A stretch of 64,000 nucleotides of DNA, taken from the IMG/VR virus record IMGVR_UViG_3300035520_001860, positions 1 through 64,000 of that record. One strand, written 5' to 3'. How positions within the stretch are numbered: position 1 is the stretch's first letter; each line of letters starts with the position of its first letter. The position numbers and the translations under genes were made by a program. This document shows positions 1-64,000 of this stretch, one piece after another. Source of the stretch: a virus (Duplodnaviria; Caudoviricetes). The notes beneath the pieces were generated by a model. The model was not told where the DNA came from. It did not search any database and saw nothing but the letters and a program-made list of their open reading frames with translations.

Positions 1-639
1 ATGGCACGATACATTATAGGTTTAACACTTGTAGGTATTATACCAATGATACTTGTAACAGTATTTTCAATGATAGACAAAGAGGTAAGTGAGAGAATCA
101 AGCCTCATAAAGTAGATTACTTGATAATATTGTTATCAGCAATAGCCTATATAGTAATAACAACTATTAAAAAACAAACGGACATATATGAATATATAAA
201 TATGTCTGTATTGATTGGATATTTGGTCTTTATGAGTTATACAGACCAAAAGATGAAAATGTTGTACAACATAGCATCTATATGGATGATACTATTTGAA
301 ACAGGTTGGCTAGCATATAGTTATTTTATAACAAAAACAGTTAACTTAACAAAATATGATTTGATAGCAATACCAATTTTGATAGCACTTGTGATTTTAT
401 CAAAATTAGACTTCATAGGATTTGGAGATGTACTGATATATTTTGTGTTTGCAATATATGAAACAATATATTCTTATATACCTTTCTGGTACATACTGTG
501 GAGTTTATTGATATCAAACATAATGTTTGTAATAGCAACAAGTGTAATAAAATTGATAACACATAATAAAGAGAAGAAGCAACCATATACAATTTATATA
601 GCAATATCTATTTTCATAGTAAACATATTCTTAGTATAA
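1..639 (+). CDS. Prepilin peptidase (A24 family), possibly 5'-truncated by the window edge
   Basis: Multi-TM protein with the two catalytic Asp motifs YTDQK and IGFGDV, and a C-terminal QPYTIYI resembling the A24 'PF.P.I' segment. Confidence 0.75.
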   Translation: MARYIIGLTLVGIIPMILVTVFSMIDKEVSERIKPHKVDYLIILLSAIAYIVITTIKKQTDIYEYINMSVLIGYLVFMSYTDQKMKMLYNIASIWMILFETGWLAYSYFITKTVNLTKYDLIAIPILIALVILSKLDFIGFGDVLIYFVFAIYETIYSYIPFWYILWSLLISNIMFVIATSVIKLITHNKEKKQPYTIYIAISIFIVNIFLV

Positions 640-648
640 ACATAGCAG

Positions 649-684
649 ATACCCATCTCAGTAAAACAGAGGTGGGTATTTTTA
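649..684 (+). terminator. Rho-independent terminator
   Basis: Stem ATACCCATCTC / GAGGTGGGTAT (one G-U pair) followed by a T-run, directly after the stop codon. Confidence 0.8.
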
Positions 685-1466
685 TATACATTTCATACAT
701 AAAAATATACAAAAATAGATAAAAACAAACAACTATGTATAAATTATAAACAGGCTATATTTATAGTGGTGCAATAAAATTAGCATTTATATTATTTTAG
801 ATAAATTTTAAATTTAATTTTAATATAAAGTAAAACAGTCAGATTTAGATTAAATACATATGAGTTAAATTTAATAGGAAAAATTCATAGTATCCAGAAT
901 TTACAATAATAGAGCAATCTATAAAAACGAATAAGCGAATATAATGATTTCATATACGAAATACAGCTAAATTTAGCATAGTAACCTTAGTGTATGGAGC
1001 AGACTATAAATTTTATTAAACAGTATGAAATTTAATATAAGAGGCAACTGAATTTTAACTGTATGAGCACAGAAAAGTAAATCATTAAGCATCATAAGTT
1101 TAAACAAAAGAGAATTTACTAAAAGTAAACTAGTGAGAAAACCCGAAACAACATAAAATTGTAAACAGCTAAGCAAATATATAAGTTTAGATAAGCAATA
1201 TAGATAACCACAATTAATCATACAATTAAAAGACTTGTAGCAGTCCAACAGCATTAAGAATTAAAAAATAAATGTGCAACTGACAATAAATCATTGCAAC
1301 CAATGTACAATACATGTATAAGTAGACATATGAAATTCAAAACAATAAACAACTATGATAAATCAAGATGCAAATATGAAAATTGTGGTATATACAATAT
1401 AGTAAACAAATCAAAACACGAACAAATAGGAACAGCAGATAGGGTTTAGAAGCTAAACAATATGAA

Positions 1467-1570
1467 TTAAAAGAATAAACAATAAGATTTAAAAGAATAA
1501 ACAATAAGGAGGATAACATATGACATAAGAAAATAGTAAATTAACATTACAAATTAAAAGAACAAACAGT
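1467..1570. repeat. 22-bp tandem direct repeat (2 copies) plus a degenerate third copy
   Basis: TTAAAAGAATAAACAATAAG at 1467 and 1489; TTAAAAGAACAAACAGT at 1554. Confidence 0.7.
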
Positions 1571-1650
1571 GCATAAAGAACTAAAACAGCAAGAGAAAAT
1601 TAAAAAGACATATCAATAATAAAAAAATAAATGAAATTTATAAAAAATAG

Positions 1651-1679
1651 TTGACAAATGGTCGGATTTAGGTTAAAAT
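1651..1679 (+). promoter_or_regulatory. SigA/sigma70 promoter of the HTH operon
   Basis: TTGACA-17 bp-TAAAAT, with an A-rich UP-element-like tract upstream. Confidence 0.85.
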
Positions 1680-1776
1680 GTAGGTAGGTTGAGAATAATT
1701 AAATTCAGAAAAACTGCTAAAGGTACATTATCTAAATTCGGAAAGCATTATAGTAAGAAAAGGAGTGCAATACAGG

Positions 1777-2007
1777 ATGATGAAACAGAAAATTAAAGCA
1801 GTTTTGGAGAAGTATGGTCACACACAGAATGATTTGGCTGAAATCTTAGGAATTACTTATCAGTCAGTATCAATCAAACTTAACGGTCATAAGGATTTTA
1901 CACAGTCTGAAATTTTTAAAATCATGGTGTGTTATAATCTAACGCCAGAAGAAGTGGTAGATATCTTCTTCAATATGAATGACAGAATAAAGGGCGACGA
2001 GGACTAG
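1777..2007 (+). CDS. Small XRE/Cro-family HTH regulator
   Basis: TQNDLAEILGITYQSVSIKLNG...FTQSEI pattern. AGGAG at 1761 favours ATG at 1777 or 1780 over the GTG at 1765. Confidence 0.85.
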   Translation: MMKQKIKAVLEKYGHTQNDLAEILGITYQSVSIKLNGHKDFTQSEIFKIMVCYNLTPEEVVDIFFNMNDRIKGDED

Positions 2008-2023
2008 AGAGAAGGATAACACT

Positions 2024-2602
2024 TTGGTAGATAATAATAACATTGAGGAAGAGAACAAAGTTAATAATGAAGAACCAAAGATGACTTCTGAGGAACTGGA
2101 AAAATTAAATAAACAGATAATTCTTACAGTAATGGGTGATGAAGGTGCTAAAGATATATCTGTTAAAGAAATAGAAGATACATTGGGTAATCATGAACTT
2201 TCTAGGATTTTAGCAGACAATACACTGGATACGAGCAAGAAAGAAGAACTCGTCAACGAGCAAACCAAAGCTTATCTTCAGAAAGCATTTGGAAATAGTA
2301 AACTAACAGAAATAACTAGTGATAATATCAAGGATGTTTTTATGAACAGCTATATTGAATATCATGTATCTTCTATTTTCGAGGAAAGTAATGAAAAAAT
2401 AAACATGAAAGTTAAAGACTACATGCTTATTAAACGAATGAAGAAGAGCATATTGTACATGTGTTTATATGTTCTGATTACGAGAATGTATGATGAAGCA
2501 ACAACATTTTTATTAATAACAGCTGTTTTAGTATTCGCATATGCACTATCATCAATAAAGGATAGCCTTCTAAGAATAAAAGAATTAGAGGGTAACAATT
2601 AG
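2024..2602 (+). CDS. Hypothetical protein with C-terminal TM helices
   Basis: 192-aa ORF with GAAGGA RBS and a hydrophobic C-terminal pair of helices. Confidence 0.7.
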   Translation: MVDNNNIEEENKVNNEEPKMTSEELEKLNKQIILTVMGDEGAKDISVKEIEDTLGNHELSRILADNTLDTSKKEELVNEQTKAYLQKAFGNSKLTEITSDNIKDVFMNSYIEYHVSSIFEESNEKINMKVKDYMLIKRMKKSILYMCLYVLITRMYDEATTFLLITAVLVFAYALSSIKDSLLRIKELEGNN

Positions 2603-2603
2603 A

Positions 2604-3092
2604 ATGGAGACATATACAATGAATGGTGCAGTGGATATTAAATTGTATGAAACCATACCTATGCTATCTGGGTCATCGGTGGATAATTTAACAAAGAAAG
2701 TGCGTAGAGATTTAGGAAGATTCTTCGGTATTAGCGTTGGAACACTTCTGAAAGGTAAGTGGGTAGACATAATAAATAATAAGGAAGTTGAGATCAGATT
2801 TTTACTTGCTTATGGAAGAATGTTTATATACAAAGACTCAACTGGAGAGGATGGCAAGGATGAGGGCGAATCAGCTTCATTCTATGTTATACCTAAGGAA
2901 TTGTTGGGAACTTATGTAATAAACATTGAAGATGATGCCAATAATCCAATGATACAAATTATTACAGTAAATTTCATATGTAAAGACGGTTCATTTTTTA
3001 CATATGAAGATAAAGAGATTAACTGTGTGAGAGTAACATATAACAGTGCAAGTAGTTATACAGCTACATTAATGCAGAAGTTTATGGGATAA
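2604..3092 (+). CDS. Hypothetical protein
   Basis: 162-aa ORF abutting the upstream gene, GAGGG RBS. Confidence 0.7.
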   Translation: METYTMNGAVDIKLYETIPMLSGSSVDNLTKKVRRDLGRFFGISVGTLLKGKWVDIINNKEVEIRFLLAYGRMFIYKDSTGEDGKDEGESASFYVIPKELLGTYVINIEDDANNPMIQIITVNFICKDGSFFTYEDKEINCVRVTYNSASSYTATLMQKFMG

Positions 3093-3121
3093 AGTAGATA
3101 GAATAGATAGTGGGAGAAGCA

Positions 3122-3865
3122 ATGAGACGCATTATAAATGAGGAGCAGAACAAATGGAAAATTGTTCTGGTAAAAACGATTGATAATGTAGAACCTATAT
3201 ATTACAGAATAGTCAACTTGTATACTTATGATATTAAAACAATTCCAGCATACAGAATTTTTGATGCAGTCTTTAATGATGGATTGAATATCATAAATTT
3301 AAAATGTGAAAACAACAAAGCTTCGATAGTTGACAGTATGGGGTATGTAAGTACAGATGAGGTTATAGTCACTGATGAGTTTGATAGTGAAGTACCTAAT
3401 ATTTATGATTGGTGTTTGGAGCACAGTGGTATAGGTGACTATATAATTGGTAGATATGACAGTGAGAAAAATACATTTTCACCTGAAAGTTATGATATAG
3501 ACAGTGGAGAAAAGATAGCATGGACATGCAAGAATGGACATACTATAAAGTGTGGATTTCCTTCATATGTGAGTACTCAAGGGAGTTGTCCTATATGTGC
3601 ATTGGAAGAAAAAGGCGAGACTCCTTCATTTGCATATTGGGCTAGCCTAACAGATAATAAAGAGTTACTTAATATGTATGAAACAGCAACTGATAATTTA
3701 GACCTAAGCACTAAAATAAGTTATAAGACAAAGAAAAAGGTTTGGTTCAGAGACAATGAAACTGGAGAAGAAGTACTTGAATCATTATGTGACATAACAG
3801 TTGATGGAAAGAAACCTTCCTTTAAAAACAAGAAGTCAACAGTGAATATTAAAAAGAAGAAATAA
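3122..3865 (+). CDS. Zinc-ribbon domain protein (DUF4379-like)
   Basis: KIAWTCKNGH...SCPIC motif plus a second degenerate copy (KKKVWF). GGGAG RBS favours ATG at 3122. Confidence 0.6.
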   Translation: MRRIINEEQNKWKIVLVKTIDNVEPIYYRIVNLYTYDIKTIPAYRIFDAVFNDGLNIINLKCENNKASIVDSMGYVSTDEVIVTDEFDSEVPNIYDWCLEHSGIGDYIIGRYDSEKNTFSPESYDIDSGEKIAWTCKNGHTIKCGFPSYVSTQGSCPICALEEKGETPSFAYWASLTDNKELLNMYETATDNLDLSTKISYKTKKKVWFRDNETGEEVLESLCDITVDGKKPSFKNKKSTVNIKKKK

Positions 3866-3872
3866 AAATATA

Positions 3873-3914
3873 GGGAAGGATACAGATGAAAATCTGAAGT
3901 ATCCTTCTTTTTTT
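3873..3914 (+). terminator. Rho-independent terminator
   Basis: GAAGGATAC...GTATCCTTC stem with an inner CAGAT-GAAA-ATCTG hairpin and a T-run. Confidence 0.75.
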
Positions 3915-3960
3915 ATTTTCAAAAGCTGTAATGGAATAGTTAAGCGTGAGGGAATAATAA

Positions 3961-4623
3961 ATGATTAGCATGGATGAAATTATTAAAGCTGGGGAAGCTA
4001 TTGAAGATATCAGAGAACAAGAATATGATACAATGGAAAGTATGTTAAATATGGTAGACCCAGAGCATAGCATAATAATTGACAAAAACATCGGACTAAT
4101 TGGTTATGTAGACGATGAGAGGGATGAAGAGAGAATAAAACTATACAATAAAAGACGAGGGTACAAAGAGTATGAAATGCTTAAAATTGGAAGAATCAAT
4201 GATTGGAGCGGGACAAAACGAGATATATGTAAGAAAGGATCATCTTTTAAAGTAGTAGATAGCAATGGATGGATCATGTTTGACGAGAGGATAACCAGAG
4301 TATACAAACTTTATACTGATGAAGGACCAGATATGTATGTATTCTTCCTTAGAGACAAAGAGGCATCTCAAACTTTTGATGTATTCTTTGACGATGAAGA
4401 TTATTGTCCAGCAGTACTATTATTAGTTGGTGACAAATTGTATATAAATGATTCAAAAGATGATGAATTAACGAGCAAATATGAGGTAGATAAGAACATT
4501 GTACTAATTGAGGATAAAGCTTATCAATGGGGAATAGAGTATAAAGGTAGCATATATAGACCTGCACCTCTGAGTATAAATAATAATATATTCAGTTGCA
4601 GAAAGGTTAAGATGCGGTTGTAA
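3961..4623 (+). CDS. Hypothetical protein
   Basis: 220-aa ORF, GAGGG RBS. Confidence 0.7.
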   Translation: MISMDEIIKAGEAIEDIREQEYDTMESMLNMVDPEHSIIIDKNIGLIGYVDDERDEERIKLYNKRRGYKEYEMLKIGRINDWSGTKRDICKKGSSFKVVDSNGWIMFDERITRVYKLYTDEGPDMYVFFLRDKEASQTFDVFFDDEDYCPAVLLLVGDKLYINDSKDDELTSKYEVDKNIVLIEDKAYQWGIEYKGSIYRPAPLSINNNIFSCRKVKMRL

Positions 4624-4674
4624 TGTCCTCCTTGTATAAAAAGATAATAATTTTAAATTTTTAGGAGATAAGGC

Positions 4675-5502
4675 ATGGACATTTTAAAAAAGCGTAAAGC
4701 AGTAATAGTAAGTATAATTACATTCTTAGAAGTATTAGTTAGTGTGTATAATTGTATAAATTCATATAGTGAAGAAAAAGGCATTGTATTAGCAATAATA
4801 ATTGGAGTATTATTTGCAGCTTGCGAGTGTTTTCAGTTTTACTCTATTGTGGAGATTGCAGAGAGACCTGTAATCGGTGTAATAATGTTAGCAATTTCTC
4901 AGGTATTCACATTTGTTTATGAGGTTGTAACTGGGGCAACAGCAAATGAAGCATTGAATGATATGGGTGTTATAGGATTCATTGTTATAATTGCTATGTT
5001 AATTCATATGATAATCACTAATAAAATTGTGAATGATAAAAAGAATAATAATAATGACAAGATTGGAAAGAGATTTAAAAACATTATTTTTTATAAGAGA
5101 AACTTATTAAAGATTAAATGGTATACAAGAGTTATAATTTATTCACTTATGATAACAACAGTAATGTCATTAGCAAATAGTGAGATAGTTACAACTTTAA
5201 ATGATAGTACAACATTTAGATTGTATGCAGCATTAGTATTAGCAGTTCCAACATTTCTAGTATTTGGAATATTAACAACATCATACATGGCATATGAAAT
5301 GATGATATTTAAAATTATGTTGGAGATTTATACAATTTACTTATTGTCAACTGTAAATAGTATGGATTACATACAAATTGTTTATATTGTTATAGAGTTA
5401 ATTGTTATTACTTATTCATATGCAGTAGTGTTTAGAAATGAACAATTAGAAAAAGAAAATAACAAGGAAGCTAAAAAGGTAAGTCATAAGAAAAGTAAGT
5501 AA
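4675..5502 (+). CDS. Polytopic membrane protein (about 7-8 TM; weak PnuC-like topology)
   Basis: AGGAG RBS; two hydrophobic blocks separated by a basic loop. The family is not established. Confidence 0.6.
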   Translation: MDILKKRKAVIVSIITFLEVLVSVYNCINSYSEEKGIVLAIIIGVLFAACECFQFYSIVEIAERPVIGVIMLAISQVFTFVYEVVTGATANEALNDMGVIGFIVIIAMLIHMIITNKIVNDKKNNNNDKIGKRFKNIIFYKRNLLKIKWYTRVIIYSLMITTVMSLANSEIVTTLNDSTTFRLYAALVLAVPTFLVFGILTTSYMAYEMMIFKIMLEIYTIYLLSTVNSMDYIQIVYIVIELIVITYSYAVVFRNEQLEKENNKEAKKVSHKKSK

Positions 5503-5534
5503 TAACAAGTAAGAGTAATTGAAAGGAAAGATAA

Positions 5535-6776
5535 ATGAGTAATAGACTTGATGAAAATATTACATCTGACAAGGAATTAAGTAAGGAACAAGAAAAAGAG
5601 TTAAACAGCATACTTGATACAGTAAGTAAAGATGCTGATAAAACTTTAAATAAGTTAAACATACGAAACAAAAAGAATTACAACAAAAAGTATTTTAAAG
5701 ATACATCAATAGTAATTATAAGAGCAGCCATAGTTTTAGTAATGTTACTTGCAATGATTTGTGTAGCAACATATAGTCAGAGAAATAAAGAATTTGCTGA
5801 TAATGAGAAACAGGCAGCAGTGAGTTCGTCAGGAACAGTATTAAATATTTCAATGAACTCAGCGAATAAGTTAGATTACAGTGTAAAATCAGTCAGTGTA
5901 TATAATGCACAGGATGAAACAGATGAAGATGATAAAGAAAACATTTATACAGAATTAAATAGCATCAACTGGGTAGGAACTGATATAGATTGTGAATCTG
6001 AATCTTATAGCATAGACGGAGTTGAAACAAGTATTAGCAAAGAAACAAGCCTTAATACAATAGTTTTAAATTCAACATACTTTTATATTGAATATATTAA
6101 CAGTGAAAATAATGCAGCAAAAGAAATTTTGTTTAGTGCAGCAAAACCAGATGATGTAGATACATCAGATATTCAAAAGCAGTCACTTAGATATTTTGAA
6201 TCAAGCAATCCAGTTGTTGATAGGGCTTATACAAATAGTTATAATGATTCATTTTTAATGCTGACAGAAAGAATTGGTGGCGGAGAGTTAACAATTACAA
6301 CTCTTAAAAATGAGATTGAATATCTTGAAAGTAATATGAAAGTAGCAGATATGTCTAATGGAATAACATTAGAGTTTAATGAACTAGGAAGCATAAATCT
6401 AAGTAACTTCGAGGAACTCGGGGATGAAACACAGGTTATATACAGTTCATCAGATGATGTATTAAGAATATCAAATAGAGAAGATAATATAGACTATATG
6501 TATATTTTTAATATAAATAACGAAACAATAGGGTGCAACGCAACTGATTTGTTAGAAACAGATATTGAAAATGTATATATTACGAAAACATTTGATGATT
6601 CAGAGAGTTATAATTATAGAACATTGGCATTAGCAACAGAAAACAGTTTGTATTGTGTCAAGTTTAATATAGATTATTATGAATCATTAAAAACAGAGTT
6701 ATTTGAACAGTTGGGGATTGATAACTCAGAGTTGAAAGTGAAAACTATACAATCTGTAATTAAAACAGACGACTGA
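5535..6776 (+). CDS. Single-TM membrane-anchored extracellular protein
   Basis: One TM at about aa 58-80, followed by an acidic Ser/Thr/Asn-rich domain. Confidence 0.7.
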   Translation: MSNRLDENITSDKELSKEQEKELNSILDTVSKDADKTLNKLNIRNKKNYNKKYFKDTSIVIIRAAIVLVMLLAMICVATYSQRNKEFADNEKQAAVSSSGTVLNISMNSANKLDYSVKSVSVYNAQDETDEDDKENIYTELNSINWVGTDIDCESESYSIDGVETSISKETSLNTIVLNSTYFYIEYINSENNAAKEILFSAAKPDDVDTSDIQKQSLRYFESSNPVVDRAYTNSYNDSFLMLTERIGGGELTITTLKNEIEYLESNMKVADMSNGITLEFNELGSINLSNFEELGDETQVIYSSSDDVLRISNREDNIDYMYIFNINNETIGCNATDLLETDIENVYITKTFDDSESYNYRTLALATENSLYCVKFNIDYYESLKTELFEQLGIDNSELKVKTIQSVIKTDD

Positions 6777-6805
6777 AATAAATAAGAAAAGAAGGATTGT
6801 TAATT

Positions 6806-7774
6806 ATGAATACATTAACAGAACTTGGTAGACGCGAAATATGCAAGATGATTGGAATTAAAAATCCAAAGAGCATATTTGTAAAAAATGAAAATGCTTT
6901 TGTAGATAGAATGACACTACTCAATGTGATGTATAATACACAATATATTATTGATGTATATAAAGAGGAAATGAGTCAATACAATAGTGAAGAGGAATAC
7001 ATTAAGTTCTTAAATGAGCAAGAAGAGCAGATAGGTAGCGAGATAGTTAATAAGTTACTTGTAGTCGAAACACTTGGAGTATTATTTGGTGACGAAGAAT
7101 ATCAAGATTCACTACTTAACACTCAAGAGTACTCAGTGTTGAAAAGAGCAGAAGATCCTTGTATTTTGAGAATATACTTTGAAGCTCCAATGTATGAATC
7201 ATTTAAGTACATTATGTCTGAAATATATGATTGTGAGAGTGACTTTCATGAGTTTGTTTATAACTTAACAGGAAGTAAGTTTTTAGCATTATATAATGAT
7301 ATACAGACTGAATGGCTTGATGATGAGTACTCGGTTGAATTATTGAAATCACAAATGAATATAATAAGTTCATTGATGCTTACAATAGTATGTCCAAAGA
7401 GTTTGAATACAATTAACTTGAGGAAAATGGGAGAAGCAGAGTTACAGTTTGATTCAACAGAGAGAAAGTCAATAGAATCCATTGATAGATTATATCAGTT
7501 ACTTTCAAACAATGATAGATATGACTTTGACAAAGCAATAATAGAATTATATAAATTTGAGAAACTTGCAGAAAATGAGGATATAATCATTAAATTATCT
7601 GCATTAGCAGATAAAGATTTAGGTGTATACAATATAAGTAATTATGACCAATATACACTTATAAGATACTTAAGACATATAAATGGTGAGCCAATATCAA
7701 AATATGATAACTATTTAGATATGAATGGTAGCGAAATAAAAGTAATGCACGGCAAGAAAATAAAGTGGTTTTAG
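6806..7774 (+). CDS. Hypothetical protein
   Basis: Long ORF; AAGGA RBS favours ATG at 6806. Confidence 0.7.
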   Translation: MNTLTELGRREICKMIGIKNPKSIFVKNENAFVDRMTLLNVMYNTQYIIDVYKEEMSQYNSEEEYIKFLNEQEEQIGSEIVNKLLVVETLGVLFGDEEYQDSLLNTQEYSVLKRAEDPCILRIYFEAPMYESFKYIMSEIYDCESDFHEFVYNLTGSKFLALYNDIQTEWLDDEYSVELLKSQMNIISSLMLTIVCPKSLNTINLRKMGEAELQFDSTERKSIESIDRLYQLLSNNDRYDFDKAIIELYKFEKLAENEDIIIKLSALADKDLGVYNISNYDQYTLIRYLRHINGEPISKYDNYLDMNGSEIKVMHGKKIKWF

Positions 7775-7923
7775 TAAGTAAAGCCTTTAAAGTTACGTCT
7801 GAATCATAAGTAAGATGTAATAAATTTTTATTAAATACGTTGTATTATATGCCTTGTATTGAGTGCCTAGTGAGAAAAATCTCAAAATTTTTGATGCTAA
7901 TATACATTAAGAAAAATGAGGTC

Positions 7924-7951
7924 TTGGCATTAAATATACAGTGCATATAAT
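7924..7951 (+). promoter_or_regulatory. Putative SigA promoter
   Basis: TTGGCA-16 bp-TATAAT; closely resembles the element at 14054-14080. Confidence 0.5.
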
Positions 7952-8043
7952 TTACCAACATTTATTTACTAATTTTTAGTATATGATAAAGTAACGGTAA
8001 GAAATATATATTTAATAAAACTTTTGAAAACAGACGAAAGGCT

Positions 8044-8685
8044 TTGGTTACTAATATTATGCAAAAAACAATTCTATCTAAAAATGAAACATCATATATA
8101 CTTGTTAGTGATACAACAATCTTAGTTAAAGATATAGTGAGCAATTGGTATTCACCATTAGCAATAATGGTTTATGATAGTGTTTATATTGAATTTAACA
8201 GACCAATGAAAGATTTCAAAGAAGCAATATCAAAAACAAGATTGCCATTATTAGTAAAGGATATACAGATACCAATAAGTAATATTCGGTTGTACCAGTT
8301 GATAAGAATGCAAACAGGAAATGTAGATGACAAGGTAATAGTAGAGATAACAGAGAAGAATAATAAGATAACTGGTATAACTTTTAATAAGAATTTAAAG
8401 AATGATGCTAAGTACAGAAAATATAATCCATTACCTGCTGGAAATCAGATATCAATACCTGTGATAGAAGCTGGTAACGATAAAATTATGGGATTAAAAT
8501 TTCAAAGTCAATTAGCATTTATAATACAAGCATTGTTTAAATGTGAAGTAGATTTTGTTAAAGCAAACTACATGACTAATAATGTTGATATAGTTGTAAA
8601 TGCTGCTGATACTGATATTAAGATATCATTATTGTTAAATAAGAAAGCAGGAGCATTTGAGTTAGACACAATATCATTAATTTAA
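8044..8685 (+). CDS. Hypothetical protein
   Basis: 213-aa ORF; start uncertain (TTG 8044 or ATG 8059). Confidence 0.65.
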   Translation: MVTNIMQKTILSKNETSYILVSDTTILVKDIVSNWYSPLAIMVYDSVYIEFNRPMKDFKEAISKTRLPLLVKDIQIPISNIRLYQLIRMQTGNVDDKVIVEITEKNNKITGITFNKNLKNDAKYRKYNPLPAGNQISIPVIEAGNDKIMGLKFQSQLAFIIQALFKCEVDFVKANYMTNNVDIVVNAADTDIKISLLLNKKAGAFELDTISLI

Positions 8686-8703
8686 AGCTAGGAGAAAAAA
8701 TAA

Positions 8704-9168
8704 ATGGCAATAGGAGTATATGTTGCACAAAATGTTAAAGTAAACATAGGAGAAATGAAAGAACAGCTTTTGTTCGATTTAGATAAGGAAAAGATTGCTT
8801 ACAGTGTGCCTTTTGATAAAACAAATACAGAGGGTATAAAAGAGACAATTATAACTATGAGAGATCCTGATGTTGAGATAAGTGTTGATAACGATATTAT
8901 TTCTTTTATAAAAACAGATAATACTGATTTTTCTAACCTTGATAATGTTAAGGACGTAAATGTTAACATTATGGAACATCTGAAAAAGATATATGAGAAG
9001 TTGAATGAGAAATTTGATACACAGGATAGTCTTATTAAAATTGAGAAGATAGATACTAAAACACTTAATATTACTGTTATTATCATTTCTGGTGGTGTTA
9101 AGGTTAGAGTTCAGATAGTAAGAGATGCATTTGGTGATGTGTACATAAATACTATAAGAAAGATATAA
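8704..9168 (+). CDS. Hypothetical protein
   Basis: AGGAG RBS, 154 aa. Confidence 0.7.
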   Translation: MAIGVYVAQNVKVNIGEMKEQLLFDLDKEKIAYSVPFDKTNTEGIKETIITMRDPDVEISVDNDIISFIKTDNTDFSNLDNVKDVNVNIMEHLKKIYEKLNEKFDTQDSLIKIEKIDTKTLNITVIIISGGVKVRVQIVRDAFGDVYINTIRKI

Positions 9169-9187
9169 GCATCTAAAGGGGTTTATA

Positions 9188-10870
9188 ATGAGCGTAGAAG
9201 ATAATAGAGTACAATTTTTAAAAGATAAAATGTATGAAAAGATGGAAAAACTACGCCCTTTCATAAGTGATGTACGTTATAGATTATATTGTGCTCAGAT
9301 AAATGATTGCAATACATTTGATGAAATAAGAGAGTTATCAGATAATAGTCTTCAAATGGAAATGTTGAAATACATTGGAAATTTGGAGACTAAACTTCAT
9401 ACTAGCAATATAGATCTTAATAATTTGGATTTTGTAACAAGTAAAACAACTCAAGGTTCCAAGTTAGCAATGATTACACCTAGAGCAATAAGTAAAACAG
9501 AAGTATTAGCAAATACTATTGATTTATCAACTCTTGGTGAGGATTTGGAAGATGATACTATAGCAGAGGCTGCTGCTAATATTCTTTTAATGCGCTTAAA
9601 AAGTGAGCCATTAGAAGAAACATACAGAGATGAAATTGAAAACTACGAAGAAGATACATCTGAAGCAGATATAGATGAACTAGACGACAGTGACATGTTT
9701 GGGGATGAAGCAGAGGATGAATATAACAACGGCGAAGATGAGTTCAGTGACATAGATAATTTGGAGCTTGATGAAGAAGAAATAGAGGACGCAGACGATT
9801 CAGACGAAGATGATGAACTTGATGAAGAAGACGAAGTACTCTCCGAACTTGAAGATGAACTTGAGGAAGAAGCTAAAATAAAGAAGCCAGATATAAGAGA
9901 CTTCAAGAGTGTAGACTTAAGTAAAGAAGATGATGACATCATAGATTTTGGTGATGATGAAAGCACTGAGGAACCAAAGAAAGATACAGAGACTACACAG
10001 AGTAATAATACTAATACAGAAGATGAAGAGGGATTTACACTAGATGAATTAGACAATTTAGATATGGAGGATTCAGACTTCATTGATGATTCAGAAGATA
10101 GCAGTGAAGATGAATTTGAAGATATTGATAACTTGGATGATTCAGCATTATTTGATGATTATGACATAGAGGGAAATCAGGATGACGATGAATTTAGTGA
10201 TATAGATTCATTGGACGATTCAGATATGTTTGATGATTCAGATGATAACAGCGAAGAAGATGAATTTGAAGACATAGACTCACTTGACGAATCAGATATG
10301 TTTGATGATGAAGACGACCCAGATGAAGATTCTGATAGCGACGAGTTTAGTGATATAGATTCATTTGATGACTCAGATATGTTCGAGGATACAGATGAGG
10401 GTGACGAAGATGACTTTGAAGATCCAATGGATGCCATAGATAATATGGATACAGATGAGATGTTTGATGAGTCAGATAGTGGTGATGATGAACCTGACAT
10501 AGAAGATGATGGCTTAGACGGGTTAGATATAGAAGACCTCGGAGATGAAGATGGAGATGAAGATGAATTTGACATTGATGAATCTGATTTTGCACCAGAT
10601 GAACCTGAAGATGACATAGACGATTTCTTCAAAGACATAAATGACATATCAAATAAGACATCATCAAGTAGTCAAACTAGTAAAAGAGAGATGACACCTA
10701 CAAAAGTATTTGATAACGGGACAAAGAGGGGTCAGCAGACACAGCAAATGTTTAATTTACTTGGAAGTATATTTGGTGGAACAGCTAGACTTGCTTCTAA
10801 AGCATCAAATAGTGCAAGAAAGAGCATAAGTAAGTCGGGGTTCTTTAGTCTTGATAAAGCTGGGAGATAA
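9188..10870 (+). CDS. Highly acidic low-complexity repeat protein
   Basis: Folded-looking N-terminus, about 350 aa of D/E-rich sequence with DEF(S/E)DIDSLDDSDMFDD repeats, and a basic amphipathic C-terminus. Confidence 0.8.
   Translation: MSVEDNRVQFLKDKMYEKMEKLRPFISDVRYRLYCAQINDCNTFDEIRELSDNSLQMEMLKYIGNLETKLHTSNIDLNNLDFVTSKTTQGSKLAMITPRAISKTEVLANTIDLSTLGEDLEDDTIAEAAANILLMRLKSEPLEETYRDEIENYEEDTSEADIDELDDSDMFGDEAEDEYNNGEDEFSDIDNLELDEEEIEDADDSDEDDELDEEDEVLSELEDELEEEAKIKKPDIRDFKSVDLSKEDDDIIDFGDDESTEEPKKDTETTQSNNTNTEDEEGFTLDELDNLDMEDSDFIDDSEDSSEDEFEDIDNLDDSALFDDYDIEGNQDDDEFSDIDSLDDSDMFDDSDDNSEEDEFEDIDSLDESDMFDDEDDPDEDSDSDEFSDIDSFDDSDMFEDTDEGDEDDFEDPMDAIDNMDTDEMFDESDSGDDEPDIEDDGLDGLDIEDLGDEDGDEDEFDIDESDFAPDEPEDDIDDFFKDINDISNKTSSSSQTSKREMTPTKVFDNGTKRGQQTQQMFNLLGSIFGGTARLASKASNSARKSISKSGFFSLDKAGR
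10109..10470 (+). repeat. Coding tandem repeat, ~70-80 bp period, ~5 copies
   Basis: Variants of GATGAATTTAGTGATATAGATTCATTGGACGATTCAGATATGTTTGATGAT at about 10109, 10187, 10259, 10340 and 10409. Confidence 0.8.
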
Positions 10871-10871
10871 G

Positions 10872-11444
10872 ATGATTAGCATTAAGAAATTAAGTAAAAT
10901 ATTACCAATAAAGTATAATGGATTAACTTTAGATTTATTAACATTGGAAGATTTGGATTGGTACTTAAAAAATTTGAGGTCACCTTATTATGAAAAGTAT
11001 TTGGATTTCAAGTTTTCAAAAGATATCTCAAGTAAAGAATTAAGAGAAGCTATATCTAATATGATAGTAAGTTATCAATTAAAGATAGAATCACCATGCG
11101 AGGCAAGATTTCTCTTAAAAGAGGATGATACTAATACAATAATAGGTGGTTGTACAGTATTTGAGAGAAATACACATCCAGATAGTGTAGAAATAGCATA
11201 TTTTATAATTCCTGAGTACCAGAATAGAAATATGGGATATCATATGGTTAAGAATCTGTGCCAAGCTATGAATCAAACAGACATGCAATTCAAGAAGATT
11301 GAGGCTGTAGTTAGAAGTGATAATGCAGCATCAATAAATATGTTAAGTAATCTTGGATTTAGAGAAAAATGTAGAGAGCATGGAAAATACAGAGAAAACA
11401 TAATTATGTGGTTGAACAGGGAATATATAAATGATATTAAATAG
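10872..11444 (+). CDS. GNAT N-acetyltransferase (RimJ/RimL type)
   Basis: EIAYFIIPEYQNRNMG acetyl-CoA loop and NAASINMLSNLGF motif; GGGAG RBS before ATG 10872. Confidence 0.85.
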   Translation: MISIKKLSKILPIKYNGLTLDLLTLEDLDWYLKNLRSPYYEKYLDFKFSKDISSKELREAISNMIVSYQLKIESPCEARFLLKEDDTNTIIGGCTVFERNTHPDSVEIAYFIIPEYQNRNMGYHMVKNLCQAMNQTDMQFKKIEAVVRSDNAASINMLSNLGFREKCREHGKYRENIIMWLNREYINDIK

Positions 11445-11916
11445 ATTTGATAGAATACAGTATATTGATAAGGGTAAACAAACAAATATTGGAATATTGT
11501 TTTATAATTATATGTATGACATAATACCAATATATTACTCGAATGATATAAAAAAGTACTCAATACTTAGTTTAAATGGACACATATTACCTGTGTTTAA
11601 CAAGAGTTATATAGAGTCACTTGATGATACATATAGAAATATACTTATCATAGATAAGGTTATTGAGTGCAGTAAAGTTATAACTGATAGGTTATTGATA
11701 GACTTGCACTTAGCAAACTGGTTTGGATACAATATCACTATGAATTATATAGAAAACAGCAAAAGTAAGCATTATAGTGATAGGATTAGAAAATTAGAGA
11801 CATTTTTTGACAAACCAATAAATAGTAAGATATGCAGCATGGAATATATACTAAACACTATTAATTTTGTAAAACTTAATGAAGTGGGGAATACGACATA
11901 TGAAGAAATTAGTTAA
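11431..11916 (+). CDS. Hypothetical protein
   Basis: 161-aa ORF overlapping both neighbours, consistent with operon coupling. Confidence 0.6.
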   Translation: MILNRFDRIQYIDKGKQTNIGILFYNYMYDIIPIYYSNDIKKYSILSLNGHILPVFNKSYIESLDDTYRNILIIDKVIECSKVITDRLLIDLHLANWFGYNITMNYIENSKSKHYSDRIRKLETFFDKPINSKICSMEYILNTINFVKLNEVGNTTYEEIS

Positions 11917-13042
11917 TGGAAAAGTTGTAGATATAGATAACATTGAATTATTTGAATTAGCAGCTGAAGGAACTGCACTACAAAACACAGCAGTAAGTAT
12001 TACAGCAGATGGTATAGAGGCAAACATAAATTCTCCACTAATCAGGAAGTACATAAAACAATATGATGCATTCTTTAAAGCTATGCCATATCCTTTATAT
12101 GCAGTAGAAACAGATGTTAAATATGCAACACTTGGAAATTTTATAAAGTCTTTATCAAAAGAACATATAGCAATGTGGGTTGATAATGGTTTATGTATCA
12201 AACTTGATAAAGATACTGGAATGACATTAAGAATAGTAAATAATACATGGAGTATAACATATACAAAGGAAGAGAGAACCGATAACACATCTATGGAGTT
12301 ATATAAGGACTCTGTGGGATATAATGAATACTCATGGATTTTAAGACGTGTATTAAGTAAGGAATCAACATCTGGCTTTTATGCAGAATTTATGGGAGAA
12401 TTTCTTAAAGCATGCAATAATCAGCCAATGGTCATTAAATGGGAACTAGAAAACATGCTAACATTTGGTACAATACCAAATAAGACAGAGTTTAGACCTA
12501 ATAAAATAATATGTCCGGATGCAAATGAGGAATACTCATTAGATATTTTCTGTACTGGAGTTGCAGAGACAGATGAGCAAACCACAAGTTGGGATTTAAC
12601 AGGGTCAGGTCCATCAGCAAACGTTAAATATAAGACAATAAAGACATATGGGTTTGATGCATATGCAAAGCCATTATCTGATGGGTCCAAGACATCTGGA
12701 AAGTTGGAAAAGTGCAAAGTTACAGGGTTACATAACTTGTTTATGCAGTTATGCGCAATTAAGTCAGCAAATGATATGAGTAGATTTCCTAATTTTGAAG
12801 GAATAATCACTGATAATATGATAGTATTTGTTATTGATAATAGATTATACATGACTAAAAGTAACAGACTTATGGAACCAAAGGACATTGCACATGGTAT
12901 AGAGCTGTATACAGTTGATAAAGGTAAAATATACTTTATTAAATCTAAGAGAATAAATGATAAGATAAGTAAAGATTACTTATACAGCTATGCAATGAAA
13001 ACTGGAGCACTTAGACTATGTAAAATAGTGTTTAGCTACTAA
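11900..13042 (+). CDS. Hypothetical protein
   Basis: Long ORF; GGGGA RBS favours ATG at 11900. Confidence 0.75.
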   Translation: MKKLVNGKVVDIDNIELFELAAEGTALQNTAVSITADGIEANINSPLIRKYIKQYDAFFKAMPYPLYAVETDVKYATLGNFIKSLSKEHIAMWVDNGLCIKLDKDTGMTLRIVNNTWSITYTKEERTDNTSMELYKDSVGYNEYSWILRRVLSKESTSGFYAEFMGEFLKACNNQPMVIKWELENMLTFGTIPNKTEFRPNKIICPDANEEYSLDIFCTGVAETDEQTTSWDLTGSGPSANVKYKTIKTYGFDAYAKPLSDGSKTSGKLEKCKVTGLHNLFMQLCAIKSANDMSRFPNFEGIITDNMIVFVIDNRLYMTKSNRLMEPKDIAHGIELYTVDKGKIYFIKSKRINDKISKDYLYSYAMKTGALRLCKIVFSY

Positions 13043-13057
13043 TTATTGGAGGGACAC

Positions 13058-14023
13058 ATGAAATCTGAGGAACTATACAACATATTAGTTAATAATATAA
13101 ATAGTATATTAACACCAGAAAACTACAAACACGTAATAAATAAAAACAATAATCTTAGTAGATATGATATACTGAACAGATTATTGATTGAGATACAATA
13201 TCCTGGTGCTTATGATGTTAGAACTGAAGATGAGTGGGTAATGGATAATCGTTGTATAAAATCCAATGCTAAAAAGATAAATATTATGTGTCCAGTGTAT
13301 AAACATCAGTACATTGATACAAAAACAAATGAGCCAATCAAAGATGATGATTTAAGTATAGACGAAATAAGTTTAGCATTGAAATATGGAATAATACGTA
13401 GAGATGATAGCATAAATGACGTATCAGTTATTAGTGTATATGATATAAGAGAAACAAAGAATACAGTAGATGATAAATATGATATCCTAAAATTAAAACT
13501 AGGATATCAAATATTATTATATGTAGCAACTAATATATTAAGATGTTCAGTAGTTCAATCTGAAAGCAACAGTTATTCAAAAGAAAACAAGAAGCTATTT
13601 GTAATGAAACAAGATTATAATAGTATGGCAGCATTTGTAGCTAAGACATTAACAGAACATTATAAAGATGACTTGGTTAAGGATGCTATAAAATCATATA
13701 ATCCGACTATTATAGACAATATGACAGAGTATGATAATGAATTACTCATTAATACAATACAATATACCATTGAAACAATGTTCGGTTTGCAATCAGAAAT
13801 AAGCTTTGACATAGTAACACATACAAATTCAGAAAGAGCATTAGATATACTTATAATAGCCGATAGTATAACATCTGAATTAAACAAGTACCTAGTTTAC
13901 AATAAAGATAATGACAGTACTAGTACAGATATGACATACAAAATTGAAATAATGAAAAGAGCTGAAATGCTTCTAGACATTATGGAGGCTAATAAGATAA
14001 ATAAAATTATGAAAGGTGCATAA
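13058..14023 (+). CDS. ArdC/LtrC-like ssDNA-binding (anti-restriction-like) protein
   Basis: YDILNRLLIEIQYPGAYDVRTEDEW...RCIKSNAKKINIMCP...VYDIRET matches the ArdC N-domain pattern YS..N.LLI..Q.P.A..V.....W....R.VK.GE..I.I..P...VFD..QT. Confidence 0.6.
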   Translation: MKSEELYNILVNNINSILTPENYKHVINKNNNLSRYDILNRLLIEIQYPGAYDVRTEDEWVMDNRCIKSNAKKINIMCPVYKHQYIDTKTNEPIKDDDLSIDEISLALKYGIIRRDDSINDVSVISVYDIRETKNTVDDKYDILKLKLGYQILLYVATNILRCSVVQSESNSYSKENKKLFVMKQDYNSMAAFVAKTLTEHYKDDLVKDAIKSYNPTIIDNMTEYDNELLINTIQYTIETMFGLQSEISFDIVTHTNSERALDILIIADSITSELNKYLVYNKDNDSTSTDMTYKIEIMKRAEMLLDIMEANKINKIMKGA

Positions 14024-14053
14024 AGTTAATTTTATAACTATTATAAAAACTAG

Positions 14054-14096
14054 TTGGCATAAGTGTATACAGTATATAATGTGTATGTATACACTT
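14054..14096 (+). promoter_or_regulatory. Putative promoter overlapped by an 11-bp perfect inverted repeat (operator candidate)
   Basis: TTGGCA-15 bp-TATAAT. AAGTGTATACA (14061-71) and TGTATACACTT (14086-96) flank the -10 box. Confidence 0.55.
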
Positions 14097-14193
14097 GTAG
14101 TATGTTTTGTTGCGATGTAGATGACATTAAAATAAGAATAATTAGTTTTTATAAATGATTAAAAAAGACTTTATAAAAATTTAGGTGAATAGC

Positions 14194-14997
14194 ATGGCAA
14201 ATGATGGATTTGACGATTTCGGTTTTGATTCAAACAGTGGTTTTGGAGATGACTTCGATTCAGGTTTTAGTAACGACGGTGGATTTGGGTCTAATGATTC
14301 CTTTGGTGAGGACGATATATTCGGGGATGATTCCAGTAGCACACAATCAAGTGGAGATGTACAACAGAGCCAATTTGGAGAATCATTAAATAATCTTAAC
14401 AACCAGTCACAAAATGCAGGTAATGATAATAAGAAAGCACTTACAAAACAAGCTATCATAACAATAATTGTAGGTGTTATTGGAATTATATTAGTACTTG
14501 TCATAGCTGGGGTAATTAAGAGCAAGAAGTCAAATACTGATACATCAAGCTTGGATCAAGTACAAGTTACAAGTACAACAAACAATCAGCAAAGCAGTGA
14601 TGTTAATGTTGATGATGTGATGAGTAACTCCTCAAGTACAGATAGTCAAGATACTAGCAGCAGTACTAACAACCAAACAGTTGTTACAAACAAGGTTGAC
14701 GATGACTTCACTTGGACACTCATAACTGATTCAGAGAATGTTACATTCAATGATGAATATTCAGATATGGTGTTTACTATTACGAACATTGAGCATAAAG
14801 CAAGAGTCGTTGATACTAATAATAATCTAGTTGTAATTACAACTCTACAAGGCAGTATATCTGGTTTATCAGGTACTTATGAGATAGATGTACCTTATAA
14901 CAAGGGTGTTAAACTAGTTGTTGGTAACAATTTTACAGTTCATGTTCAATTAGGAACTTACAACGGAAAAACAGTTGTGGGCGAAATTCAATATTAG
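14194..14997 (+). CDS. Bitopic membrane protein: cytoplasmic G/F/D-rich tail, Ser/Thr linker, C-terminal beta (OB-like) domain
   Basis: AGGTGA RBS, DDFGFD-type low complexity and a single TM. Confidence 0.7.
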   Translation: MANDGFDDFGFDSNSGFGDDFDSGFSNDGGFGSNDSFGEDDIFGDDSSSTQSSGDVQQSQFGESLNNLNNQSQNAGNDNKKALTKQAIITIIVGVIGIILVLVIAGVIKSKKSNTDTSSLDQVQVTSTTNNQQSSDVNVDDVMSNSSSTDSQDTSSSTNNQTVVTNKVDDDFTWTLITDSENVTFNDEYSDMVFTITNIEHKARVVDTNNNLVVITTLQGSISGLSGTYEIDVPYNKGVKLVVGNNFTVHVQLGTYNGKTVVGEIQY

Positions 14998-15037
14998 AAG
15001 TAACGAAAAAATTTTTTGAAAAAACTATATTTTTATA

Positions 15038-15066
15038 TTGACAAAGTGAAAAATTGGCGTTAATAT
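15038..15066 (+). promoter_or_regulatory. SigA promoter P1
   Basis: TTGACA-17 bp-TAATAT. Confidence 0.75.
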
Positions 15067-15163
15067 GTATTTAGAAGTTGAGAGAGATAAGAATTTTGAA
15101 TTTAAAAAATATTTGAAATCAAAAATCTTTTAAAAATTTCTGATAAAAAGTTTTAAAAAATCC

Positions 15164-15192
15164 TTGACAAGCAGTAAGTTAAGGGATATAAT
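15164..15192 (+). promoter_or_regulatory. SigA promoter P2 (perfect consensus)
   Basis: TTGACA-17 bp-TATAAT with an A/T-tract upstream. Confidence 0.9.
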
Positions 15193-15326
15193 GTAAGAGT
15201 AATAAGGAAAGTCATTATTACGAAACAATTTAAAAGATATCAAGTACAAAGGTGTTTCGAGTGTACATGATATAGATACCCGTAGGGGTGATAAAAATAT
15301 TATTATTATTTAAGGAGGAATACATC

Positions 15327-16100
15327 ATGGATTCTATGGATCAGGTATTCAGCACAGTAGCTACGCAGGATGCTCCTATTCAGGAGACCGCTACACAGGC
15401 ATCAGAAGAGAGAAAGCAGAAGTTAGCAGAGATGAAGGCTTCTTTGAAAGAGACCATTCAGACTTCTCCTGACTACGCTCAGAAAGTTCGTAGACTTTCT
15501 AACAGCATTAAGGTTGTTAACACCCTTGGTTTTGGTAAGGGCGGAAACATCGTAGTTGACCACAAGGCATCTACGAAAGATAATCGTGTTCTTAAGCAGG
15601 TTTCTACCGTATGTGGTTACATTCTTGAGAACATTGGCGAGGAGCCAATCGAGTACAAGACAGAAGTTTTCCATCTTGAAGGCGACAAGTATGTAGGAGA
15701 AGTTGTTTCCAAGACCTGGAAGCCTGGTGAGCAGATTAAACTTACTCGTCAGTATACCACAGTTCTTTGCGCAGCTCCAGAGATTTCCTTCACTCTTGCA
15801 AATGGTAAGATCGTTCAGTCTTCTAAGAAGAACGCTAAGAGCATCAAGGAAGAGTTATCTTCTTACTACTTCAGCTTCAACAAGAACGAGGATGGAACTA
15901 CCGTTCAGGTTAACGATGATGAAGTTAAGTTAGCAGTAGATGATGCTGATGGAAAGGTTAAGCCAGAGTATGTTGAGACCTTCGGTTACCTCAACAATCC
16001 AAAGGAAGGCAAGACCCGTACAGCTGGTACCAAGTATACTACTCAGGATATGGCTGCAAACTTCGTTTACAAGATGATGCAGGAAGGCGGACTTGTGTAA
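15327..16100 (+). CDS. Predicted highly expressed protein of unknown function
   Basis: AAGGAGG RBS before ATG 15327. Codon usage is shifted to TTC/TAC/AAC/ATC/AAG/CGT, unlike neighbouring genes. Has its own promoters and terminator. Confidence 0.85.
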   Translation: MDSMDQVFSTVATQDAPIQETATQASEERKQKLAEMKASLKETIQTSPDYAQKVRRLSNSIKVVNTLGFGKGGNIVVDHKASTKDNRVLKQVSTVCGYILENIGEEPIEYKTEVFHLEGDKYVGEVVSKTWKPGEQIKLTRQYTTVLCAAPEISFTLANGKIVQSSKKNAKSIKEELSSYYFSFNKNEDGTTVQVNDDEVKLAVDDADGKVKPEYVETFGYLNNPKEGKTRTAGTKYTTQDMAANFVYKMMQEGGLV

Positions 16101-16196
16101 TCCAGAAAGCTGAAAAGCATAAGGAATACATTAGGTTCAACCTAACAGAATTGCTAGAGAATCACCACCTGGCAAAAAGCGAATCGAACATAAAGA

Positions 16197-16225
16197 GAGT
16201 CAGTACGAAAGTGCTGGCTCTTTTT
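16197..16225 (+). terminator. Rho-independent terminator
   Basis: GAGTCAGTAC-GAAA-GTGCTGGCTC followed by TTTTT. Confidence 0.85.
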
Positions 16226-16326
16226 GTATGATATAAATAGCATAAAGCAATAGATAATATATCCTAAAAATAAACATGATAGTATAATAGATAATATTTT
16301 AAATCATTTTTAAGAGGGTAGGAAAA

Positions 16327-17361
16327 TTGGCAAAACGTATAGATATAACTGGACAACAATTTAGTAATTGGAAAGTAAATTATAGATTGAATAATAGCAG
16401 ATACATGTGCACATGTTTATTGTGCGGTAAACAGTATGAAGTTGAATCATACAAGCTTAGGAAAGGTTTGACTAAGTCATGCTTTAATTGTGCAATGAAT
16501 AACAGAAGTAATCAGCAAGTTAATAATAAGTATAACAAACTTTATAAATTATTTAAAAGTGAAAATGTTATATATAACACTGAAATATTTGCTTATTTAC
16601 CTGACAAAAAGATTGGGGTAAATTTTGTACCTAATGTTGACAATGAAAATACTACAATGTACAATGTTCAAAAATTAACATTACAGTATAGAGAAAAAGG
16701 TATAAGGCTTATTAACATTTTTAGTTATGAATGGGAAGATGAAGATAAGCAAGATAAATTAGTAAATACAATAAAGATCGCACTTGGTACATCAGAAATA
16801 AGAAGAATATATGCAAGAAAAACAAAAATAGTACTTATGAATAGTAGGGATACTAGGGAGTTTCTTGATGAAAACCATTTACAAGGCTACACATCAGCAC
16901 CTATAAATATAGGATTAACATATAATAATGAACTTGTAGCTTTAATGACATTTGGAAGGCCAAGATTTAGTGGTGAATCAGAATATGAATTGATTAGATT
17001 AGCATTTAAAGCAAACACAATAATCCTTGGTGGAGAAGAAAAGCTATTTAGATATTTCATACAAACATATAAGCCAGATAGTGTACTAAGCTATTGTAAC
17101 TTAACAAAGTTTAGGGGAGATTCATATTATAAAGTAGGATTTAAAACATATGGAGATTGTATTACATCACCTAATTATATGTGGGTAAATGATGAATTAA
17201 AATTAGCATTACCAAGATATAAGTGTATGAAACATAAATTATTACAAAGAGGCTGGGGAACAGCAGATATGACAGAAAATGAAATTATGAGATCAATAGG
17301 TTTCAAAAAGGTTTATGATGCAGGTAACATAAAATTTTTATGGTATGCAGAATCAAATTAG
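16327..17361 (+). CDS. Zn-repeat / degenerate PD-(D/E)XK / Mom-like GNAT protein, paralog 1 (1 repeat)
   Basis: One DITGQQF...CTCLLCG...SCFNC repeat; eroded nuclease motif EIFAYLPDKKIGVNF; intact YARK...NHLQGY...TFGRPRF...YELIRL domain. Confidence 0.75.
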   Translation: MAKRIDITGQQFSNWKVNYRLNNSRYMCTCLLCGKQYEVESYKLRKGLTKSCFNCAMNNRSNQQVNNKYNKLYKLFKSENVIYNTEIFAYLPDKKIGVNFVPNVDNENTTMYNVQKLTLQYREKGIRLINIFSYEWEDEDKQDKLVNTIKIALGTSEIRRIYARKTKIVLMNSRDTREFLDENHLQGYTSAPINIGLTYNNELVALMTFGRPRFSGESEYELIRLAFKANTIILGGEEKLFRYFIQTYKPDSVLSYCNLTKFRGDSYYKVGFKTYGDCITSPNYMWVNDELKLALPRYKCMKHKLLQRGWGTADMTENEIMRSIGFKKVYDAGNIKFLWYAESN

Positions 17362-17377
17362 TAGGAGGCACACAGAT

Positions 17378-17953
17378 ATGGGATTATTTAACAAAAAGAA
17401 AAATAAAGATGATATTCAAATTGATATTAGTAAGCTTAGAATGAATGAAGGAGCAATATTCGGTGAAGCAGTACCAACAAATGAATTTAGTAAAGATGAT
17501 AGTTTTAGTATAAAAGGCAATGGTGATACTGAAGATGATAGATTTGAAATAGAAGATGATGGCTTTGGAAAAGATCCATTTAGTGCAGACGATGATTATT
17601 TTGATGGCTTTGGAAACGAGCATAGTTATTGGACTGAAAGTTTACATAAGTTTAAATCAGAAGATGAGAAGCATAAAGAAAAATGTGAAGAACTTAGAAA
17701 AATTAGAAAAAGTATGGCAAAAACATTAGGTGCACCAGAGTTAGTAAGAGATGAACCATGTAATTATGAAGGACACTGTAGTGGAACATGTCCAGCATGT
17801 TGCATGGAAGAAAGAGCTCTTATGGATAGAATATATGAGCTTCATGAAAATGGTGTAATCAATATGGTGTATAGTGATGACATCAAGAATCTACAGAGAA
17901 AAGCAGAAAAATACAATGATGCTAATAATATGATTATGGGAGGCCTTGAGTAA
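17378..17953 (+). CDS. Cys-cluster protein (C-x23-C-x4-C-x3-CPAC) with an acidic N-terminal region
   Basis: KCEELRKIRK...CNYEGHCSGTCPACCMEE; AGGAGG RBS before ATG 17378. Confidence 0.75.
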   Translation: MGLFNKKKNKDDIQIDISKLRMNEGAIFGEAVPTNEFSKDDSFSIKGNGDTEDDRFEIEDDGFGKDPFSADDDYFDGFGNEHSYWTESLHKFKSEDEKHKEKCEELRKIRKSMAKTLGAPELVRDEPCNYEGHCSGTCPACCMEERALMDRIYELHENGVINMVYSDDIKNLQRKAEKYNDANNMIMGGLE

Positions 17954-18027
17954 TACACCGATGGACTGAATAGTGGTTTTGATATAGATGACAATAAAGG
18001 TACAGATAATACAGAGGAAACCAAAGA

Positions 18028-18642
18028 GTGAGCACATTCAAAGTTCAAGCAATCAACAGACACAGATTTAGTACAGATGGAAAAGGAGTTACAACATTAG
18101 TAGGTTTAGCAGGATGTCCATTAGATTGTAAATACTGCATAAACAAAAAGATATTACACAATGGTAAAATAAAAGAGATGACACCAGAAGAATTGTTAAG
18201 TAAAGTAATAATTGATTATTGTTACTTTTATGCAACAGGTGGAGGCATTACATTTGGTGGTGGAGAACCACTATTACAAAGTGAACAAATATTAGAGTTT
18301 ATTAACATTCTACCAACTAACATAGCAGTAAATATTGAAACATCATTAAACATTGAAAACAGCAGTGAAATAGAGAATCTAATAAATAAGATAGATCATT
18401 TATACATTGACATAAAAACAACAAACACAGAAGTTTATAAAGCATATACAGGAAAAAATAATGAAAACACACAAAATTTACTAAATTACATAGTAAAAGA
18501 AAACTTACAAACCAAGTGTACAATAAGAATACCAAGTATTCCAAATTACACAACAAAATCAGATATAGAAGAATCTATAAAGATAATTAAGCAACTAGGA
18601 TTTCAAGATATAGATACATTTGAATACATAATTAAAGATTGA
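18028..18642 (+). CDS. Radical SAM protein, glycyl-radical activating enzyme (PflA/NrdG)-like
   Basis: DGKG...GCPLDCKYC (CxxxCxxC), GGITFGGGEPLLQ, IETS, DIK. Confidence 0.88.
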   Translation: MSTFKVQAINRHRFSTDGKGVTTLVGLAGCPLDCKYCINKKILHNGKIKEMTPEELLSKVIIDYCYFYATGGGITFGGGEPLLQSEQILEFINILPTNIAVNIETSLNIENSSEIENLINKIDHLYIDIKTTNTEVYKAYTGKNNENTQNLLNYIVKENLQTKCTIRIPSIPNYTTKSDIEESIKIIKQLGFQDIDTFEYIIKD

Positions 18643-18694
18643 AAAATGTCAGTTTAATATATTAGGAAATATTTAATTATATAGGAGAAATAAA

Positions 18695-20119
18695 ATGGCA
18701 GACGAAGTAGGAAAGAGCTGGTACACGAAATATAGACCAGTTACATTAGCTGAATACTCAGGAGATAGAATAAAAGAAATAGTAGATAAACGTTTTAAAA
18801 AAAGAGATAGCATGCCACATGTTGTAGGTTTATTTGGAAGCAGGGGGTGTGGCAAGACAACTCTAGCAAGAATCATTTCAAAATATTATTTATGTCTAAA
18901 TCCACATGAAGATGGCACTCCATGTGAGGAATGTGAAGCATGTAAGGAAGTAAATGAAGTGCTAATTGCAGGCAATAGTACAGAAGTAGAATGTACTGGA
19001 GTTACAGAATTAGATGCTACAATCATGCGAGGAGTTAATGAAGTAGAGGCAGTATTAGAAGATGCTATACAGGCACCAATATACAGTCAGTATAAAATAC
19101 TAATCATAGATGAAGTTCATATGCTTAGTAATTCTGCACAGAACAGTCTACTTAAAACAATAGAGGAGCCACCTAGTCACTTAATCATTATATTTTGTAC
19201 AACTAACCCTGAGAAAGTGTTACAGACAGTTAAATCTCGTATACAGCTTACTATTGAAGTAAGAAAGCAATCAGTCCAAGACATGACAAATCGTCTAATG
19301 CAGATATCAGAAATGGAGAAACTTACTGTAAATAAAGCTGCTCTTGAGATATTGGCACGAAAGGGAAACAGAGTACCAAGAGAGTGTATTAACTTACTTG
19401 AAGGAGTTGCAAAGACATATGATGGTCAGATAACCATGGATAATGTAAAGGATTATCTTGGAGGTGTATCGAGTGATCTTTATATGGAATACTTTCAAGC
19501 AGCTAATAAATCATTAGCAGACATTCTAGTATTTATTAAGAAACTAAGAGATAACGACGTTAAGTTAAATGAGTTCGTCTCTGGTTTAATGCAGTTTGTG
19601 TTAGATAGTATGTATATAAAACATGGAATATCATTGGAAGATTATCCATTAGACTATATAAAGTCAGTAAAAGAATTGTTTGATATGTATACTAGCAATG
19701 ATTTTGATATGCTATTACAGATAATTGAATACTTATCAAATCAATTAACACAAGAAGACAATGCAAAAAATGAAGTATTACTTACAACAACTGCTATGAG
19801 AATTAGCAAAGTTAATTTGTTAGCAAATGGTTTAGCTAATGAACAGAATCAGGCAATTGCAGAGAATAAAATTTCACTTTATGAGCATAGTAAACAATTA
19901 AAGGTAGATAATGAGTCAGTTGCAGAACAGATGAAAACAGATATTACTCCAGCAGAGATAAAAGATTCATTTGGTGATATTAGACAGGTAGTGAATACAG
20001 CAGGTTTATTAGATAATATACAATTACCAGAGCTAGAACAGCCAGTGACATCTGAAGCAGACGAAAGAAATGAAATTTTACACCTTGGAAATGCTGTTGA
20101 TAGCTTTTTTGATAATTAA
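18695..20119 (+). CDS. dnaX: DNA polymerase III gamma/tau clamp-loader subunit
   Basis: KYRP, Walker A GSRGCGKTT, zinc motif C...CEECEAC, Walker B IIDEVHML, LLKTIEEPP, and SR sensor. Confidence 0.92.
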   Translation: MADEVGKSWYTKYRPVTLAEYSGDRIKEIVDKRFKKRDSMPHVVGLFGSRGCGKTTLARIISKYYLCLNPHEDGTPCEECEACKEVNEVLIAGNSTEVECTGVTELDATIMRGVNEVEAVLEDAIQAPIYSQYKILIIDEVHMLSNSAQNSLLKTIEEPPSHLIIIFCTTNPEKVLQTVKSRIQLTIEVRKQSVQDMTNRLMQISEMEKLTVNKAALEILARKGNRVPRECINLLEGVAKTYDGQITMDNVKDYLGGVSSDLYMEYFQAANKSLADILVFIKKLRDNDVKLNEFVSGLMQFVLDSMYIKHGISLEDYPLDYIKSVKELFDMYTSNDFDMLLQIIEYLSNQLTQEDNAKNEVLLTTTAMRISKVNLLANGLANEQNQAIAENKISLYEHSKQLKVDNESVAEQMKTDITPAEIKDSFGDIRQVVNTAGLLDNIQLPELEQPVTSEADERNEILHLGNAVDSFFDN

Positions 20120-20238
20120 ATAACACTTGATTTTAAAAGACTAGTTAGCAGATTGAAATAACTAAAAACGAACTAGTTGATAGATGAGTATGTACCTAGA
20201 TTTTTAAAATTTAATAACATAAGGATATGACTAGTTAG

Positions 20239-20282
20239 AAAAAATGGCTACACTATATACTATATAGGGTAGTCATTTTTTT
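20239..20282. terminator. Long inverted repeat, probable bidirectional terminator
   Basis: AAAAAATGGCTAC-A-CTATATA / TATATAG-G-GTAGTCATTTTTT. Confidence 0.65.
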
Positions 20283-20344
20283 ATGCGTTAAAAACAATTT
20301 TGGTTAAATAAAATTTTTATTAAATAAATTAGGAGGAAATCTTT

Positions 20345-21184
20345 ATGAAAAAGGTATTAATGACATTATTAACATGTGCAATGCTATTAACAATACCTGT
20401 GACATCTGTGAGTGCAGGATCACTCGATAACTTAATCAGTGGTTCAGAAACTACAACTGATTCAAGTGCAAGTGATAATTCTAACTCAAGTTCCAGTTCT
20501 TCATCTTCACAAGCATCAAGTAGCTATGTATCTGCTGATGAGTATATAGCAGACCTGCAGTCTGCAACTGATTTATCAAGTGTTGATGTAGCTGGCGCAG
20601 ATAAAGTTAATGAAGGAATAAAGAAAGTAGCAGCTTTCATTATAAGAATAATATCCTATGCATTAACAGCATTTTTAGTAGTAAGAGTACTGTTAGATTT
20701 ACTTTACATTGCAATTCCTTTTACAAGATCATTCTTGTCTAACGGCTATGCAGGAAACGCAGCAGCTGGCGGTGGTGGAATGGGACCACAAGGCGGCATG
20801 GGCATGGGAGGCATGGGCGGAATGTCCGGTGGCTTCGGTGGCATGGGCGGCATGGGAATGAACAGAGGTTACGGCATGCATGGTGGTATGGGAGGCATGG
20901 GAGGCAGCATGGGAATGCAGAGCCAAGCAGGTGCTAGTCCAGCTATGGGTCGTACACAATGGGTATCTTCAGCAGCACTAAATGCAGTAGCAGCTGAATC
21001 TCAGCCTGGTCCAGATGGAAAACCACAGAGTGCACTTAAGTACTATGCAAAAGACATGGCAGTTACACTTGTACTTGTACCTATTCTTTTAACATTAGCA
21101 ATTACTGGAGCACTTTCAGATTTAGGATTCTTACTTGGTGATGTTATTGCAAAAGGTATTGCTAGCATAGGGTCAATGATTTAG
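20345..21184 (+). CDS. Exported membrane protein with Gly-Met-rich loop (two-TM paralog family member 1)
   Basis: Sec signal peptide (VSA), Ser-rich linker, TM with DLLYIAIP, GGMGGM repeats and a second TM. Confidence 0.75.
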   Translation: MKKVLMTLLTCAMLLTIPVTSVSAGSLDNLISGSETTTDSSASDNSNSSSSSSSSQASSSYVSADEYIADLQSATDLSSVDVAGADKVNEGIKKVAAFIIRIISYALTAFLVVRVLLDLLYIAIPFTRSFLSNGYAGNAAAGGGGMGPQGGMGMGGMGGMSGGFGGMGGMGMNRGYGMHGGMGGMGGSMGMQSQAGASPAMGRTQWVSSAALNAVAAESQPGPDGKPQSALKYYAKDMAVTLVLVPILLTLAITGALSDLGFLLGDVIAKGIASIGSMI

Positions 21185-21211
21185 GGATATGAAAGTAACA
21201 GGAGAGCTTAA

Positions 21212-21523
21212 ATGAGTAGAACAAGCGACGTTTTAAAAAATAAAAACAAGGTAGAAAAAGCTAGAAAAGCTCGAAGAAAAAATGAGATAAATAGCTTAAG
21301 AGATAGTTCAGCATTTAAGGCAAAGCTATATGACGAGTTAAAACATATAGAAATAATATTCGAAGATGAACATGTGGATGCTGTTAAAATAGCAGTACCA
21401 GACAGGTCATTAGCACAGTTTAATGCAGCAATATACTCAGAAGATTTGGCTGGGTATGATATACAACAGGTAGCAGACCAGCCAAATGTATTCTACATAA
21501 GAAGAAGGTATATATCTTTCTAG
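21212..21523 (+). CDS. Hypothetical protein
   Basis: AGGAG RBS, basic N-terminal helix. Confidence 0.7.
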   Translation: MSRTSDVLKNKNKVEKARKARRKNEINSLRDSSAFKAKLYDELKHIEIIFEDEHVDAVKIAVPDRSLAQFNAAIYSEDLAGYDIQQVADQPNVFYIRRRYISF

Positions 21524-21563
21524 TCAATTAGATAGGAAAAATAATTTAGGAGGAAAAACATAA

Positions 21564-21968
21564 ATGAATGGAATCAGCATACAGGAAAGATATGATGACA
21601 TATCAGAAATATCAGGTTTATCTGAAGATATAATTAGGCGAGTACTAAAAGCATCCAGACAAAGTATGGTAAAGTCACTTAAAAAAGGTGAAAGAGCAAC
21701 ACTACCTGGTATAGTAACTGTGACTCCAGAACTGAAACACAGATATAAGATAGGTTTAGAGACAGAATTAGAAGAGTACATTAAACTTAAAGCAAGTCCT
21801 TCACCAGCATTAGGTACTGAGATGGAAAAATTAAATCAGTTTGTTAATCCAGAAGATGAAAGTACTAGACTAGCAAAAGAAGAGGCTAACATGAGTAGAT
21901 TGAATATAGGTGGAAGATATAACAACCAGAATAGAATCATAACAACTCAGATAAATGCACTCTTGTAA
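21564..21968 (+). CDS. HU/IHF-family DNA-binding protein (divergent)
   Basis: ISEISGLSEDIIRRVL...SLKKGERATLPGIVTV resembles the HU consensus IA..SGLSK...LKKGE.V.L.GFG.F. Confidence 0.7.
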   Translation: MNGISIQERYDDISEISGLSEDIIRRVLKASRQSMVKSLKKGERATLPGIVTVTPELKHRYKIGLETELEEYIKLKASPSPALGTEMEKLNQFVNPEDESTRLAKEEANMSRLNIGGRYNNQNRIITTQINALL

Positions 21969-21985
21969 TGTGGAGGTGCTTTTAA

Positions 21986-22597
21986 ATGACAGGACCTACA
22001 CATAAGCAATATTCAATTTGTTTCGCTTGCTTAACTATGATGTTGTTTTATAAGTTAGGTATAACAGAAATAAATTACTACTTAGCACTTATAATAGTGT
22101 TAATGACATCTAAAGTTGGAGCACTGTTTCCAGATTTAGATCATGACTGGCATAATATAGGTAACAAGACAGTGCCAAACAAAATAATAAACGTACTAAT
22201 TCATGCAACTGGGGGTAAGCATAGAAGTTGGCAAACACATAGTATTGATATATGTGCATGGTTCACAGTAGCAGCCTTCACTCTTCCTGGTTATTTAACA
22301 AATGAGGGTATCATTTCACAAGTAAACAGAGAAGTATTGAGCATATTATGGTTAGGGTTTGCATCTGGTTGGATAAGCCATTTGTTTAGTGATATGCTAA
22401 CAAGTGCAGGTGTTAGATTATTTTGTTTCATTAATAAGAAAATAAAACTTGTTCCGAAAAAGATAGGTAATTTATCATTTAACACTGGTCATGAATGGGA
22501 AGCATTCAATTACAAAGTAATAAAGATACTAAATATATTTTTAGGCATTATATGTCTAGCATATCCACTTATAATAGAGAGTGGGATATTAAACTAA
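21986..22597 (+). CDS. YdjM-like membrane-bound metal-dependent hydrolase
   Basis: MTGPTH, GALFPDLDH, HRSWQTHS and SHLFSDMLT..GV motifs. Confidence 0.85.
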   Translation: MTGPTHKQYSICFACLTMMLFYKLGITEINYYLALIIVLMTSKVGALFPDLDHDWHNIGNKTVPNKIINVLIHATGGKHRSWQTHSIDICAWFTVAAFTLPGYLTNEGIISQVNREVLSILWLGFASGWISHLFSDMLTSAGVRLFCFINKKIKLVPKKIGNLSFNTGHEWEAFNYKVIKILNIFLGIICLAYPLIIESGILN

Positions 22598-22630
22598 AAA
22601 ATTATTAACTCAATTTAAGGAGGTAACAAC

Positions 22631-23461
22631 ATGAAATCTATTAAATCAAAATTAGGTTTAATTATAGTAGCATTTTTAATTGCAGTATCAATGTTTACAA
22701 TGATCAATCCAGTCAAGGCTTACGCAGGAACATCAGCTCAAATTAAAGAAGTAATTGAGAAATATGCACCTGAAGCTAATAATAGTGACTATAGTGGTTG
22801 GCCTAGTAAACTTCAGCCATATTTTAGTACAGCTTATAACAAAGATGATGGATTTACTCAGGTAATAGAAGGTAAGATTAATGGTAATTCATACGAATAT
22901 TATTATAATCCAGATGAAGCATCAGCTATAATAGCAATAGCAGACGCATTAGATAAATCTACAGAAAAAACTGGCGAGGATATAGTGAATGACCTAGATG
23001 AGGTATATACACTCAAAGCCGATGTAAAATCAGCAGCTGGTGTGATGAATGGATTTACTAGCGTATTTCAAACATTCTTAGGATTTATAGTGACAATGCT
23101 AACAATAGGTATGACAGTATTTACAGCATTAGATCTTTGCTATATAGCATTTCCAGTATTTAGAGGAAAATGTGATGATGCAAAGGCAAATGGAACTAAG
23201 GGTGTAACCTCAACAGATAAAAAGACTGGTGCAACAAAGCTTACAATAATTTCTGAGGATGCACAGTTCTCTGTAGTATCAGCAGATATGGTAAATACAG
23301 GTAAAAGTCCATTTGTTATTTATTTCCAGAAGAGAGTAATATCATTCATTGTATTAGCAGTACTGATCTTTATATTATTAACTGGAAACATCAACATAAT
23401 TACAAACATTGGTGTTAAACTAGCATCCGGTATACTTGAGGTAATAAATAACACATTCTAA
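22631..23461 (+). CDS. Exported membrane protein (two-TM paralog family member 2)
   Basis: Signal peptide (AYA), DLCYIAFP TM and C-terminal YFQKR...LTG TM. Confidence 0.75.
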   Translation: MKSIKSKLGLIIVAFLIAVSMFTMINPVKAYAGTSAQIKEVIEKYAPEANNSDYSGWPSKLQPYFSTAYNKDDGFTQVIEGKINGNSYEYYYNPDEASAIIAIADALDKSTEKTGEDIVNDLDEVYTLKADVKSAAGVMNGFTSVFQTFLGFIVTMLTIGMTVFTALDLCYIAFPVFRGKCDDAKANGTKGVTSTDKKTGATKLTIISEDAQFSVVSADMVNTGKSPFVIYFQKRVISFIVLAVLIFILLTGNINIITNIGVKLASGILEVINNTF

Positions 23462-23488
23462 AAAAAGAACCAGGACAGGTGATACATC

Positions 23489-23998
23489 ATGAATACATAT
23501 TGGTTTGTAGTCATGACTGTAAACAAGATAACAAAAGAATTAAACGATAAGTTATCAGCTGACAGTGATATAGACTACATAGAACTAAAAGAATCATCAA
23601 GCATAATATCTAGAATAGGGAGCATGATATTAGGATTATTATCCTACATAATATTAATATTGTTTCCAATAATAGTAGGACTAGAGCTAATATACATATG
23701 TCTACCAACAATAAGAGATATGGAAGATGCTGCATTGATAAAACTAGAGTCTAAGGGTGTTGATAAAAGAATACTTGGAGTAGCATTTAGAGATGCAAAG
23801 AATGCAATAAAACAAGTTTACTGTAATAGTGAACTTATAGGTAGCACAAACGATATACTGTGGGCATACTTTAAAATAAAGATAAAGTCAATAATATTTG
23901 TATTCTTTGTACTTTCATTTGTAATTCAAGGCTGGTCAAAAATAGTAGATGTAGTGTGGAGTTATGTAGGTAATATTGTAGAAGCTATATTTGGCTGA
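23489..23998 (+). CDS. Membrane protein (two-TM paralog family member 3)
   Basis: ELIYICLP TM and YFKIK...QG TM; no signal peptide. Confidence 0.7.
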   Translation: MNTYWFVVMTVNKITKELNDKLSADSDIDYIELKESSSIISRIGSMILGLLSYIILILFPIIVGLELIYICLPTIRDMEDAALIKLESKGVDKRILGVAFRDAKNAIKQVYCNSELIGSTNDILWAYFKIKIKSIIFVFFVLSFVIQGWSKIVDVVWSYVGNIVEAIFG

Positions 23999-24004
23999 TG
24001 TAAT

Positions 24005-24043
24005 AATGGCTGTTCAACATACAAAGTGTGATGAACAGCCATT
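24005..24043. terminator. Intergenic 12-bp perfect inverted repeat (terminator, attenuator or processing stem)
   Basis: AATGGCTGTTCA / TGAACAGCCATT; short T-tail. Confidence 0.6.
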
Positions 24044-24060
24044 TCGTTTAGGAGGCAAAC

Positions 24061-27054
24061 ATGAAAAGAAAATTAAAAACATTAATATTCTTAATAGCAA
24101 TGGTGATTGGAACATTATCAGTATCTGGATGTAGCAGTCCACTTACTGATTACATTATTTCAACATATCCACAGGCAGTAAGAGACAGAGAGCAAGCAAA
24201 TATAGATATAGCAACTAAACTTAGAAGTAAAGGGTTAATATCTGAACTTACTTATAATAACATAGTATCAAATATAGAACAAGCTACTAAAGATATATTA
24301 ACAGGTATTAGTGAAAAAACCACTGCAGATGGGAGTTCTGCAGCATCAGCTACAGCATCAAATTTTGCAAAGGTTGTATCTAACGTTAAATTATACATGC
24401 CTGACTATGTAGACATATTAGAGGAGCAGGATGATGGTACATATAAGTCTGTAAAAACATATACAAAAGGTACAGACTACCATAAGAGTATAGAAGAAGC
24501 TGATGGTGATTCATGTAATTTTCCAGAGGCTAACTCCAAATATAATTTTTATTATCTAAGTGACTCAGACGCTAATGACTATGTAACAATGTCTTCTTTT
24601 TTACTTGGAAACTACATATACGGTGATCAGCAGGGTCATCACCAAAAATGGTACACTACACAAAAAGGAGTAGACAATGGTAATTATAATAACACTACCG
24701 AGCACTGGTGTAAAAAATGTGGTACTGGTAACTGGCATAAATCAAACGAATGGCTAGAAACAGACACTGTAGATACAATAGATTTCTTTTCAAGTTGCAG
24801 TGAAAGCCTAACAGAAGAATTAAACAGCATGCTTGACCTAAATATATATGTACTAAACCCAACAAGCATTTTAAACAGTGGTAAATCAATAGATGAAGTG
24901 CTGGAAGACATATATGAAGCTAGACAAAGTGAAAATGAAGATGCTATAGAAAGCTTAATAAGTAAGTACTTTATAGATACAGGCAAGTCACTAACTGGTG
25001 AAATGTTATCAGTTGCAGATGGAGAAGACAGCACAAGAGATAGCAGTTCATTATGTATAATAGGAGATAGTACCTTCAATGAAAATGGTGGTGGACCAGG
25101 AAATGACTTGATAATAACACAGTCAATATGGACTGGTACACATACTGATGCTACGATGACAGACCTAGAAGTTGCAGCAGTAAGATTTCACGAATTTAAC
25201 GAAGAAGTAATAAATGAGATTCTTGACTTGGTAGAAGCTAATGACGGTACATATTATTTTGGAGCAAGTGGAGCATATTTATTAGAATACCCTGTATCAA
25301 TAATAGACACATTTGAATCAGATGCAAATGATCCTACTACAATCTATGGAAACTTAACAACAGATTCAGGTATAGGCATAAATATAGGTACAGGTTCAAT
25401 AGTGTATTATACTAAAAATAATGATGGAACATACTCACGTACAGGAAAGACTATTGAAAATGGAGACGGATACTTAACAACATCATTTACAACCAGTGAT
25501 ACTGAGGGTAAATCATCATTTGCACTAGGCGGAATGACCAAATATAAGCTAAGATTTTCAAATGGGCAGACATATACAACATATATACCACAAATAGTAT
25601 TAAGAGACTATTTGGAAGCCACATGGTCACCTGGTGTTATAGATGATGAAACACTAGTTGTTTATGGTAGAAAGATAAGATTTCAAACTGGAAGTACCTT
25701 TTGGGCAAACGACGAGTATCTAGATACTATTAATAATAAAGACATATACAGTTATAAATTGAAGTATAGTACATCTGGAAGTGACTATTGTGCATACTTT
25801 GTAGATGTAGACGGAAATACAGTAAGTACATCCAGTTATTTGTACATTTATGATATATGCGATATTACTAGTTTGGTTGACACTACACCTACTACCATAA
25901 CTTATGCAAGATATAATTCAAGTGCAAGTAATAAAACAAATATCGCAAACACGGTAGTAAGAGTAAAATACATGTCAGATTTTACTGGTAGCCAGATGGC
26001 TAATCAAGAATTATGGCTAAAGAGTGTGCTGCCAGATGACTGGGTGACAACTTTAAAAAATAATACAGGTGGGTGGAGATTAAATGATGGAGAAACAATT
26101 AGTGACTATGGGTACTGGAATACAATAATTTATTATCTAGAAGCTTGGATGAATGGAAAACATGCATCTACAAGTGATGCAGTCACAGGTGCAGAAGCAG
26201 GTTCTGGATCAGCATCTGGATGGGCAAAGTATTCAGTAACACACTTCCCAGAAGCAGCTATGACAGCACAAGAGACAGTTAAGGAATGCACAGCTGAAAA
26301 CAGCGACACACAGCCAAAACAAGATACACTAAGAGAATGTACAAAAGTTAATAAGATTAATGCAACATTGAAATTTCCTGGTGAATACATAGGAAAAATA
26401 GATATAGATAATGATGCATCTACAATAGAGCAATTCTACTGTGTAGCAACAACAAAAGGGTTGTTTGACTCAAATCTGTTTAGTAGTTGGATAAATAGTT
26501 CTACATCAAAAGAATCATTAGTATGGTGGAATAGCTATTTAGCAGAAAAAAGTTACAAATATACAATTGATATGGACGGATTGGAAGATTATCTTGAAAC
26601 AACATATAGCTATGAATTAAGTCAGACAGGTGCCATAATACTTGATTTGACAACAGTAGCAAAAATTCAAGAAATATTTGATAAAGACAGTGATGAAGAA
26701 AGAGCATCCAAACTTAAAACACTATTCATAGTTATAGGTATACTTTTAATAGCTTATTCAATGGCAATTATGCTTTGCTGGATAGTAGATACTCATATAG
26801 ATTTAGGATTTTCAGTATTAAATAAAGCAACATTTGGGCATTGGATAGCAGTAACATCTGAAGATGATATACCATCATATAGAACTGGTGAGCATACCTA
26901 TGTAACAGGCTCAAAAATGTTTATTAGATGTTTAATAATTATTGCTGTTGCAATAGTTTTAATCAGAGTAAATATACTTCAGATAGTATCTATGTTGATA
27001 ACCACATTTGGAAAAATAGGTGGATACATAGAAGGAGTAATGAGAGGCAGATAA
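24061..27054 (+). CDS. Large lipoprotein with C-terminal TM helices (conjugation cluster)
   Basis: Lipobox VSGC, about 860-aa extracellular region and two C-terminal TMs. Confidence 0.75.
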   Translation: MKRKLKTLIFLIAMVIGTLSVSGCSSPLTDYIISTYPQAVRDREQANIDIATKLRSKGLISELTYNNIVSNIEQATKDILTGISEKTTADGSSAASATASNFAKVVSNVKLYMPDYVDILEEQDDGTYKSVKTYTKGTDYHKSIEEADGDSCNFPEANSKYNFYYLSDSDANDYVTMSSFLLGNYIYGDQQGHHQKWYTTQKGVDNGNYNNTTEHWCKKCGTGNWHKSNEWLETDTVDTIDFFSSCSESLTEELNSMLDLNIYVLNPTSILNSGKSIDEVLEDIYEARQSENEDAIESLISKYFIDTGKSLTGEMLSVADGEDSTRDSSSLCIIGDSTFNENGGGPGNDLIITQSIWTGTHTDATMTDLEVAAVRFHEFNEEVINEILDLVEANDGTYYFGASGAYLLEYPVSIIDTFESDANDPTTIYGNLTTDSGIGINIGTGSIVYYTKNNDGTYSRTGKTIENGDGYLTTSFTTSDTEGKSSFALGGMTKYKLRFSNGQTYTTYIPQIVLRDYLEATWSPGVIDDETLVVYGRKIRFQTGSTFWANDEYLDTINNKDIYSYKLKYSTSGSDYCAYFVDVDGNTVSTSSYLYIYDICDITSLVDTTPTTITYARYNSSASNKTNIANTVVRVKYMSDFTGSQMANQELWLKSVLPDDWVTTLKNNTGGWRLNDGETISDYGYWNTIIYYLEAWMNGKHASTSDAVTGAEAGSGSASGWAKYSVTHFPEAAMTAQETVKECTAENSDTQPKQDTLRECTKVNKINATLKFPGEYIGKIDIDNDASTIEQFYCVATTKGLFDSNLFSSWINSSTSKESLVWWNSYLAEKSYKYTIDMDGLEDYLETTYSYELSQTGAIILDLTTVAKIQEIFDKDSDEERASKLKTLFIVIGILLIAYSMAIMLCWIVDTHIDLGFSVLNKATFGHWIAVTSEDDIPSYRTGEHTYVTGSKMFIRCLIIIAVAIVLIRVNILQIVSMLITTFGKIGGYIEGVMRGR

Positions 27055-27075
27055 AGGAAAGGCGGATAAGTAAGT

Positions 27076-30000
27076 ATGATATCAAAAGTAAAGCACATAC
27101 TGAAAAATATTGTCATTGGAGCACTATGTGCAGTATCAGTATTTTCAGCTGTATATACAAGCATACCAACAGCAAAAGCAGCTACTACAATATTAAATAC
27201 AAATGCTGCACTTGGATCTCCTATACTAAATAGTAGTGCAACATCAGACGACTGGAATAAATGGGAGATGGTTTGTTGGGGAGTATTCTTAAGTAACTGG
27301 TGTCAACCACTGATAGATACTTATGAATCTGCCTATTCTACTTCTAGTAGTAAGGGGTCACAGGGAGCCGGATATCAGGCACTTTGTTTCGGTAGTGGTA
27401 GTGACTCATCTAATAATGAGACTATCCAGGACTTCTGTACATATGCACTTCAAGTACAGTCACAATCAAATATTAACACAGTATATGTAGCATATACAAA
27501 GGTAAGTGATGGAGTACTAGGAGATAAAGTAGATCCTAATACAGATTCATCTGTACTCAGAGAAGCTAGATTTAATGACTTTTTCTTTTCAAACGATGTA
27601 CCAGACGCTAGTGATATATCAGAATATACAACAAGTATTGAGGTAGCTAAAAGTGATGCTGAGGGATATGGTGGATCAAGAGCATACATAAAAAGTGGAT
27701 ATATACCAACATTCTATGTTAAATCAGCTACAAATGAGCAGAAGTATACTGTAATATTAGACTATACTGACACATGGGACATACAAGCATTTGCAGCAAT
27801 GATAACGGCTGTGAGAACATCAACATCATCAATTGATTATGAAAAATTATTCTCAGAGGCATATAACTCTTATAGTTCATCAAATCCTGTTATCGGAAAA
27901 GACGTATTTGGAAATTTAATTATATACTCAGACAGAGTTATGCTATTTCCAGCTGCCAACAATCAGAATATAACAGAAACAAAGTCAATTAACTTATTAA
28001 ATTCTTGGATAATGAATAGCTACATATCTACTTATTCATCAAGTAAGTTGATTAATGAGTTACATCAAACAGATAAGGGTGATGATACTTTAGGGTCAAT
28101 GCTTAGTAACTGGGGAAATACAGACAAAGAGTACTGGGGACTGCCTGCTTTTGGTTCAGATACAATAAAGGGTGCTGGATTCTTATATTACGATACAGAT
28201 TTAATAGCTAGTTCCTATTATGCAGATTCAGCTGACATGTCACCTAGATATATTAAGATTATGACAGACCTATTTGATTGTGATATAACAAATAGCAGTA
28301 ATAAATATCCAATAGAATTTGAAGTATCAGGAGCAGGGTATGCAGTAACAAAGCTAAAAAGCAAAGGTTTATCAGATAGCATAGAATTAACAACATTTGC
28401 AGGATCCTTACTTCCTAATACAATAGCTGAATCTGGATATCTAACATCATCATCACAAACAGAAATGTTACACAGTGTAATAAACACTGATGGTGATGAA
28501 ATATCACTATTTTCTGAAAATGCAATAGTAGTACCAGTACAAGCAGTAGCAGCATCAAAAGATAGTGGTGGATCAAAAGATGGTGAGGCTTTAAGACAAT
28601 ACTTCAACTGGTTGTACAAGATATACTCAGGAACAATAGATTCATCAGGTAAATCAGAAATATTAACATCAACATCATTGAAAAATATGCTAAATAGTGA
28701 TGATAATAGAAGTATAAGTGACTTACAATACTTAACGAAAACTACTTTATGGAGTTATTTCACAAATTCAGAAACAAGCTACAAGAAAAATGATATAACT
28801 GGATCAACATTCTGGGATGCAGGTGACAATGAAACAATTAATGATAATGCATCACGATTAGTAAAGGTATATCCAACCTCACAAATAATGTCAGCAGTGT
28901 CATCAGTATTAGCATTACAAGATGGTACAGAATTTAATACATACTGTACATTAATTTATATGACATACTTAGATTGGTATGGGGTAGTAAATAAGACATC
29001 ACTTAATTACGGAACAGAATCACAAAGTAATTTTAATAAAGATATTTATAGTGAGTCATCAGACATCTTAACAGTAGATCCAACTGATATAACAGATATA
29101 ATGTCAGAAGATGACATGGAATCTGAGGTATTACAGATGAGTTATTTAATGTTATCTACTGAAAATGGTAGATCATATAGAAAACAGCTTATTTACAATG
29201 GTATTTCAGACTTCCTATATGAACAATATAACAGGATGGTTTATGGAGGATCATCATCAGTATATAGCGGAACATCAACAAAAAGTAACTCAGGATTTTT
29301 GGCAATTCCAACATATTCGGAGAATTTTCTTACAGGATGGTTTTTGGATTATTACACAACAATAGCTGTTGTAGCAATAATGCTTTGTATAATAGCTATG
29401 ATAATTTTTGGATTACTTAAGGGAAGGAAGATAAGTTGGTATGTACTAACAACATTTACAATAGTAAACGTAATACTGTTAGTACCAGCATCTGGAGAGA
29501 TTACGCCAGCAGTAACAACAGCATTTACACAGAAAATATTTAACAGTAAGATGACTTTCTGGGCAATAAGCGAGGGTGTATCAAATGCATCATTAGAATC
29601 GGATGCATACACAACATCAGGGGATTTATCAGGACTAACATCAGAAGAAGCAACAACAGTAATTAAATTAGTAAATACATTATCAGTTGTATATACAGAC
29701 AGAAGTTTAATGTTAAAGCAGGATATATCACAAAAAATAACACAACAGCTTGGCGGTGTATATACAAGTATACAATCGATACAATCAGCCCGATGGATAC
29801 TACCAATGGTAATGCAACAATTCTCGTCATCAGACGAAGAACAAGCAGAAAGTTATGTTTATGTTAAGTTATCAAATGTATGGGATGACGGTTCGAACTT
29901 ATATTGGTATTACTTCCCATCCGATGCAATGACAACAACTAAGGCAACATCAACATCACAGCAGTTTGCAACAGGAAATGCAGTTATAGCTTGTACATCT

Positions 30001-32148
30001 GATCTGGATATTACAACAACAGATGCAGCTGGAAACACAGTAAGTGTAGCAACTGAAGCAGAAACAGGCAACAACGGAAATAAATATGATAACATAACAG
30101 ATTATTATGTAGATTATAAAGAACCCACATGGGCAGATGATACAGATTATGATACAAATTATGCTTGTTATGCTTATACATTACAAGATGATTACAACGA
30201 CATAGTTCACTTATACTCATATATTTTACATGATAATAACCTAGGAATGGATAATGCAAACTTATCAAGAGAAAATGTATTTGGAAGTAAGCTAGAGAGC
30301 TATGAAGATGCAGACTCATGGCAAGATTGGATTGACGTAGCAGCAGGGGATGATAAGGTATTAAATTCAGACAATTGGGCAACAGATACTAAATCTAACA
30401 GTAGCTATTATGCATATGAGAGTATAGCAGAGACATACGATAGAACAGATGCAACTACAATGAGTGATGGATATTCATATTACAAAACTACTGAATCAAC
30501 ATACTATTACTTTTTTAACGTAGTAAAAGATTCATTTCCACATACATCAACTGTAGGATCTATAATAGGTAGATTACAAGGTGAAATAGAGACAGATTTT
30601 GGTGGAGTAAACGAAGTAAGAAGTAACTTCATGTATGCAACTACAACATCATTAAAAGAGAAAGAAAATGATGCAGGAACAGCTATAGGTAATGATGATG
30701 TTAATTACACAGGATATGTACGTGATGTACTAGACTTACAGGAGTTCTTCACAAATGTATTACCATACATGTATGAAATGACACTTGCAGCAGGTGGTTT
30801 TGATGGTGAATCAGGTATACTTGAGAGTAGTACTATATCAGATGCATCGTCCTATTATGAAGGAAACATGCAGTCTTGGGCTTATAGATGTAACTGGGCA
30901 GTAAAGATTATGGAAAACTCAGAATACTGTAAGTCAACAACAATAAAAGATTCAGATGGAAACAAATATACCATAACAAATCCATTACTTCCAGAGTGTT
31001 ATCCTGATAACAGACCAATGGTGTTCAGTGAAGCTCAGAAGAAAGCATATGAATTAACAGATGCAGATCTAAGTATTGTAGAATTAAAGTGTATAGCTGT
31101 TAATGAAGCAGTAGCAAAAGATTGGACACTACTTATCAATTATGCAGGAACATCTGGATTGACAAAAGAAGTGCTGTTTAGAGTAATGGCAACAGATGCA
31201 ACAGAGGAGTTCTGCCAAGAGTTTAGTACATCAGGATTATTAGATACATCATATGAAATATATCCACAATCAATAGATTTAAGATACTTGTCATTTGATG
31301 CAATAATGAAAATGTTAATGGTAAACGTGTCTAAGAATACATCATATTCATATGGTGATACAATGGATACATTATTAGAAGATTCAGATTTATTTACAGC
31401 ATTCCTGTTATGGTTATGCACAGCTTTATGTGTATTTTGGATGCCACTGTTTCAAAGAGGTGTGCTAGCAATCATATTCTACTCAGGATTTGCAGCAATA
31501 TTCAGATCATTATTCAGTAATGCAACATACAAGTGTAAGGTTGCAGCATCACAATTAACAGAAAACATATTCTTTATGATATATACATTAGTGTACTATT
31601 TTGCTATATCAATGCTAATGCAATTATCATCTAGTGATGAGGTATTATCAGTAAAAAGTGTATCAACAAATCCTGGTAACCCAGTATGGATGCTCCTAGC
31701 AGTAATATTACTTAGTGCAGCATACACATTTTATATGGGAAAACAAATTATATTTATAGGAAAACACTGGTACGACATGGGACTTGAAGTAAAACAATTT
31801 ATGCTAAACACAGTTGTTGCTAAAGCACAAGATATAGCAGGAACAGTGAAAGATGGAATAAGTAGTCTAGCACGTGATGATAATGACTCTGGTAAAACAA
31901 GTGATACTTCTAGTGTAAAGGGTACTGGAGCATCTGAGGGAGCAACACAGAATGTAAATGTTACACAAGCTAATGAAAGTAATATAACAGTAAATAATAA
32001 GAATGATGATGCAGCAAAGGCATTGGCTGATGAAAATGCAGCAGCTTCTTATAATACTGGAGAAGTTGTGAAACAGGATGATACAACAACTGCAGCTGAT
32101 ATAGATGCAGAAATAAAGACCGGTGAAAAATTAGAAGGTGATTCTTAA
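27076..32148 (+). CDS. Giant polytopic membrane protein (1690 aa), candidate extended VirB6/TraG-like channel subunit
   Basis: Signal peptide (AKA), TM pair near aa 760-810, several TMs near aa 1440-1560, large extracellular domains. The functional call rests on context only. Confidence 0.55.
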   Translation: MISKVKHILKNIVIGALCAVSVFSAVYTSIPTAKAATTILNTNAALGSPILNSSATSDDWNKWEMVCWGVFLSNWCQPLIDTYESAYSTSSSKGSQGAGYQALCFGSGSDSSNNETIQDFCTYALQVQSQSNINTVYVAYTKVSDGVLGDKVDPNTDSSVLREARFNDFFFSNDVPDASDISEYTTSIEVAKSDAEGYGGSRAYIKSGYIPTFYVKSATNEQKYTVILDYTDTWDIQAFAAMITAVRTSTSSIDYEKLFSEAYNSYSSSNPVIGKDVFGNLIIYSDRVMLFPAANNQNITETKSINLLNSWIMNSYISTYSSSKLINELHQTDKGDDTLGSMLSNWGNTDKEYWGLPAFGSDTIKGAGFLYYDTDLIASSYYADSADMSPRYIKIMTDLFDCDITNSSNKYPIEFEVSGAGYAVTKLKSKGLSDSIELTTFAGSLLPNTIAESGYLTSSSQTEMLHSVINTDGDEISLFSENAIVVPVQAVAASKDSGGSKDGEALRQYFNWLYKIYSGTIDSSGKSEILTSTSLKNMLNSDDNRSISDLQYLTKTTLWSYFTNSETSYKKNDITGSTFWDAGDNETINDNASRLVKVYPTSQIMSAVSSVLALQDGTEFNTYCTLIYMTYLDWYGVVNKTSLNYGTESQSNFNKDIYSESSDILTVDPTDITDIMSEDDMESEVLQMSYLMLSTENGRSYRKQLIYNGISDFLYEQYNRMVYGGSSSVYSGTSTKSNSGFLAIPTYSENFLTGWFLDYYTTIAVVAIMLCIIAMIIFGLLKGRKISWYVLTTFTIVNVILLVPASGEITPAVTTAFTQKIFNSKMTFWAISEGVSNASLESDAYTTSGDLSGLTSEEATTVIKLVNTLSVVYTDRSLMLKQDISQKITQQLGGVYTSIQSIQSARWILPMVMQQFSSSDEEQAESYVYVKLSNVWDDGSNLYWYYFPSDAMTTTKATSTSQQFATGNAVIACTSDLDITTTDAAGNTVSVATEAETGNNGNKYDNITDYYVDYKEPTWADDTDYDTNYACYAYTLQDDYNDIVHLYSYILHDNNLGMDNANLSRENVFGSKLESYEDADSWQDWIDVAAGDDKVLNSDNWATDTKSNSSYYAYESIAETYDRTDATTMSDGYSYYKTTESTYYYFFNVVKDSFPHTSTVGSIIGRLQGEIETDFGGVNEVRSNFMYATTTSLKEKENDAGTAIGNDDVNYTGYVRDVLDLQEFFTNVLPYMYEMTLAAGGFDGESGILESSTISDASSYYEGNMQSWAYRCNWAVKIMENSEYCKSTTIKDSDGNKYTITNPLLPECYPDNRPMVFSEAQKKAYELTDADLSIVELKCIAVNEAVAKDWTLLINYAGTSGLTKEVLFRVMATDATEEFCQEFSTSGLLDTSYEIYPQSIDLRYLSFDAIMKMLMVNVSKNTSYSYGDTMDTLLEDSDLFTAFLLWLCTALCVFWMPLFQRGVLAIIFYSGFAAIFRSLFSNATYKCKVAASQLTENIFFMIYTLVYYFAISMLMQLSSSDEVLSVKSVSTNPGNPVWMLLAVILLSAAYTFYMGKQIIFIGKHWYDMGLEVKQFMLNTVVAKAQDIAGTVKDGISSLARDDNDSGKTSDTSSVKGTGASEGATQNVNVTQANESNITVNNKNDDAAKALADENAAASYNTGEVVKQDDTTTAADIDAEIKTGEKLEGDS

Positions 32149-32167
32149 AAGCTTGGTTCATTGGTTA

Positions 32168-32201
32168 AAGAGGCTGAGTTTTATACTTAGCCTCTTATTT
32201 T
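32168..32201 (+). terminator. Rho-independent terminator
   Basis: AAGAGGCTGAGT / ACTTAGCCTCTT followed by ATTTT. Confidence 0.75.
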
Positions 32202-32222
32202 AAATTCATGGGAGAATAGGAA

Positions 32223-33515
32223 ATGGCAAATACAAAACGAAGAGAAAACTTTACAGACAAGAGCGGAAACATGCTAATACCTACTAACGTTGAGGGAGGA
32301 TACTACAATGAGAATTTCATAACAGCACCTAAACTCATTTTAATGGCTATGATATTAGTAGCTTTAGCCTGGATAATATATAAATGTGTAAATGGTAACA
32401 GTAGCTTACTAACATGGGTAATTTGGTTAGCAATGTGGCTTGGTTTATCAAGCTTAATAATGAGATTTTTCGTATTTGAAGAAAAATTTTATTACAGAAT
32501 GTATTTGGATTTAAAAGAGAATGAAATAACAACTCCAGCAATATACTGGAATATAGCTTCAATAAAAGACACTGATGATGGAGCTATAATAACATATGCA
32601 GATGGAAAGATAGCAATTATTGCAAGAGTTGATAGAGATACAATTACTGGTAAAACAAGAGATTTTAAAGAGACACACTATGATGCAATATCTGATTTTT
32701 ACAAAGATGTTATAGTGCAAAAATACTCATTCGTTCAAATGAATGTAATGGAAACAGCAGGAAAAGACCCAAGACTTAATGAACTTTCAAAGTTAACATA
32801 TAAAAGTGATAATGCTAACATATGTAAGCTTATGGAACTTGAGATAGGACACATTAAAAATATAACACATACATCATTATATGAGAGTGATTATTTCTTA
32901 TTCTATACAAGTGATTTGTCTAAGATGGACTCAATAATAAATGATATTACAGAATCATTGTTTAAACTGCTTGATGGAGCATATGTAGGATATAGCTTCT
33001 TAACAAGTAAAGAAATAGTTGAATTACTAAAAGATTATTCTGGTGTAACATATTTCAATTATACTGAAGCATCATTACTTATGTATAATAACAATAAAAA
33101 TTCAGCAGTTCCTCCATTTACTGTAAAGGGCATTTTGTGGGATGATGGAGAAGATCAAACTTTGAATCCAATGGAAGTAAATAAACTCAGAAATATAACT
33201 AGTAATGTAATTAAAGAGACATTAAGTGTTAAAGATATGTCTATTAAAGATACTATATATAGAAAGGAAACAAAAAATAAAGTTGGTATTGATTTTAATT
33301 CATTATCTAAAACAACAGTCAATACTAATAAACCTGCTAGTAACAATATTAGACGACCAAGTCTTAATATGGGTATGAACAGAAATGCAATGAAGCAACA
33401 GCATACTAATAAGGTCAACTTACAAAAAGAAGAAAATAATGACATATTAGATGATGACTTTGAAGTTAATGAAGTAACAAATACAGCAGATGATGAAGAA
33501 TACATTGATATATAA
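32223..33515 (+). CDS. Membrane protein, candidate VirB3/PrgI/TcpE-like subunit with cytoplasmic extension
   Basis: Two N-terminal TMs then a soluble domain; first gene of the operon containing VirB4. Confidence 0.45.
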   Translation: MANTKRRENFTDKSGNMLIPTNVEGGYYNENFITAPKLILMAMILVALAWIIYKCVNGNSSLLTWVIWLAMWLGLSSLIMRFFVFEEKFYYRMYLDLKENEITTPAIYWNIASIKDTDDGAIITYADGKIAIIARVDRDTITGKTRDFKETHYDAISDFYKDVIVQKYSFVQMNVMETAGKDPRLNELSKLTYKSDNANICKLMELEIGHIKNITHTSLYESDYFLFYTSDLSKMDSIINDITESLFKLLDGAYVGYSFLTSKEIVELLKDYSGVTYFNYTEASLLMYNNNKNSAVPPFTVKGILWDDGEDQTLNPMEVNKLRNITSNVIKETLSVKDMSIKDTIYRKETKNKVGIDFNSLSKTTVNTNKPASNNIRRPSLNMGMNRNAMKQQHTNKVNLQKEENNDILDDDFEVNEVTNTADDEEYIDI

Positions 33516-33533
33516 AGAAAGGAAAAGTAAAAC

Positions 33534-36350
33534 ATGAGAGTATTACTATCTGGTGGAAAAAAGACACAAAATATAATTGATGGAATCAGTAAAAGATTTA
33601 CAACTAGCGGAGATGAATTTCTTGTAATCGAGTATTTGGAGGATATAATAGGTATATTCAGTCGTGGTGATTACTTCGATAAGGCTGTAATTACTGAGCA
33701 GAGTATTACAAGAGATGGTGCTATAACAGATGAAATGCAGCTTAGAAGCAGAGTAAATGAATTTGCGTCTAATATGGCAAGTAGATCACATAAGTACAAT
33801 TATGTATTCCTAGCACAAACAGAAGAAATAGCAAATATAATTTATGAGGAGTCACTTCCTATTTCTGATGAAAGTGCAGTAGTATACAAGAAACCTAGAT
33901 ACAATGTAACATTCTTTGTTGATTTAATTGTCACAGAAGCAAAAGACTTACCATCTGATTGGGTTTATGTACCAGAGTTAAGCATACCAGAATCAGAAAT
34001 GTTTAATATAGGCAAGGAGAGTGAAAGTACTAATACAGAGGATGTAATAGATACATCAGATATGAATATTGGCATGGAATTACAGGATATGCCAACAGAT
34101 GATTTATTTAGTGGTGATTGGAATAATATTGATGGTTCAAACAATGATAATGGTCTGAACTTTGATCTAGGTGACATAGGACAGGAAAATAGCTTCAATC
34201 TCGATGAAGAAGGTGGTGGATTTACCATTGATGAAAATGGTAATCTCATTGAAGATTCAGATGATAGTACACAAGGTTTTGGAAATCAGTATGGTGGAGG
34301 ATTTGATGATACAGATACTGATGGAGTAGAACTTAGTGAGAATGATCTAATACCAGACAATAGTGATGGTACAGGCTTTTATAATAATGGTAACTTTGGA
34401 GAATCTGACTTCACATCAGATGAAAATGACAGCTCTAGCTTTGATATTAATGGAGACACTGGATTCAGTAATGAAGGTGATTTTAATACAGAGTTAGGGA
34501 ATGATAATTTTGGATTAGATAGCAATAATGGTTTTGATGACTTCAATAACAATAATTACTCTAACAGCTTTGAAAATGATGAAATCATTGATACAGATAA
34601 TACAGAAGCTATAAAACAATCTGGTAGTCTTCCTGACTATAGAGAACCAGTAGATAACACCTTTGAAACATCAGAAAATGATAGTTTAATGGGTGGAATT
34701 GGTTTAGCAGCTGGAGCAATGACAGGTGCAGCAATGAATAATACATCCGACATATTTGGTCAAGAAGGACAATTAGATGAGGAACAATATAATTACGATG
34801 AGACTGATGGGGGTAATCAGATGAACAATGATGGCTTTAGTAATAATCAGTATGGAAATGGTATGAACAACGGATTTGATAATGATGGTTATGCTAACGA
34901 TGATTATGCTAATGATGATTTTACAAACAACAACGGTTTTGGTGATGAGGGATTCAGTAACAACAGCTTTGATGACGATATGGGATACAATGATGGGTTT
35001 AGTGATCCTACACAAGGCAGCAATGTGAGTGTTAACATTGGAAAGAATACCAATAACCTTGATGATTCAATGTATGGAAATAGTGATGCTGGCTTTGACA
35101 ATTCCATGTATACTAACAATGACATGTATCAGAACAATGAGCAGTATGATACAGCAGGATATGGTGGGGTTGATTACGGTAACGAACAGGATAATTACCA
35201 AAACAACATTGAGAATAACATGTATGGAAATCCGACAGGATTTGAACAGTCAATGTACGACGATGCAGCGGCTATGGCTGCAGGAGCTGCTATTGATGCT
35301 GCAATGCAACAGAATAATCAGCTGCCTAACCAGACAATGCAAGTTTCTCCTAAGAAAGGTTTAAAAGGAATCTTTGGTAAGAAGAAAGGTACTGCTCAAT
35401 ATCAGAATGCAGCAAGTCAGTTAAATGCACCTCAACCAGTTCAAGGTTGGCAGCAGGAAGTTCAGACACAGCAGGTAAATACTGGTAGACACAGAGGTGT
35501 TGATATAAATACAATTAAACAACAGTTGAAACCATTTGCTTCTAGAGGTAACAGCATTGTTGTTACTGGTTGTGGTGGATGTGGAACAAGTACAATAGCA
35601 TATAACTTAGCTAATATAGTACATCAGCTTGGATATTCTGTACTGTTAGTAGATATGGATACAGAGGGAAGAACACAAAGTTACATATCTAAAACAAACT
35701 ATGACAGTATGGAGCCAGATGGAGCAAACTTAATGTCAGCTGTAAACAGTAGTACTGGTACAAGTGCTCAAGAAGCTATTGTAAAACAGGGATTCCATTT
35801 ATTAACGATGGGTCTTGGAACTGATACAGCACAGGTTAATGAGTTACTACATAAGGAAAAAATTAGTAGATTTGCTAACCTTGTTAAGTCATCTCATGAC
35901 TTTGTAATTTATGACATTCCATTTAAGAGTGCAACAGATTACTTATCAGAGATTACCTATACAGCAGATAACTTAGTACTTGTAGCTGATGCTAGTAACT
36001 GGGGAATAACAAAGTTAATGCTTAACGTATGTAATATAAGTGCTGATGATATGCAGGATACAATATTCAACAGAGCACAGCTTGTATTTAACAAATACAG
36101 AAACTTAACAAAAGTATTTGGTAGAAAAGTAAGAACTGGTATTGATATCACGAAGATCATTGATATGAAAGTTCAAGAACTCATTGGTGAGGACCCTGGC
36201 TTCCATTTTGAGGATTTACATATAGCTGGAATACTGAATGATGACCCAGATTTTGAGCAGTCTTGGTTTGAAATGGTTCAGTACTCTGATACTCAAAAAG
36301 GACAGGCAATATTCTTAGAATTACTTGAGCATATAGTACTTAAAAAATAA
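33534..36350 (+). CDS. MinD/ParA-superfamily ATPase, CpaE/TadZ-like, with a ~480-aa acidic disordered linker
   Basis: Receiver-like N-terminal domain; deviant Walker A GCGGCGTST; NLA...VLLVDMD and HDFVIYDIP motifs. Confidence 0.75.
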   Translation: MRVLLSGGKKTQNIIDGISKRFTTSGDEFLVIEYLEDIIGIFSRGDYFDKAVITEQSITRDGAITDEMQLRSRVNEFASNMASRSHKYNYVFLAQTEEIANIIYEESLPISDESAVVYKKPRYNVTFFVDLIVTEAKDLPSDWVYVPELSIPESEMFNIGKESESTNTEDVIDTSDMNIGMELQDMPTDDLFSGDWNNIDGSNNDNGLNFDLGDIGQENSFNLDEEGGGFTIDENGNLIEDSDDSTQGFGNQYGGGFDDTDTDGVELSENDLIPDNSDGTGFYNNGNFGESDFTSDENDSSSFDINGDTGFSNEGDFNTELGNDNFGLDSNNGFDDFNNNNYSNSFENDEIIDTDNTEAIKQSGSLPDYREPVDNTFETSENDSLMGGIGLAAGAMTGAAMNNTSDIFGQEGQLDEEQYNYDETDGGNQMNNDGFSNNQYGNGMNNGFDNDGYANDDYANDDFTNNNGFGDEGFSNNSFDDDMGYNDGFSDPTQGSNVSVNIGKNTNNLDDSMYGNSDAGFDNSMYTNNDMYQNNEQYDTAGYGGVDYGNEQDNYQNNIENNMYGNPTGFEQSMYDDAAAMAAGAAIDAAMQQNNQLPNQTMQVSPKKGLKGIFGKKKGTAQYQNAASQLNAPQPVQGWQQEVQTQQVNTGRHRGVDINTIKQQLKPFASRGNSIVVTGCGGCGTSTIAYNLANIVHQLGYSVLLVDMDTEGRTQSYISKTNYDSMEPDGANLMSAVNSSTGTSAQEAIVKQGFHLLTMGLGTDTAQVNELLHKEKISRFANLVKSSHDFVIYDIPFKSATDYLSEITYTADNLVLVADASNWGITKLMLNVCNISADDMQDTIFNRAQLVFNKYRNLTKVFGRKVRTGIDITKIIDMKVQELIGEDPGFHFEDLHIAGILNDDPDFEQSWFEMVQYSDTQKGQAIFLELLEHIVLKK

Positions 36351-36374
36351 GGGTAATACAGGAGGAAACATTAA

Positions 36375-37817
36375 ATGACAAAGTACTTACTAAACGATAC
36401 ATTTCATGGATATGAAAAACTCGATGTAAAGGATATAAGTAAGGCAGAGGAAGCAGGCAACTTATTTGTAATAATTATAGACAAGACCTGTGATGACTCT
36501 TTATCTGATTATTATATGCTTGTTAATTCAGCATTAAAGCATCAGAACAGAGTTATAGCAATATCTGTAATGGACGAAAATAGATTATTTAGATCATTAG
36601 CAGCACTTATGGTAACATATAATGATTATGACATCTACGAAGTAGCAGAAAAAGAAGCTATATCAGCAGAATACTTACTAAAATTAGAAAACAGAACGCC
36701 TGATTATAGTGAAGTTCAAACCTATATAGGTGGTGATGTGACAGCTTATTCAGATATGAATATGATTTTGTTTGGTATTCAAAGCTTAGCAGAAGAAGGA
36801 AATCCAGAAGCATTAAAGTCATTCCTTGAAGATCATATGTTAAGCATAGATAATTTAACAACATCACTTAACATGATGAAGAAAACATGCGATCTGTTTA
36901 ATTCTAATGAATTGGTTGGAGAAATAAACAATCTCAAGGAACATGAGAAGAGGCTGAATAAAAACTTAGCAGATAAGGAAACAGCATTAGCTGAAGCTAA
37001 ACATGACAGAGATGAAAATAAAGTAGCAGCTGATACTCTTAAAAGAGAGAATGAGAAGTTAAAAGAGAAAAATAAAGAGTTGCAGGATAACGGTGGAGGT
37101 TCTGGTGATGCAACAATAAGGTCATTTAGAACAGTAAATACTTCAATGTTAGCAGGTAATAGAGCTAAGATTGTTCTTTACTTTAAGGAAGTATCTTATG
37201 TAAGATATACAAATACACTCGTAAGTATTATATTTGAGCAGATAAAGTTAATGAAGTTAAAAACTAAACTATTAATATATGATACTGGCTCAGAGATGTA
37301 CAACATATACAAACCATTGAGAGTTGTGACTGGTTCTGATTATTTTTCTGAAAAGACAAGCTTAATTAAAAAAGTAGAGAAATTTGTTGTTGCTGAACCT
37401 GTACAAACTATTATAGAGGATATATTAAAGTCAGATGAGCAATTTGATGTAGTCATTATATATGACAGAATGCATACTAATCTTGATGTGGTTGCTGGTA
37501 ACTTAGTTACTAAGTTCTTCGTAATTAATTCAAGAGACGATTATGATCGTCTAAAAGATCAGTTAAAAATAAATGATACATCATACATTATCACAAATGC
37601 AGAGAGTTCCATAAATATGGGCGGAAAGAATAATGAGTGGGGACCTATAGGAGATAGAAATTTCATAGATATACCTACTATTCCAGAGTTTAAGAAAAAA
37701 GAATTAAACTCTAGCTCATTTGCAATTTCAAGGTATAAAAGACAGGCTGGAACATTAACACAAAAGCCTATCATTGATACTATAATTGAAAAAAGTAAAA
37801 TAAATACATTAAAATAA
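36375..37817 (+). CDS. Coiled-coil protein with a possible inactive MinD-like C-terminal domain
   Basis: Heptad-rich aa ~180-240; KLLIYDT and FDVVIIYD strands, but no P-loop. Confidence 0.55.
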   Translation: MTKYLLNDTFHGYEKLDVKDISKAEEAGNLFVIIIDKTCDDSLSDYYMLVNSALKHQNRVIAISVMDENRLFRSLAALMVTYNDYDIYEVAEKEAISAEYLLKLENRTPDYSEVQTYIGGDVTAYSDMNMILFGIQSLAEEGNPEALKSFLEDHMLSIDNLTTSLNMMKKTCDLFNSNELVGEINNLKEHEKRLNKNLADKETALAEAKHDRDENKVAADTLKRENEKLKEKNKELQDNGGGSGDATIRSFRTVNTSMLAGNRAKIVLYFKEVSYVRYTNTLVSIIFEQIKLMKLKTKLLIYDTGSEMYNIYKPLRVVTGSDYFSEKTSLIKKVEKFVVAEPVQTIIEDILKSDEQFDVVIIYDRMHTNLDVVAGNLVTKFFVINSRDDYDRLKDQLKINDTSYIITNAESSINMGGKNNEWGPIGDRNFIDIPTIPEFKKKELNSSSFAISRYKRQAGTLTQKPIIDTIIEKSKINTLK

Positions 37818-37827
37818 AGGGTAAATC

Positions 37828-40026
37828 ATGTTTAATAAGAAAAACAAGCAGAATAATCAAAGTAAAACACCTAATAATGTAAATCAGCAACAACAATTGC
37901 AACAAGCACAACAGCAAGGAAATCTTACACAAGAACAGAAAATGTTCTTAGAGCAATATGAAAATAATAATAGTAGCAAAAATAAGAGAACGTCCAAAAG
38001 AAAAGAAAAAGTGGACATGTATGACATGATTGTAGCTAACTTTCTTGCTGGAAATGCTATAATAGAACCTACGCAAAAGTTAAATAATAGTCAGATAGCA
38101 ATTGGGTTTAGTAATATTTCATCTGAAACACAGATTACTAAATATTACATGATAAATAGATTTCCAGACTGGCTGCAGCCAAGACTTGTTGATAACATTA
38201 GAGCAAGATGTATGAACCCTGGAGTGAAGATAAACTTTTATTTTCATTGTCAGCCACACAGAATAAACTGGGACTCACCTGAAATGAGAAACAGAATGAA
38301 TGTTTGGAGAGACTTTAGTAAAGAACACTCTGGATCAATAGATGTTTTTGATTATAGGGCACAGCATAGTGATTCACAGTTAAGAAACAGAATGATAAAC
38401 TCAACAAAATATCTTAATGAAGCAGAACTTGAATATAAGAGAAGCTTTATGAAAGTATATTTTATTATAACAATTTCTGCAAAACGTGATGAAAATAGCT
38501 TGGCAAACATGTCAGATTCAATTAGTTCACTGAAGAATCTATGTAGTCAGTCTGATATTAAGCTAACAGAACTTAGGGTAAACATGATCGATTGGTTAAG
38601 GGCAATATCGCCATTCTCATTGAACCCTCTTAAAGAAGTTGAAAGCAAATTAGCTAAAAGAGTATTTACTGATGATTTGTTAGCTAACTTTAATAGTTAT
38701 AAACAAGGACGTGTTGGTAATGAAGGTGTATGTCTTGGAATAGATATACTATCACAGACTCCAGTAATGAGAAAATTTAAGAAAGACCCTGATGCAGCTG
38801 ATAACTGGTTAATAAGTGCTGGTACAGGTGGTGGTAAGTCTTTCTGGGTTAAATCATTATTGACATATCTATTAGCAGATGGATTTGTATGTTGTGTAAT
38901 GGACTACGAAGGTGATGAATATACAAACCTAGCAAACTTTATTAGAGCAGGAAATCCAGATGATGTTAAAATAGTTTCTATGGGTAAGGGCAGTAATGTT
39001 TACTTTGACCCTTGTGAAATACCAGATTTAACTGGGGACCCACAAGTAGATGATGACCTTAAGGAAAGTGCTACAAGCTTTATAATGTCAATATTCAGAC
39101 TTATAGTTAGAGGTATGGATGAACCTTTTTCAAAAGAAGAGGAACGTGTAATGTCTCTAGCAATATCTAGAATGTATGATACAGCAGGTGTTACAGAAGA
39201 TAAGAAAACATGGCACAGAAGTAAAGGATTAAGACTACACGACATATATCGTGAAATAAGAGAAATAGTAGATAGCAAAGAGTTAGTTGATAATGATGCA
39301 GATAATCTTAAACACAAAGCAGCCGTTTCTATCATGGATTCATCAAGTATTTATTTTGAGCCTGGTGAGACAAAATCAGAAGTGTTTAAACAGCCTATGA
39401 GTGCTAATGAGTTATATAAAGGTAAGTTTATTGTATTCTCATTTGGTATGAAAGGTGCAGTAGCATCTGCAACAGACCCAGTAATACTTGGACTAAAGCA
39501 ATTATCTGTTGCATACGTTAATATTCAGATATCTAACTATTGCAAATATGTTCGACATTGCTTTAATGTGAAGGTCTGGGAAGAATTTCAAAGGTACGGT
39601 GAAGTTAAGGGTAGTGCCGAGACTATTGCAAACAGCATAACAGGCGGTCGTAAACGAGGCGACGTTAACTTCATTATAACAAATGACTTAGCAGCAATGC
39701 TTGATGATGAAAATACATTAAGTAAAAAGCTTAGACAAAATATACAAAATTTTGCAATAGGAAAGATACCTGATGCATCTACACGAGCAGAGTTTTGTAA
39801 GAAATTTGACCAGCAAGAAATAGCATTGGCACTTGATAATATTGCTAAAGCACATGCAGCTCAGCAATCTGGAGCACAGAAAGTATCAGGTTCACAAAGT
39901 AGATACAAAAATGCATTCTGTGTAGCACTGGAGGATGGAAAGAAGGCAACTGTAAAAGTAAGGCTTCCTTCGGCACTTATGAAATCTTCACTATTCAAAA
40001 CTGGTGTAGACGTAAAAGATGAATAA
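37828..40026 (+). CDS. virB4: VirB4-family conjugation/T4SS ATPase
   Basis: Walker A AGTGGGKS, VMDYEGDEY, YFDP, WEEFQRY (Walker B), GGRKRG; Gln-rich N-terminus. Confidence 0.82.
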   Translation: MFNKKNKQNNQSKTPNNVNQQQQLQQAQQQGNLTQEQKMFLEQYENNNSSKNKRTSKRKEKVDMYDMIVANFLAGNAIIEPTQKLNNSQIAIGFSNISSETQITKYYMINRFPDWLQPRLVDNIRARCMNPGVKINFYFHCQPHRINWDSPEMRNRMNVWRDFSKEHSGSIDVFDYRAQHSDSQLRNRMINSTKYLNEAELEYKRSFMKVYFIITISAKRDENSLANMSDSISSLKNLCSQSDIKLTELRVNMIDWLRAISPFSLNPLKEVESKLAKRVFTDDLLANFNSYKQGRVGNEGVCLGIDILSQTPVMRKFKKDPDAADNWLISAGTGGGKSFWVKSLLTYLLADGFVCCVMDYEGDEYTNLANFIRAGNPDDVKIVSMGKGSNVYFDPCEIPDLTGDPQVDDDLKESATSFIMSIFRLIVRGMDEPFSKEEERVMSLAISRMYDTAGVTEDKKTWHRSKGLRLHDIYREIREIVDSKELVDNDADNLKHKAAVSIMDSSSIYFEPGETKSEVFKQPMSANELYKGKFIVFSFGMKGAVASATDPVILGLKQLSVAYVNIQISNYCKYVRHCFNVKVWEEFQRYGEVKGSAETIANSITGGRKRGDVNFIITNDLAAMLDDENTLSKKLRQNIQNFAIGKIPDASTRAEFCKKFDQQEIALALDNIAKAHAAQQSGAQKVSGSQSRYKNAFCVALEDGKKATVKVRLPSALMKSSLFKTGVDVKDE

Positions 40027-40040
40027 AACACATATAGCAG

Positions 40041-40076
40041 AAAGGGTACATCATTAAAATGTATCCTTTTGTTTTT
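40041..40076 (+). terminator. Rho-independent terminator
   Basis: AAAGGGTACAT / ATGTATCCTTT followed by TGTTTTT. Confidence 0.75.
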
Positions 40077-40229
40077 ACATTTTAATAAACATAAAAAGAT
40101 TTTTATTTTTAGTTAATATACACAAATAATGCAACAATGCATTAACTACATAAAGGTAAATCTTATTATAGTACATTAACAGCAATATAAATAAATTTTA
40201 AATTATTATAATAACAAGGAGTAAAGAAT

Positions 40230-40385
40230 ATGTACTTTTTACTGTTTATAGTAGCTTTTATAGTTATATATGTAGCATCATTTAAAGATAACTTCACACA
40301 GGAAAATATTGAGAAAGTAGCTCCTGTTTTCGTGTTATTAGTATTTGCAACTTTAGTAATTATAGTACTAAAATGCATAGTGTAG
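40230..40385 (+). CDS. Small two-TM protein (51 aa; absent from the ORF track)
   Basis: AAGGAG RBS; MYFLLFIVAFIVIYVASFKDNFTQENIEKVAPVFVLLVFATLVIIVLKCIV*; ends 13 nt before the FtsK-like start. Confidence 0.65.
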   Translation: MYFLLFIVAFIVIYVASFKDNFTQENIEKVAPVFVLLVFATLVIIVLKCIV

Positions 40386-40398
40386 TGGAGGAGAACAA

Positions 40399-42753
40399 AT
40401 GGGATTATTAGACAACAAGATATCACAAGATGATTTGAATAGAGTTAATGATATAAGACATCATCCTGACCTCGAACCTGGTTTTGATGGTGGTGGAGAT
40501 GACTGGTTAAGCGGAGGTGACTCTGGCGGTGGGAGTGACTTTGATGGATTAGACAGTCTTTTTTCTGATGATCTAGGGTCCTCTGGTGGAAACGACATAT
40601 TTGGTGGAGGTTCATCAGGTGGAAGCTCTTTTGGTAGCGATAGTGGTACATTTGGCAGCAACAGTGGTACATTTGGCAGCAATAGGTTTAATAATGGAGG
40701 TACTTTTGGTAACAGTGGAAGTACCTTTGGTAGTAATGGATTCGGTGGTAATACATTTGGTAACAACGGATTCGGCGGTCTTGGTGGGCAAAACCAAATG
40801 CAGGGACAACAAGTACAACAGAAAGATACACTTGATAAAATGATGGATGCTGGGGCAGAGGCAGCTTCTGGCGTTGGGGCAATACTCGTTGAAATGGTAA
40901 AGTCATTCAAGGAAAGAAATGTAGATGACTATGGATACTTGAGTAAAAACCTAATTATTACTGGAGCAGCAATGCTAGGTATAAGTATCTTTGTAGCAAT
41001 TGCTGGAACAGTAGCTAGAGTAACAGCATTTCAATCTTTAGGAATAGAGTCAGCATTAAGTGGAGCACTGCTTGCAACAACGGGTATAGCAGGTTTAGGT
41101 ATAGCAGCTTTCATTTTAACTAAAATGGGAGATCAAGAACTAAATAATAACAACATTTCAAATATACCTGATGAACCAGCTGGTGATGACAATTTTACAG
41201 ATACATTAGATGATAACTCTGGAGATATAATGGATGACTTATTTGGTGATGACTTTGATGATTTATTTGGTGATGATACAACATCAAATATAGCAGCTGA
41301 ACCTGAGGAACCAGAACCAGAAGCAGAATCATTAGAGGTAACACCAATAAATTATAAGGATGAACTTGAAAAAATAAATGAAAACACATATTTATCTAGA
41401 CAAACATTAGTTGAAACATTCTGTAATATGTTCACAACAAATACTGTTGGTTTTGAAAAGAAAACAGAGATTAGTCCAGATTCAACAGAATGGAATCAGC
41501 TTGAGGCAATTTGTCTAAAAGCATTAGCAAACTTAGCAAACTGTACACTTGAGGAAGTAAACTCAAATTTGGAATCAGCAGACAAAACATTATTTGCTTA
41601 TGAACTCAGACTGAAAAGAATAAACAAAGTAAAACAGCCAGATGCTTTAGCAAAAGAAATAGAAATCTATGTAAGAGATGATGATAGTCCAGACGCAACA
41701 GTTACAGCTACAATCTCTGGTGATTTCTACAACATAATAATTGCAACAGGAGAAAATTATGTTGTAACATTTGGTGATGTATTTAAGCTTGATTATTGCA
41801 AGAATTTCTTCTTGAGTGATAAGAATAAGCTACCTATGATAACAGGTATAACAGAGTTAGGTAAAGTAATAGTCGATGATGCAAAGAACTTCGATACTAT
41901 GTTAGTAGCAGGTAAGCCTAGGTCAGGTAAATCATGGTATGTATTAAGTATACTCATGAGTTTAATTCTGTTTAATACACCAGAAGATGTTCAGTTTATC
42001 ATTGTGGATCCAAAAGAGTCAAACCTGTTTAAGACATTGAGTCTATTTCCCCATGTGTGTGGACTACATAATGATAAGCAAATCATTAAAATATTAGATG
42101 ATATCATTGAAGTAGAAGCACCAAGACGTAAGAAATTATTATCAGACAACAGATGCGATGATATATGGGCACTTAGAAAGAAAGGAATTAGACTTCCAGT
42201 GCTTTATTTAGTTATAGACGAGTATATAACTGTAATAAACAATTTAGACAAAGATGCTGCCAAAGAATTTGATGGTAAGATACAGACTCTAATTAGTCAG
42301 CTACCTTCCCAAGGAATCAGGCTCTTGTTCGTACCTCACAGAGCAACTGGGGTTGTAAATAAAACCAATAGAACAATGCTCCAATTTACGGCGGCCGTCA
42401 GAGCTGATATAGACGATGTAATTGATACACTCGGTGTTAAAAAGTGGGATAGAGCACTTACAAAACCCGGTGATATAGCTATAAAGACATCATCAACTCC
42501 TAAAGCAACATATGTTAAGGGTGCAGCATTAACTCCTAGTGACGAAGAGAATACACAATTTATGGAAACTGCAGCAGCAGCCTTCTATAAGATGGGTGTA
42601 GACATACCAGATATGAGTTCAATGAGAATAGCATGTAACAGAGACGAGGAATATGTTCAAAGTGAACTTGGAGCAACTGGAACAAACAGAGTGCAGTATG
42701 ATGCATCTGCAATAATAAATGATCTAGACAATATAGATTTAGACAACTTATAA
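40399..42753 (+). CDS. FtsK/SpoIIIE-family ATPase (TcpA/Orf21-type coupling protein or DNA translocase)
   Basis: Two TMs; LVAGKPRSGKS, IVDPK, LVIDEY, GIRL; Gly-rich N-terminus. Confidence 0.85.
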   Translation: MGLLDNKISQDDLNRVNDIRHHPDLEPGFDGGGDDWLSGGDSGGGSDFDGLDSLFSDDLGSSGGNDIFGGGSSGGSSFGSDSGTFGSNSGTFGSNRFNNGGTFGNSGSTFGSNGFGGNTFGNNGFGGLGGQNQMQGQQVQQKDTLDKMMDAGAEAASGVGAILVEMVKSFKERNVDDYGYLSKNLIITGAAMLGISIFVAIAGTVARVTAFQSLGIESALSGALLATTGIAGLGIAAFILTKMGDQELNNNNISNIPDEPAGDDNFTDTLDDNSGDIMDDLFGDDFDDLFGDDTTSNIAAEPEEPEPEAESLEVTPINYKDELEKINENTYLSRQTLVETFCNMFTTNTVGFEKKTEISPDSTEWNQLEAICLKALANLANCTLEEVNSNLESADKTLFAYELRLKRINKVKQPDALAKEIEIYVRDDDSPDATVTATISGDFYNIIIATGENYVVTFGDVFKLDYCKNFFLSDKNKLPMITGITELGKVIVDDAKNFDTMLVAGKPRSGKSWYVLSILMSLILFNTPEDVQFIIVDPKESNLFKTLSLFPHVCGLHNDKQIIKILDDIIEVEAPRRKKLLSDNRCDDIWALRKKGIRLPVLYLVIDEYITVINNLDKDAAKEFDGKIQTLISQLPSQGIRLLFVPHRATGVVNKTNRTMLQFTAAVRADIDDVIDTLGVKKWDRALTKPGDIAIKTSSTPKATYVKGAALTPSDEENTQFMETAAAAFYKMGVDIPDMSSMRIACNRDEEYVQSELGATGTNRVQYDASAIINDLDNIDLDNL
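40630..40780 (+). repeat. Coding short tandem repeats (GTFGSN/GGFG)
   Basis: AGTGGTACATTTGGCAGC at a 21-bp period, followed by degenerate copies. Confidence 0.7.
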
Positions 42754-42784
42754 AATATTAAAAAGGTATACAAGGAGATAATAA

Positions 42785-44767
42785 ATGGGAGCACCTAGTA
42801 TTCCAAAGGAAAACATTACAGGTTTAGTTGTAAAGGGATGGATAGTAGATAGGTATGACACAAAAGGTAAATGGGTATGCAAGTGTGAAAAGTGTGGAAA
42901 AGAAGAAATATTCAGAGCATATCATTTAAAAGAAGCACGAGTTAAAATTTGTAATCATTCAAATAATAAGGCTACACATACATTTAAAGATGATTTGACA
43001 GGAAGAACCTTTGGTGAACTAAAAGTAATAGGATTTGATATAGTGAATGGTGTGTGGAAGTGTAAATGTTCATGTGGAAAAGAAGTATACCATACTACAT
43101 ATCAATTAGTAACAAGGGGTGTGAAAACATGTGGACACAGCAGTGGTGTACTAAAAGACCTTAGAGGAAAGAAATTTGGAGAATTAATACCAATTGAATA
43201 CCTAGGTGATAGAACCTGGAAATGTGAGTGTTCTTGTGGAAAAATTACAAACGTTAGAACAACTGACCTTGTGAGTGGAAACACACAATCATGTGGTCAT
43301 CTTAAAACCGGAGCACCTGTAATAGACTTAACAAATCAGCAATTTGGAAACTGGACAGCTTTAAAATATGTTGGAAACAGCTATTGGCAATGTAAGTGTA
43401 CCTGTGGTAATATAGAAAATGTTCATTCATATACATTAAGAAATGGAACATCAACAAGGTGTTCATCACCATTGCATAGAGTAACAGATATAAAAGGAAG
43501 ACAATTTGGTGAGCTACATGTTGAAGAATATACAGGCAATGGATTCTGGAAATGTAAGTGTTCCTGTGGTAAAACAAAAAACATACTTGGAGTCAACTTA
43601 AGAAATGGAAGTACTAGATCATGTGGATGTATGACAGACAAATTATTAAGACAAACATTATTTAGTAGATACAATGAGATATGTCCATCAAGAGTAGATA
43701 ATGCAAGAAGCACACAACAGATAGAAATTTTACATACAAAAGAATTGTTTAATGCACTCCTAGTAGAATACACAATAAGTTATGGAAAACCAGATGCATA
43801 TGCATTAGCAGATATATTAGGCGTTAGTAGATATACAATAGTCAACATGGCTAATAAGTATGATTTACTAGATAAAATAAAAATATACTATAATAGTAGT
43901 AAAGGAGAAAACCAGGTAGCAAACTTTGTAAGAAACATATACAACGGAGAAGTAATACAAAACACTAAGAAAATACTAGATAATGGCAAGGAACTAGATA
44001 TATACATCCCAGATAAACACATCGCAATAGAATTTAATGGAACCTACTGGCATTCCACAATCTACAAAGATAAGTATTATCATCAACAGAAAACATTAGA
44101 TTGTCATAGGCAAGGAATACGATTAATCCATATATTTGAATATGAATGGAATGATGCAGACACACAGCAGAAAATAAAGAATCACTTAGAATTACTATTA
44201 AGTAACAATATACAAACCATTGGAGCACGAAATACAGAAGTAAAAGAAATAGATAAGCAAACAGCAAAAGAGTTTATAGATAAGTACCATCTTCAGAAGT
44301 ATAGTGAGTCATCGGTTAATATAGGATGCTTTTACAACAACGAACTGATTGGAGCATTAACATTAGGTCATCCAAGATTCAACAGTGAGTATCAGTATGA
44401 AATCATAAGATTTTGTTGGAAAGATAGAGTAAAAGTAACAGGTGGCCTAGAGAAATTATTTTCATACTTTATAAAAAATTATCATCCAAAGTCAATAATG
44501 GCATACTCAGATATATCAAAGTTTACTGGCAATTGTTATACAAAGATAGATTTCAAACCAATAAAACAAAATACAATCACAGAACCAAACTACGTATGGG
44601 TTGATATAGAAAGCAACCAAGTACTATCAAGATACCAAACACAAAAGAAGAAGCTAATAGCTAATAATTTAGGTACAGAAGAACAAACAGAAGATGAGAT
44701 AATGGATAATAATGGATTTTTCAAGATATACAACTCAGGTAATATTAAGATGCAATGGGAATACTAA
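42785..44767 (+). CDS. Zn-repeat / HTH / PD-(D/E)XK nuclease / Mom-like GNAT protein, paralog 2 (5 repeats)
   Basis: Five DL.G..FG...W.C.CSCG...SCGH repeats; HTH ALADILGVSRYTI; ELDIYIPDKHIAIEFNGTYWHS; C-terminal GNAT-like domain. Confidence 0.82.
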   Translation: MGAPSIPKENITGLVVKGWIVDRYDTKGKWVCKCEKCGKEEIFRAYHLKEARVKICNHSNNKATHTFKDDLTGRTFGELKVIGFDIVNGVWKCKCSCGKEVYHTTYQLVTRGVKTCGHSSGVLKDLRGKKFGELIPIEYLGDRTWKCECSCGKITNVRTTDLVSGNTQSCGHLKTGAPVIDLTNQQFGNWTALKYVGNSYWQCKCTCGNIENVHSYTLRNGTSTRCSSPLHRVTDIKGRQFGELHVEEYTGNGFWKCKCSCGKTKNILGVNLRNGSTRSCGCMTDKLLRQTLFSRYNEICPSRVDNARSTQQIEILHTKELFNALLVEYTISYGKPDAYALADILGVSRYTIVNMANKYDLLDKIKIYYNSSKGENQVANFVRNIYNGEVIQNTKKILDNGKELDIYIPDKHIAIEFNGTYWHSTIYKDKYYHQQKTLDCHRQGIRLIHIFEYEWNDADTQQKIKNHLELLLSNNIQTIGARNTEVKEIDKQTAKEFIDKYHLQKYSESSVNIGCFYNNELIGALTLGHPRFNSEYQYEIIRFCWKDRVKVTGGLEKLFSYFIKNYHPKSIMAYSDISKFTGNCYTKIDFKPIKQNTITEPNYVWVDIESNQVLSRYQTQKKKLIANNLGTEEQTEDEIMDNNGFFKIYNSGNIKMQWEY

Positions 44768-44789
44768 AGGAAAGACAGGTGGATAAGAG

Positions 44790-46235
44790 TTGAAGATTGA
44801 TTTTCTAGGGAATAAATCATCTAATAGCAACATTAGTTTGGGCACTGAATCATTGGACATTTCGGGATTTGACTTTGATGAACTAGATGACAGCAGCCAA
44901 ATTAATATAATAGAAGATGAGACGAACAAGCCTAATAAGCCTAAAAAGACAAAAAGCAGCATAATAAATAAGTTTTCTCTGCTTCAAAATACTCCAGAAA
45001 TACAGTCTGATGAAGTTATAGATTATTCACAAAATACAGTGGATGCAACAGATTTTGATTTTAGCTTTGATGAGACAGATAAAGAGATTCAAGAAAACAT
45101 TATAAATAACGATGAAGAGGCAGCTGAGGCTAATGCACTTATGCAAAAGATCCTAGCTGAGGATACTATATCAGAACAATCAACAAATGAAGATGACATA
45201 GTTGATATGGAATCAGATGATGGGATAGACTTTGATGAAGAACAAAGCTTAGAGGATGAATTTGACGGTATTGAAATAGATACAGATGATACTATTTCAG
45301 AACAATCAACAAATGATAATGACATTGAAATAGATGATTCAGATTTTGATATAGAAGACGATAGTATTGAAAATGAAGATGATGGAATGAGTTCTATAGA
45401 TGATTTAGATTTTGAGGATGATACATCTGATGAAGAAAGTGAATCAGATTATGATCCAATGTCATCAATAGATAATCTTGATCTTGACTTCGAAGATGAA
45501 GATGAATCAGAAGAGACAAATAATGAGACACAAGTACAAGTATCAAACAATACTGAGGATGATGAAGACTCATTCACACTGGAAGATTTGGACAACATAG
45601 AGGAACCCAGTAATAAAACACACAGTACTATTTCACAACAAATTACAAATAGTAATAACAAAAGTAATGAAATTACAATAGATTTAGAAGATGATTCAGA
45701 CCTAGAAAATGAACTGAATGATTTACAGAATGAGCTCATAATACAAGACAGTGCTAATAAGATAGGGACAACACCAACAAGTACTAATATAAATCAAAGT
45801 ACAAAACAACAGAACACTGATAGCAAACTGAAACATGAGATAGAATCAAATAATGAAAAAGTTTTAGAAATGCAACAAAAGATTGCATTAATGGAGCAAG
45901 AGTTGCAGAGGCTTAAAGGTGGTGGGGCGAAAGAAACTGCATCAAATATAGAGAATAATGTTAATATTAATGATGAAGTTGATAAGATTGACGACCTTAT
46001 TAATGGCAATAAGCCTAAAAAAGAAAACGATATTGGAAAATATGATAGATATGCACTAATGTCTACTGAAGCATTGTACAAAGAAGTTAAACAGTACATG
46101 AAAAAGATGGGAGTAAGTAAGAGACCCATTGATCAGTCAGCATTAAATAACAAGTTTGGAGAGACCAATATCAAAAAGTTAATACAAAAAAGCTATTTAA
46201 TAAAAGCAGGTAAAGGAGTAACAACAGGACGATGA
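44790..46235 (+). CDS. Acidic low-complexity protein with coiled coil and small basic C-terminal (wHTH-like) domain
   Basis: About 250 aa of D/E-rich sequence with DTISEQSTN repeats; C-terminal LYKEVKQYM...KFGETNIKKLIQKSYLI. Confidence 0.7.
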   Translation: MKIDFLGNKSSNSNISLGTESLDISGFDFDELDDSSQINIIEDETNKPNKPKKTKSSIINKFSLLQNTPEIQSDEVIDYSQNTVDATDFDFSFDETDKEIQENIINNDEEAAEANALMQKILAEDTISEQSTNEDDIVDMESDDGIDFDEEQSLEDEFDGIEIDTDDTISEQSTNDNDIEIDDSDFDIEDDSIENEDDGMSSIDDLDFEDDTSDEESESDYDPMSSIDNLDLDFEDEDESEETNNETQVQVSNNTEDDEDSFTLEDLDNIEEPSNKTHSTISQQITNSNNKSNEITIDLEDDSDLENELNDLQNELIIQDSANKIGTTPTSTNINQSTKQQNTDSKLKHEIESNNEKVLEMQQKIALMEQELQRLKGGGAKETASNIENNVNINDEVDKIDDLINGNKPKKENDIGKYDRYALMSTEALYKEVKQYMKKMGVSKRPIDQSALNNKFGETNIKKLIQKSYLIKAGKGVTTGR

Positions 46236-48517
46236 AAAAGAAGAACATTACAAAAGTAATAGCACTACTAAGTGCATCATCTATGATGTTTACTGGATGT
46301 GGTTCATTTATAAGTGAAGATGTTGCATCATATCCGTTAGCATCATCACTTACATCAGCAGAACTTATTGATTACTATGCAGAGGCATTAGATTATGACT
46401 CTGTTGTAACAAGAAACGTTACTGTGCATGAGACAACATATGTAACAAAAGATATTCAAGGTGAAAAAGCTACAAAACTTGAAGAGTTGTATAAGGCTTG
46501 TGAAGATATATTAGGACAAAGTGAATATGAGCCTACTGAAGATTCATTAAAACTTGTATCTGAGGATACATTCTACTATTTAAAAGGTGTGCTTGACAAT
46601 GAAGTATTATCCAACGGTACTATTAAGAATATAACTGGGGCACTTGGATATTATTTTGTTGATGTTGAATACGATTTAAGTGCAAAAACAGCTGGAACAT
46701 TTACTAATTGGGCACAGTTAGTAGGTTTAAACGGAGCAATTAGTTATAATGCATACTTAGATGAATACTCATTAAACAGTTCATATTCACAAGCAATTTG
46801 TCAGGAAGTAAATGAGTACTTTACTGAAAACAAGGTAAATCAGATATTAACATATGATACAACATCATACGAATTGAATATAGCTGAGGGAGATCCTTCA
46901 ACATACAATGCAACTAATAATACAACATCTACTGTCACTGATACAGAATATGATGATGAAACATCAGGAAGTTCAGGTGGAATTACCATTTTAAATGAGC
47001 CTGGTGACGAAGATGAAACAGATACAGATATTTCAGATATTGAAACAACATCACTTGATGATATAGTAGATGATGATGAAGATACAGTAGCATCTGATGA
47101 TGAAGAGGTTGTAGAAGATGATGAAGATATAATATCTACTGATAATACAACTACAGTAGTTAGTACTGGTGTAGCGGCTACAACAAGCACTGTAATGTCA
47201 ACCTTATCAAGTAGTAGTGGAGCATATACAATAGTAACACCTACTGAAAGAAGAAACTGGTTAGACGTTGGGTTATTAAATAAGTTAGTAGGTTCATCTA
47301 TTGAAAGCAAGGCAACAATGCCAGAACTTTCTCAAGTATATAATATACCTGAAGCAGAAGGTACAATATCAGGATATGGTATTGCAAACTCCGGTTCAAA
47401 CGGATTAAAGATATTTGGATATGACAGAGATAAGTTATCTGGAACAGCAACTTTAAGATATGTGTTTAAAGATGATAGTACAGGTACTGGAGATATATTA
47501 GGAACAAACATTTATGTTACAGAGGAACAGATAACAAACGGTGTTACAGTATCTTCAAGTACACCTTATATAGCAGAGTTCCTTGAGAGTGAATTTGAAC
47601 AGATTGTTGAAAGATCTGACAGAGTTCAAGTTAACTGTGACTTAGCTGGTGCATTATCAAGTGACTTGTATGAAGATATTGGTATTGGGCTACTTATTGG
47701 ATTCAAAGATAAAAATACAAATACAACAAAGTATATGTCAAAAATACGTCAGGTTTTAGGTAGTGATAAATCTAATAATGCTTACTTATTAGAGGTTGAA
47801 ACAACTACAATTGATGGACCAAAGGATATAGATATTTATGGAACATATAAAGAAATTTATTATATTGTAGTTCAGCAGCAGGATACAGAATTTAAGATTA
47901 TTGATATGCTGAGAACATCAAGAACAATGACTCATGAGCCTGACATTGATCCTGATAGCAATATTACAAAGAGATTAATTGCATTGAACCTTGCAGGTGA
48001 AATCAGTGATGATAATAAGACATCAATCAAGAGTTTAATGAGTGCACTGTATACAGCTGGAACAAACAGAATACTGTACGGACCTAAAGATATAGAAGCA
48101 AACGGTGAGACAATAACCATTGAAAAAGGTATGTATGACTGCTTCAGTGATGATACATCAATATTATCAAGTGATGATAAGGAATACATAAACTCTTCTA
48201 TTAGAAGTATATTAACAGGTATACATGGTACTGATACATCAGCATATTACTCTGGAGATGTAGTAGAGTGGATAGGCGGCTATGATAACCAAGCAGAGTT
48301 CGTAACACAAGAAACAGTTACTTACAGTGGATATGATGACTACTACGAAATGACAGTTTACTACTTAGTATCCATTGAGAATGATGAATGGGTAATTGAT
48401 GAAAGAACTGTTATAGATGGTGGACTTGTAGATGGAAGTGGAAATAGTCTTGAAACAGAAGATACAAGCTCAGATGTTTCAACAGAAACAACTGAATCAA
48501 CAGAAGTAACAGAATAA
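46232..48517 (+). CDS. Large lipoprotein, candidate VirB8/TcpC-like with NTF2-type domains
   Basis: Lipobox FTGC; two domain-terminal strand pairs (YIVVQQQDTEFKIID, YYLVSIENDEWVIDE) typical of NTF2-like folds; ATGA overlap with the upstream gene. Confidence 0.55.
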   Translation: MKKKNITKVIALLSASSMMFTGCGSFISEDVASYPLASSLTSAELIDYYAEALDYDSVVTRNVTVHETTYVTKDIQGEKATKLEELYKACEDILGQSEYEPTEDSLKLVSEDTFYYLKGVLDNEVLSNGTIKNITGALGYYFVDVEYDLSAKTAGTFTNWAQLVGLNGAISYNAYLDEYSLNSSYSQAICQEVNEYFTENKVNQILTYDTTSYELNIAEGDPSTYNATNNTTSTVTDTEYDDETSGSSGGITILNEPGDEDETDTDISDIETTSLDDIVDDDEDTVASDDEEVVEDDEDIISTDNTTTVVSTGVAATTSTVMSTLSSSSGAYTIVTPTERRNWLDVGLLNKLVGSSIESKATMPELSQVYNIPEAEGTISGYGIANSGSNGLKIFGYDRDKLSGTATLRYVFKDDSTGTGDILGTNIYVTEEQITNGVTVSSSTPYIAEFLESEFEQIVERSDRVQVNCDLAGALSSDLYEDIGIGLLIGFKDKNTNTTKYMSKIRQVLGSDKSNNAYLLEVETTTIDGPKDIDIYGTYKEIYYIVVQQQDTEFKIIDMLRTSRTMTHEPDIDPDSNITKRLIALNLAGEISDDNKTSIKSLMSALYTAGTNRILYGPKDIEANGETITIEKGMYDCFSDDTSILSSDDKEYINSSIRSILTGIHGTDTSAYYSGDVVEWIGGYDNQAEFVTQETVTYSGYDDYYEMTVYYLVSIENDEWVIDERTVIDGGLVDGSGNSLETEDTSSDVSTETTESTEVTE

Positions 48518-48538
48518 GTACTAAATAAATCAGTATTT

Positions 48539-48570
48539 AAAGAGGTGGATGTTTAATCCACCTCTTTTTT
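48539..48570 (+). terminator. Rho-independent terminator
   Basis: AAAGAGGTGGAT / ATCCACCTCTTT followed by a T-run. Confidence 0.88.
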
Positions 48571-48615
48571 ATATATTATAATAAATTATTTAGTATTTTA
48601 TGAGAGGATAAAGAT

Positions 48616-48786
48616 ATGAGAGATAACAGTACAGAATTAGCAACAAACAGTAATAATTATGCTGTAGATAATTCTAAACTTAGAAATATGACATTAAAAG
48701 AATTGTTAGACACTTTAAAAGATGTAAGAAAAAAGATACATGAGGGCAGCATGTCAAATAAAGAGTTAATAGAGTGCAGATGTTGA
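48616..48786 (+). CDS. Small hypothetical protein (56 aa; absent from the ORF track)
   Basis: GAGAGGA RBS; MRDNSTELATNSNNYAVDNSKLRNMTLKELLDTLKDVRKKIHEGSMSNKELIECRC*. Confidence 0.5.
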   Translation: MRDNSTELATNSNNYAVDNSKLRNMTLKELLDTLKDVRKKIHEGSMSNKELIECRC

Positions 48787-48834
48787 GTTAAAATACATAG
48801 AGTATAACAAAGGAAAGAGAGGAAAAGAACAGTA

Positions 48835-49092
48835 ATGATTGATATTGTAGTACCAACAAGAGTATGGAAAGCAGCAGATATAGTAAGACACTTTAAAGGA
48901 AATATGTACATGATAGTGTGCATCGCAAAAGACAGTACAGATTTAAGAGACAAAGTAGTATATAAACATATAGGTGGAAATGGAGAACTTTGGGTAAGAG
49001 ATTTGGAAGAGTTTAATAGTGAAGTAGACCATGAGAAGTATCCAGATGTAAAGCAGAAATACAGATTTGAACTTGTGGAAACACATGATTAA
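48835..49092 (+). CDS. DUF1653-family protein
   Basis: RHFKGNMY...VVY...LWVR...F.SEVDHEKYPDVKQKYRFE signature. Confidence 0.88.
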   Translation: MIDIVVPTRVWKAADIVRHFKGNMYMIVCIAKDSTDLRDKVVYKHIGGNGELWVRDLEEFNSEVDHEKYPDVKQKYRFELVETHD

Positions 49093-49112
49093 TTAGAGGG
49101 GTAGACAATAAA

Positions 49113-50867
49113 ATGGCAGTACTAAACATAATTAAAAAGGACCTAATACCTAAGTATTATGTGTGTGAATTAAGCAAAGATAAGAGTGTAATTGTACATG
49201 AGAATTTGCTAGATAGTAACTTTACTAAAGTAAGAATGGACAAGAGAACTATAGATTTAACAGAAAGTAAGTTTGGTAATTGGCATGTGCATTATTATCT
49301 TGGGGATAGGAAGTGGTTATGTGAGTGTTCATGTGGTAGGCTATGTGCAGTTATTGGATATAATCTAAGTTCTGGTAGATCAACATCATGTGGGCATGAA
49401 AACTATGATGATTTAACAGGTAAGCGGTTCGGAGATTGGCAGGTACTAGAATATGCAGGAACTGAGCATGGAATGACTAGATGGTTATGTGAGTGTTCAT
49501 GCGGAAATAAAAAAGAGGTATATGCAAAAGTACTTACAAATGGGAGGAGTAAGTCATGTGGACATAGTACTAATGCTTTTAATGACCTTACTGGAAAGCA
49601 ATTTGGAGAATGGAGTGTTTTAGAGTATGAGGGGGACCACTATTATAAGTGTCAATGCTCCTGTGGCAAAATAAAAAGCGTAGCTGGGTATTCTTTAACA
49701 CGAGGAGATAGCTTATCTTGTGGGCATAAATCAGCAGCCTGTAGAAAAGATACAATGATGCAGAGATACGGAGACACAGTTCCTGGAAAAAATAGAGAGC
49801 AATGGCAAATAGATATATTATCATCAAAGGAGATATTGGAAGCTTACATAATACACAAAGGGTATAAGCCAACAGCAGAAGAGTTAGCTAAGGAACTTGG
49901 TATAAATAAAACTAATATGTATAGAAATATACATAAGTATGGTATAGAGAACCTTATACTCATAGACTATAATTCATCTAAATATGAAAGAGAGATTGTA
50001 GAATTACTGAATAGTTGGGGAATATGCAACATTGAGGTTAGAGATAAAAAACATGTACCTGGTTTCGAACTAGATATATACATCCCAGACAAAAAACTAG
50101 CAATAGAGTTTAATGGTAGTTATTGGCACTCAGATTTATATAAAGATAAATACTATCATCAAGAAAAAACAATCGAATGTGCAAAACGACACATACAATT
50201 AATTCACATATTTGAATATGAATGGAATGATAACGATACTAAAGAAAAATTAATTAATCTACTGTATACAAGACTAGTTAACACAAAAAATTATATAGGA
50301 GCAAGGGAAACAGTAGTAACATTTATAGATAGTAGTATAGCAAAAGAATTTTGCAATAAATATCATTTGCATGGGTATAGTAATTCAAGTATAAATATAG
50401 GATGCTATTATAAATCAGATTTAATAGGGGTTTTAACATTTGGAAAACCAAGATTTAACAGTAATTATCAATACGAATTAATAAGACTGTGCTGGAAAGA
50501 TGATATAAAGGTACACGGCGGATTAGAAAAAATGTTTACATTATTTATAAAAAGTTACAATGTAAATAATATTATCAGTTATTGTGATATATCAAAGTTT
50601 AATGGAAATGCATATTTGAGACTTGGTTTTACAGTGCAAAATATAAGTGAGCCAAACTATATATGGTATAATTTAAGTAAAAAAACTAAACTAACAAGAT
50701 ATAAAACTCAGAAACATAAATTAGTAGAGGCAGGATTTGGCGATGCAAACAGTACAGAGTCAGATATAATGGAAGACCTAGACTATGTAAAAATACATGA
50801 TAGTGGAAACTTAGTTTTAGAATGGAGAAATCAAAATGGCAGTCAAAGTACCAACAATATGGAATGA
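49113..50867 (+). CDS. Zn-repeat / HTH / PD-(D/E)XK nuclease / Mom-like GNAT protein, paralog 3 (3 repeats)
   Basis: Three repeats; HTH ELAKELGINKTNM; ELDIYIPDKKLAIEFNGSYWHS; GNAT-like C-terminus. Confidence 0.82.
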   Translation: MAVLNIIKKDLIPKYYVCELSKDKSVIVHENLLDSNFTKVRMDKRTIDLTESKFGNWHVHYYLGDRKWLCECSCGRLCAVIGYNLSSGRSTSCGHENYDDLTGKRFGDWQVLEYAGTEHGMTRWLCECSCGNKKEVYAKVLTNGRSKSCGHSTNAFNDLTGKQFGEWSVLEYEGDHYYKCQCSCGKIKSVAGYSLTRGDSLSCGHKSAACRKDTMMQRYGDTVPGKNREQWQIDILSSKEILEAYIIHKGYKPTAEELAKELGINKTNMYRNIHKYGIENLILIDYNSSKYEREIVELLNSWGICNIEVRDKKHVPGFELDIYIPDKKLAIEFNGSYWHSDLYKDKYYHQEKTIECAKRHIQLIHIFEYEWNDNDTKEKLINLLYTRLVNTKNYIGARETVVTFIDSSIAKEFCNKYHLHGYSNSSINIGCYYKSDLIGVLTFGKPRFNSNYQYELIRLCWKDDIKVHGGLEKMFTLFIKSYNVNNIISYCDISKFNGNAYLRLGFTVQNISEPNYIWYNLSKKTKLTRYKTQKHKLVEAGFGDANSTESDIMEDLDYVKIHDSGNLVLEWRNQNGSQSTNNME

Positions 50868-52467
50868 TATGTATATAGGAAATATGAGTGAACCACAAGC
50901 AGAACTAATAATGCAGACAAGACAATCCAATGTTATTCCAAATTTAAAGAAAATGCTATTTAATTTTCCTTATGAGCTCATACAACAGAGTATAGAAGAA
51001 CAACAAAGTATAAGAAATATAATTAAAAGAGATAATATAGACTATACACAATACATATCAGAATTAAGAGATTACCAAACAGTGGGGACTGCATTCATGT
51101 ATTTATCACCAAGAAGCATAATCGCCGATGGGTGTGGGCTTGGGAAAACTGCTGAGGTCAGCGCTCTTATCAACTGGTTACTTTATAAAGGTGAAATGAC
51201 AAGATTTCTTATGGCTGTTGAAAATAGTGCTGTTGGTCAAACACAGGCTGAAATTATGAGATTTACTGGACTTTATGTCGTTGCATTACCATCAGAGGCA
51301 GCAAAGCTAAAGAAAGTAATAGAGCACACTGATTGGACAAAAGTTGACGGTATTGTAATTAAGCACAGTACATTAAGAAGTGATGCATTCAGTAAATGGT
51401 TAGCACTGAATATCAATTCTGAAGGGCTATGTAATTTATTTGACACTTTCTTTCTTGATGAATCATCAGTAATAAAGAATGATACAACAAAAATGTATCA
51501 GTATACAAAGAACATATGTCAAATAGTCAAGAGAGTTCATCTTATGAACGCTACTACTTTTGAAACTAGCATTGTTGATATTTATAATCAAATTGATATG
51601 ATGGACCAAACACTGTTACCAAAGAAGTGGAGAATAGAAAAAGAGTTCTGTACATTTACACGTACACAGTACTGGACAAAAGAAAATGGCAAAGCTAAAT
51701 TAAACTGGAGGCATGAACGATCTGGATATAAGAATCAAGCAATATTTAAGGAATCATTGAAACTCGTTTATTTTGGCAGATGTAAAGCAGACATTGGCAT
51801 GGATTTACCACATGTTTACAAAGTGTTTGAAGTAGAGCCAACAAATGCTATGAGTGTTGGGTTATCCAAAGGGTATAGATACAGTGAATTACTTAATTGT
51901 CCAAGTCTAATTCCAGAAGCAAACATACCAATGGATAGAAAGAATGTTCCAAAACTTGATAGGTTATGTGACCTTGTAGAGAATGACTTTTCAGATTCAA
52001 GTATAATGATATATTGTTTTCACATAGAGGCACAGAGAGTAATAGCAGATGAACTTGCAAAGATTGGTAGGAAACCAGTAATACTTAATGGAAGTATCAC
52101 AGATTCAAATGAGAGATACAAGATTCAACAAGATTTTAACAATGGGATTTATGATGTAATCATAACAAACATTAAGAAATCATTAAACTTATATGGTGGG
52201 GATGTTTGTATATTTTATAGCATGGAAACAAATCCTAGTAAGTCTTTTCAAATAGCATCTCGTATAGATAGAAATGTCTCTGATGATATAAAAACATTCG
52301 TTATGTTATTGTATAAAGGCACTGATGAGTATAAGTTCTTTACTACAACAGTTAAGCAGCGAGCAAAAGATGCTAGGGATCTTACAATTGATGCTAAAAC
52401 AACAGTAGATTTCTTCTTTGAATCAATGATGGCAGAGGAAACAGCCGAACTAAATGGTAAAGCCTAA
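50836..52467 (+). CDS. SNF2-family helicase/translocase
   Basis: LRDYQ, IIADGCGLGKT, LDES, SLNL, Q..SRIDR motifs. Confidence 0.85.
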   Translation: MAVKVPTIWNDMYIGNMSEPQAELIMQTRQSNVIPNLKKMLFNFPYELIQQSIEEQQSIRNIIKRDNIDYTQYISELRDYQTVGTAFMYLSPRSIIADGCGLGKTAEVSALINWLLYKGEMTRFLMAVENSAVGQTQAEIMRFTGLYVVALPSEAAKLKKVIEHTDWTKVDGIVIKHSTLRSDAFSKWLALNINSEGLCNLFDTFFLDESSVIKNDTTKMYQYTKNICQIVKRVHLMNATTFETSIVDIYNQIDMMDQTLLPKKWRIEKEFCTFTRTQYWTKENGKAKLNWRHERSGYKNQAIFKESLKLVYFGRCKADIGMDLPHVYKVFEVEPTNAMSVGLSKGYRYSELLNCPSLIPEANIPMDRKNVPKLDRLCDLVENDFSDSSIMIYCFHIEAQRVIADELAKIGRKPVILNGSITDSNERYKIQQDFNNGIYDVIITNIKKSLNLYGGDVCIFYSMETNPSKSFQIASRIDRNVSDDIKTFVMLLYKGTDEYKFFTTTVKQRAKDARDLTIDAKTTVDFFFESMMAEETAELNGKA

Positions 52468-52525
52468 TTATAGACTTTTTCAATAAAAAATAGTAATTAA
52501 ACTTTTTAAAGTGGAGGACACAATA

Positions 52526-53305
52526 ATGAGAAACAAAGCATTAAGCTTAATGTTAATAGCATCTATTTCATTATTAACACTTACAGCATGCGGCGGTGAT
52601 GGAAGTACACTTTCCAGTATGAGTAAATCAGAACTCATAGAAGCATATCAACAGTTATCTGCCCAGTATAGCAGTTTAGAAGATGAGTATGAGCAGCTTG
52701 ACTTATCATATGAAGCACTATCTGCAGATGGAACAGTTACTGAAGCAATCACAACAACTGGTGATGGAACAGGAAGATTTACATTTAACTCAACTGATTC
52801 TAAGATAATTTTTCCAAATTCATTTGTATATCCGAACTCTACTACTATAGTTCCTGACGGAAAAATTAACATCACAAGTTCTGTAGCAATATCACCATCA
52901 TCATCTTGGATTTCAAGAATAAATGGTTCAGCGCTGGAGATTGAGCAGACAGTAAATAGTATATCTGGAACAATCAAGATAAATGCTGTTGAAGATGAAG
53001 TAGACGTTGATTCATTACAGACAGACGTTTTGGAAGAGTGGTTTGACAATGATATAGCATACAGTGGTGTAACATATTCTGATATATTTATTGATGAAGA
53101 CCCGTGTGGAAAACAAGCAGAAACACCTATTTTGATAGATAGTGAAAATGCTTATTTGATTTGCGGTATGGCTGCATACAATGAATATTCTGTAACATAC
53201 GTATTTGTTTATAGAGGAAATCAGGATGCAACAAAGACAGAACTCATTAAGAACTTGATAAATACAATATCAATAAACGGAGATTATCTGTTAGTACAAA
53301 ACTAA
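52526..53305 (+). CDS. Lipoprotein with N-terminal coiled coil
   Basis: Lipobox LTAC; GGAGG RBS before ATG 52526. Confidence 0.75.
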   Translation: MRNKALSLMLIASISLLTLTACGGDGSTLSSMSKSELIEAYQQLSAQYSSLEDEYEQLDLSYEALSADGTVTEAITTTGDGTGRFTFNSTDSKIIFPNSFVYPNSTTIVPDGKINITSSVAISPSSSWISRINGSALEIEQTVNSISGTIKINAVEDEVDVDSLQTDVLEEWFDNDIAYSGVTYSDIFIDEDPCGKQAETPILIDSENAYLICGMAAYNEYSVTYVFVYRGNQDATKTELIKNLINTISINGDYLLVQN

Positions 53306-53404
53306 TAAACAGATTTAATTATAAGTACTGTGAAGATAATTTGCAGTACTTATAATTTTGCTTTTTAGTATATTAAGGAAAGATAAATTTTTAAGGAGAC
53401 AAAA

Positions 53405-54544
53405 ATGGATTTTTTGGATAATACATTTGAAGAAATGGGCATAACAACTGAAGAAGTATCTGAAACAAATAAAAAGCTTCAGAACGAATGTAAAGAAGTT
53501 GGTATGCAAGTAACTGAAAGTATAGATAATTCAGAAAATCATCAGCAACATAAAATATTCTATGGAATATCAAAAGATGATAGAGAGCAAGCAGTAAAAG
53601 AATTTATCATACCAAAAGCATATATGAATGCATCATTTAGTTCAGAACGTATTCGTGATAATTTAAGAGAATTATACCCAAGAGATTCAAGAAGAACACG
53701 TGGATTTGATGAATATGAAGCAACTTGTAATGGTATTTTATCATCTATAAGAATGAAAAACCTACCAGATAAAAGTTACATCATAGGTGCTCCTAACGGA
53801 TTTGGAAAGAACAGCTTCGTAACAGAGTGCTTAATAACACTTCGTAAACATGGGTTTAATACAGTTCCATACATTTCATTAAATGAATTAGCAGATATAT
53901 CTAATGAAAATGATATCAGAATACAGAGGTCTGAATCAGATTTTATTAGAAGAAGCAGTGACACAAATGATAAAAACATTGTATATTTATTAGATGTTTT
54001 GAAGAGACTTGGTTCACTTGAAGCATTAACAGAAATGAAAAATAATGGAACACTTGATAAGATGGTTGAAAATAAAATATGTAATCCTACACAAGTGGCA
54101 GTTGTGAAGAAAGTATTAAGTGATACAAGTGAAAGAGATACATATGGCAAGCCTAAAATTAAGAATACATATATGTATTTAAAAACTCCAGAAGTAATAA
54201 CAGGTAGATACAGTTACAGTGAGTACATTAACGCGGATTGTTTGTTTGTATTCACTACTGGAATACTTAAAAAAGATATAGAATCAAAAATTTTATATCA
54301 ATTGTTAAATATTAGAGGCGCTAAGGGGTTACCTACAATAGTAATGGTGTCAACATCATTAGATGTGTATACAATGGATAGAAAATTAAAAGAGCAGATA
54401 TGGGATGAAATATTGGCATATTCAGAAAAACAGTACTGTTATGATAGATTATACCACGTGTCATGTTATAGGGATAAAGTTGGAACATCTAAACTTGATG
54501 ACAAAGGAAAAGCTGTTGAACCGGATACTGGAATAGTTCATTAA
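53405..54544 (+). CDS. DnaC/IstB-like AAA+ ATPase (divergent, with a large insert)
   Basis: IPKAYMNASF, GAPNGFGKN P-loop, ADCLFV, LLNIRGAKGLPTIV. Confidence 0.6.
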   Translation: MDFLDNTFEEMGITTEEVSETNKKLQNECKEVGMQVTESIDNSENHQQHKIFYGISKDDREQAVKEFIIPKAYMNASFSSERIRDNLRELYPRDSRRTRGFDEYEATCNGILSSIRMKNLPDKSYIIGAPNGFGKNSFVTECLITLRKHGFNTVPYISLNELADISNENDIRIQRSESDFIRRSSDTNDKNIVYLLDVLKRLGSLEALTEMKNNGTLDKMVENKICNPTQVAVVKKVLSDTSERDTYGKPKIKNTYMYLKTPEVITGRYSYSEYINADCLFVFTTGILKKDIESKILYQLLNIRGAKGLPTIVMVSTSLDVYTMDRKLKEQIWDEILAYSEKQYCYDRLYHVSCYRDKVGTSKLDDKGKAVEPDTGIVH

Positions 54545-54852
54545 TGGAGAGGAACATCAGCATGAAGATTAATAAAAGTGAACATGTAAGATGCCCCTGG
54601 TGTATAAAAATAAGTACACTTGAAACATGGGAGAATTTGACATATAGTAAATGTACTAATCGAGAGATGAGGAGAGACTATACACATTTATATGATAGTA
54701 AAGCATTTAGTAGAAATACAGAAGCATACTATATGTGTCCTAAGTGTGGAAAATGGAGCAAAGGAAGCCAGCTAAAAATCGTAGATACAGAGTATGAAGC
54801 ATTACAAAAACTAGGTGGAGAACCATTAATTAAAACTAATAAAAAACAGTAG
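54544..54852 (+). CDS. Small zinc-finger protein
   Basis: CPWC...CPKC; TAATG overlap with the upstream ATPase. Confidence 0.7.
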   Translation: MERNISMKINKSEHVRCPWCIKISTLETWENLTYSKCTNREMRRDYTHLYDSKAFSRNTEAYYMCPKCGKWSKGSQLKIVDTEYEALQKLGGEPLIKTNKKQ

Positions 54853-54886
54853 TAGCAATATGATAGTAAACAATCATTATAAACAA

Positions 54887-54926
54887 AAAATAAACTAGTT
54901 AGGAATAGACCTGACTAGTTTATTTT
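54887..54926. terminator. Bidirectional terminator-like hairpin
   Basis: AAAATAAACTAGTTAGG / CCTGACTAGTTTATTTT. Confidence 0.7.
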
Positions 54927-55114
54927 ATACTCAAAAATAAGTTAAAAGTTTTAAACTAGTTTTGAAAAAGCAAGAACTAGTTTGAAGTTTTGCTATGACA
55001 ATTAAAGATACTCATAATTTACAATTTAAAGTCTTTTTTGATAGGCACTCAAAGATACATTGGTATGAAAATTGGGTAACAATTAAAAAATTGATTAAGG
55101 ATAAGGTGGTTCAA

Positions 55115-56029
55115 ATGATTAATCCTAACGTACATTATAGTGTGACTGGCAGATATATGGATGGTCAAAAGATAATTGGGTATCACTTAGTAGGTGAAGA
55201 TGGAAGCCAGTCTCAAGAGAGTAAAGATAGAGTAATATACTTAATAAAACAAGATATAATCACTAACATGAGAGTTCAAACAGGACCAGATGGTGATATT
55301 ATACTTAGAGGAAAAGGAATAAACCTTAATAAATTACCTGTATATGACCCAAATAAGGATAAATATCGTAATACAGAGAGTTCACAAACAGTAGCAAATA
55401 CACATGTTAGTACTAAAAATTCAACAGTACAAGGTGCAAGTCCAATGGGACAGTACACAATAGTACGAAGAATAATGTTTAAGAGTCAGTGTCTTGGATA
55501 TGAATTGAGAGATCATAGTGGACAGGTAATAAGAAAGAAAAGAGCAGACGTTATAAAATTAGCAGCACAGAGATTAATTAGTAACGCAATAGCACAGAGA
55601 TATACAAGAGAGGGAAGTGGAACAACTGAACTTATTCTGAGAGGTCAAGGGTGTGATTTAAACAAGTTACCTATATTGATTGTAAATGAACAGGGTAAAA
55701 TAGTTGATCCAACTAAAGACACTAGTGGACTTACAGTTAGAAGCGCTTACATGAAACATAGTGGAGTAATCATAGATACTATACATGATAAGAAAGTTCC
55801 TTTCAAAGCTGGAGACTTTATTATTTGTGGACCTAACGGTGAAATATTAATAAAGGACAGAGGAAGTGTAGAAAGGGAGTATAGAAAAGATACTGAGAGT
55901 CAAAGTGCAGTATGTGATGATTACTTAAGTATAACTAAGAGCTACTTTATTGAGGTATTTGGTAACAAACCGATTCAATTATCAGATCAGTTTGTTAGGA
56001 GATGGATTATACTAAAGCCCGCGAGTTAA
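55115..56029 (+). CDS. Hypothetical protein with an internally duplicated ~75-aa domain
   Basis: Two copies of Y...R......GY.L....G......VI.L.....I.N...Q......ILRG.G..LNKLP; AAGGTGG RBS favours ATG 55115. Confidence 0.75.
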   Translation: MINPNVHYSVTGRYMDGQKIIGYHLVGEDGSQSQESKDRVIYLIKQDIITNMRVQTGPDGDIILRGKGINLNKLPVYDPNKDKYRNTESSQTVANTHVSTKNSTVQGASPMGQYTIVRRIMFKSQCLGYELRDHSGQVIRKKRADVIKLAAQRLISNAIAQRYTREGSGTTELILRGQGCDLNKLPILIVNEQGKIVDPTKDTSGLTVRSAYMKHSGVIIDTIHDKKVPFKAGDFIICGPNGEILIKDRGSVEREYRKDTESQSAVCDDYLSITKSYFIEVFGNKPIQLSDQFVRRWIILKPAS

Positions 56030-56050
56030 GAATGGACATAAATAATTGAG

Positions 56051-56093
56051 AATAAATAGCATCTAGCATTTTAGCTGGGTGCTATTTATTTTT
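56051..56093 (+). terminator. Rho-independent terminator
   Basis: AATAAATAGCATCTAGC / GCTGGGTGCTATTTATT followed by TTT. Confidence 0.85.
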
Positions 56094-56500
56094 GTGTAAA
56101 ATAACCTATTAGTATAGCAGTAGTGTACTATTAAAAAACAATTTACAGTGTTCCTACAATTTTTAAAAATTATAATCATAAATAATAGATTAGTGGTTAA
56201 TAAAAATTAAAAATTTAACAACAAAATACTATTTTACAGCGTCAAACAATTAATATATGTAGCATTTGGTAAAAATTGAGTAAGCACCAAAGGTTAAAAT
56301 TTTGGGTTGATTTTTGAAAAAATTTCTGTGTAGGTTAATTTGAAAAGATTATGAGATAATATACTATTACAAGACTGTAGTACAAAACATATTAGCAATT
56401 TTACTATTTTAAATACCAATTACAAATAAATATAACCTAAATAAATACAGTTTTATATGATAGGTAGTTTTAATTTTTACATTTTATTATGGAGAATACT

Positions 56501-59425
56501 ATGAGTAAGATTGATATTAAGACTTTAAAATTGACAGATGACCAAAAAGAAGTTTATAATGAAGCTATGATTTCACTTGCAAATCATAATCAGGCTGCTA
56601 TACATTTAGTGACAAGTGGTGGTAAGTCATATATCTTAGCAGCTATTCTTGATACTCTTAAGAAGCAGAAGAAGAAAAGACGTAAGAATCTAAGTGTATT
56701 ATACATATCTACTGCTGGGTCATGTACTAACTTTTTAGAGTGTATGTCAGATGAGTATTGGGATGATGTACTGTCAGTCATTAACTATACTCAGCTAAGT
56801 GTCGATGAGAAATATGTGGATAAACTTAATAAAAAGGATTTTGACATCATAGTTCTTGACGAAGCACATCTTGCTCTTGCAGAAAAAACATACAAAGGTG
56901 TATTATATACAGAGAGTAAATATCCAGATGCAGCTATAATTGCAATGTCTGCAAACAACAGAAGATATACAGGCAGAAAGCTTGTATTTGAAATACTGAC
57001 ACCTGAACTTGAAGTTGGTGTAGACTACAATAATAGAGGGTTGAAGTATGCAATAGCAAATGATAAAATATGCAAGTTTAATTACAAGTGCTGTGATATT
57101 AAAAGACTTAAAACATATTGTGATGTGTTTGAACAACTAAGACAAAGAGGATTGATTTATGTAGATGCAGATGATATACTGAATAAAGCAAGAGATATAG
57201 TAGACAGATATAAGAAGAATGCATTTAATAAATTAGGAGTACAGATAAGACAAGATTTGTCAGATATTGGTATTGATGGAAGCAAAGGGGATAGATGGTT
57301 TATCTTCTTTAATACAATAGCTGAACTTGAGGAATCAGCAAGTGCTGTGCAAGATATGTTTGAAACAGCATATAATAGTCAAAATATCACTGTAAAATGT
57401 CATCATTATCATGGCAAAAACAGAGATGTAGAGGATATCGAAAAGATTTTAACAGGTAAATCAACTCCTTATACAGTTGATGTTATAATGACATGTGAAA
57501 AGGGTGGAATGAGCTTTCATCCAGAGAATACACGTGGAATTATTATGAACAGAAAAAGTGGTTCAGAAGTTAAAATCACTCAGCAGTTGGGTAGAACACT
57601 TCAGATTAAAGAGTTATGTTCAGATTGTAAATTGATTTATGACCTTGTTGGAAATAATGAAACAATTGATATAACTCAAACAATCTTTAATGGAAAGCAG
57701 CAGCCTGATGAAAGAGATATTATATCTTGGCTTAATATGAGTACTAACACAGATAAAATGATGGAGTCGCTTGAGAAAGAATATGGTGACACAGGAGAGT
57801 ATTCAACAATTCAAGATGTAGAACTAGAAGACATTCTATCACAATTTGATGAATATAAAGAAAAAGTTGAAAACATACTTTATGCAAAAATCATAGCAAA
57901 CTTATTTGATGTGTATAAGAGTGAACATGATGGAGTTATGAGTGAGCATCCATTAGCTATACTTCGATCTTATGATAAGAGGGCTGAACTCGATAAGAAA
58001 TATGGATTAGCAGATGCATTTTCTGCTTTACAGAAGTTGTTTATTCAAGGCTACTTTGGAAATTATACCATGGATGCAGTACCAGAAGGTAGCGATTTCT
58101 ATAAGATTTATAGTTTACTTGGTGACACATTGTATATGACATCAAAGTGTAATGCTGATGCAACATGGGAGGATAAAGAATACGAAGAAACAGCTAATAT
58201 TAAACTTGTAGAGTTACAGGAGATAGCACTTAAAGTTAAGGGTTATGACTATGACTATGCAAAGAGAATATCACATACAAAGGATTTAAACAATAAGATT
58301 ACAAGACTAAGACAGCTTAATCTTGAAGGTAGACTATCTGAATCTTATCAGAAATACTGCATGAGAAACAAGATAGATATAGATGGAACTTATGTAAACT
58401 TGATAAATGCAGTATTAAGTCTGCCAGAAGCAGATAAGTTTGAAAAGATTACCAAAGAATTTAAAGCCATTGTTTCAAAGATGACAAACATTGAAACACA
58501 GATAGCATGTGGCATAAAAGTAGATGAAATGAGAGATGACTTATTAAAAGTATTTGCAATGCATCAGATATTTAGTATCAGATACAGAAGGCATACTTAT
58601 GGTAATCAGGCTATTATTGCAATAAACGTTAGATTTAGAAATATAATCATTTTAAGAAATAAAATGCTATCTCGTGATGATGTACTAACAGCACAGAAAG
58701 ATATAATGACAATAGTAAGAATAAGAATGTGCAAAGGGGATGCATCACTTAGCAGTAGAATAAATAAGGATTACGAGTTAGCAATGATGCAGTTGTCCAT
58801 TAGAAATGAGAATGGAGCAATTGGAGAATATGAATCGGTCGTACTAGATACATTAGGTATGAGATTTAGAGGTAAGTATGACAGCAAGATTAGAGACTTA
58901 ATAGATCATACTCCATTTGGTATTGCATATAATCAACTGTTAGAAAGCGGTTCTGAAACAGCTTATAACAAGCTTATGGAATACAAAATTGAGAACATGC
59001 CATTGTATTGTAGAAAACTACTTAATACGAAAAAATTCAAGCAGTCAACTGATGAAGTAAAGAGTAACAAATTACTTGTAAAAGACAGTAAGGAGATTAA
59101 ACAGCTTGTGTCAAATTTAGTATTTCCATCTGAACAAGATATAAATGACCTTAAACATAAAGTCGAAACAGAAGAATTTGATCCAAGAAATTTGATTAAG
59201 TATGCAATACCAGAGAAAGTTTATTTAAGTAACAAGAAGTTTCTTGATAGAGCAATTACTGAACAGTGGGGCAGTATAGAGAATAATGTACAGAATATTA
59301 TTCTCTCTATCATTAAGAAAAATACAATGTGTACTGGAGATATTGTAGAATGTCTGTATACTAATAAACTTATACCAGAGATTCAGATGGAATTTGCAGA
59401 CAATGTTATTAAAGTTACACAGTAA
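56501..59425 (+). CDS. Superfamily 2 helicase (ResIII/DEAH-like) with a long helical C-terminal region
   Basis: LTDDQ, TSGGKS, LDEAH, MSAN, QQLGRTL; GGAG RBS favours ATG 56501. Confidence 0.78.
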   Translation: MSKIDIKTLKLTDDQKEVYNEAMISLANHNQAAIHLVTSGGKSYILAAILDTLKKQKKKRRKNLSVLYISTAGSCTNFLECMSDEYWDDVLSVINYTQLSVDEKYVDKLNKKDFDIIVLDEAHLALAEKTYKGVLYTESKYPDAAIIAMSANNRRYTGRKLVFEILTPELEVGVDYNNRGLKYAIANDKICKFNYKCCDIKRLKTYCDVFEQLRQRGLIYVDADDILNKARDIVDRYKKNAFNKLGVQIRQDLSDIGIDGSKGDRWFIFFNTIAELEESASAVQDMFETAYNSQNITVKCHHYHGKNRDVEDIEKILTGKSTPYTVDVIMTCEKGGMSFHPENTRGIIMNRKSGSEVKITQQLGRTLQIKELCSDCKLIYDLVGNNETIDITQTIFNGKQQPDERDIISWLNMSTNTDKMMESLEKEYGDTGEYSTIQDVELEDILSQFDEYKEKVENILYAKIIANLFDVYKSEHDGVMSEHPLAILRSYDKRAELDKKYGLADAFSALQKLFIQGYFGNYTMDAVPEGSDFYKIYSLLGDTLYMTSKCNADATWEDKEYEETANIKLVELQEIALKVKGYDYDYAKRISHTKDLNNKITRLRQLNLEGRLSESYQKYCMRNKIDIDGTYVNLINAVLSLPEADKFEKITKEFKAIVSKMTNIETQIACGIKVDEMRDDLLKVFAMHQIFSIRYRRHTYGNQAIIAINVRFRNIIILRNKMLSRDDVLTAQKDIMTIVRIRMCKGDASLSSRINKDYELAMMQLSIRNENGAIGEYESVVLDTLGMRFRGKYDSKIRDLIDHTPFGIAYNQLLESGSETAYNKLMEYKIENMPLYCRKLLNTKKFKQSTDEVKSNKLLVKDSKEIKQLVSNLVFPSEQDINDLKHKVETEEFDPRNLIKYAIPEKVYLSNKKFLDRAITEQWGSIENNVQNIILSIIKKNTMCTGDIVECLYTNKLIPEIQMEFADNVIKVTQ

Positions 59426-59649
59426 CTATATTTTAACAAGATACAAAACAATTATACAGTGAAATTATAAAAATTGACACTAATAAATATAGGGTAATCT
59501 GTGCTAATTTTTAGTATACAGTATTATATATTTGAATAATCTGGGCAAACAGCATTATTGTATAATAAGTATGATTTATTATTAGTTAATTATTTTAAAA
59601 AATAATTGATTAAAACATGTAAAATTTATTTAGGAGGACATACGGAAAG

Positions 59650-61659
59650 ATGGCTAATCAAGTACAAACTGACAATCGTAACATGAAACGATTGAAAGAC
59701 GAACAACAGGTTAGACAAAGACCAGCGCCTATATTCGGAACCAATGATGAAAAAGGTGCATTTCATTCAGTAGATGAGGTTATAGCAAACTCTATTGATG
59801 AGGCACGCGAGGGATATGGTAAGGAAATTGATATTACTGTTGAAGAAGGAAATGTAGTCACAGTAGAAGATAGTGGACGTGGACTTCCAATGGATTGGAA
59901 CGAAGCAGAGAAGATGTACAACTGGGAGTTAGCACTTTGTACATTGTATGCATCAGGTAAATATGATGCATCTCAGTATGGACAGTCACTTGGACTTAAT
60001 GGACTTGGACTTACAGCAACACAGTATGCATCAGACTTCATGGAAGTATGGTCAACATATGGTGGTAAGACAAGATACATGCAGTTCTCAAAAGGAAAAC
60101 CAGTAGGTCAGATGAAAATAATGAACCCAGTTAGAGAGGGAACAGGTACAAAGATTCGATTCAGACCAGACCCAGAAGTATTCCCAGCATTGAGATATAA
60201 TAAACTTACACCTGATATGTTTGTTGATATGCTTAATAGTCAAGCAATGCTTTTAGATGGACTTGCAATTAACTTTAAACATTGTGACTTGACAAACACA
60301 ATTGTGTTTAAGTACGATGGTGGAATGGCAGAGTATGTAGATAGAGTAGTTGAAGACAAGAAAATATTACCAGAGGCTGCATACTTCTTTGATAGTGAAA
60401 CAGGAACAGATGACCCAGAACATGATGCTATGAATGACATTCCAAACTATAAGGTTGATATGCGATTAGCATTTAACTTCTGTAGAGATAGAAGCGTTGT
60501 AAGAGTATATCATAACGGTTCAAACATGTTCGAGGGTGGAGTTACAGTAGATGGATTACAAAGAGGTATTGTTGGTGCTTTCTCTGATGTAGCAAAGGCT
60601 ACTGGTAAGATAAGTAAATCAGACAGATTTTCATACAAAGACATTGAGAGCATGCTAATCTGTGTAGCTAGTACAGATGCACCAGGTAATAGAACATGGT
60701 TTAAAAACCAGACAAAAGGAGCAATCAATAACCCATTCATTGGTAAGGCATTTGCACAGTTTGTATATAACAAAATACGTTACTGGTTAGAACAGAATAC
60801 AGCTTTAGCTACAAAAGTAATTGCAGAAGCAGTTATCAATAAAAAAGCTCGTGAGGAAGCTGCAGAAGTATCTAAGAAAGTCGTTCGTTCTTTAAGTAAA
60901 TCAGTTAACTTTTCAAACAAGCCAAAAGATTTTAGAGATTGTTCTAGTAAGAATATCTTTGAAAGAGAGCTATATATCGTAGAAGGACGTTCCGCACTCG
61001 GTAGTGTAAAACTAGCATGTAATCCAAAATTTCAGGCTGTAATGCCTGTTAGGGGCAAGCCTATCAACTGTCTAAAGGAAAACATAACAAGAGTACTCAA
61101 TAACGATATTATTATTGACTTATACAGAGTATTTGGTTGTGGAATGGAAGTTAAGCATAAGAACTTGGAGGATTTACCAAAGTTTGATATTACAAAACTC
61201 AACTGGGGAAAATTAATCATATGTACTGATGCCGATGTTGATGGAAACCATATCAGATGTTTGTTAATTACAATGTTCTATATTCTTAGTCCTAGTCTGC
61301 TAAAGGCTGGTAAAGTTTATATTGCAGAAACTCCATTGTATGAGATGACATACAAGAAAGAAACAAAATTTGCATTTGATGATAATGAGAAAGAGCAAGT
61401 GCTTGCTTACTTCAAAAACATGGGAGCAAAGGATGGACAGGTAAAGATTCAGCGTTCTAAGGGATTAGGTGAGAACGATCCTGAGATGATGAGTTTATCA
61501 ACAATGAATCCTGAGACAAGACGACTCATTAGAGTTGAATATCCTGAGAATGACTCTGATTTAAGAACATACTTCAATGCATTACTTGGAGATGACCTTG
61601 AAGCAAGACGAGCATTAATTGATGAGTATTTTGATTTAGTTGATGGAAACTTAGACTAA
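59650..61659 (+). CDS. gyrB: Type IIA topoisomerase subunit B (GyrB/ParE)
   Basis: VRQRP, EVIANSIDE, DSGRGLP, GLNGLG, VEGRSA, PVRGK, DADVDG, RSKGLGE. Confidence 0.92.
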   Translation: MANQVQTDNRNMKRLKDEQQVRQRPAPIFGTNDEKGAFHSVDEVIANSIDEAREGYGKEIDITVEEGNVVTVEDSGRGLPMDWNEAEKMYNWELALCTLYASGKYDASQYGQSLGLNGLGLTATQYASDFMEVWSTYGGKTRYMQFSKGKPVGQMKIMNPVREGTGTKIRFRPDPEVFPALRYNKLTPDMFVDMLNSQAMLLDGLAINFKHCDLTNTIVFKYDGGMAEYVDRVVEDKKILPEAAYFFDSETGTDDPEHDAMNDIPNYKVDMRLAFNFCRDRSVVRVYHNGSNMFEGGVTVDGLQRGIVGAFSDVAKATGKISKSDRFSYKDIESMLICVASTDAPGNRTWFKNQTKGAINNPFIGKAFAQFVYNKIRYWLEQNTALATKVIAEAVINKKAREEAAEVSKKVVRSLSKSVNFSNKPKDFRDCSSKNIFERELYIVEGRSALGSVKLACNPKFQAVMPVRGKPINCLKENITRVLNNDIIIDLYRVFGCGMEVKHKNLEDLPKFDITKLNWGKLIICTDADVDGNHIRCLLITMFYILSPSLLKAGKVYIAETPLYEMTYKKETKFAFDDNEKEQVLAYFKNMGAKDGQVKIQRSKGLGENDPEMMSLSTMNPETRRLIRVEYPENDSDLRTYFNALLGDDLEARRALIDEYFDLVDGNLD

Positions 61660-61680
61660 TAATCAAATATAAATGAGATT

Positions 61681-61721
61681 AAAAATAGGAGCATATATTA
61701 AAAATATGTTCCTATTTTTTT
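61681..61721 (+). terminator. Rho-independent terminator
   Basis: AAAAATAGGAGCATAT / ATATGTTCCTATTTTT. Confidence 0.82.
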
Positions 61722-61781
61722 ACATTGTTAATAATATTATTATAAAATCAATTTTTTAAAATTTAGAAACAGGAGATTAAA

Positions 61782-63374
61782 ATGCAACCGACTTTTCAAG
61801 ATTTGACTGGACAAAAATTTGGTGAAATGACAGTAGTTGGATATAACAGGGATGTAAGAAGATGGATTTGTGTTTGTGATAAAGGGCACTATTGTTACAA
61901 GCAAACAACACACTTGAAAACAAGACATAATATATGTAAACAGTGTAAAGCACAAAAAGATGCTTCATTAGTTGGAAGTAAAATAGGAGAATTGACAGTA
62001 CTAAAACAGGTATCAAGCCAAGAATATTTATGTCAATGTTCATGTGGAAAGACATGTATAAAACAAAAAGGACACTTAGTAGGTGGATATGTAAAATCAT
62101 GTGGACATTTGAACAAAAATAAATTTGAGAATTTAAGAGGTCAAAGATTTGGAAAACTTGTAGCAGAAGAGTATGTATCAAAAGAGGCAGGTTGGAAATG
62201 CAAGTGTGATTGCGGTAATATAGTAAATGCTCTACCAGCTAATCTAAAAAACGGAAGTACAGCTTCATGTGGATGTAGTAATCCATATAAATTAATAGAT
62301 ATAACAAACAAGAGATTTGGAAAATTAGTAGCAGTAAGACACATATACAGAGGATTGTGGGAGTGCCAGTGTGATTGCGGTAACATATGCGAAAAACAAT
62401 CATATGATTTAAGAAATAACAGAGTTATATCATGTGGATGTGAGTCTAGCGAATCATATAAAGAGTTTCAGTTATATGAATATATAAGGTCAATATACAA
62501 CGGAGAAATTATAAAGCATAACAAAACAATATTAAAAGGTAAAGAGATAGATATATACATACCAGAAAAACATATTGCAATAGAGTTCAACGGTAACTAT
62601 TGGCATTCTTTAAAAGAAAAAAGATATCATCAAGATAAAACAATAGACTGCGTAAAACAGAAGATAAGACTGATTCATATTTTTGAGTATGAATGGGATA
62701 ACGATATTATACAAGAAAAATTAAAAATATACTTAAAGACAATATTAAATGAAAGTGAAGCTAAAGTAATATATGCAAGAAACACAAATGTACACGAGAT
62801 AAATCAGGATATAGCACAAGAATTTTTAAATAAGTATCATTTACAAGGATATGCATCATCTACAATTAACATAGGATGTTATTATAATGAACAACTGATT
62901 GGAATGATGACATTTGGTAAACCAAGATTTAACAACTCCTACGAATATGAAATAGTAAGACTATGTTGGTTGCCTACAATACATGTAGTTGGGGGCTTGG
63001 AAAAATTATTTAGCTATTTCCTTACAAAATATAATCCACAATCTATTATAACCTATGTAGACATTTCCAAGTTTACAGGTAATTCATATTTAAGAATAGG
63101 GTTTAAGTTGATACTACCAGACCCTATAACTAAGCCAAACTATGTATGGGTATCACACCATGGCAACACAGTAAAAAAACGGTATCAAACACAAAAAGCA
63201 GACCTTGTTAAAAATGGACTTGGAACAGAAGACCAAACCGAAGATGAGATTATGGAATCATTAGGTTATTATAAAATATATGATTGTGGTAATATCAAAC
63301 TAGAGTGGGTTAAGGAGGATAACAATAAATGGGAAATCACGACTATATACAAAAGGGAAATAACGGTGGTATAG
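61782..63374 (+). CDS. Zn-repeat / PD-(D/E)XK nuclease / Mom-like GNAT protein, paralog 4 (4 repeats, no HTH)
   Basis: Four repeats; EIDIYIPEKHIAIEFNGNYWHS; GNAT-like C-terminus. Confidence 0.82.
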   Translation: MQPTFQDLTGQKFGEMTVVGYNRDVRRWICVCDKGHYCYKQTTHLKTRHNICKQCKAQKDASLVGSKIGELTVLKQVSSQEYLCQCSCGKTCIKQKGHLVGGYVKSCGHLNKNKFENLRGQRFGKLVAEEYVSKEAGWKCKCDCGNIVNALPANLKNGSTASCGCSNPYKLIDITNKRFGKLVAVRHIYRGLWECQCDCGNICEKQSYDLRNNRVISCGCESSESYKEFQLYEYIRSIYNGEIIKHNKTILKGKEIDIYIPEKHIAIEFNGNYWHSLKEKRYHQDKTIDCVKQKIRLIHIFEYEWDNDIIQEKLKIYLKTILNESEAKVIYARNTNVHEINQDIAQEFLNKYHLQGYASSTINIGCYYNEQLIGMMTFGKPRFNNSYEYEIVRLCWLPTIHVVGGLEKLFSYFLTKYNPQSIITYVDISKFTGNSYLRIGFKLILPDPITKPNYVWVSHHGNTVKKRYQTQKADLVKNGLGTEDQTEDEIMESLGYYKIYDCGNIKLEWVKEDNNKWEITTIYKREITVV

Positions 63375-64000
63375 TGATAGACTGCAGAAGTGTTCCCGAT
63401 AAAGGATTTTTGAATGCAAACAAAACTAAGATAATAGCAAAAGCAAAGATAATGACAAAGGAAGAAAAAGCTAATTCACAGGATTTTGTTCCTGGTGGAC
63501 CAGATGTTATTCTAAAATACTCAACTGGAGAAACTAAACTAATTTCACGTAAGGAATTAGCAGCTAATTTTGTGCACTCCAGTGGAAATAAAATAATAAT
63601 ACCATTTTTAAAATCAAATACACAATACTTTGTATATGGTACATGCAATGAAAAATACAAGGTAATGAAATTACCAGAAAATTGCATAGCAATATTACCT
63701 AATGGTACAAGGTCAAAACCTGGATGCTACATAGTAGCTAAGGAAGGTGCAAATGGTCAAATAGATAAGAGTACAATAACATCAATGCCAAAACAAATGT
63801 TTAAGAAGTCATTTAAGGTTCCTATGCAACCAGCTATACAAAAACACATGCATGGTGCTTCAAAATCTAGCAAATCATTCAAACTCTTTAATAGAAACAA
63901 TGCACCTAAAATGAATATGCGTGCTTCAATGAAATCAAATATAGATACATCAGAAATTGGAATGAATCCAGCAAATATTCATGTAAGTTCTATAAATGAT
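63329..64000 (+). CDS. Hypothetical protein, 3'-truncated by the window (absent from the ORF track)
   Basis: AAGGAGG RBS at 63312 and ATG 63329; MGNHDYIQKGNNGGIVIDCRSVPDKGF... stays open to the window end. Confidence 0.75.
   Translation, partial: MGNHDYIQKGNNGGIVIDCRSVPDKGFLNANKTKIIAKAKIMTKEEKANSQDFVPGGPDVILKYSTGETKLISRKELAANFVHSSGNKIIIPFLKSNTQYFVYGTCNEKYKVMKLPENCIAILPNGTRSKPGCYIVAKEGANGQIDKSTITSMPKQMFKKSFKVPMQPAIQKHMHGASKSSKSFKLFNRNNAPKMNMRASMKSNIDTSEIGMNPANIHVSSIND

What the first reader, a model, noticed from the sequence alone, without database searches (positions are those of the whole stretch)
1..64000. Apparently uncharacterised giant replicon with chromosome-like replication genes
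Seen: 64 kb on one coding strand, mostly orphan ORFs, with stand-alone divergent dnaX (no recR/ybaB neighbours), gyrB (no dnaA-dnaN-recF context), a DnaC-like ATPase, two helicases, HU and a conjugation-like cluster. Inference: a megaplasmid or other giant extrachromosomal element that supplies part of its own replisome.
Basis: inference. Interest (0 to 1): 0.7.

Follow-up and report, generated by a model that had tools for sequence, protein, structure and literature searches.

The report
Gut relative of giant plasmid pXO16
This stretch is part of a very large plasmid-like DNA element of uncultured gut bacteria, filed in a virus database but gene-for-gene related to pXO16, the puzzling 350-kb conjugative plasmid of Bacillus thuringiensis, which shows that this supposedly unique plasmid type is a widespread family.

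Summary
The window is the first 64 kb of a 133.6-kb IMG/VR "provirus" record: 31% GC, 114 of 125 ORFs on one strand, constant positive GC skew, mostly orphan genes. It carries a DnaX-like clamp-loader ATPase, a type IIA topoisomerase B subunit, two helicases and a DNA-transfer cluster. No DnaC-like ATPase was found, and the HU call is weak.

It is a distant relative of pXO16 (349.6 kb, circular, same one-strand layout). Seventeen genes lie in the same order in both, including the two ATPases of pXO16's "tip" transfer locus. The 732-aa ATPase is a true VirB4 by profile and by fold.

No capsid, portal, terminase, integrase or relaxase family was detected in this record, three relatives (88-268 kb) or pXO16. 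The virus/provirus label is therefore unsupported. Relaxase-less transfer matches what is reported for pXO16.

Unlike pXO16, this branch has 15-27 tRNAs, tmRNA plus SmpB, IF3 and many homing-endonuclease-like genes. It lacks pXO16's one-strand GGGGTA word. Relatives occur on contigs of up to about 500-600 kb from human gut, animal gut and digesters.

This scan reached the same pXO16 link earlier on at least 8 other genomes. No paper in the held library links pXO16 to metagenomic relatives.

The parts
1765..2007 (+). Cro/C1-type HTH regulator. It follows a 1.1-kb AT-rich non-coding stretch (640-1764) that holds 22-nt direct repeats at 1447-1568.
   Evidence: Pfam DUF739 1.8e-9 and HTH_3 5e-7. 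Repeats. Conserved in G001 (73% identity) and G002 (49%).
18695..20119 (+). DnaX-like clamp-loader AAA+ ATPase. It is the first gene of the backbone shared with pXO16.
   Evidence: Pfam DNA_pol3_delta2 4.7e-31. PDB pol III gamma/tau 8e-30 over residues 12-270. Orthologue in pXO16 at rc 119722-121017, profile E 5e-65.
20345..21184 (+). 279-aa membrane protein (3 predicted TM helices). Positional counterpart of a 254-aa pXO16 protein.
   Evidence: TM scan. Profile hit to px121058, E 5e-4, at the expected position.
21564..21968 (+). HU-like small DNA-binding protein (weak assignment).
   Evidence: Pfam HU-HIG 7.6e-5 and Bac_DNA_binding 1.3e-3, both below the curated cut-offs. Conserved in G001 and G002.
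21986..22597 (+). YdjM-type membrane-bound metal-dependent hydrolase. Counterpart of pXO16's 'metal-dependent hydrolase' and of TcpI of pCW3.
   Evidence: Pfam YdjM 2e-14. pXO16 orthologue E 2e-10. hhalign to TcpI: probability 92%, E 7e-7.
22631..23998 (+). Two small polytopic membrane proteins (276 and 169 aa) of the transfer locus.
   Evidence: TM scan. pXO16 orthologues px123589 (1.6e-12) and px124587 (6e-5), in the same order.
24061..27054 (+). 997-aa protein with an N-terminal signal/TM segment and two C-terminal TM helices. Probable surface or channel component.
   Evidence: TM scan. No Pfam or PHROG hit. Conserved in G001 and G002.
27076..32148 (+). 1690-aa polytopic membrane giant. Orthologue of the 1834-aa pXO16 protein and a candidate for the VirB6-like channel role (inferred).
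   Evidence: At least 7 TM segments. pXO16 px125805-131309, E 3e-40. Atlas leads only: TrbL, CtnDOT_TraJ and TraG_N clusters at 0.77-0.82.
32223..33515 (+). 430-aa protein with two N-terminal TM helices, conserved across the family and in pXO16.
   Evidence: 52-68% identity to G001/G002. pXO16 px135004, E 3e-11. Atlas lead: 'TraC-like' cluster of Bacillota at 0.86.
33534..36350 (+). 938-aa protein with a C-terminal ParA/MinD/CpaE-type ATPase domain.
   Evidence: Pfam AAA_31 4e-8, CBP_BcsQ 5e-7 and CbiA 1e-6 at residues 675-857. phrog_164 ParA-like.
36375..37817 (+). 480-aa soluble, helix-rich protein of unknown role inside the transfer locus.
   Evidence: No significant family hit. Conserved in G001 (64% identity) and G002 (36%).
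37828..40026 (+). VirB4-family ATPase, the most conserved protein of the element family. Orthologue of the pXO16 tip-locus ATPase.
   Evidence: pXO16: 31% identity over 91% of the protein, E 1e-81; profile E 2e-106. Deep profile to PDB 4AG5 VirB4, 7.4e-22. AF2 pLDDT 89.6. Foldseek top hits are full-length TrwK/VirB4, E 1e-16.
40399..42753 (+). FtsK/SpoIIIE-type ATPase with TM helices ahead of the motor domain. Probable coupling protein / DNA pump.
   Evidence: Pfam FtsK_SpoIIIE 6e-15. PDB EccC/FtsK 1e-8. TM segments at 181-240. pXO16 orthologue E 8e-48.
42785..44767 (+). Homing-endonuclease-like protein with a Mom-like domain. Paralogues lie at 49113-50867, 61782-63374 and, outside the window, 74503-76395. 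All are inserted beside backbone genes.
   Evidence: Pfam Mom 1e-5 to 7e-4. The paralogue at 74503-76395 hits phrog_3339 (homing endonuclease) 8e-87 and phrog_559 (HNH) 1e-74.
50836..52467 (+). SNF2-family helicase, a backbone gene.
   Evidence: Pfam Helicase_C and SNF2-rel_dom. pXO16 orthologue ('DEAD/DEAH box helicase') E 2e-80.
56489..59425 (+). 978-aa ResIII/DEAD-type helicase.
   Evidence: Pfam ResIII 1.7e-8. 57% identity to its G001 counterpart.
59650..61659 (+). Its partner A subunit is at 70606-72858, outside the window.
   Evidence: Four GyrB Pfam domains. 41-44% identity to one Clostridia paralogue and 31-34% to origin-proximal GyrB. Forms its own clade in the tree. The A subunit lacks a GyrA box. 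pXO16 orthologue E 9e-91.

Best explanation
The window belongs to a giant plasmid-like extrachromosomal element of uncultured anaerobic Bacillota. This record holds at least 133.6 kb, its closest relative at least 268 kb, and related contigs reach about 500-600 kb. The host is probably Clostridia/Lachnospiraceae. The element is a distant member of the pXO16 type.

Shown: it shares with pXO16 a colinear backbone. In order, this comprises:
- a DnaX-like clamp-loader ATPase;
- a membrane-protein block with a YdjM/TcpI-like hydrolase and a giant polytopic protein;
- a VirB4 ATPase and an FtsK-type ATPase;
- an SNF2 helicase;
- type IIA topoisomerase B and A subunits;
- a DnaB helicase and a ParB-like protein.
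Nearly all genes lie on one strand, and GC skew has one sign throughout.

Inferred mechanism:
- The 20-43 kb block builds a Gram-positive-type, relaxase-less (or cryptic-relaxase) type IV secretion-like DNA-transfer machine. VirB4 would energise assembly and the membrane-anchored FtsK-type motor would feed DNA into a channel formed by the polytopic proteins.
- The element replicates in one direction using the host polymerase. It supplies its own helicase, a clamp-loader-like ATPase and a decatenating topoisomerase.
- It segregates with ParA/ParB-like proteins.

Outside the window it also carries tRNAs, tmRNA plus SmpB, and IF3. These probably support translation of its AT-rich genes.
For: Homology to pXO16:
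- The VirB4-like protein hits the ~350-kb B. thuringiensis plasmid over its full length (31% identity, E 1e-81). The FtsK-like protein hits the gene a few kb downstream.
- The annotated pXO16 locus has the same gene order.
- Profiles of G000+G001+G002 orthologues find 17 colinear pXO16 orthologues, spanning G000 18.7-85.5 kb and pXO16 119.7-225.1 kb (blastp).
- pXO16 has the same layout: 423 of 446 ORFs on one strand and skew of +0.16 to +0.24 in every 25-kb bin of the closed circle.

VirB4 identity:
- Profile to PDB 4AG5, 7.4e-22.
- AF2 pLDDT 89.6 and Foldseek E 1e-16 to full-length TrwK/VirB4.

Other support:
- The block is rich in membrane proteins.
- YdjM matches TcpI of pCW3.
- Literature: pXO16 is conjugative; its 25-kb tip locus has two ATPases and a hydrolase; relaxase and oriT are unidentified; all CDS share one orientation (PMC9673590 section 16; PMC6199540 section 30).
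- No capsid, portal, terminase, integrase or relaxase families were found in G000-G003 or pXO16.
- Only one of about 185,000 species genomes holds the VirB4 gene, on short MAG contigs.
Against: - No complete or circular member of this gut branch could be inspected. G000, G001 and G002 have no terminal repeats and are probably fragments. The 400-500 kb metagenome contigs could not be fetched or searched.
- IMG/VR (geNomad/CheckV) files all four records as viral.
- tRNA arrays, tmRNA/SmpB, IF3, homing endonucleases and Mom-like domains are typical of huge phages.
- The PHROG screen of G001 0-42 kb and 174-210 kb was saturated by HNH families, so single structural hits there could have been hidden.
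- Apart from TcpI and the ATPase cores, profile comparison with the pCW3 Tcp proteins was negative.
- The NlpC/P60 wall hydrolase lies about 60 kb away from the transfer block.
- Transfer itself has never been observed for this branch.
Confidence: 0.8

Rival explanations
1. It is a huge phage, or a phage-plasmid, whose virion and packaging genes are too divergent to recognise or lie on the missing part of the genome. The VirB4/FtsK block would then serve DNA packaging, injection or superinfection functions.
For: - IMG/VR files G000-G003 as viral, with CheckV completeness of 39-100%.
- Phage-like features include tRNA arrays plus tmRNA/SmpB and IF3, many free-standing homing-endonuclease-like genes, Mom-like domains, ThyX, and strong PHROG hits for topoisomerase II and a Clp-like protease.
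- An earlier follow-up on the same record called it a large gut phage.
- A phage-like nature has been suggested for pXO16 itself (PMC6199540 section 30).
- The screen of part of G001 was saturated.
Against: - Six-frame searches found no Phage_capsid, Gp23, Phage_portal, TerL_ATPase or Terminase_6C in 739 kb of four records, or in the complete pXO16 circle. The Terminase_6N search covered the four records but not pXO16, and gave only a weak Walker-A match inside the FtsK-type gene in three of the four (G000, G001, G003).
- Direct PHROG scans of 30 large proteins gave no structural hit.
- Regions outside the shared backbone are not conserved between G001 and G002, so no conserved virion module exists in what is sequenced.
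- The central ATPase folds as a full-length VirB4, not a terminase.
- pXO16 transfers by cell contact, and no plaques have been obtained (PMC6199540, PMC9673590).
Confidence: 0.12
2. It is an integrated element (an ICE or provirus) inside a bacterial chromosome, as the IMG/VR 'provirus' flag implies. The 450-600 kb contigs would then be host chromosome that carries it.
For: - G000, G002 and G003 are classed 'provirus'.
- Homologues sit on contigs of 400-600 kb whose content I could not inspect.
- The element carries cellular-looking genes such as SmpB, IF3, a topoisomerase and tRNAs.
Against: - No tyrosine integrase is present in any of the four records or in pXO16.
- G001 continues 42 kb upstream and 95 kb downstream of G000 with the same one-strand, low-GC, orphan-rich content and no chromosomal genes.
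- There are no rRNA or other Rfam hits in the window.
- Only 1 of about 185,000 species genomes has the VirB4 gene, on contigs of 3 and 12.5 kb.
- The relative pXO16 is a free circular plasmid.
- Serine recombinases were not tested.
Confidence: 0.05
3. It is a piece of the chromosome of a very reduced or unusual bacterium.
For: It holds housekeeping-type genes: DnaX-like, DnaB, a type IIA topoisomerase, SmpB, IF3, tRNAs and tmRNA.
Against: - About 60% of window ORFs are orphans.
- No ribosomal RNA, Pol III alpha or canonical gene contexts were found.
- The topoisomerase clade lies outside cellular orthologues.
- A 17-gene synteny links it to a plasmid.
Confidence: 0.02

Closest known systems
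[quoted passage not shown]
   Same: - 17 colinear orthologues, including both tip-locus ATPases, the YdjM-like hydrolase, the giant polytopic protein, SNF2, topoisomerase B and A, DnaB and ParB.
- Nearly all genes on one strand, one-sign GC skew and GC of about 31-33%.
- Mostly orphan genes.
- No recognisable relaxase (PMC9673590).
   Different: - Protein identity is only 20-32%.
- This branch has 15-27 tRNAs, tmRNA plus SmpB and IF3, whereas pXO16 has no tRNA.
- It has many homing-endonuclease-like / Mom-like paralogues.
- pXO16's one-strand GGGGTA word (658 versus 5) is not enriched here.
- The hosts are uncultured gut or digester anaerobes rather than Bacillus.
- Aggregation genes and transfer are untested.
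Tcp conjugation system of Clostridium perfringens pCW3 and related Gram-positive (FtsK-coupling-protein) type IV secretion systems
   Same: - A VirB4-family ATPase plus a membrane-anchored FtsK/SpoIIIE-type coupling ATPase.
- A large polytopic membrane protein and small membrane proteins.
- A TcpI/YdjM-type hydrolase (hhalign 92%) and an NlpC/P60-type wall hydrolase on the element.
- According to PMC6199540, pXO16 transfer is distantly related to this system.
   Different: - No TcpM-like or other relaxase family was found.
- Profile comparison to TcpC, D, E, G and H was negative, and to TcpA, B and F it covered only the P-loop.
- The locus is several-fold larger and sits on a replicon 5-10 times bigger than pCW3.
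Inocles, giant (245-368 kb) plasmid-like elements of oral Streptococcus (PMC12340149)
   Same: Giant, low-GC (about 32%), plasmid-like elements of human-associated Bacillota that were missed by short-read binning. They carry VirB4 and tRNAs.
   Different: Inocles have an origin and a terminus with a GC-skew switch and a switch of ORF orientation, plus a VirD4-type coupling protein (PMC12340149). Here there is a single orientation, no skew switch and an FtsK-type motor.
Huge phages (Al-Shayeb et al. 2020, PMC7162821)
   Same: Size above 200 kb, tRNA arrays, tmRNA, translation factors, homing endonucleases, and classification as viral by automated tools.
   Different: No capsid, portal or terminase was detected. 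A VirB4/FtsK membrane machine and synteny with a conjugative plasmid are present instead.

Membership tests
pXO16-type giant conjugative plasmids | Colinear backbone of orthologous genes shared with pXO16 | tested here: met
   17 orthologues lie in the same order, with E from 5e-4 down to 2e-106; 11 of them are inside the window.
pXO16-type giant conjugative plasmids | Common orientation of nearly all CDS and one-sign GC skew | tested here: met
   + strand ORFs: G000 114/125, G001 276/286, G002 227/248, pXO16 423/446. Skew keeps the same sign in every bin, except for one IS-rich 10-kb bin of G001.
pXO16-type giant conjugative plasmids | tip-like locus with two ATPases (VirB4-like and FtsK-like) | tested here: met
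   The genes at 37828-40026 and 40399-42753 are orthologous to the pXO16 pair.
pXO16-type giant conjugative plasmids | Cell-wall hydrolase (TipB) within the transfer locus | tested here: inconclusive
   No hydrolase domain was found in the 20-48 kb block. An NlpC/P60 + SH3 + lysozyme-type protein lies at 102181-105222. Which pXO16 CDS is TipB could not be read from the held papers.
pXO16-type giant conjugative plasmids | Free circular replicon that transfers by cell contact | not testable with these tools
   G000-G002 are linear fragments without end repeats, and there is no cultured host.
pXO16-type giant conjugative plasmids | Dense one-strand GGGGTA word (noted earlier in this scan; not a published criterion) | tested here: not met
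   pXO16 has 658 on + versus 5 on -, z 42 against synonymous shuffles. G000 has 12 versus 0 with 22 expected. No comparable word appears in G000-G002.
Type IV secretion / conjugation system (Gram-positive type) | VirB4-family ATPase | tested here: met
   Profile A6 to 4AG5 VirB4, 7.4e-22, and to TrwK, 1.9e-4. Foldseek top 10 are all TrwK/VirB4, E 1e-16, with 630-680 aligned columns.
Type IV secretion / conjugation system (Gram-positive type) | Coupling protein (VirD4 or FtsK/TcpA type) | tested here: met
   FtsK_SpoIIIE domain 6e-15, with TM helices N-terminal of the motor.
Type IV secretion / conjugation system (Gram-positive type) | Relaxase and oriT | tested here: not met
   Rep_trans, Relaxase, Mob_Pre and MobA_MobL are absent from G000-G003. 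The last two were also tested on pXO16 and are absent there. TrwC and TcpM-like families were not tested. This is the same gap as reported for pXO16 (PMC9673590).
Type IV secretion / conjugation system (Gram-positive type) | VirB6-like polytopic channel protein | tested here: inconclusive
   The 1690-aa protein has at least 7 TM segments. hhalign to TcpH was negative. The Atlas gives only weak leads to TrbL/TraJ/TraG_N clusters at 0.77-0.82.
Tailed phages (Caudoviricetes) | HK97-fold major capsid protein, portal and large terminase | tested here: not met
   No hit for PF05065, PF07068, PF04860, PF03354 or PF17289. PF03237 gave only a Walker-A match in the FtsK gene. PHROG scans gave no structural hit. 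Limits: the records are fragments, one screen was saturated, and no fold-level screen was done.
DNA gyrase (GyrB/GyrA) | GyrA-box in the A subunit, and grouping with GyrB orthologues | tested here: not met
   The 750-aa A subunit has no GyrA-box motif. The B subunit is 31-34% identical to origin-proximal GyrB but 41-44% to the second Clostridia paralogue, and it forms its own clade sister to that paralogue.
Inocle elements | Two replichores with a switch of GC skew and ORF orientation | tested here: not met
   There is no switch over 133-268 kb here or over the closed pXO16 circle, whereas Inocles have one (PMC12340149).

The most novel reading that the evidence does not exclude
pXO16 is the only cultured representative of a large, old superfamily of giant (250-600 kb) elements of anaerobic gut and digester Bacillota that are coded on a single strand. 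These elements would move DNA with a relaxase-less VirB4/FtsK machine while also carrying the translation-support kit otherwise typical of huge phages (tRNA arrays, tmRNA-SmpB, IF3). That would be a lifestyle between plasmid and virus, which current classifiers mislabel as provirus.
Probability: 0.4. Interest if true: 0.75.

Novelty: new variant of a known kind. Interest (0 to 1): 0.6.

Why it matters
pXO16 has been treated as a one-off. It is described as 350 kb of 'terra incognita' restricted to one B. thuringiensis serovar, with a very fast transfer system whose relaxase and oriT have never been found (PMC9673590, PMC6199540).

- Distant relatives in human gut, animal gut and digester metagenomes give a comparative handle. 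The roughly 17 genes that stay colinear at 20-32% identity are the obvious candidates for the essential replication and transfer core, and for the missing DNA-processing enzyme.
- Virus catalogues contain giant plasmid-like elements labelled as proviruses, which distorts counts of 'huge phages' and of phage-encoded translation genes.
- Some of the largest mobile elements of the human gut may spread by conjugation rather than infection.

Tried and rejected
- Megablast of 25 kb of the window against the phage and plasmid collections gave no match.
- tblastn of the VirB4-like protein against phages gave one weak 5.9-kb hit.
- The first AF2 run, on a shallow 11-sequence alignment, failed with pLDDT 45. 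It succeeded only after a 98-sequence alignment was built from the representative search.
- A shallow profile against PDB gave nothing.
- hhalign of 12 locus proteins against the pCW3 Tcp proteins detected only TcpI and a P-loop match. An all-against-all hhalign run timed out.
- Alignment-mode PHROG scans list only 25 families. The A4 set was saturated by HNH families and is not a clean negative.
Metagenome records of 400-497 kb could not be searched or fetched, so size, circularity and gene content of the largest relatives remain unchecked.
- DnaA boxes are not enriched: 25 observed versus 26.9 expected. No origin was located.
- No pervasive Borg-like tandem repeats occur. There are only short in-gene repeats and a perfect 42-bp x4 repeat at the contig end.
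- A search for a polarised over-represented word found no equivalent of pXO16's GGGGTA. CTGGTG/TGGTGA reach z of about 7 in G000 but are not consistent in G001 or G002.
- Alternative genetic codes were considered and dropped, because ORFs are long and dense under table 11 and TAA is the commonest stop.
- Inocle was considered and rejected as the family because its replichore structure differs.

Full report
**What is there.**
The window is bases 1-64000 of a single-contig record of 133,586 bp, which IMG/VR classes as a 'provirus' with 59% CheckV completeness.
- In the window, 49 of 51 non-overlapping ORFs are on the + strand. In the whole record the figure is 114 of 125.
- GC is 29-34%, and GC skew is positive in every bin.
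- The window has no tRNA and no Rfam family.

Pfam finds the following:
- an HTH regulator (1765-2007);
- a GNAT acetyltransferase (10851-11444);
- a radical-SAM protein (18028-18642);
- a DnaX-like AAA+ ATPase (18695-20119; also PDB gamma/tau 8e-30);
- a weak HU-like protein (21564-21968);
- a YdjM hydrolase (21986-22597);
- a ParA/MinD-type domain at the end of a 938-aa protein (33534-36350);
- a DUF87/TraG-P-loop ATPase (37828-40026);
- an FtsK/SpoIIIE ATPase (40399-42753);
- three proteins with Mom-like domains;
- SNF2 and ResIII helicases;
- a four-domain GyrB-type protein (59650-61659).

About 30 ORFs have no hit. I found no DnaC-like ATPase: only three proteins in the window carry a classical Walker A motif.

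**The rest of the record.**
Beyond the window, the record encodes:
- the topoisomerase A subunit, DnaB and a ParB-HNH protein;
- a Clp-like protease, SmpB, IF3 and MscS;
- a 1013-aa secreted NlpC/P60 wall hydrolase (102181-105222);
- SIR2, GGDEF, three HipA_C proteins and ThyX;
- 15 tRNAs and a tmRNA.

The contig ends inside a perfect 42-bp x4 repeat, which is probably an assembly break.

**Relatives.**
The 732-aa ATPase has hundreds of metagenomic homologues at 60-94% identity, on contigs of up to 450-600 kb. The JGI/ENA scan found 50 loci on contigs of up to 496,540 bp, from human gut, animal gut and anaerobic digesters. IMG/VR holds four further records. I fetched two of them whole.
- G001 (268 kb, 31% GC, 276 of 286 ORFs on one strand) contains all of G000 in the same order, plus 42 kb upstream and 95 kb downstream.
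- G002 (250 kb, 38% GC, 227 of 248 ORFs on one strand) is colinear with G000 over its 103-246 kb.
- Outside that shared core, G001 and G002 have little in common.

Only one of about 185,000 species-representative genomes holds the gene. It is a Lachnospiraceae MAG from deer cecum, which carries two different variants on short contigs.

**Phage or plasmid?**
Six-frame searches of G000-G003 found no Phage_capsid, Phage_portal, Terminase_6C, TerL_ATPase or Gp23. Terminase_6N matched only the P-loop of the FtsK-type gene. Direct PHROG scans of 30 large proteins gave only replication-type hits. One alignment-mode scan was clean, and the other was saturated by HNH families, so it is not a full negative. 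No tyrosine integrase was found.

**The key result.**
tblastn of the ATPase against plasmids gave full-length hits (31% identity, 91% coverage, E 1e-81) in the ~350-kb plasmid of B. thuringiensis sv. israelensis. The FtsK-like protein hit the FtsK/SpoIIIE gene a few kb downstream. That plasmid, NC_018516.1, is pXO16 (PMC6199540).

Its annotated locus reads: AAA ATPase, small proteins, metal-dependent hydrolase, two mid-size proteins, an 1834-aa protein, several unknowns, the ATPase, FtsK/SpoIIIE, and a DEAD-box helicase. This is the same order as window 18.7-52.5 kb.

I fetched the whole plasmid. It is 33.4% GC, with 423 of 446 ORFs on one strand, skew of +0.16 to +0.24 in all 25-kb bins of the closed circle, and no tRNA. 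Profiles built from G000/G001/G002 orthologues find 17 pXO16 orthologues in strictly the same order, from the DnaX-like gene to a 329-aa protein at 84.5 kb.

**Is the ATPase a VirB4?**
- A search of 1.84 billion representatives found a narrow family of 306 clusters.
- A 98-sequence profile hits the VirB4 of Thermoanaerobacter (4AG5) at 7.4e-22 and TrwK at 1.9e-4.
- The AF2 model (pLDDT 89.6) matches full-length TrwK/VirB4 of the R388 system at Foldseek E 1e-16. HerA appears only from 1e-10.

So the cluster is a genuine, very divergent type IV secretion-like system with an FtsK-type motor. Around it lie seven membrane proteins, among them a 1690-aa polytopic protein orthologous to the 1834-aa pXO16 protein. 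The YdjM protein matches TcpI of pCW3. No relaxase family (Rep_trans, Relaxase, Mob_Pre, MobA_MobL) was found here or, for the last two, in pXO16. This agrees with the literature, where the relaxase and oriT of pXO16 remain unidentified (PMC9673590).

**Replication genes.**
- The B subunit is 41-44% identical to one Clostridia paralogue and 31-34% to the origin-proximal GyrB.
- In a quick ML tree, 12 element sequences form one clade (aLRT 99, long stem). That clade is sister to the first paralogue group and is not nested within it. pXO16 sits on a very long branch of uncertain place.
- The A subunit has no GyrA box.
- I therefore read the enzyme as a topo IV / phage topo II-type decatenase (inference).
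- No Pol III alpha was found, so the element appears to supply helper functions and borrow the host polymerase (inference).

**Differences from pXO16.**
- This branch has tRNA arrays, tmRNA-SmpB and IF3.
- It has many homing-endonuclease-like paralogues.
- pXO16's polarised GGGGTA word is absent. I confirmed the word in pXO16 (658 versus 5; z 42) but not in G000-G002.

**Literature and earlier scan notes.**
- pXO16 is described as conjugative, with all CDS in one orientation and a suspected but unproven phage-like nature. A survey of 1,168 B. cereus-group plasmids found only copies of itself (PMC6199540 section 30; PMC9673590).
- No held paper links pXO16 to metagenomes.
- Inocles differ in replichore structure.
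- After I had reached pXO16 independently, a look-up showed that this scan had made the same link on at least 8 other genomes.

**Verdict.**
The element is a new, translation-gene-rich gut variant of the pXO16 kind (confidence 0.8). An unrecognisably divergent huge phage remains the main rival (0.12).

Noticed in passing
G000 131450-131524 (outside the window); also 100117-100193 and 101290-101363: ARAGORN calls a tRNA with anticodon TTA (it would read the TAA stop) and two tRNA-like genes with 8-base anticodon loops (gcgc, tttc). TAA is nevertheless the commonest stop codon of the ORFs (33 of 51 in the window), so no recoding is evident.
   Followed up: partly
G000 101623-102037 and 93069-93542: The element encodes tmRNA (tag ADNSRPVAIAA) together with its partner SmpB. 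G001 and G002 have the same pair (G002 tag ARPVAVAA), and pXO16 has neither.
   Followed up: partly
window 42785-44767, 49113-50867, 61782-63374; G000 74503-76395 and 82530-84002: A family of large homing-endonuclease-like paralogues with a Mom-like domain sits next to backbone genes (FtsK, SNF2, topoisomerase B, DnaB, ParB). Their positions differ between G000, G001 and G002.
   Followed up: partly
window 9188-10870 and 44790-46235: Two extremely acidic proteins have no family hit: 37% Asp+Glu over 560 aa, and 27% over 481 aa.
   Followed up: no
window 40630-40779: Tandem 21- and 30-nt repeats encode a Gly/Ser/Asn/Phe-rich low-complexity stretch ahead of the TM helices of the FtsK-type ATPase.
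   Followed up: no
pXO16 (NC_018516.1, whole record) versus G000-G002: GGGGTA occurs 658 times on the coding strand of pXO16 and 5 times on the other (z 42 against synonymous-codon shuffles). It is not enriched in this gut branch, so the signal is not universal in the family.
   Followed up: yes
G001 30-41 kb (L034): This block holds four 490-545-aa proteins, two of which match transposase PHROGs at up to 2e-103. It is the only place where GC skew drops to about 0 and GC rises to 36%, so it is probably IS insertions.
   Followed up: partly
G004 (Lachnospiraceae MAG RGIG8543) contigs C205 and C400: One MAG carries two different element-type topoisomerase B genes (75% and 59% identical to the window's) besides its own GyrB (34%). 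Either fragments of two elements were binned together or two elements share one host.
   Followed up: partly
G000 63-109 kb (ORF not located): One ORF in this range matches the Pfam ATLF domain (anthrax lethal-factor N/C-type metalloprotease-like domain) at E 1.2e-6. Elsewhere on the record are three HipA_C kinases, a SIR2 protein and a GGDEF protein.
   Followed up: no
G000 133419-133586: The record ends in a perfect 42-bp x4 tandem repeat (coding-like, Gln/Asn/Met-rich). It is probably the cause of the assembly break rather than a genome end.
   Followed up: partly
plasmids NZ_CP076292.1 (B. velezensis, 215.7 kb), NZ_CP071971.1 and B. subtilis plasmids of 136-146 kb: These cultured Bacillus plasmids also carry the VirB4-like (24-26% identity) and FtsK-type genes a few kb apart. 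All are typed 'non-mobilizable' by MOB-suite. They may be further cultured members of the pXO16 kind.
   Followed up: no

Follow-up and report, generated by a model that had tools for sequence, protein, structure and literature searches.

Five related genes in a jumbo-phage record

The stretch of DNA analysed here (the window, 64 kb) is part of a 133.6-kb record from an uncultured jumbo phage. It carries four paralogous genes, all on the + strand, with open reading frames at the positions given in an earlier note on this DNA (16327, 42785, 49113 and 61782) and with pairwise identities of 42-49% in an alignment of the four proteins. A profile built from these proteins recovers them in the whole record at E values from 1e-174 to 1e-271, far beyond chance. 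A count over this record, the earlier note having asked for one over the replicon, adds a fifth copy outside the window to the four within it, and a sixth, different gene lies outside it as well. The paralogs share one domain order, namely an array of one to five zinc modules, an optional helix-turn-helix (HTH), an EDxHD nuclease and a C-terminal GNAT domain of the Mom family:

16327..17361, + strand: paralog 1, 344 aa, TTG start (phrog_3339, E 1e-64)
16336-16488, + strand: paralog 1, one zinc module (repeat HMM)
16513-16791, + strand: paralog 1, decayed nuclease domain
16795-17346, + strand: paralog 1, intact Mom-like domain
42785..44767, + strand: paralog 2, full gene, 660 aa (phrog_3339, E 2e-88)
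42797..43636, + strand: paralog 2, array of five ~54-aa zinc modules (repeat HMM, 62-80 bits per module)
43796..43861, + strand: paralog 2, putative HTH stretch between array and nuclease, weakly suggested by alignment with the HTH stretch of paralog 3
43901..44206, + strand: paralog 2, EDxHD (Vsr-fold) nuclease with E403, D405, E416 and H423 (3r3p, E 1e-5)
44207..44761, + strand: paralog 2, Mom-like GNAT domain with H502, R542, D576, K579, Y585 and W605
49113..50867, + strand: paralog 3, full gene, 584 aa
49239-49733, + strand: paralog 3, array of 3 modules
49872-49937, + strand: paralog 3, HTH
49980-50282, + strand: paralog 3, nuclease
50283-50828, + strand: paralog 3, Mom-like domain
61782..63374, + strand: paralog 4, full gene, 530 aa, without HTH
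61785-62447, + strand: paralog 4, array of 4 modules
62457-62753, + strand: paralog 4, nuclease
62754-63311, + strand: paralog 4, Mom-like domain
74503-76395 of the record, outside the window: paralog 5, 5 repeats and an HTH
82530-84002 of the record, outside the window: the sixth gene, EDxHD-like at its N-terminus and with two DUF4379 zinc fingers, without a Mom-like domain

The repeat HMM gives 1, 5, 3 and 4 modules for paralogs 1-4, the first repeat of paralog 4 being weak (28.8 bits), and agrees with the numbers proposed earlier; the full set of 18 zinc modules in the 133.6-kb record is confined to paralogs 1-5. Of the four paralogs in the window, only 2 and 3 have an HTH stretch, as had been noted; this is seen in the alignment and in weak Pfam HTH matches. 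Paralog 5 also possesses one. A profile of 59 homologs matched the region-4 HTH of sigma-28 (1rp3) weakly (E 0.5).

Paralogs 1-5 are intergenic and lie beside replication genes. An FtsK/SpoIIIE-like gene (40399-42753) is located directly upstream of paralog 2, paralog 3 and the SNF2-type helicase gene that follows it overlap, at the stop of the former and the start of the latter (50836), and paralog 4 has a gene for the large subunit of topoisomerase II (59650-61659) on one side and a 337-aa ORF (63329-) on the other. Among the topoisomerase II proteins of the phage collection, the nearest shares 41% identity and comes from uncultured human faecal phages. [quoted passage not shown]

In PHROGs and in phage records, the family goes by the name of Hef-like homing endonuclease. 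The PHROGs family phrog_3339, annotated as 'homing endonuclease', is matched at E values of 1e-64 to 1e-89, with phrog_559 also matched, and tblastn found matches in 495 phage records annotated as Hef-like, F-LimX or EDxHD homing endonuclease. The family is very large, with at least 2084 homologs at E <= 1e-5; a megablast search of paralog 2 against cultured phages gave no match. According to a published review, Hef of phage U5 cleaves nrdB and homing by Hef was shown by experiment (PMC2988022). Hef-type proteins have been assigned to the EDxHD family (PMC3239194), and phage LIMEstone1 carries four free-standing Hef-like genes (PMC3296691). The genes described here resemble Hef and the Hef-like genes of T4-related, ViI-like and Campylobacter phages in their full-length profile match, in the nuclease-plus-Mom-like cassette, which recurs across the 495 phage records, and in being free-standing, multi-copy and adjacent to conserved genes (PMC3296691, PMC2988022). 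They differ by their longer arrays, with up to 5 modules in these copies and up to 10 in metagenomic relatives, and share less than 45% protein identity with homologs from cultured phages. More distant relatives of the cassette are without this zinc module altogether.

The nuclease and the Mom-like domain

The Vsr-like nature of the nuclease, to which the earlier note had pointed, is borne out by profile and structure comparisons. The family profile matches I-Bth0305I (3r3p) at E values of 6e-5 and 1e-5, with the Asp and His of the family aligned to D196 and H213, and an AF2 model of the cassette (pLDDT 94.4) superposes on 3r3p with a TM score of 0.73 and an rmsd of 3.4 over 102 columns at 28% identity; together, model and profile matches indicate a Vsr-like fold derived from PD-(D/E)XK. 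The third catalytic position is the Glu of the AIE.NG strand; paralogs 2-5 and 122 of 124 homologs retain all of D, E and H. I-Bth0305I, the EDxHD prototype (PMC3239194), also has its DNA-binding region N-terminal of the nuclease, but it is intron-encoded, carries NUMOD/HTH motifs instead of zinc modules and ends at the nuclease, without a Mom-like domain. A homodimer prediction for the nuclease-plus-Mom-like cassette gave a score of 0.00 and no verdict, and weighs neither way.

The nuclease motif, which had been ascribed to all four proteins, is present in paralogs 2-4 and absent from paralog 1, where D, E and H are replaced by F88, N99 and N106. Having lost its catalytic residues, paralog 1 is a decayed member of the EDxHD/Hef-like family; it retains 7 of 20 conserved nuclease columns as compared to 31 of 32 conserved Mom-like columns. 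A search of IMG/VR for a close ortholog of paralog 1 found only relatives with at most 40% identity, in which the nuclease is intact and these zinc modules are missing. We speculate that paralog 1 might persist as a modification-only or binding-only remnant.

Mom transfers glycine from Gly-tRNA onto the N6 position of adenine in double-stranded DNA. The C-terminal domain, first described as GNAT-like, can be refined to Mom-like by Foldseek and PHROGs, with Pfam just below its cut-off. The top Foldseek match of the cassette model is Mom of phage Mu (8bv8; E 2.8e-6, probability 1.00), and phrog_1384, 'Mom-like', is matched at E 3e-8 over positions 11-179 of 245. Pfam Mom (PF25680) matches paralog 2 at E 1.3e-5, with scores of 25.4 (paralog 2), 19.8 and 20.0 bits against a gathering cut-off of 27.1 and over the first ~50 profile positions only; paralog 2 and several homologs also have a precomputed PF25680.2 match. 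As a reference, we used the residues needed for momylation, H58, Y59, R111, S124, D149, R151, Y159 and W181. A profile-profile match was obtained solely with an alignment of the Mom family, and it covers just the first half of the domain (probability 83%, E 9e-6), where H418 pairs with H58 and R458 with R111, while hhalign of the family profile against a single Mom sequence gave no usable match in global mode or weak local mode. The second half of the alignment is not significant (E 0.67) and its register follows secondary-structure order only, and the counterparts of D149, R151 (an invariant Lys), Y159 and W181 are accordingly placed by topology. R458, K495, Y501 and W518 are invariant in the 124 homologs; the counterpart of D149 is Asp in 103 and Asn in 19 of these, and the position of Y59 is a Leu in this family. 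In the AF2 model, helices are found between the strands at cassette residues 237-241 and 279-283, where Mom has its 175-209 insertion (PMC13219725), which is the GNAT fold with a Mom-type insertion before the last strands. Besides this fold, Mu Mom (8bv8; PMC13219725) has in common with the family the counterparts of H58 and R111; it differs in sequence (~15% identity) and in the Lys found for R151 in the inferred register, and no counterpart of S124 was placed. More speculatively, residues aligned with Mom H58 and R111 and, in the register set by topology, with D149, R151 (as Lys), Y159 and W181 are kept, which would probably make the domain a working nucleic-acid transferase or a base-flipping reader.

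Occupied and empty sites in related phages

A related phage of 268 kb (G001), whose topoisomerase II is 81% identical, encodes one full homolog only. Its sites corresponding to paralogs 3, 4 and 5 are empty, with conserved flanks and clean intergenic junctions, and at the paralog 4 site homology picks up again at both junctions; the paralog 1 site is occupied by different genes. The sites of paralogs 3 and 5 are filled by orthologs in two other phage contigs (L003 and L004), the ortholog of paralog 3 (P0005) being 62% identical. The genes are hence present sporadically at fixed sites by conserved genes, empty in G001 and filled in L003/L004. Sporadic presence of this kind is typical of free-standing homing endonuclease genes. 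Same-site orthologs are 59-62% identical as compared to 71-85% for the flanking genes, and a divergence in step with the phages would also fit long-term vertical retention. In a tree of the cassettes, the paralogs fall into more than one clade, and the nearest relatives of paralogs 3 and 5 are same-site genes in other phages. The expansion within one replicon that the earlier note had envisaged is thus not supported, and a recent one is rejected by the tree.

A GC-rich patch (51120..51168, + strand) falls on the helicase gene's Walker A codons, at a distance of 253 nt downstream of the stop of paralog 3, and a stronger one, containing 9 CpG, precedes paralog 5 by 161 nt (74270-74342 of the record). 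Such patches are confined to this genome and not common to all element-bearing relatives. It is possible, though speculative, that the patch near paralog 3 is a recoded target site.

Based on the family profiles, the structure matches of nuclease and Mom-like domain, the empty sites, the same-site orthologs and the literature, we propose that these are probably free-standing genes for homing endonucleases from the Hef-like branch of the EDxHD (Vsr-fold) family, residing in an uncultured jumbo phage. To home, the protein would be held by its N-terminal array, together with the HTH where present, at a long DNA target of relaxed specificity that lies within or next to the adjacent conserved gene in a phage lacking the element. 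The nuclease would then cut, probably as a dimer by analogy with I-Bth0305I, and repair from a co-infecting, element-bearing genome would copy the gene in. Different arrays could direct the different copies to different sites. Most speculatively, the Mom-like domain might mark the genome that bears the element, or protect it, at the target or close to it, which appears to be its likeliest role.

Alternatively, the proteins could constitute a restriction-modification-like conflict system, in which the Mom-like domain modifies adenines throughout the phage genome and the nuclease destroys unmodified DNA of the host or of superinfecting phages, making them weapons rather than homing elements. This has already been proposed for the REase-Mom fusions of jumbo phages published in 2021 (Iyer et al.; PMC7824862), which likewise join Mom to a nuclease of REase fold and occur in several copies per phage. 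The conserved residues of the Mom pocket are in agreement with such a function, and paralog 1, with its Mom-like domain intact and its nuclease dead, resembles an orphan modification enzyme. We nevertheless consider a restriction-modification system unlikely, as it predicts neither the polymorphic, site-specific intergenic placement by conserved replication genes nor the experimental homing by Hef (PMC2988022), and as an array of 3-5 modules with an HTH points to targets that are long and rare, unlike frequent restriction sites. In contrast to the published reading of the fusions, the genomic context here points to homing. Homing endonucleases are also known for marker exclusion against co-infecting relatives, and for this reason the two readings can overlap.

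Zinc-module arrays and possible DNA recognition

The zinc module is ~54 aa long with the ligand pattern CxCxC...C-x-(H/C), and in an AF2 model of modules 3-5 of paralog 2 (pLDDT 89, pTM 0.43) it folds into three strands and one helix of 5-6 residues. According to this model, the modules are small beta-rich units and not C2H2 fingers; strands, short helix and ligands do not match beta-beta-alpha fingers of the C2H2 type with their recognition helix, and the modules are not classical zinc fingers. A Pfam search of the modules gave no zinc-finger match and no match to DUF4379, and CapR matched 2 of 18 modules below the cut-off (best E 0.0047, range about 0.005-0.01). Foldseek of the three-module model against the PDB found nothing at E <= 1e-3, and a wide VIA-align search retrieved only generic small beta-barrels (Z <= 5.1), with a weak SH3/Tudor/KOW-like likeness, so that none of the solved structures can be called a homolog of the module. 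The family phrog_374, 'HNH endonuclease', matches 3-5 times per protein, and a structural search of BFVD with the module returned 151 viral proteins at E <= 1e-3, including AP2, HNH, REase and homing-endonuclease proteins and one 'treble clef zinc finger' protein. These matches, along with phrog_3339 and the tblastn annotations, corroborate the links to Hef-like and HNH/AP2 proteins made in the earlier note.

Tandem occurrence beside diverse nuclease domains is a feature shared with CapR/DUF4379-like modules. Three to five ~60-aa CapR/DUF4379/DUF723-like domains together with an EDxHD/Vsr nuclease were described in 2025 in intron-encoded homing endonucleases, and the CapR-like modules were proposed to be NUMOD-like DNA binders (PMC12350094). 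The present proteins are alike in having tandem cysteine modules of ~55-60 aa followed by an EDxHD-type nuclease, and weak CapR matches occur in them too. Those genes, however, lie within introns of groups I and II and have the ~100-aa nuclease as their last domain, whereas the present ones are free-standing and add a Mom-like domain. Both halves of the design are thus already published, the REase-Mom fusions in 2021 and the CapR-like arrays with an EDxHD nuclease in 2025.

Consistent with the modular organisation suggested previously, in which a variable zinc-module array is joined to a constant nuclease-plus-GNAT cassette, the arrays of 123 homologs comprise 1 to 10 modules, and their length correlates with that of the protein (r = 0.96). 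Between paralogs, arrays have diverged to an identity of 0.31-0.46 as compared to 0.51-0.59 for the cassettes, and in two same-site ortholog pairs the arrays are retained, at 0.62 and 0.68. Across 624 modules, there is almost no variation at the ligand and core positions, whereas positions 30-38 and 40-45, which lie between the zinc ligands, vary strongly. One might therefore think of natural zinc-finger nucleases, in which every module would recognise a fixed, short sub-site via a few variable residues and the arrays would be shufflable and re-programmable like C2H2 arrays; the presence of the module beside HNH, AP2 and REase domains in the 151 viral proteins would also fit. This is quite unlikely, however, given a fold that is not beta-beta-alpha and has generic beta-barrels as its best solved matches. 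The nuclease-associated modules of phage homing endonucleases bind extended, tolerant sites without a code (PMC3239194), and in I-Bth0305I specificity is highest at the nuclease dimer and not at the accessory domains, which may by analogy apply here. In addition, the G001 homolog at the paralog 2 site has a different array (3 versus 5 modules, 38% identity), which shows that array and site are not strictly coupled.

A further scenario is a selfish element that cuts and modifies. Here, the array would bring the nuclease and a Mom-type transferase to one long site, the element's own genome would be chemically immunised at the target while naive genomes are cut, and exchangeable arrays would give both activities new targets. 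Copies with a dead nuclease, paralog 1 among them, would persist as site-specific orphan modifiers protecting against related endonucleases. We regard this as rather improbable. Finally, the genes could encode domesticated, immobile phage proteins, for instance factors for replication genes that bind or modify DNA site-specifically and that the phage keeps for its own benefit, as same-site orthologs persist though flanking genes are only 71-85% identical, the Mom-like domain of paralog 1 is under apparent constraint without a nuclease and the overlap of reading frames with downstream gene starts suggests integrated expression, but this is very unlikely with the nuclease triad intact in 122 of 124 homologs and three of five sites empty in the close relative G001, meaning that the genes are dispensable.

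Read as Hef-like homing endonuclease genes, paralogs 1-5 are a well-supported annotation of largely described elements. They provide a compact natural set for comparison, with five divergent copies with 1-5 modules, three empty-site alleles and one copy that has lost the nuclease and kept the Mom-like domain. If the modules are additive DNA readers, or if the Mom-like domain modifies DNA site-specifically, this would be of interest for DNA-targeting tools and for phage-phage competition.

Five paralogs in a phage replication module

The IMG/VR record analysed here (133,586 bp; CheckV completeness 59%), of which the window represents the first 64 kb, has a G+C content of ~32% and encodes all genes on a single strand. 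Its longest GC-rich patch (window 20734-20944; 211 nt, 61% G+C, 9 CpG) lies within a 279-aa ORF (20345-21184). The paralogs are neighboured by genes for a clamp loader, an FtsK-like ATPase, helicases, a split topoisomerase II, a DnaB-like helicase and a RuvC-like resolvase. The phage is large and uncultured, and this region is its replication module. Among cultured or deposited phages, the closest topoisomerase II, from human faecal phage fragments, has only 41% identity; that of G001, a related 268-kb IMG/VR contig, is 81% identical. The two topoisomerase II genes are located ~9 kb apart (window 59650-61659; record 70606-72858), separated by paralog 4, a 337-aa ORF and a 1248-aa ORF (64364-68110), the last of which is missing in G001.

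The four ORFs described in the earlier note are present, with mutual identities of 42-49%, and a repeat HMM reproduced their module counts of 1, 5, 3 and 4. When the count was extended over the record, a profile of the four paralogs revealed a fifth full copy and a sixth gene, in which the match is restricted to the nuclease:

16327-17361, plus strand: paralog 1, one zinc module
42785-44767, plus strand: paralog 2, five zinc modules
49113-50867, plus strand: paralog 3, three zinc modules
61782-63374, plus strand: paralog 4, four zinc modules
74503-76395, same strand, beyond the window: paralog 5, five zinc modules
82530-84002 (L002:531-2003), same strand, beyond the window: sixth gene, EDxHD-like N-terminus, then two DUF4379 treble-clef zinc fingers, without a Mom-like domain

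All zinc modules of the record (18/18) fall within the five paralogs, and intron models had zero matches within the window. Homologs (n=123) carry 1 to 10 modules, and module number explains protein length (r = 0.96). Remoter relatives of the nuclease-Mom cassette have an intact nuclease preceded by N-terminal regions of other kinds, indicating that the cassette has been joined to various front ends. Enterococcus phage EFDG1 encodes a 320-aa 'HNH endonuclease' (L021, 103086-104048) with zinc modules and an HTH, in which a Pfam search detected no nuclease domain; such module-plus-HTH proteins may be regulators or remnants.

Nuclease, Mom-like domain and zinc modules

The proposed shared nuclease motif is found in the paralogs with the exception of paralog 1, where it has decayed. 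Profile matches (E 6e-5 and 1e-5) link the domain to I-Bth0305I (PDB 3r3p), on which Taylor et al. founded the EDxHD family, whose members include phage Hef-type endonucleases (PMC3239194). In the profile alignment, the Asp and His residues of our family align with the D196A and H213A positions of the 3r3p mutant chain, and the paralog 3 cassette as modelled by AF2 (pLDDT 94.4) could be superposed on 3r3p with a TM score of 0.73 at 28% identity. Of 124 homologs, 122 have an intact catalytic triad.

The C-terminal domain, previously described as GNAT-like, can be refined to Mom-like, as a structure search with the cassette ranked phage Mu Mom first (8bv8, E 2.8e-6), above ordinary acetyltransferases. 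The PHROGs entry 'Mom-like DNA modification protein' was matched as well (E 3e-8), and the Pfam Mom model scored slightly below its cut-off. In a comparison with a profile of 107 Mom homologs, the first half of the domain aligned with a probability of 83% (E 9e-6), and the invariant His and Arg of the paralog family fell on Mom H58 and R111. Automatic alignment of the second half was not significant; there, a topology-guided register, which follows the succession of helices and strands in the AF2 model, would equate D492, K495, Y501 and W518 with Mom D149, R151, Y159 and W181, and would place a helical insert of the family at the 175-209 insertion, which is essential in Mom (PMC13219725). Residues R458, K495, Y501 and W518 are invariant in 124 sequences.

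An alignment of 624 modules from 125 proteins revealed four essentially invariant Cys residues, arranged as CxCxC plus a fourth Cys two residues ahead of a His/Cys, and a well conserved core of Gly, Trp, Phe and Leu positions, together with high variability at positions 30-38 and 40-45 between the zinc ligands. The AF2 model of three consecutive modules predicts a fold of three strands and a short helix, with a pLDDT of 89 within modules; their relative placement is not confident (pTM 0.43), in keeping with a beads-on-a-string arrangement. Foldseek returned no match to solved structures for this model at E <= 1e-3, and VIA-align matched it to barrels of the Tudor, KOW, PWWP and SH3-like types at Z <= 5.1, scores that lie in the tool's own noise range. 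Based on the ligands, the modelled fold and the lack of a convincing solved match, the module is not a C2H2 finger, and the 'zinc-finger' reading does not hold in this sense. CapR, with a sub-threshold score, was its only Pfam echo, and phrog_374 was matched repeatedly. As in phage HNH/AP2 proteins, the module is found widely among viral proteins, with 151 BFVD matches that include AP2, HNH, REase and homing-endonuclease contexts.

Occupied and empty sites

Free-standing homing endonuclease genes of T4-like phages show a sporadic, site-faithful and intergenic distribution (PMC2988022, PMC3296691). By gene-order comparison with G001, only one of the five sites, that of paralog 2, carries a homolog in this contig, with 3 instead of 5 modules. 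At the empty paralog 3 site, an 85-aa ORF directly precedes the helicase gene and homology stops exactly at the intergenic spacer; at the empty paralog 4 site, the topoisomerase gene and its T-rich tail are followed by the ortholog of the 337-aa ORF. The paralog 5 site, at the junction of the DnaB-like gene and a 222-aa ORF, is also empty. Two other phage contigs, by contrast, have orthologs at the paralog 3 and paralog 5 sites (62% and 59% identity), with flanking genes that are 85% and 71% identical, respectively. By analogy, the distribution of the paralogs is that of free-standing homing endonuclease genes.

Paralog 3 opens with ATGGCAGTA (Met-Ala-Val; window 49113-49121), which also forms the first three codons of the downstream helicase gene (50836-50844) and of the helicase gene at the empty G001 site. 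Paralog 3 may have inserted just within the helicase start, capturing the helicase initiation signals. Three of the paralogs run into the start of the following gene, paralog 1 by 17 nt, paralog 3 by 32 nt and paralog 4 by 46 nt. Two short GC-rich patches flank paralogs. One, 161 nt upstream of paralog 5 (record 74270-74342; L001:11271-11343), coincides with conserved DnaB-like helicase motifs; the other, 253 nt downstream of paralog 3 (window 51120-51168), falls on the Walker A codons of the SNF2-type helicase. They have 57-58% G+C, compared with 32% genome-wide, and up to 9 CpG; the changes are mostly synonymous and confined to this genome, and the patches are absent from relatives, whether or not these carry the endonuclease gene. 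They may represent recoded endonuclease target sites or have arisen by chance.

The idea that the family expanded within one replicon is contradicted by the cassette tree, in which the partner of paralog 3 is P0005 and that of paralog 5 is P0061 (SH-aLRT 98), both homologs from other phage contigs. As the five copies form no clade, they are old lineages or separate arrivals rather than a recent expansion. Between paralogs, array identity is 0.31-0.46 versus 0.51-0.59 for cassettes; in two same-site pairs, the values are 0.62 versus 0.62 and 0.68 versus 0.54. This array conservation is consistent with, but no proof of, a site-related role of the array, and paralog 2 and its G001 homolog, which share one site but have differing arrays (5 versus 3 modules), provide a counter-example.

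At the paralog 1 site, G001 contains two unrelated ORFs, one of which is of the same kind as the sixth gene:

G001 57953-59248 (L019:5954-7246): N-terminal EDxHD-like nuclease and two DUF4379 treble-clef zinc fingers, without a Mom-like domain

Since different endonuclease genes occupy it in the two phages, this intergenic site is apparently a hot spot for such genes. Paralog 1 itself has a single remaining zinc module and F, N and N at the catalytic positions, and retains 7 of 20 conserved nuclease columns versus 31 of 32 conserved Mom-like columns. This asymmetric loss argues that the Mom-like domain is under selection for a role other than aiding, in cis, the nuclease of the same protein. 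A search of IMG/VR for a close ortholog of paralog 1, intended for a formal selection test, yielded none.

Proposed function and relation to known systems

Our analysis establishes the domain composition, catalytic residues and polymorphic placement of the paralogs. By extension from the family, the array, plus the HTH where present, would provide extended DNA binding, the EDxHD domain would cut the element-free allele, and recombinational repair would copy the gene into it. We speculate that the Mom-like domain protects the carrier genome, either by modifying a base at the target or by reading it. Alternatively, following Iyer et al. (PMC7824862), the paralogs could be a restriction-modification-like weapon, with which the domain data are compatible, but which leaves their placement unexplained.

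Each element of the design of these putative homing endonucleases has already been described. This applies to free-standing endonucleases of the Hef-like type, some of them present in several copies (PMC3296691), to their EDxHD fold (PMC3239194), and to REase-Mom fusions of jumbo phages, of which one genome can contain up to five (PMC7824862). Also known are arrays in which three to five CapR-like domains of ~60 aa precede an EDxHD nuclease; they have thousands of relatives and have been proposed to be NUMOD-like DNA binders (PMC12350094). To these, the locus adds free-standing genes that combine array, nuclease and Mom-like domain, a set of defined empty-site alleles and, with paralog 1, a nuclease-dead copy with an intact Mom-like domain.

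Follow-up and report, generated by a model that had tools for sequence, protein, structure and literature searches.

A pXO16-related gene cluster from gut metagenomes that probably encodes a tip-type conjugation machine

This study examined a cluster of approximately 28 kb (positions 20345–48517) within a window of 64,000 nucleotides, namely the whole stretch analyzed, positions 1 to 64,000 of the IMG/VR record IMGVR_UViG_3300035520_001860. We infer that the cluster probably encodes a T4SS-like conjugative DNA-transfer apparatus of the pXO16 'tip' type, serving a Gram-positive host, and, jointly with this reading and at the same likelihood, that its carrier, at least 250 kb in size, is a giant plasmid-like element coded on one strand and distantly related to pXO16. 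The cluster comprises 16 ORFs, all co-oriented on the + strand, and the same order with all ORFs intact was found in G001–G003 wherever the fetched DNA reaches. Across nine genes tested, pN/pS ranged from 0.17 to 0.63. A gene for a DnaX-like clamp-loader subunit (18695..20119, +; TIGR02397, 1.2e-73) lies at the upstream edge, and an SNF2-family helicase gene (50836..52467, +), recognized by Pfam and PHROG and conserved in pXO16, lies downstream. Terminator-like hairpins with 12-pair stems were located on the + strand 3' of the 1690-aa gene (32168..32196), 3' of the VirB4-like gene (40040..40070), and at the downstream end of the cluster (48539..48567); the first came from the consensus scan alone, and the overall hairpin count was not above that of shuffles.

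This interpretation draws on a comparison with pXO16 (pBTHD789-1), a plasmid of Bacillus thuringiensis. Its 'tip' system has been reported as a novel T4SS for which neither a relaxase nor an oriT is identified (PMC9673590); the locus is given as 25 kb with 16 CDSs, among them those for a wall hydrolase and two ATPases, and is placed 'inside the replication region' (PMC9673590; PMC6199540). In each pXO16 record, VirB4-like and FtsK sequences occur at a single place apiece, and our cluster is collinear with the region holding that only pair, in the order clamp loader, membrane paralogues, YdjM, giant protein, 430/445-aa protein, VirB4-like protein, FtsK, and SNF2 helicase. The synteny runs on into replication genes, giving 12 collinear pairs over ~64 kb of G000 and ~86 kb of pXO16. 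At phmmer E<1e-4, 7 of the 16 ORFs had a pXO16 match, and five ORFs (997, 938, 660, 481, and 761 aa) had no homologue there. The flanking genes are also shared: the clamp loader is 28% identical (6e-50) to an AAA ATPase just upstream of the pXO16 locus, and the helicases are 32% identical (4.5e-77). A 710-aa pXO16 protein that weakly matches NlpC/P60 (7.3e-4) has no counterpart in the cluster. Judging from two reviews, the collinear region (~202–228 kb of NC_018516) is most likely the tip locus described in 2018. This order of core genes (430-like, MinD-like, an unmatched ORF, VirB4-like, with FtsK further on) was found in Bacillus subtilis plasmids of roughly 140 kb. By sequence comparison, the cluster is distantly related to the relaxase-less pXO16 conjugation machine and is not unprecedented. 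The sequence-only reading had proposed a distinct, enlarged T4SS subtype; its divergent Gram-positive conjugation-type character stands, whereas a new subtype without precedent was rejected because of the collinear pXO16 region and the tip T4SS already described (PMC9673590).

The two ATPases named in that reading were both confirmed. The 732-aa product of 37828..40026 (+; Walker A AGTGGGKS) was shown by profile and modeled fold to belong to the VirB4 class. As a single protein it matched Pfam weakly (DUF87 3.2e-6; P-loop_TraG 3.7e-5), and the profile of its 56-sequence family reached Thermoanaerobacter VirB4 (4AG5) at 1.3e-18, with the runner-up at 8.5e-5. The best 12 Foldseek matches of its AF2 model (pLDDT 85.9) were all VirB4 chains, covering both domains, and its pXO16 orthologue is 31% identical over 91% (1.8e-96). 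The FtsK/SpoIIIE-type ATPase (40399..42753, +; 784 aa) has a Gly-rich N-terminus, hydrophobic segments at ~181–240, and one motor domain (PF01580 6.3e-15; Walker A GKPRSGKS; Walker B LVIDE), with EccC and FtsK as PDB matches and 30% identity to the pXO16 FtsK (8.9e-35). We propose this protein as a candidate coupling protein or DNA pump.

Concerning the membrane attachment of the VirB4-like ATPase, the 430-aa protein (32223..33515, +) has two TM helices and an alpha/beta domain whose modeled fold resembles the VirB4 N-terminal domain. It matches the 445-aa pXO16 protein X16210 (2.9e-14) and a 375-aa ORF of a B. subtilis plasmid (9.4e-10). The best 10 Foldseek matches of its AF2 model (pLDDT 62) were all TrwK/VirB4, weak and sub-threshold (6.6e-3 to 3e-2), with a VIA Z of 7.3 to TrwK residues 19–214, and hhalign did not connect its sequence with the VirB4-like family. 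A complex model of VirB4-like residues 60–732 with residues 30–350 of the 430-aa protein scored 0.75, against 0.00 for the best of three controls; the runs shared at least 98% of their contacts, with a partner pLDDT of at least 74. Among solved complexes, 116 of 157 reach that mark, as do 2 of 215 mismatched pairs; these counts hold only roughly because our own alignments were used for the complex model. As VirB4 dimers have been solved (7O43), the pass may partly reflect likeness to them. Based on these models, we propose the 430-aa protein as a membrane dock for the VirB4-like ATPase.

Many of the remaining products are membrane or envelope proteins. The 279-aa (20345..21184, +; hydrophobic 4–22, 95–113, 239–257), 276-aa (22631..23461, +), and 169-aa (23489..23998, +; hydrophobic 54–72, 123–153) membrane proteins had been described as three paralogous two-TM proteins. 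The paralogy is weak yet reciprocal (phmmer E-values of 3e-5 to 8e-4, from a search of a small database; 7e-4 and 8e-4 for the 169-aa protein against the other two), and 'two-TM' is approximate, because a Kyte-Doolittle scan gave 2–3 hydrophobic segments in each. The 279-aa protein has orthologues in G001–G003 and weak similarity to pXO16 X4795 (6.6e-5); by phmmer, the 276-aa protein matches X4795 (9.2e-8), X2264 (3.2e-7), and X5793 (9.7e-6). The 997-, 1690-, and 761-aa proteins have the sizes and + strand given in the sequence-only reading. The 1690-aa giant (27076..32148, +) is polytopic, with seven hydrophobic segments including a cluster at 1439–1555; it gave no Pfam or PDB match and is homologous to a 1834-aa pXO16 protein over residues 1213–1563 (3e-28), with orthologues in G001–G003 and L012, and is a candidate channel or wall-spanning component. 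The 997-aa envelope protein (24061..27054, +) consists of an N-terminal hydrophobic segment, a large middle, and two C-terminal TM segments; it had no Pfam, PHROG, or PDB match, and its orthologues in G001–G003 are best conserved at the C-terminus (pN/pS 0.63). The 761-aa protein (46232..48517, +), of no recognized family, has a hydrophobic segment at its N-terminus and would be secreted or anchored; it has orthologues at 41–56% identity and pN/pS 0.48. The 481-aa protein (44790..46235, +), also without a family, is well conserved only in its C-terminal ~60 aa.

Among the smaller ORFs, the 203-aa YdjM-family membrane metal-dependent hydrolase (21986..22597, +) was verified above the Pfam cut-off (PF04307, 2e-14), with a match to pXO16 X4075 (1.6e-7) and pN/pS 0.17. 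The 134-aa HU-like DNA-binding protein (21564..21968, +) is itself sub-cut-off (HU-HIG 7.6e-5; Bac_DNA_binding 1.3e-3), its G001 orthologue passes (24.0 bits vs 22.4), and the similarly positioned pXO16 ORF matches Bac_DNA_binding at 5.6e-4. A 103-aa protein of no family (21212..21523, +) is 63–83% identical in G001–G003 (pN/pS 0.18), and a 92-aa ORF without a sequence match occupies the equivalent position in pXO16.

The 938-aa protein (33534..36350, +) joins a conserved N-terminal ~150 aa, through a long, acidic/Asn-rich linker of low conservation, to a C-terminal MinD/ParA-superfamily domain (AAA_31, 4e-8). Its P-loop (GCGGCGTST) has no lysine, as in 5 of 6 orthologues, the exception being L012 (GGPASGKS). 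The 'TadZ/MinD-like' label was right as to the superfamily; the TadZ identity was not supported, as the family profile found CapB BY-kinases first among PDB relatives (1.5e-8), then Soj and MinD/FlhG. The AAA ATPase at the equivalent position in a B. subtilis plasmid matches at 9.5e-5. The adjacent 480-aa cytoplasmic protein (36375..37817, +) has a coiled-coil middle, weak coiled-coil-type Pfam matches, and no TM segment. Its positional counterpart in pXO16, X18669, matches at just 0.025, and profile comparison found no relation to the 938-aa family. Its Atlas structural neighbours are ParA/MinD/CbiA (TM 0.29–0.40); a ParA-like fold of its C-terminus is possible and is offered as a lead only.

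The sequence-only reading did not mention the 660-aa ORF at 42785..44767 (+). It is a homing endonuclease (phrog_3339, 1.8e-88), one of five paralogues in G000, and in G001 and G002 too a copy adjoins the FtsK gene. It was rejected as a machine part and is a selfish insert.

Taken as a machine, the 430-aa two-TM protein would hold the VirB4-class ATPase at the membrane, as modeled, and the FtsK-type ATPase, which is anchored in the membrane and has intact Walker motifs, may act as coupling protein or DNA pump, comparable with TcpA in pCW3. The 1690- and 997-aa proteins, both polytopic, would build the channel and wall-spanning part together with the three small membrane paralogues; the YdjM/TcpI-like hydrolase and HU-like protein may have accessory roles, and the lysine-less MinD/ParA-like 938-aa and the 480-aa proteins may be cytoplasmic scaffolds or positioning factors rather than motors. 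For DNA processing, the machine would rely on a nuclease that escaped recognition, or on none; pXO16 is comparable in having no known relaxase or oriT.

Several other explanations have to be considered. As the earlier reading stated, the ORFs of the window gave no relaxase or CHAP/NlpC/lysozyme domain, here at E<=0.01; moreover, searches of four related records, one rated 100% complete, detected neither a tyrosine recombinase nor any of six relaxase families, and no oriT was identified. This absence would be explained if the FtsK-type pump, intact and membrane-anchored, transferred dsDNA like Streptomyces TraB, with the VirB4-like and envelope proteins just building the junction. We regard this as improbable, since VirB4 is a hallmark of ssDNA T4SSs and the VirB4-like gene is tightly constrained (pN/pS 0.19). 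The plasmid pXO16 does move oriT-less plasmids and chromosomal markers (PMC9673590; PMC6199540), as a dsDNA pump might; however, single-stranded transfer is reported for pXO16 (PMC6199540, citing Makart 2018), and for plasmids that are mobilised it matters that their single-strand origin is intact (PMC6199540), which runs against the dsDNA transfer suggested in the sequence-only reading. It is quite unlikely that the cluster is an ordinary MPF_FA (Tn916/pCW3-class) T4SS whose standard relaxase and hydrolase are encoded by the host or at another place on the element. It shares with pCW3 a VirB4, an FtsK-type ATPase, and a YdjM-family gene, which in the tcp locus is TcpI (PF04307, 3.5e-27; 1.1e-5 to our ORF); AAA_10 is matched by 15 of the 56 VirB4-like family members; and a 1013-aa protein outside the window (G000:102181-105222) carries Phage_lysozyme2 (4.7e-14) and NlpC/P60 (1e-9) and weakly matches TcpG (2.9e-4). 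However, this protein has no G002 orthologue at 1e-5, and the VirB4-like proteins form a small family of their own, with 311 of 1.84 billion clusters. By phmmer, TcpC, TcpD, TcpE, TcpF, TcpH, and TcpM gave no convincing counterpart in region or record, and TcpA did not reach the FtsK protein; the TcpC/TcpE families PF12642 and PF12648 matched no region ORF, and no VirB6, VirB8, or TcpC/TcpE/TcpH homologue was detectable in the cluster by Pfam or phmmer. One-to-one mapping onto the Tn916/pCW3 class was therefore not seen, and the pCW3 tcp locus, roughly 12 kb, is indeed much more compact.

A non-conjugative envelope machine that secretes proteins (in the manner of a T7SS or an effector T4SS) or assembles a surface structure is likewise improbable. 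EssC/EccC are the best named matches of the FtsK-like protein, large secreted or membrane proteins with no assigned function make up many of the parts, and MinD/ParA-like proteins are typical of pilus and secretion loci. Nevertheless, the EssC/EccC matches lie far under the cut-off (51.6 bits vs 778), there is one motor domain and one Walker A, Pfam scans detected no ESX/Ess accessory families, and a VirB4-class ATPase is not known as a T7SS component. According to reviews, conjugation requires the homologous pXO16 region. Very unlikely, finally, is a DNA delivery or packaging apparatus of a huge phage, as the IMG/VR provirus class, the phage-like replication genes and many homing endonucleases (PHROGs), and the Viruses label of the Atlas neighbours might suggest. 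Against this, PHROGs detected no head, packaging, portal, terminase, or real tail family in 209 ORFs (28 + 63 of G000, 118 of G002), Pfam scans found no virion genes, and no integrase was found in the carrier elements, including the record rated 100% complete. Furthermore, among characterised relatives the closest is a conjugative plasmid that has not yielded phage plaques (PMC6199540), and misfiling of megaplasmids in virus databases is known (PMC12934698).

The carrier family probably comprises plasmid-like elements, all of at least 250 kb and from gut metagenomes. The host is probably Gram-positive; its assignment is uncertain and draws on one Lachnospiraceae MAG, the same MAG being the only carrier among 401 sampled family genomes. 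What is new is the spread of the pXO16-type machine family in gut metagenomes, together with extra parts, namely the 997-, 938-, 481-, and 761-aa proteins, the correspondence by homology of the YdjM ORF to TcpI of pCW3, and a 430-aa membrane protein that is predicted to dock on VirB4.

The data support a relaxase-less, enlarged, non-MPF_FA conjugation-type machine at positions 20345-48517 of the window, much as the sequence-only reading had proposed. Its further proposal of a new category did not hold, since the cluster appears to be a divergent variant of the described tip system of pXO16, a conjugative plasmid of Bacillus thuringiensis sv. israelensis (pBTHD789-1, NC_018516, named as the pXO16 sequence in section 30 of PMC6199540). 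Function in the present lineage we infer from homology, synteny, conservation and models only.

ORF calling in the window found 16 closely spaced plus-strand ORFs in this region, encoding in order 279, 103, 134, 203, 276, 169, 997, 1690, 430, 938, 480, 732, 784, 660, 481 and 761 aa. Gaps of more than 70 bp occur only 3' of the 1690-aa, 732-aa and 761-aa genes, and each holds one plus-strand, terminator-like hairpin with a 12-pair stem (32168-32196, 40040-40070 and 48539-48567, respectively). The hairpin total is not above that of shuffled sequence, and only the placement is suggestive, hinting at three transcription units and at a true downstream boundary where the sequence-only reading had ended the region. 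The promoter scan was uninformative, with fewer sites than in the shuffles. Three related IMG/VR records were compared with the record that holds the window, G000, namely G001 (268 kb, 89% complete), G002 (249,770 bp, 100% complete) and G003 (88 kb). All 16 ORFs are kept in order in each relative where the fetched DNA covers them, and G002 is collinear with G000 over its whole length. In a comparison of 9 genes with their G001 counterparts, pN/pS ranged from 0.17 to 0.63, dS being saturated. Upstream of the cluster, a 270-aa ORF (14185-14997), conserved in G002 at 47% identity, contains a single strong TM segment, matches T4SS_pilin very weakly (PF18895, E 0.0073) and is a possible pilin-like part outside the region first delimited.

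The presence of a VirB4, claimed from the sequence, was confirmed at the level of the family for the 732-aa protein (37828-40026). Single-protein Pfam matches were weak (DUF87 3.2e-6, P-loop_TraG 3.7e-5), AAA_10 matched 15 of the 56 family members and not the window protein, and a PDB search with the single sequence returned a chance match only. The family is small and separate, since an exhaustive phmmer search of 1.84 billion proteins recovered no more than 311 representative clusters (E<=0.001). In the 56-member alignment, the Walker A Gly-Lys and a Walker-B-like VWEEFQR motif are invariant or nearly so, and the profile matched the C-terminal domain of Thermoanaerobacter VirB4 (4AG5) at 1.3e-18, followed by DptH (8.5e-5), a coupling protein (1.1e-4) and HerA (2e-3). 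The 12 best Foldseek matches of the AF2 model (pLDDT 85.9) were all VirB4 chains, namely full-length R388 TrwK, aligned over ~630-680 columns at E 1e-15 to 1e-11, and 4AG6, with a target TM of 0.68. Together, the profile and the predicted fold make a sound case for a VirB4-class protein. Structural neighbours in the ESM Atlas, taken as leads only, were TraC-like at 0.86 and, for the 480-aa protein, ParA-like folds at TM <0.5.

The second ATPase, of 784 aa (40399-42753), is of the FtsK type, as had been read from the sequence: it matches PF01580 at 6.3e-15 and has a single Walker A (GKPRSGKS) and a single Walker B (LVIDE) motif, and its N-terminus is Gly-rich, with hydrophobic segments further on at ~181-240. 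Several smaller parts were also recognised as originally named. The YdjM hydrolase exceeds its Pfam cut-off, and the three small membrane proteins are reciprocal paralogues, though weakly so. The HU-like assignment is divided, the window protein lying under the Pfam cut-off and one orthologue over it.

The 938-aa protein, described as TadZ/MinD-like, has a C-terminus of the MinD/ParA superfamily (AAA_31 4e-8). At E<=0.01 its profile matched CapB BY-kinases (1.5e-8), Soj and MinD/FlhG in the PDB, with no chain named TadZ among the matches, and the protein scored 26.9 bits against TIGR03815 (CpaE homologue; cut-off 154). Its P-loop, GCGGCGTST (window 35550-35580, residues ~679-687), has two Cys and no Lys in five of the six orthologues, and the most distant orthologue (L012) retains GGPASGKS. 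This pattern suggests that nucleotide hydrolysis may have been lost or changed in this clade. The 480-aa and 938-aa families gave an hhalign probability of 0.2%, and no sequence-level paralogy is claimed. The 660-aa ORF (42785-44767) matches phrog_3339 at 1.8e-88 as a homing endonuclease and is a selfish insert, not a part of the machine. It belongs to a five-member family of large homing-endonuclease-like proteins in G000 (phrog_3339/559) with a Mom-like C-terminal region, the other copies lying at window 16327-17361, 49113-50867 and 61782-63374 and at G000:74503-76395; a copy lies directly 3' of the FtsK-type gene in G001 and G002 as well as in the window. PDB searches with the 1690-aa, 997-aa and 761-aa proteins gave no match, and Pfam scans of 41 orthologues of the cluster proteins without a family added nothing new.

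The relation to pXO16 emerged from the VirB4-like protein, which by tblastn matched 24 records among 72,556 plasmids, all typed 'non-mobilizable'. The best matches were ~350-kb B. thuringiensis plasmids (tblastn 1e-81, with 31% identity across 91% of the protein, and phmmer 1.8e-96 for the pXO16 protein). Like the cluster, pXO16 has the gene block in collinear order from the clamp loader (6e-50) through the SNF2 helicase (4.5e-77), set amid replication genes. Between them lie weak matches to the three membrane paralogues, an ORF at the position of the HU-like ORF (on a Pfam basis only), YdjM (1.6e-7), a giant membrane protein of 1834 aa facing the 1690-aa protein (3e-28), a 445-aa counterpart of the 430-aa protein (2.9e-14), a positional match of 412 aa to the 480-aa protein at just 0.025, and the FtsK-like ATPase (8.9e-35; 30% identity over the motor domain). 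In all, 7 of the 16 region ORFs match pXO16 at phmmer E<1e-4. Downstream synteny goes on via GyrB, GyrA, a DnaB-like helicase and a ParB/HNH gene, so that 12 collinear gene pairs span ~64 kb of G000 and ~86 kb of pXO16. Both elements have almost all genes on one strand (for pXO16, as given in PMC6199540), and both are without a recognisable relaxase.

The two loci also differ, identity being merely 19-32%. The cluster adds the 997-aa, 938-aa (MinD/ParA-like), 481-aa and 761-aa proteins and the homing endonuclease, none of which matches pXO16 by phmmer (660-aa protein included), and lacks the 710-aa NlpC/P60-like protein and several small ORFs of pXO16. Its source is gut metagenomes, possibly Lachnospiraceae, whereas pXO16 belongs to Bacillus. 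In the main text of open-access papers, we found no report of pXO16 relatives beyond the B. cereus group.

According to section 16 of PMC9673590, the conjugation genes of pXO16 were unrecognisable until the 25-kb, 16-CDS 'tip' locus was delimited, which holds two ATPases and the wall hydrolase TipB, with relaxase and oriT still unidentified; the Fig. 7 legend of PMC6199540 places the tip region 'inside the replication region'. We infer that the collinear region of pXO16 is the tip locus, because the pXO16 records have one VirB4-like place and one FtsK place each, and these lie among replication genes. This identification is the weakest link in the argument, and the record ON016099 carries no tip gene names. 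As described in PMC9673590 and PMC6199540, pXO16 mobilises oriT-less plasmids and chromosomal markers. Transfer of dsDNA, raised by the sequence-only reading, is less probable here than transfer of ssDNA.

The pCW3 transfer locus tcp, of the Tn916 class (MPF_FA), is another system with which the cluster might be grouped. Like pCW3, it pairs a VirB4-class ATPase with one of the FtsK/SpoIIIE type that stands in for VirD4, and it has a membrane hydrolase of the YdjM family; a FEMS review likens the pXO16 system to pCW3 (PMC6199540). TcpI, the last tcp gene product of pCW3, belongs to the YdjM family (3.5e-27) and matches the window YdjM ORF at 1.1e-5; therefore, this hydrolase recurs in pCW3, pXO16 and the present cluster. 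TcpC (PF12642) and TcpE (PF12648) had no match at E<=0.01 in any window ORF or in the 41 orthologues, phmmer with TcpC, TcpD and TcpE gave nothing, TcpH and TcpM likewise had no counterpart, and TcpF did not match the window VirB4-like protein by phmmer. In plain phmmer TcpA matched the pXO16 FtsK (1.4e-8) and not the window FtsK-like protein, which has an FtsK_SpoIIIE domain and TM segments. The cluster also measures 28 kb against ~12 kb for tcp and, unlike pCW3, has no TcpG-like hydrolase within it. Membership in MPF_FA was rejected on the lack of TcpC/TcpE family proteins and of a relaxase beside the T4SS genes. The cluster would work like the FtsK-plus-VirB4 Gram-positive systems yet stand outside MPF_FA. 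A type VII secretion system (EssC/EccC) was likewise considered for the FtsK-like ATPase and rejected, the protein having one FtsK domain and one Walker A and scoring 51.6 bits against TIGR03928, far below the cut-off of 778. The identity of the carrier was weighed in the same way. Like Hodors, conjugative megaplasmids of the human gut described in a 2026 preprint (PMC12934698), the present elements are very large gut elements filed in virus databases, without TerL and with a divergent T4SS and a large surface-protein module. The preprint gives Hodors 44.6-47.1% GC, Rep_3, sortases, VirD4 and a MOBH-like HD relaxase, whereas the present element has ~31% GC, an FtsK-type ATPase and no PF07514 match. 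Hodors were rejected as the family of these elements, and the preprint mentions neither pXO16 nor FtsK. A tailed phage, as the filing implies, was rejected with terminase, portal and major capsid protein all unmatched, a sequence-based result that very divergent virion genes could escape. No head, packaging, portal, terminase or real tail gene turned up when 209 ORFs (28 + 63 of G000 and 118 of G002) were searched with PHROGs, or when G000 and positions 1-135 kb of G002 were searched with Pfam.

The sequence-only reading had also recognised neither a relaxase nor a wall hydrolase in the window, and none was found in the window ORFs. Six-frame searches, in which positive controls matched, extended the result for relaxases beyond the window: Relaxase (PF03432), Mob_Pre (PF01076), Rep_trans (PF02486), MobA_MobL (PF03389), TrwC (PF08751), TraI_2 (PF07514) and also the tyrosine recombinase (PF00589) each matched none of the four records, the 100%-complete G002 included. 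With no relaxase, recombinase or virion gene found, the element would seem to be a megaplasmid of the pXO16 kind that was wrongly filed among viruses. Although no tyrosine recombinase match and no detectable virion gene was seen in any of the four records, three of them, including G000, are labelled 'provirus'; plasmid-like replicons have probably been taken for viruses here. Such misfiling is also described for the unrelated Hodors (PMC12934698, sections 5 and 7). Regarding wall hydrolases, the 710-aa ORF of pXO16 (weak NlpC/P60) has no homologue in the region, YdjM is common to both, and a lysozyme/NlpC protein lies ~54 kb downstream. This 1013-aa Phage_lysozyme2 and NlpC/P60 protein (G000:102181-105222), the only match of TcpG, is a possible remote wall hydrolase of the transfer machine and has no G002 orthologue at 1e-5. 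It has an N-terminal hydrophobic segment, and within G000:102181-108559 it is followed by small ORFs that likewise begin with hydrophobic segments and by a 299-aa SH3_3 protein that weakly matches an ATLF-like metalloprotease.

G000 itself, whose first 64 kb form the window, is 133,586 bp (CheckV 59% complete) with steady positive GC skew, 116 of its 128 non-nested ORFs lying on the plus strand. Contigs of as much as 600 kb carry close relatives of the VirB4-like protein (62-94% identity), and for close relatives of the 430-aa protein the contigs reach 720 kb. The element carries replication and repair genes, many homing endonucleases and translation-related genes. The latter, at G000:86135-98445 and G002:73000-116000, include IF3, SmpB and a ClpB-like ATPase, with RtcB, MetK, a TilS-like PP-loop protein and YqeY additionally in G002; a TROVE/Ro-like protein, Sir2, a GGDEF protein, MscS and several HipA-like kinase domains were also seen. 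G002 holds a second surface module (~25000-51000; loci L014-L016) with a 668-aa T2SSE-type (PilB/VirB11-class) ATPase, a 376-aa AAA_31/ParA-like ATPase, a run of 149-196-aa ORFs, proteins of 1840 and 1821 aa, the latter with Big_9/cadherin domains, and SLH-domain proteins nearby; by loose analogy to the separate 'agr' region of pXO16, it may be a pilus or aggregation module. A homologue search of genome contigs found only two short contigs of one Lachnospiraceae MAG, with two copies. At E<=1e-30 the VirB4-like gene was present in 1 of 401 sampled genomes of that family, the MAG itself. The host, possibly Lachnospiraceae, therefore stays uncertain.

A third lineage with the VirB4-like/FtsK cluster was found in plasmids of ~136-155 kb in B. 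subtilis and ~215 kb in B. velezensis/amyloliquefaciens. In NZ_CP032858 the order is a 430-like protein (9.4e-10), a MinD-like AAA ATPase (9.5e-5), an unmatched ORF, the VirB4-like gene (7.3e-46), an M23 peptidase and, farther on, FtsK (5.4e-13). Unlike the present cluster, these plasmids have the M23 peptidase after the VirB4-like gene, an FtsK of 1127 aa and, in the annotation of the viewed stretch, neither a giant membrane protein nor YdjM. This locus (L037, NZ_CP032858: 30862-44480), from ~140-kb plasmids of fermented soybean foods, also has a ParB-like gene. The B. subtilis plasmids, typed non-mobilizable by MOB-suite, may yet be conjugative by the present system. The 430-like protein and both ATPases are common to all three lineages, the giant membrane protein and YdjM to the present cluster and pXO16, and the MinD-like ATPase, not detectable in pXO16, to the present cluster and the B. 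subtilis plasmids. The predicted conserved core is thus the 430-like, VirB4-like and FtsK-like proteins, the giant membrane protein and YdjM, with the MinD-like ATPase in two of the three lineages.

Concerning the 430-aa protein, none of its 284 relatives has a Pfam domain, and its profile had no match in the PDB. The AF2 model is moderate (pLDDT 62, core 70-85) and shows two TM helices followed by an alpha/beta domain. In Foldseek no match reached 1e-3, and the ten best were all TrwK/VirB4 chains (6.6e-3 to 3e-2). The independent VIA aligner gave the VirB4 N-terminal domain, TrwK residues 19-214, as the longest match of the alpha/beta domain, with 161 aligned residues at rmsd 3.8 Å and Z 7.3. 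Helical-hairpin matches predominated in a VIA-wide fold search. The hhalign probability between the 430-aa and VirB4-like families was 0.2%, and neither a sequence relation nor paralogy is claimed. When residues 60-732 of the VirB4-like protein were modelled in complex with residues 30-350 of the 430-aa protein, the score was 0.75, against 0.00 for the best of 3 controls. Of 157 solved complexes 116 attained the mark, as did 2 of 215 mismatched pairs, counts that hold only roughly for the alignments of our own used here. Contact agreement between runs was at least 98%, partner pLDDT was at least 74, and at the predicted interface a strand of the VirB4-like protein (residues 134-144) pairs with one of the 430-aa protein (residues 169-176). 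Binding of the VirB4-like ATPase by the 430-aa protein is thus supported by a model; VirB4-VirB4 dimers have been solved, and therefore the pass may partly reflect likeness to such dimers.

On the widest view, which we put forward tentatively and with low confidence, the records would belong to a widespread and previously unrecognised family of conjugative megaplasmids of at least 250 kb, which live in anaerobic gut Bacillota and lie hidden in virus databases. Their tip-type machine would have no dedicated relaxase or oriT, and the 430-aa two-TM protein, its fold resembling the VirB4 N-domain, would take the place of VirB3/VirB8 in docking VirB4 at the membrane. Such a machine could therefore, like pXO16, move any co-resident DNA. 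If true, mob-less plasmids and chromosomal segments would be movable, and gut communities would hold a general DNA-donation system.

So far pXO16 has counted as a one-off: it conjugates very efficiently by a relaxase-less machine of almost no recognisable parts, which also transfers 'non-mobilisable' plasmids and chromosomal DNA. Hundreds of metagenome contigs, and megaplasmids of the B. subtilis group, now appear to hold distant relatives of the pXO16 transfer region and of much of the plasmid's backbone. This comparative set separates the conserved core from lineage extras and provides testable hypotheses for parts without a family, such as docking of VirB4 by the 430-aa protein and the match of YdjM to TcpI. 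It also serves as a warning that elements of this kind are being entered in databases as huge phages. Should they share the relaxase-independent behaviour, they would represent a route of gene flow in gut Firmicutes that is invisible to MOB-based surveys.

Follow-up and report, generated by a model that had tools for sequence, protein, structure and literature searches.

Tandem, presumably zinc-stapled modules of Hef-type homing endonucleases in a phage-like element probably contribute to DNA target choice

Introduction

Homing endonucleases of the Hef / I-Bth0305I type possess a Vsr-like catalytic core in which acidic, Asn and His residues are conserved; in I-Bth0305I the conserved catalytic residues are Asp196, Asn208 and His213 (PMC3239194). 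A DNA-binding region lies N-terminal of the nuclease, and the genes are free-standing, placed between conserved phage genes. I-Bth0305I itself is intron-encoded, carries NUMOD/HTH motifs and is devoid of a Mom-like domain. Its specificity was assigned mostly to the nuclease domain, the N-terminal contacts being described as largely non-specific (PMC3239194).

Tandem zinc-finger DNA-binding arrays are already described in phage homing endonucleases, where they resemble 'beads on a string' (PMC10448857). Small Cys-rich fingers of the CapR (PF21817), DUF723 and DUF4397 types are found in phage T5orf172 homing endonucleases (PMC8096241, PMC10448857); they stand in tandem N-terminal to the nuclease, and a joint choice of the target has been proposed. 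CapR requires its Cys residues for DNA binding and recognizes a specific operator (PMC8096241). Two further kinds of DNA-binding array are relevant for comparison. C2H2 fingers of the Kruppel/Zif268 type are tandem modules of about 28 aa with a beta-beta-alpha fold and the ligands Cx2-4C...Hx3-5H, both His being located on a helix of 10-12 residues; variable polar residues just ahead of and in the first helix turn are followed by a buried Leu at +4. TALE-like repeats are near-identical and carry one or two code residues taken from a small alphabet.

Here, we describe an array of Cys-rich modules encoded in a 64,000-nucleotide stretch of viral DNA (IMG/VR record IMGVR_UViG_3300035520_001860), referred to as the window. 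An original prediction, made from the sequence, had proposed that four hypervariable residues ahead of an invariant Leu in each repeat read bases in the manner of a C2H2 finger.

Results

The repeats are spread over four paralogous genes in the window, all on the plus strand, and a fifth paralogue is located outside of it. The surrounding DNA is a large low-GC phage-like element. All four window paralogues match PHROG 3339 ('homing endonuclease') with E values from 1e-65 to 1e-89, and tblastn retrieved genes annotated as 'Hef-like homing endonuclease' from phages of Vibrio and Dickeya. The gene pA (42785..44767; PHROG 3339, E=1.8e-88) encodes a protein of 660 aa in which five putative zinc modules are followed by a helical linker, a Vsr-like nuclease and a Mom-like domain. 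The array of five modules of about 55 aa (42806..43645) harbors the variable five-mers RAYHL, TTYQL, RTTDL, HSYTL and LGVNL (42914-42928, 43094-43108, 43256-43270, 43424-43438 and 43586-43600). The Vsr-like EDxHD nuclease core (43952..44194) contains E403, D405, E416, N418 and H423, which are invariant across 42 orthologues, and residues 401-466 match I-Bth0305I (PDB 3r3p, E=9e-4). The Mom-like (GNAT-like) C-terminal domain (44207..44764) reached 25.4 bits with PF25680 (Mom), slightly under the cut-off of 27.1 bits, and is also matched by PHROG 1384.

The paralogue pB (584 aa, 49113..50867) has three modules (49245-49742) with the five-mers IGYNL, YAKVL and AGYSL (49353-49367, 49521-49535 and 49683-49697). 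In pC (530 aa, 61782..63374) four modules, the first of them degenerate, occupy 61794-62456 and contain QTTHL, QKGHL, LPANL and QSYDL (61902-61916, 62064-62078, 62232-62246 and 62397-62411). The protein p1 (344 aa, 16327..17361) has a single module (16336-16503) with the five-mer ESYKL (16444-16458). An HTH-like linker is present in pA and pB, and pC is without the helical linker. The catalytic E/D/E/N/H residues are kept in pA, pB, pC and the fifth paralogue and gone in p1, which has a degenerate nuclease motif and an intact Mom-like domain. Judged by these sequence matches, the window genes are free-standing homing endonuclease genes of the Hef / I-Bth0305I type (EDxHD, Vsr-like) with a Mom-like C-terminal domain. 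They share the catalytic core, the N-terminal position of the DNA-binding region and the placement between conserved phage genes with this class, and differ from I-Bth0305I by their arrays of zinc modules and by the loss of the catalytic motif in p1. Since Hef-type homing endonucleases have been described before, the gene class as such is ordinary.

In the AlphaFold2 model the module (about 55 aa, pLDDT 87.2) is composed of three beta strands (13-20, 23-28 and 33-37) and a helix of only six residues (38-43). The same pattern is repeated five times in the model of full-length pA (pLDDT 86.8), with linker pLDDT values of 47-69. The first variable residue is the end of strand 3; the helix begins with the following three, and the Leu lies buried in the core. 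Thus, the model agrees with the proposed -1,1,2,3,L4 layout and with a segment located at the start of a helix. The modules display the Cys pattern CxCxC, 18 residues, Cx[H/C]; a CxxC variant occurs only in pA repeat 1 and p1. This pattern suggests zinc binding, probably through the second and third Cys of CxCxC, where strand 2 ends, and through the two residues of Cx[H/C] that follow the helix, while the first Cys may have a structural role; the candidate ligand positions are C46, C48, C50, C69 and [H/C]71. The modules are basic, with a mean net charge of +2.5; Lys and Arg account for 46-57% of residues at columns 47, 62 and 67 of the repeat HMM, and acidic residues are scarce over columns 56-74. 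The period of the repeats is 54-56 aa in the window, its mode is 54 aa in 250 proteins, and it ranges from 50 to at least 70 aa between families.

A Cys-rich, presumably zinc-binding module distinct from C2H2 had been anticipated, and the data bear this out. Like C2H2 fingers, the modules form tandem arrays of small zinc units and place variable polar residues just before and within the first helix turn, ahead of the buried Leu. However, the likeness to a classical recognition helix is limited, as the helix comprises six residues instead of 10-12 and carries no metal ligand. The window module combines CxCxC...Cx[H/C], three strands and about 55 aa, and does not contain the Cx2-4C-x12-Hx3-5H arrangement with both His on a long helix; Pfam scans of the genome and the repeats returned no zf-C2H2 match. 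The resemblance to C2H2 is one of layout alone and is convergent. The module is covered neither by a Pfam model nor by a solved structure, and it gave no clear fold match. Foldseek against the PDB gave only partial Tudor/SH3 matches (best E=0.1), and a profile search of PDB sequences retrieved DPH3 alone, at an E value of about 1. An SH3/Tudor/KOW/PWWP-like barrel was considered and rejected: the best Z score in the wide and second-look runs of VIA-align, 5.0, lies in the range of a common arrangement, and no fold family is claimed.

Each of the 13 five-mers quoted in the original prediction was found once, in the gene to which it had been assigned. The Leu is invariant in all 13 window repeats; in a non-redundant set of 1075 repeats taken from 250 proteins, 968 have it. 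The notion of a constant scaffold that bears four hypervariable residues was overstated: the repeats share just 27-47% pairwise identity, and the segment, although no other contiguous stretch of the folded core is as diverse, does not form a class of its own. Among the genome's own 18 repeats, entropy decreased in the order of columns 43, 65, 60, 57, 42, 39, 36 and 63, with positions -1 (column 57) and +3 (column 60) near the top and +1 (column 58) and +2 (column 59) in the middle ranks. Tyr is the commonest residue at column 59 in these 18 repeats. In the set of 1075 repeats, about two-thirds of the residues at column 58 are Gly, Ser, Thr or Ala. Across the 1075 repeats, columns 57, 58, 59 and 60 reached 3.84, 3.33, 3.64 and 3.52 bits, compared with 3.70 bits at column 65, 3.57 at column 55, 3.55 at columns 42 and 43 and 3.46 at column 39. 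Column 57 is the single most diverse core column in this set. The 1075 repeats contain 924 distinct four-mers, with no co-variation between the variable positions; consequently, the residues are not drawn from a small alphabet. In this respect, and in their low pairwise identity, the window repeats differ from TALE-like repeats.

To what extent the variable residues are specific for a given repeat was analyzed in 42 orthologues, by relating the identity between repeats of the same index to that between repeats of different index. This ratio was 2.5x at column 57, 2.3x at column 60 and 2.2x at column 65, against a baseline of 1.0-1.2x at most columns. When the conserved last repeat was left out, the ratio was 1.7x at column 57 and 1.5x at column 65, and column 60 dropped out. 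Repeat specificity is highest at column 57 (-1); column 60 (+3) is high only if the conserved last repeat is included. At these repeat-specific positions, identity among orthologues is low in absolute terms (0.16-0.23). An excess of mutual information was seen repeatedly, in groups with four, six and seven repeats. Columns 55, 57, 59, 60, 62, 63 and 65, which correspond to -1, +2, +3, +5, +6 and +8 relative to the buried Leu, make up a candidate specificity patch. The beta1-beta2 hairpin (columns 42-43) is as variable and likewise repeat-specific, and it could be the reading element, in whole or in part.

Between the repeats of a single array of 10 modules, columns 57-60 had a dN/dS of 0.53 versus 0.12 in the scaffold, and in the patch it was three to four times the scaffold value. 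No signal of positive selection was detected among the repeats of this array, dN/dS being about 1 only where dS was saturated. The expected diversity at -1 and +3 and a raised dN/dS were observed, but dN/dS stayed below 1 and other loops were equally variable. At short evolutionary distance, an observation that the original prediction had named as speaking against it was made: the segment is no more variable than other surface positions. In 20 clusters of at least 90% identity, polymorphism was 8.1% at columns 57-60 versus 9.2% at other variable surface columns, chosen for high entropy (p=0.61). Likewise, when 90 independent groups of closely related repeats were compared, columns 57-60 did not exceed the remaining surface columns in how often they varied, namely in 16-22% of the groups, against values of up to 37%, for column 41. 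A lower polymorphism at columns 57-60 that appeared with 10 clusters (p=0.06; wider patch, p=0.018) was gone with 20 clusters. An apparent fast change at columns 59, 60, 62 and 65 in pair-weighted comparisons of close repeats was dominated by one family of 70 repeats, and disappeared when each of the 90 families was counted once.

The module profile matches 91,165 protein clusters, in which up to 13 modules stand in one array. The module is joined to nucleases of at least four families, Hef, HNH and T5orf172 among them, to HTH domains including HTH_3, and to SF2 helicases; ESM Atlas clusters with HNH, T5orf172 or HTH_31 domains share its shape (TM 0.84-0.89). Nuclease-free arrays of 9-13 modules occur, as do arrays joined solely to HTH domains. 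Among 79 viral loci obtained with the full-length alignment as query, modules were present in only 3 ORFs, and a single repeat as query revealed no short stand-alone proteins with the module. In ICP1 gp131, a match of the window profile (E=5.7e-12) lies directly upstream of a CapR-type module in the same ORF.

CapR-type fingers and the window modules are both small and Cys-rich, with a first Cys pair at a strand end, followed some 20 residues later by another pair of the CxC type, and both are arranged in tandem ahead of a homing nuclease. They differ in spacing (CxxC-24/26-CxC versus CxCxC-18-Cx[H/C]) and in the partner nuclease, which is T5orf172 for the former and EDxHD/Hef for the latter. 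PF21817 scored 16.5 and 13.6 bits on pA repeat 1 only, the CxxC variant, below the cut-off of 24.2 bits; 2 of 29 repeats gave a CapR match, at E values of 0.016 or worse. An hhalign comparison of A3 with nine ICP1 CapR repeats was not significant (probability 2.6%), and PF05265 (DUF723) and PF14344 (DUF4397) had no match on the genome. The feature neighbours of the module in the ESM Atlas include CapR clusters (score 0.92).

Discussion

The best explanation overall, and in our opinion probably the correct one, is that these arrays consist of zinc-stapled DNA-binding modules that contribute to the specificity of Hef-type homing endonucleases. Each module would fold independently around its zinc staple, as one of several N-terminal beads of the endonuclease, joined by linkers that are short and flexible. 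The array, in pA and pB together with the HTH-like linker, would bind a long asymmetric site adjoining the cleavage site and thereby position the Vsr-like nuclease. A polar patch with few acidic residues, comprising the last part of strand 3, the N-terminus of the helix and the next loop, would most likely contribute to target choice; its exposure and its contact with the groove are suggested by the polarity of its residues. Column 57 is, from the alignments, the strongest candidate for a specificity residue. The analyses establish the gene family, the limits of the modules and their predicted secondary structure, their distribution and fusions, and the statistics of their variability. From these we infer zinc binding, DNA binding and the side of the module that faces the DNA; a DNA-binding role fits the fusions to nucleases, HTH domains and helicases and the co-occurrence with a CapR-type domain. 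The variable residues thus make up a plausible specificity patch rather than a demonstrated C2H2-like code. What is new here is the particular module of about 55 aa, which has no Pfam model and no solved or clearly matching structure, yet whose profile matches about 91,000 protein clusters. If the patch sets a sequence preference for each module, this would explain the quick retargeting of these selfish genes, and the module could serve as a small new framework for the design of DNA binders. Otherwise, the modules are one more generic DNA-holding arm.

Such an arm is what the closest competing explanation, which we judge unlikely, would amount to. The variable residues would then be weakly constrained surface, and the modules would hold the DNA backbone without sequence preference or serve as spacers or rulers, as does the zinc finger of I-TevI; specificity would reside in the nuclease domain, in the HTH-like linker or on the face of sheet and hairpin. 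The comparable polymorphism inside and outside columns 57-60 in close clusters, their unexceptional rate of change in the 90 groups when set against column 41, the dN/dS below 1 and the lack of co-variation are all consistent with this, and the specificity of I-Bth0305I was likewise assigned mostly to its nuclease domain (PMC3239194). However, columns 57 and 65 are 1.5-2.5x likelier to be alike in repeats of the same index, whereas the equally diverse columns 43, 54 and 55 reach only 1.1-1.3x. Moreover, nuclease-free arrays and fusions to HTH alone are hard to explain by spacers, and CapR binds a specific operator (PMC8096241).

That the whole family reads DNA modularly, each bead recognizing a short word mainly via column 57, columns 59 and 60 and the loop columns 63 and 65, appears improbable. 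If true, arrays could be re-assorted or redesigned for new sites, and the family would provide a third natural protein-only DNA recognition code after C2H2 fingers and TALEs. The stricter proposal, in which the helix enters the major groove and reads bases via -1, +2, +3 (and +6) as in a C2H2 finger, giving a programmable code, we regard as quite improbable. It draws on the matching layout (pre-helix residue, first turn, buried Leu at +4), on the rank of columns 57 and 60 in diversity and repeat specificity, and on the regular 54-56-aa period with short linkers. Against it stand the short helix, the variation of the period across families, the absence of favoured combinations among the four-mers and of a positive selection signal, and scaffolds so diverged that the contexts of the residues differ.

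A role of the modules in protein-protein or RNA contacts instead of DNA binding is highly improbable: small SH3/Tudor/KOW-like barrels (Z 4-5), often peptide or RNA binders, are the best fold matches, and the pattern weakly resembles the CSL zinc finger of DPH3, a protein that does not bind DNA, but both likenesses lie within the range of a common arrangement. The modules are also basic and almost universally fused to DNA-acting domains, and in ICP1 gp131 one of the window type neighbours a CapR-type DNA-binding domain. The likeness to the CSL zinc finger (DPH3/Kti11, PF05207), which is statistically insignificant (E about 1), lies in the order of the elements: first an aromatic residue, next CxCG where a strand ends, then a further strand and a short helix bearing xxxLxxG, and lastly a second Cys pair. 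DPH3 is a single-domain electron carrier. PF05207 had no match on the genome and was found in 2 of 29 repeats at E=0.031; precomputed Pfam matches to PF05207 are present on two homologues of the module.

Hef-type homing endonuclease genes carrying putative zinc modules

The window is low in GC (~32%), and all of its ORFs of at least 150 aa that are not nested in a longer plus-strand ORF lie on the plus strand. The parent IMG/VR record (133,586 bp) is classed as a provirus with an estimated completeness of 59%; a clamp loader gene, helicase genes and a type II topoisomerase-like gene are found among the neighbours. Four paralogous plus-strand ORFs carry the Cys-rich repeat: p1 (16327-17361, one repeat), pA (42785-44767, five), pB (49113-50867, three) and pC (61782-63374, four). 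The 3' end of pB shares 32 nt (50836-50867) with the start of a downstream SNF2-like helicase ORF. A fifth paralogue lies beyond the window (G000 74503-76395, equal to 976-2868 of locus L008) and encodes a 630-aa protein that has five modules and keeps its nuclease motif intact.

All four window proteins matched PHROG 3339 "homing endonuclease" (E 1e-65 to 1e-89), and residues 401-466 of pA matched the catalytic domain of I-Bth0305I (PDB 3r3p, E=9e-4). A tblastn search of phage records returned genes labelled Hef-like homing endonucleases or F-LimX. Phage Hef enzymes and I-Bth0305I were placed in one Vsr-like EDxHD family by Taylor et al. (PMC3239194). Residues that align with the active site of I-Bth0305I do not vary across 42 orthologues and are kept in four of the five paralogues. 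Together, these family matches indicate, at the level of sequence, that the window genes belong to a known class, the free-standing Hef-type homing endonuclease genes. In p1 the Vsr-like motif has lost the Asp, Glu, Asn-Gly-x-Tyr-Trp-His and Tyr-His-Gln residues that are conserved in the other four paralogues. This paralogue, which has a single zinc module and keeps its Mom-like C-terminal domain intact, is probably a nuclease-dead copy, possibly a domesticated one. The Mom-like match of the C-terminal third (PF25680) scored 25.4 bits, below the Pfam cut-off of 27.1 bits.

Between zinc array and nuclease, a helical region was observed in pA (residues 282-360) and pB (residues 234-278), the latter with weak matches to HTH_20, LexA_DNA_bind and TetR_N (E 0.016-0.36). 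This helical linker is absent from pC, and accessory DNA-binding parts therefore differ among the paralogues.

Architecture of the module

A search with an HMM of the repeats recovered 1,468 copies in 250 homologous proteins, of which 1,075 were left once those at least 70% identical had been removed. Conserved columns are D24, G27, F30, G31, a hydrophobic strand, W44, C46, C48, C50, G51, V56, L61, G64, S68, C69, G70 and Cys or His at column 71; the ligands are presumably a C48-C50 knuckle paired with C69 and C/H71. The modules are basic (mean net charge +2.5), with Lys or Arg in 46-57% of repeats at columns 47, 62 and 67 and acidic residues scarce over columns 56-74. They recur with a modal period of 54 aa, separated by linkers of mostly 4-12 residues. 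Columns 32 and 49 co-vary most strongly (excess mutual information 0.79 bits, z=43), as if a charge pair joined strand 1 to the residue that separates the second Cys from the third.

AlphaFold2 modelled the five modules of full-length pA alike (pLDDT 86.8; 47-69 in the inter-module linkers) and a single module, with 29 aligned repeats, at pLDDT 87.2. The predicted fold has three strands, followed by a 5-6-residue helix. Strand 3 ends with column 57; columns 58-60 make up the first turn of the helix, which contains L61 and stops at column 63, directly before G64. The original prediction had proposed that the four residues before L61 act as a C2H2-type base-recognition code in the -1, 1, 2, 3, L4 layout. 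In these models the layout is geometrically apt; however, the helix of a C2H2 finger is twice as long, and that of the window module bears no ligand. The resemblance to C2H2 does not go beyond layout.

Relation to CapR-type zinc domains

Pfam, NCBIfam and PDB sequence searches gave no match that covers the module, and fold searches returned only matches of Z ≤5 to small SH3/Tudor/KOW-like barrels. Among domains already described, its closest relatives are the CapR homology domain and two zinc fingers related to that domain, DUF723 and DUF4397. In CapR the cysteines follow a CxxC-24/26-CxC pattern, and their mutation abolishes DNA binding (PMC8096241). According to Barth et al., T5orf172 homing endonucleases carry CapR/DUF723/DUF4397-type domains in tandem, as "beads on a string" that were proposed to set specificity jointly and to recombine (PMC10448857). 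CapR clusters were also listed by ESM Atlas features (score 0.92). The Pfam CapR model scored 13.6-16.5 bits, under its 24.2-bit cut-off, hhalign gave a probability of 2.6%, and by these comparisons homology is formally not established. The best-supported reading of the array is a bead-on-a-string DNA-binding arm of the homing endonuclease.

ICP1 proteins contain up to four CapR-type domains each. The window profile matched gp131 of this Vibrio phage (L109:454-1644, annotated 'endonuclease'; E=5.7e-12); the matched stretch shares its ORF with a CapR-type domain and lies shortly before it. The protein opens with one window-type module ending in CxxC, followed by CapR-type zinc domains. The two module types thus serve interchangeably within a single array, and the window type is so present, separately unnamed, in a well-studied phage.

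Variability and repeat-specific constraint

All 13 five-residue strings reported earlier, four variable residues plus Leu, were found once each at the expected places. Over the 1,075 repeats, entropy at columns 57-60 was 3.84, 3.33, 3.64 and 3.52 bits, column 57 being the most diverse core column; columns 65 (3.70), 55 (3.57), 42-43 (3.55) and 39 (3.46 bits) are comparable. Column 58 is mainly Gly, Ser, Thr or Ala, and column 59 is Tyr in about one quarter of repeats. Among the genome's own 18 repeats, columns 43 and 65 ranked above 60 and 57. Hypervariability relative to other loops did not hold at short evolutionary distance: polymorphism at columns 57-60 was 8.1% versus 9.2% at other high-entropy columns (20 clusters of ≥90% identity, 117 repeats; p=0.61), and these columns varied in 16-22% of 90 independent groups of repeats ≥80% identical, versus 27-37% for columns 29, 37, 39, 41, 52 and 65. 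Within a 10-module protein from locus L110, comparison of repeats 1-6 gave a dN/dS of 0.12 for the scaffold, 0.39 for columns 55-67 and 0.53 for columns 57-60 (dS ~0.8-1.2).

Repeat likeness per column was compared between same-index and different-index repeats of the 42 orthologues, five-repeat proteins 40-58% identical. The ratio was 1.0-1.2 at most columns, rising to 2.5 at column 57, 2.3 at column 60 and 2.2 at column 65, with columns 66, 71, 72, 42, 59 and 63 ranking next. Permutation-corrected mutual information gave the same column set, seen again in four-, six- and seven-repeat groups. Part of this signal arises because the last repeat is a conserved subtype; when it was left out, column 57 retained 1.7-1.8, column 65 1.5-1.6 and column 42 1.4-1.6, and the signal at column 60 was gone. 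No co-variation among the variable positions was detected in the repeat set, and with 924 distinct four-mers in 1,075 repeats a small alphabet is absent. A polar, acid-poor, diverse patch comprises the end of strand 3, the short helix and the next loop; its columns 57 and 65 carry modest repeat-specific information. This pattern fits the earlier idea that the variable segment helps to choose DNA; major-groove insertion, base reading and a code go beyond it.

The last module of each array (pA 43478-43645, pC 62289-62456, and orthologues) is marked by Leu57, Gly58, Asn60, Asn63, Ser65, Thr66 and Cys replacing His at column 71, and orthologues conserve it far more strongly than the internal modules. 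Docking onto the following domain is one possible role; reading of a conserved feature beside the cleavage site is another.

Spread of the module

A 13-repeat profile matched 91,165 cluster representatives at E ≤1e-3 and 27,492 at E ≤1e-10, with at most 13 matched stretches in one protein. Partner domains include the Hef nuclease, HTH_3 and SF2 helicases; shape comparison in the ESM Atlas added HNH, T5orf172 and HTH_31 (TM 0.84-0.89). Arrays of 9-11 modules with just a short ~63-aa tail are also present. Protein P0070 (L110:188-2410; 740 aa) has ten modules of very uniform scaffold and no nuclease, its inter-module differences being concentrated at columns 55-67; its gene adjoins an IS200/IS605-type Y1 transposase gene (PF01797). 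Three further proteins carry arrays of 11-13 modules, fused in P0122 to a Cro/C1-type HTH and in P0137 and P0145 to ResIII/DEAD-type SF2 helicase domains.
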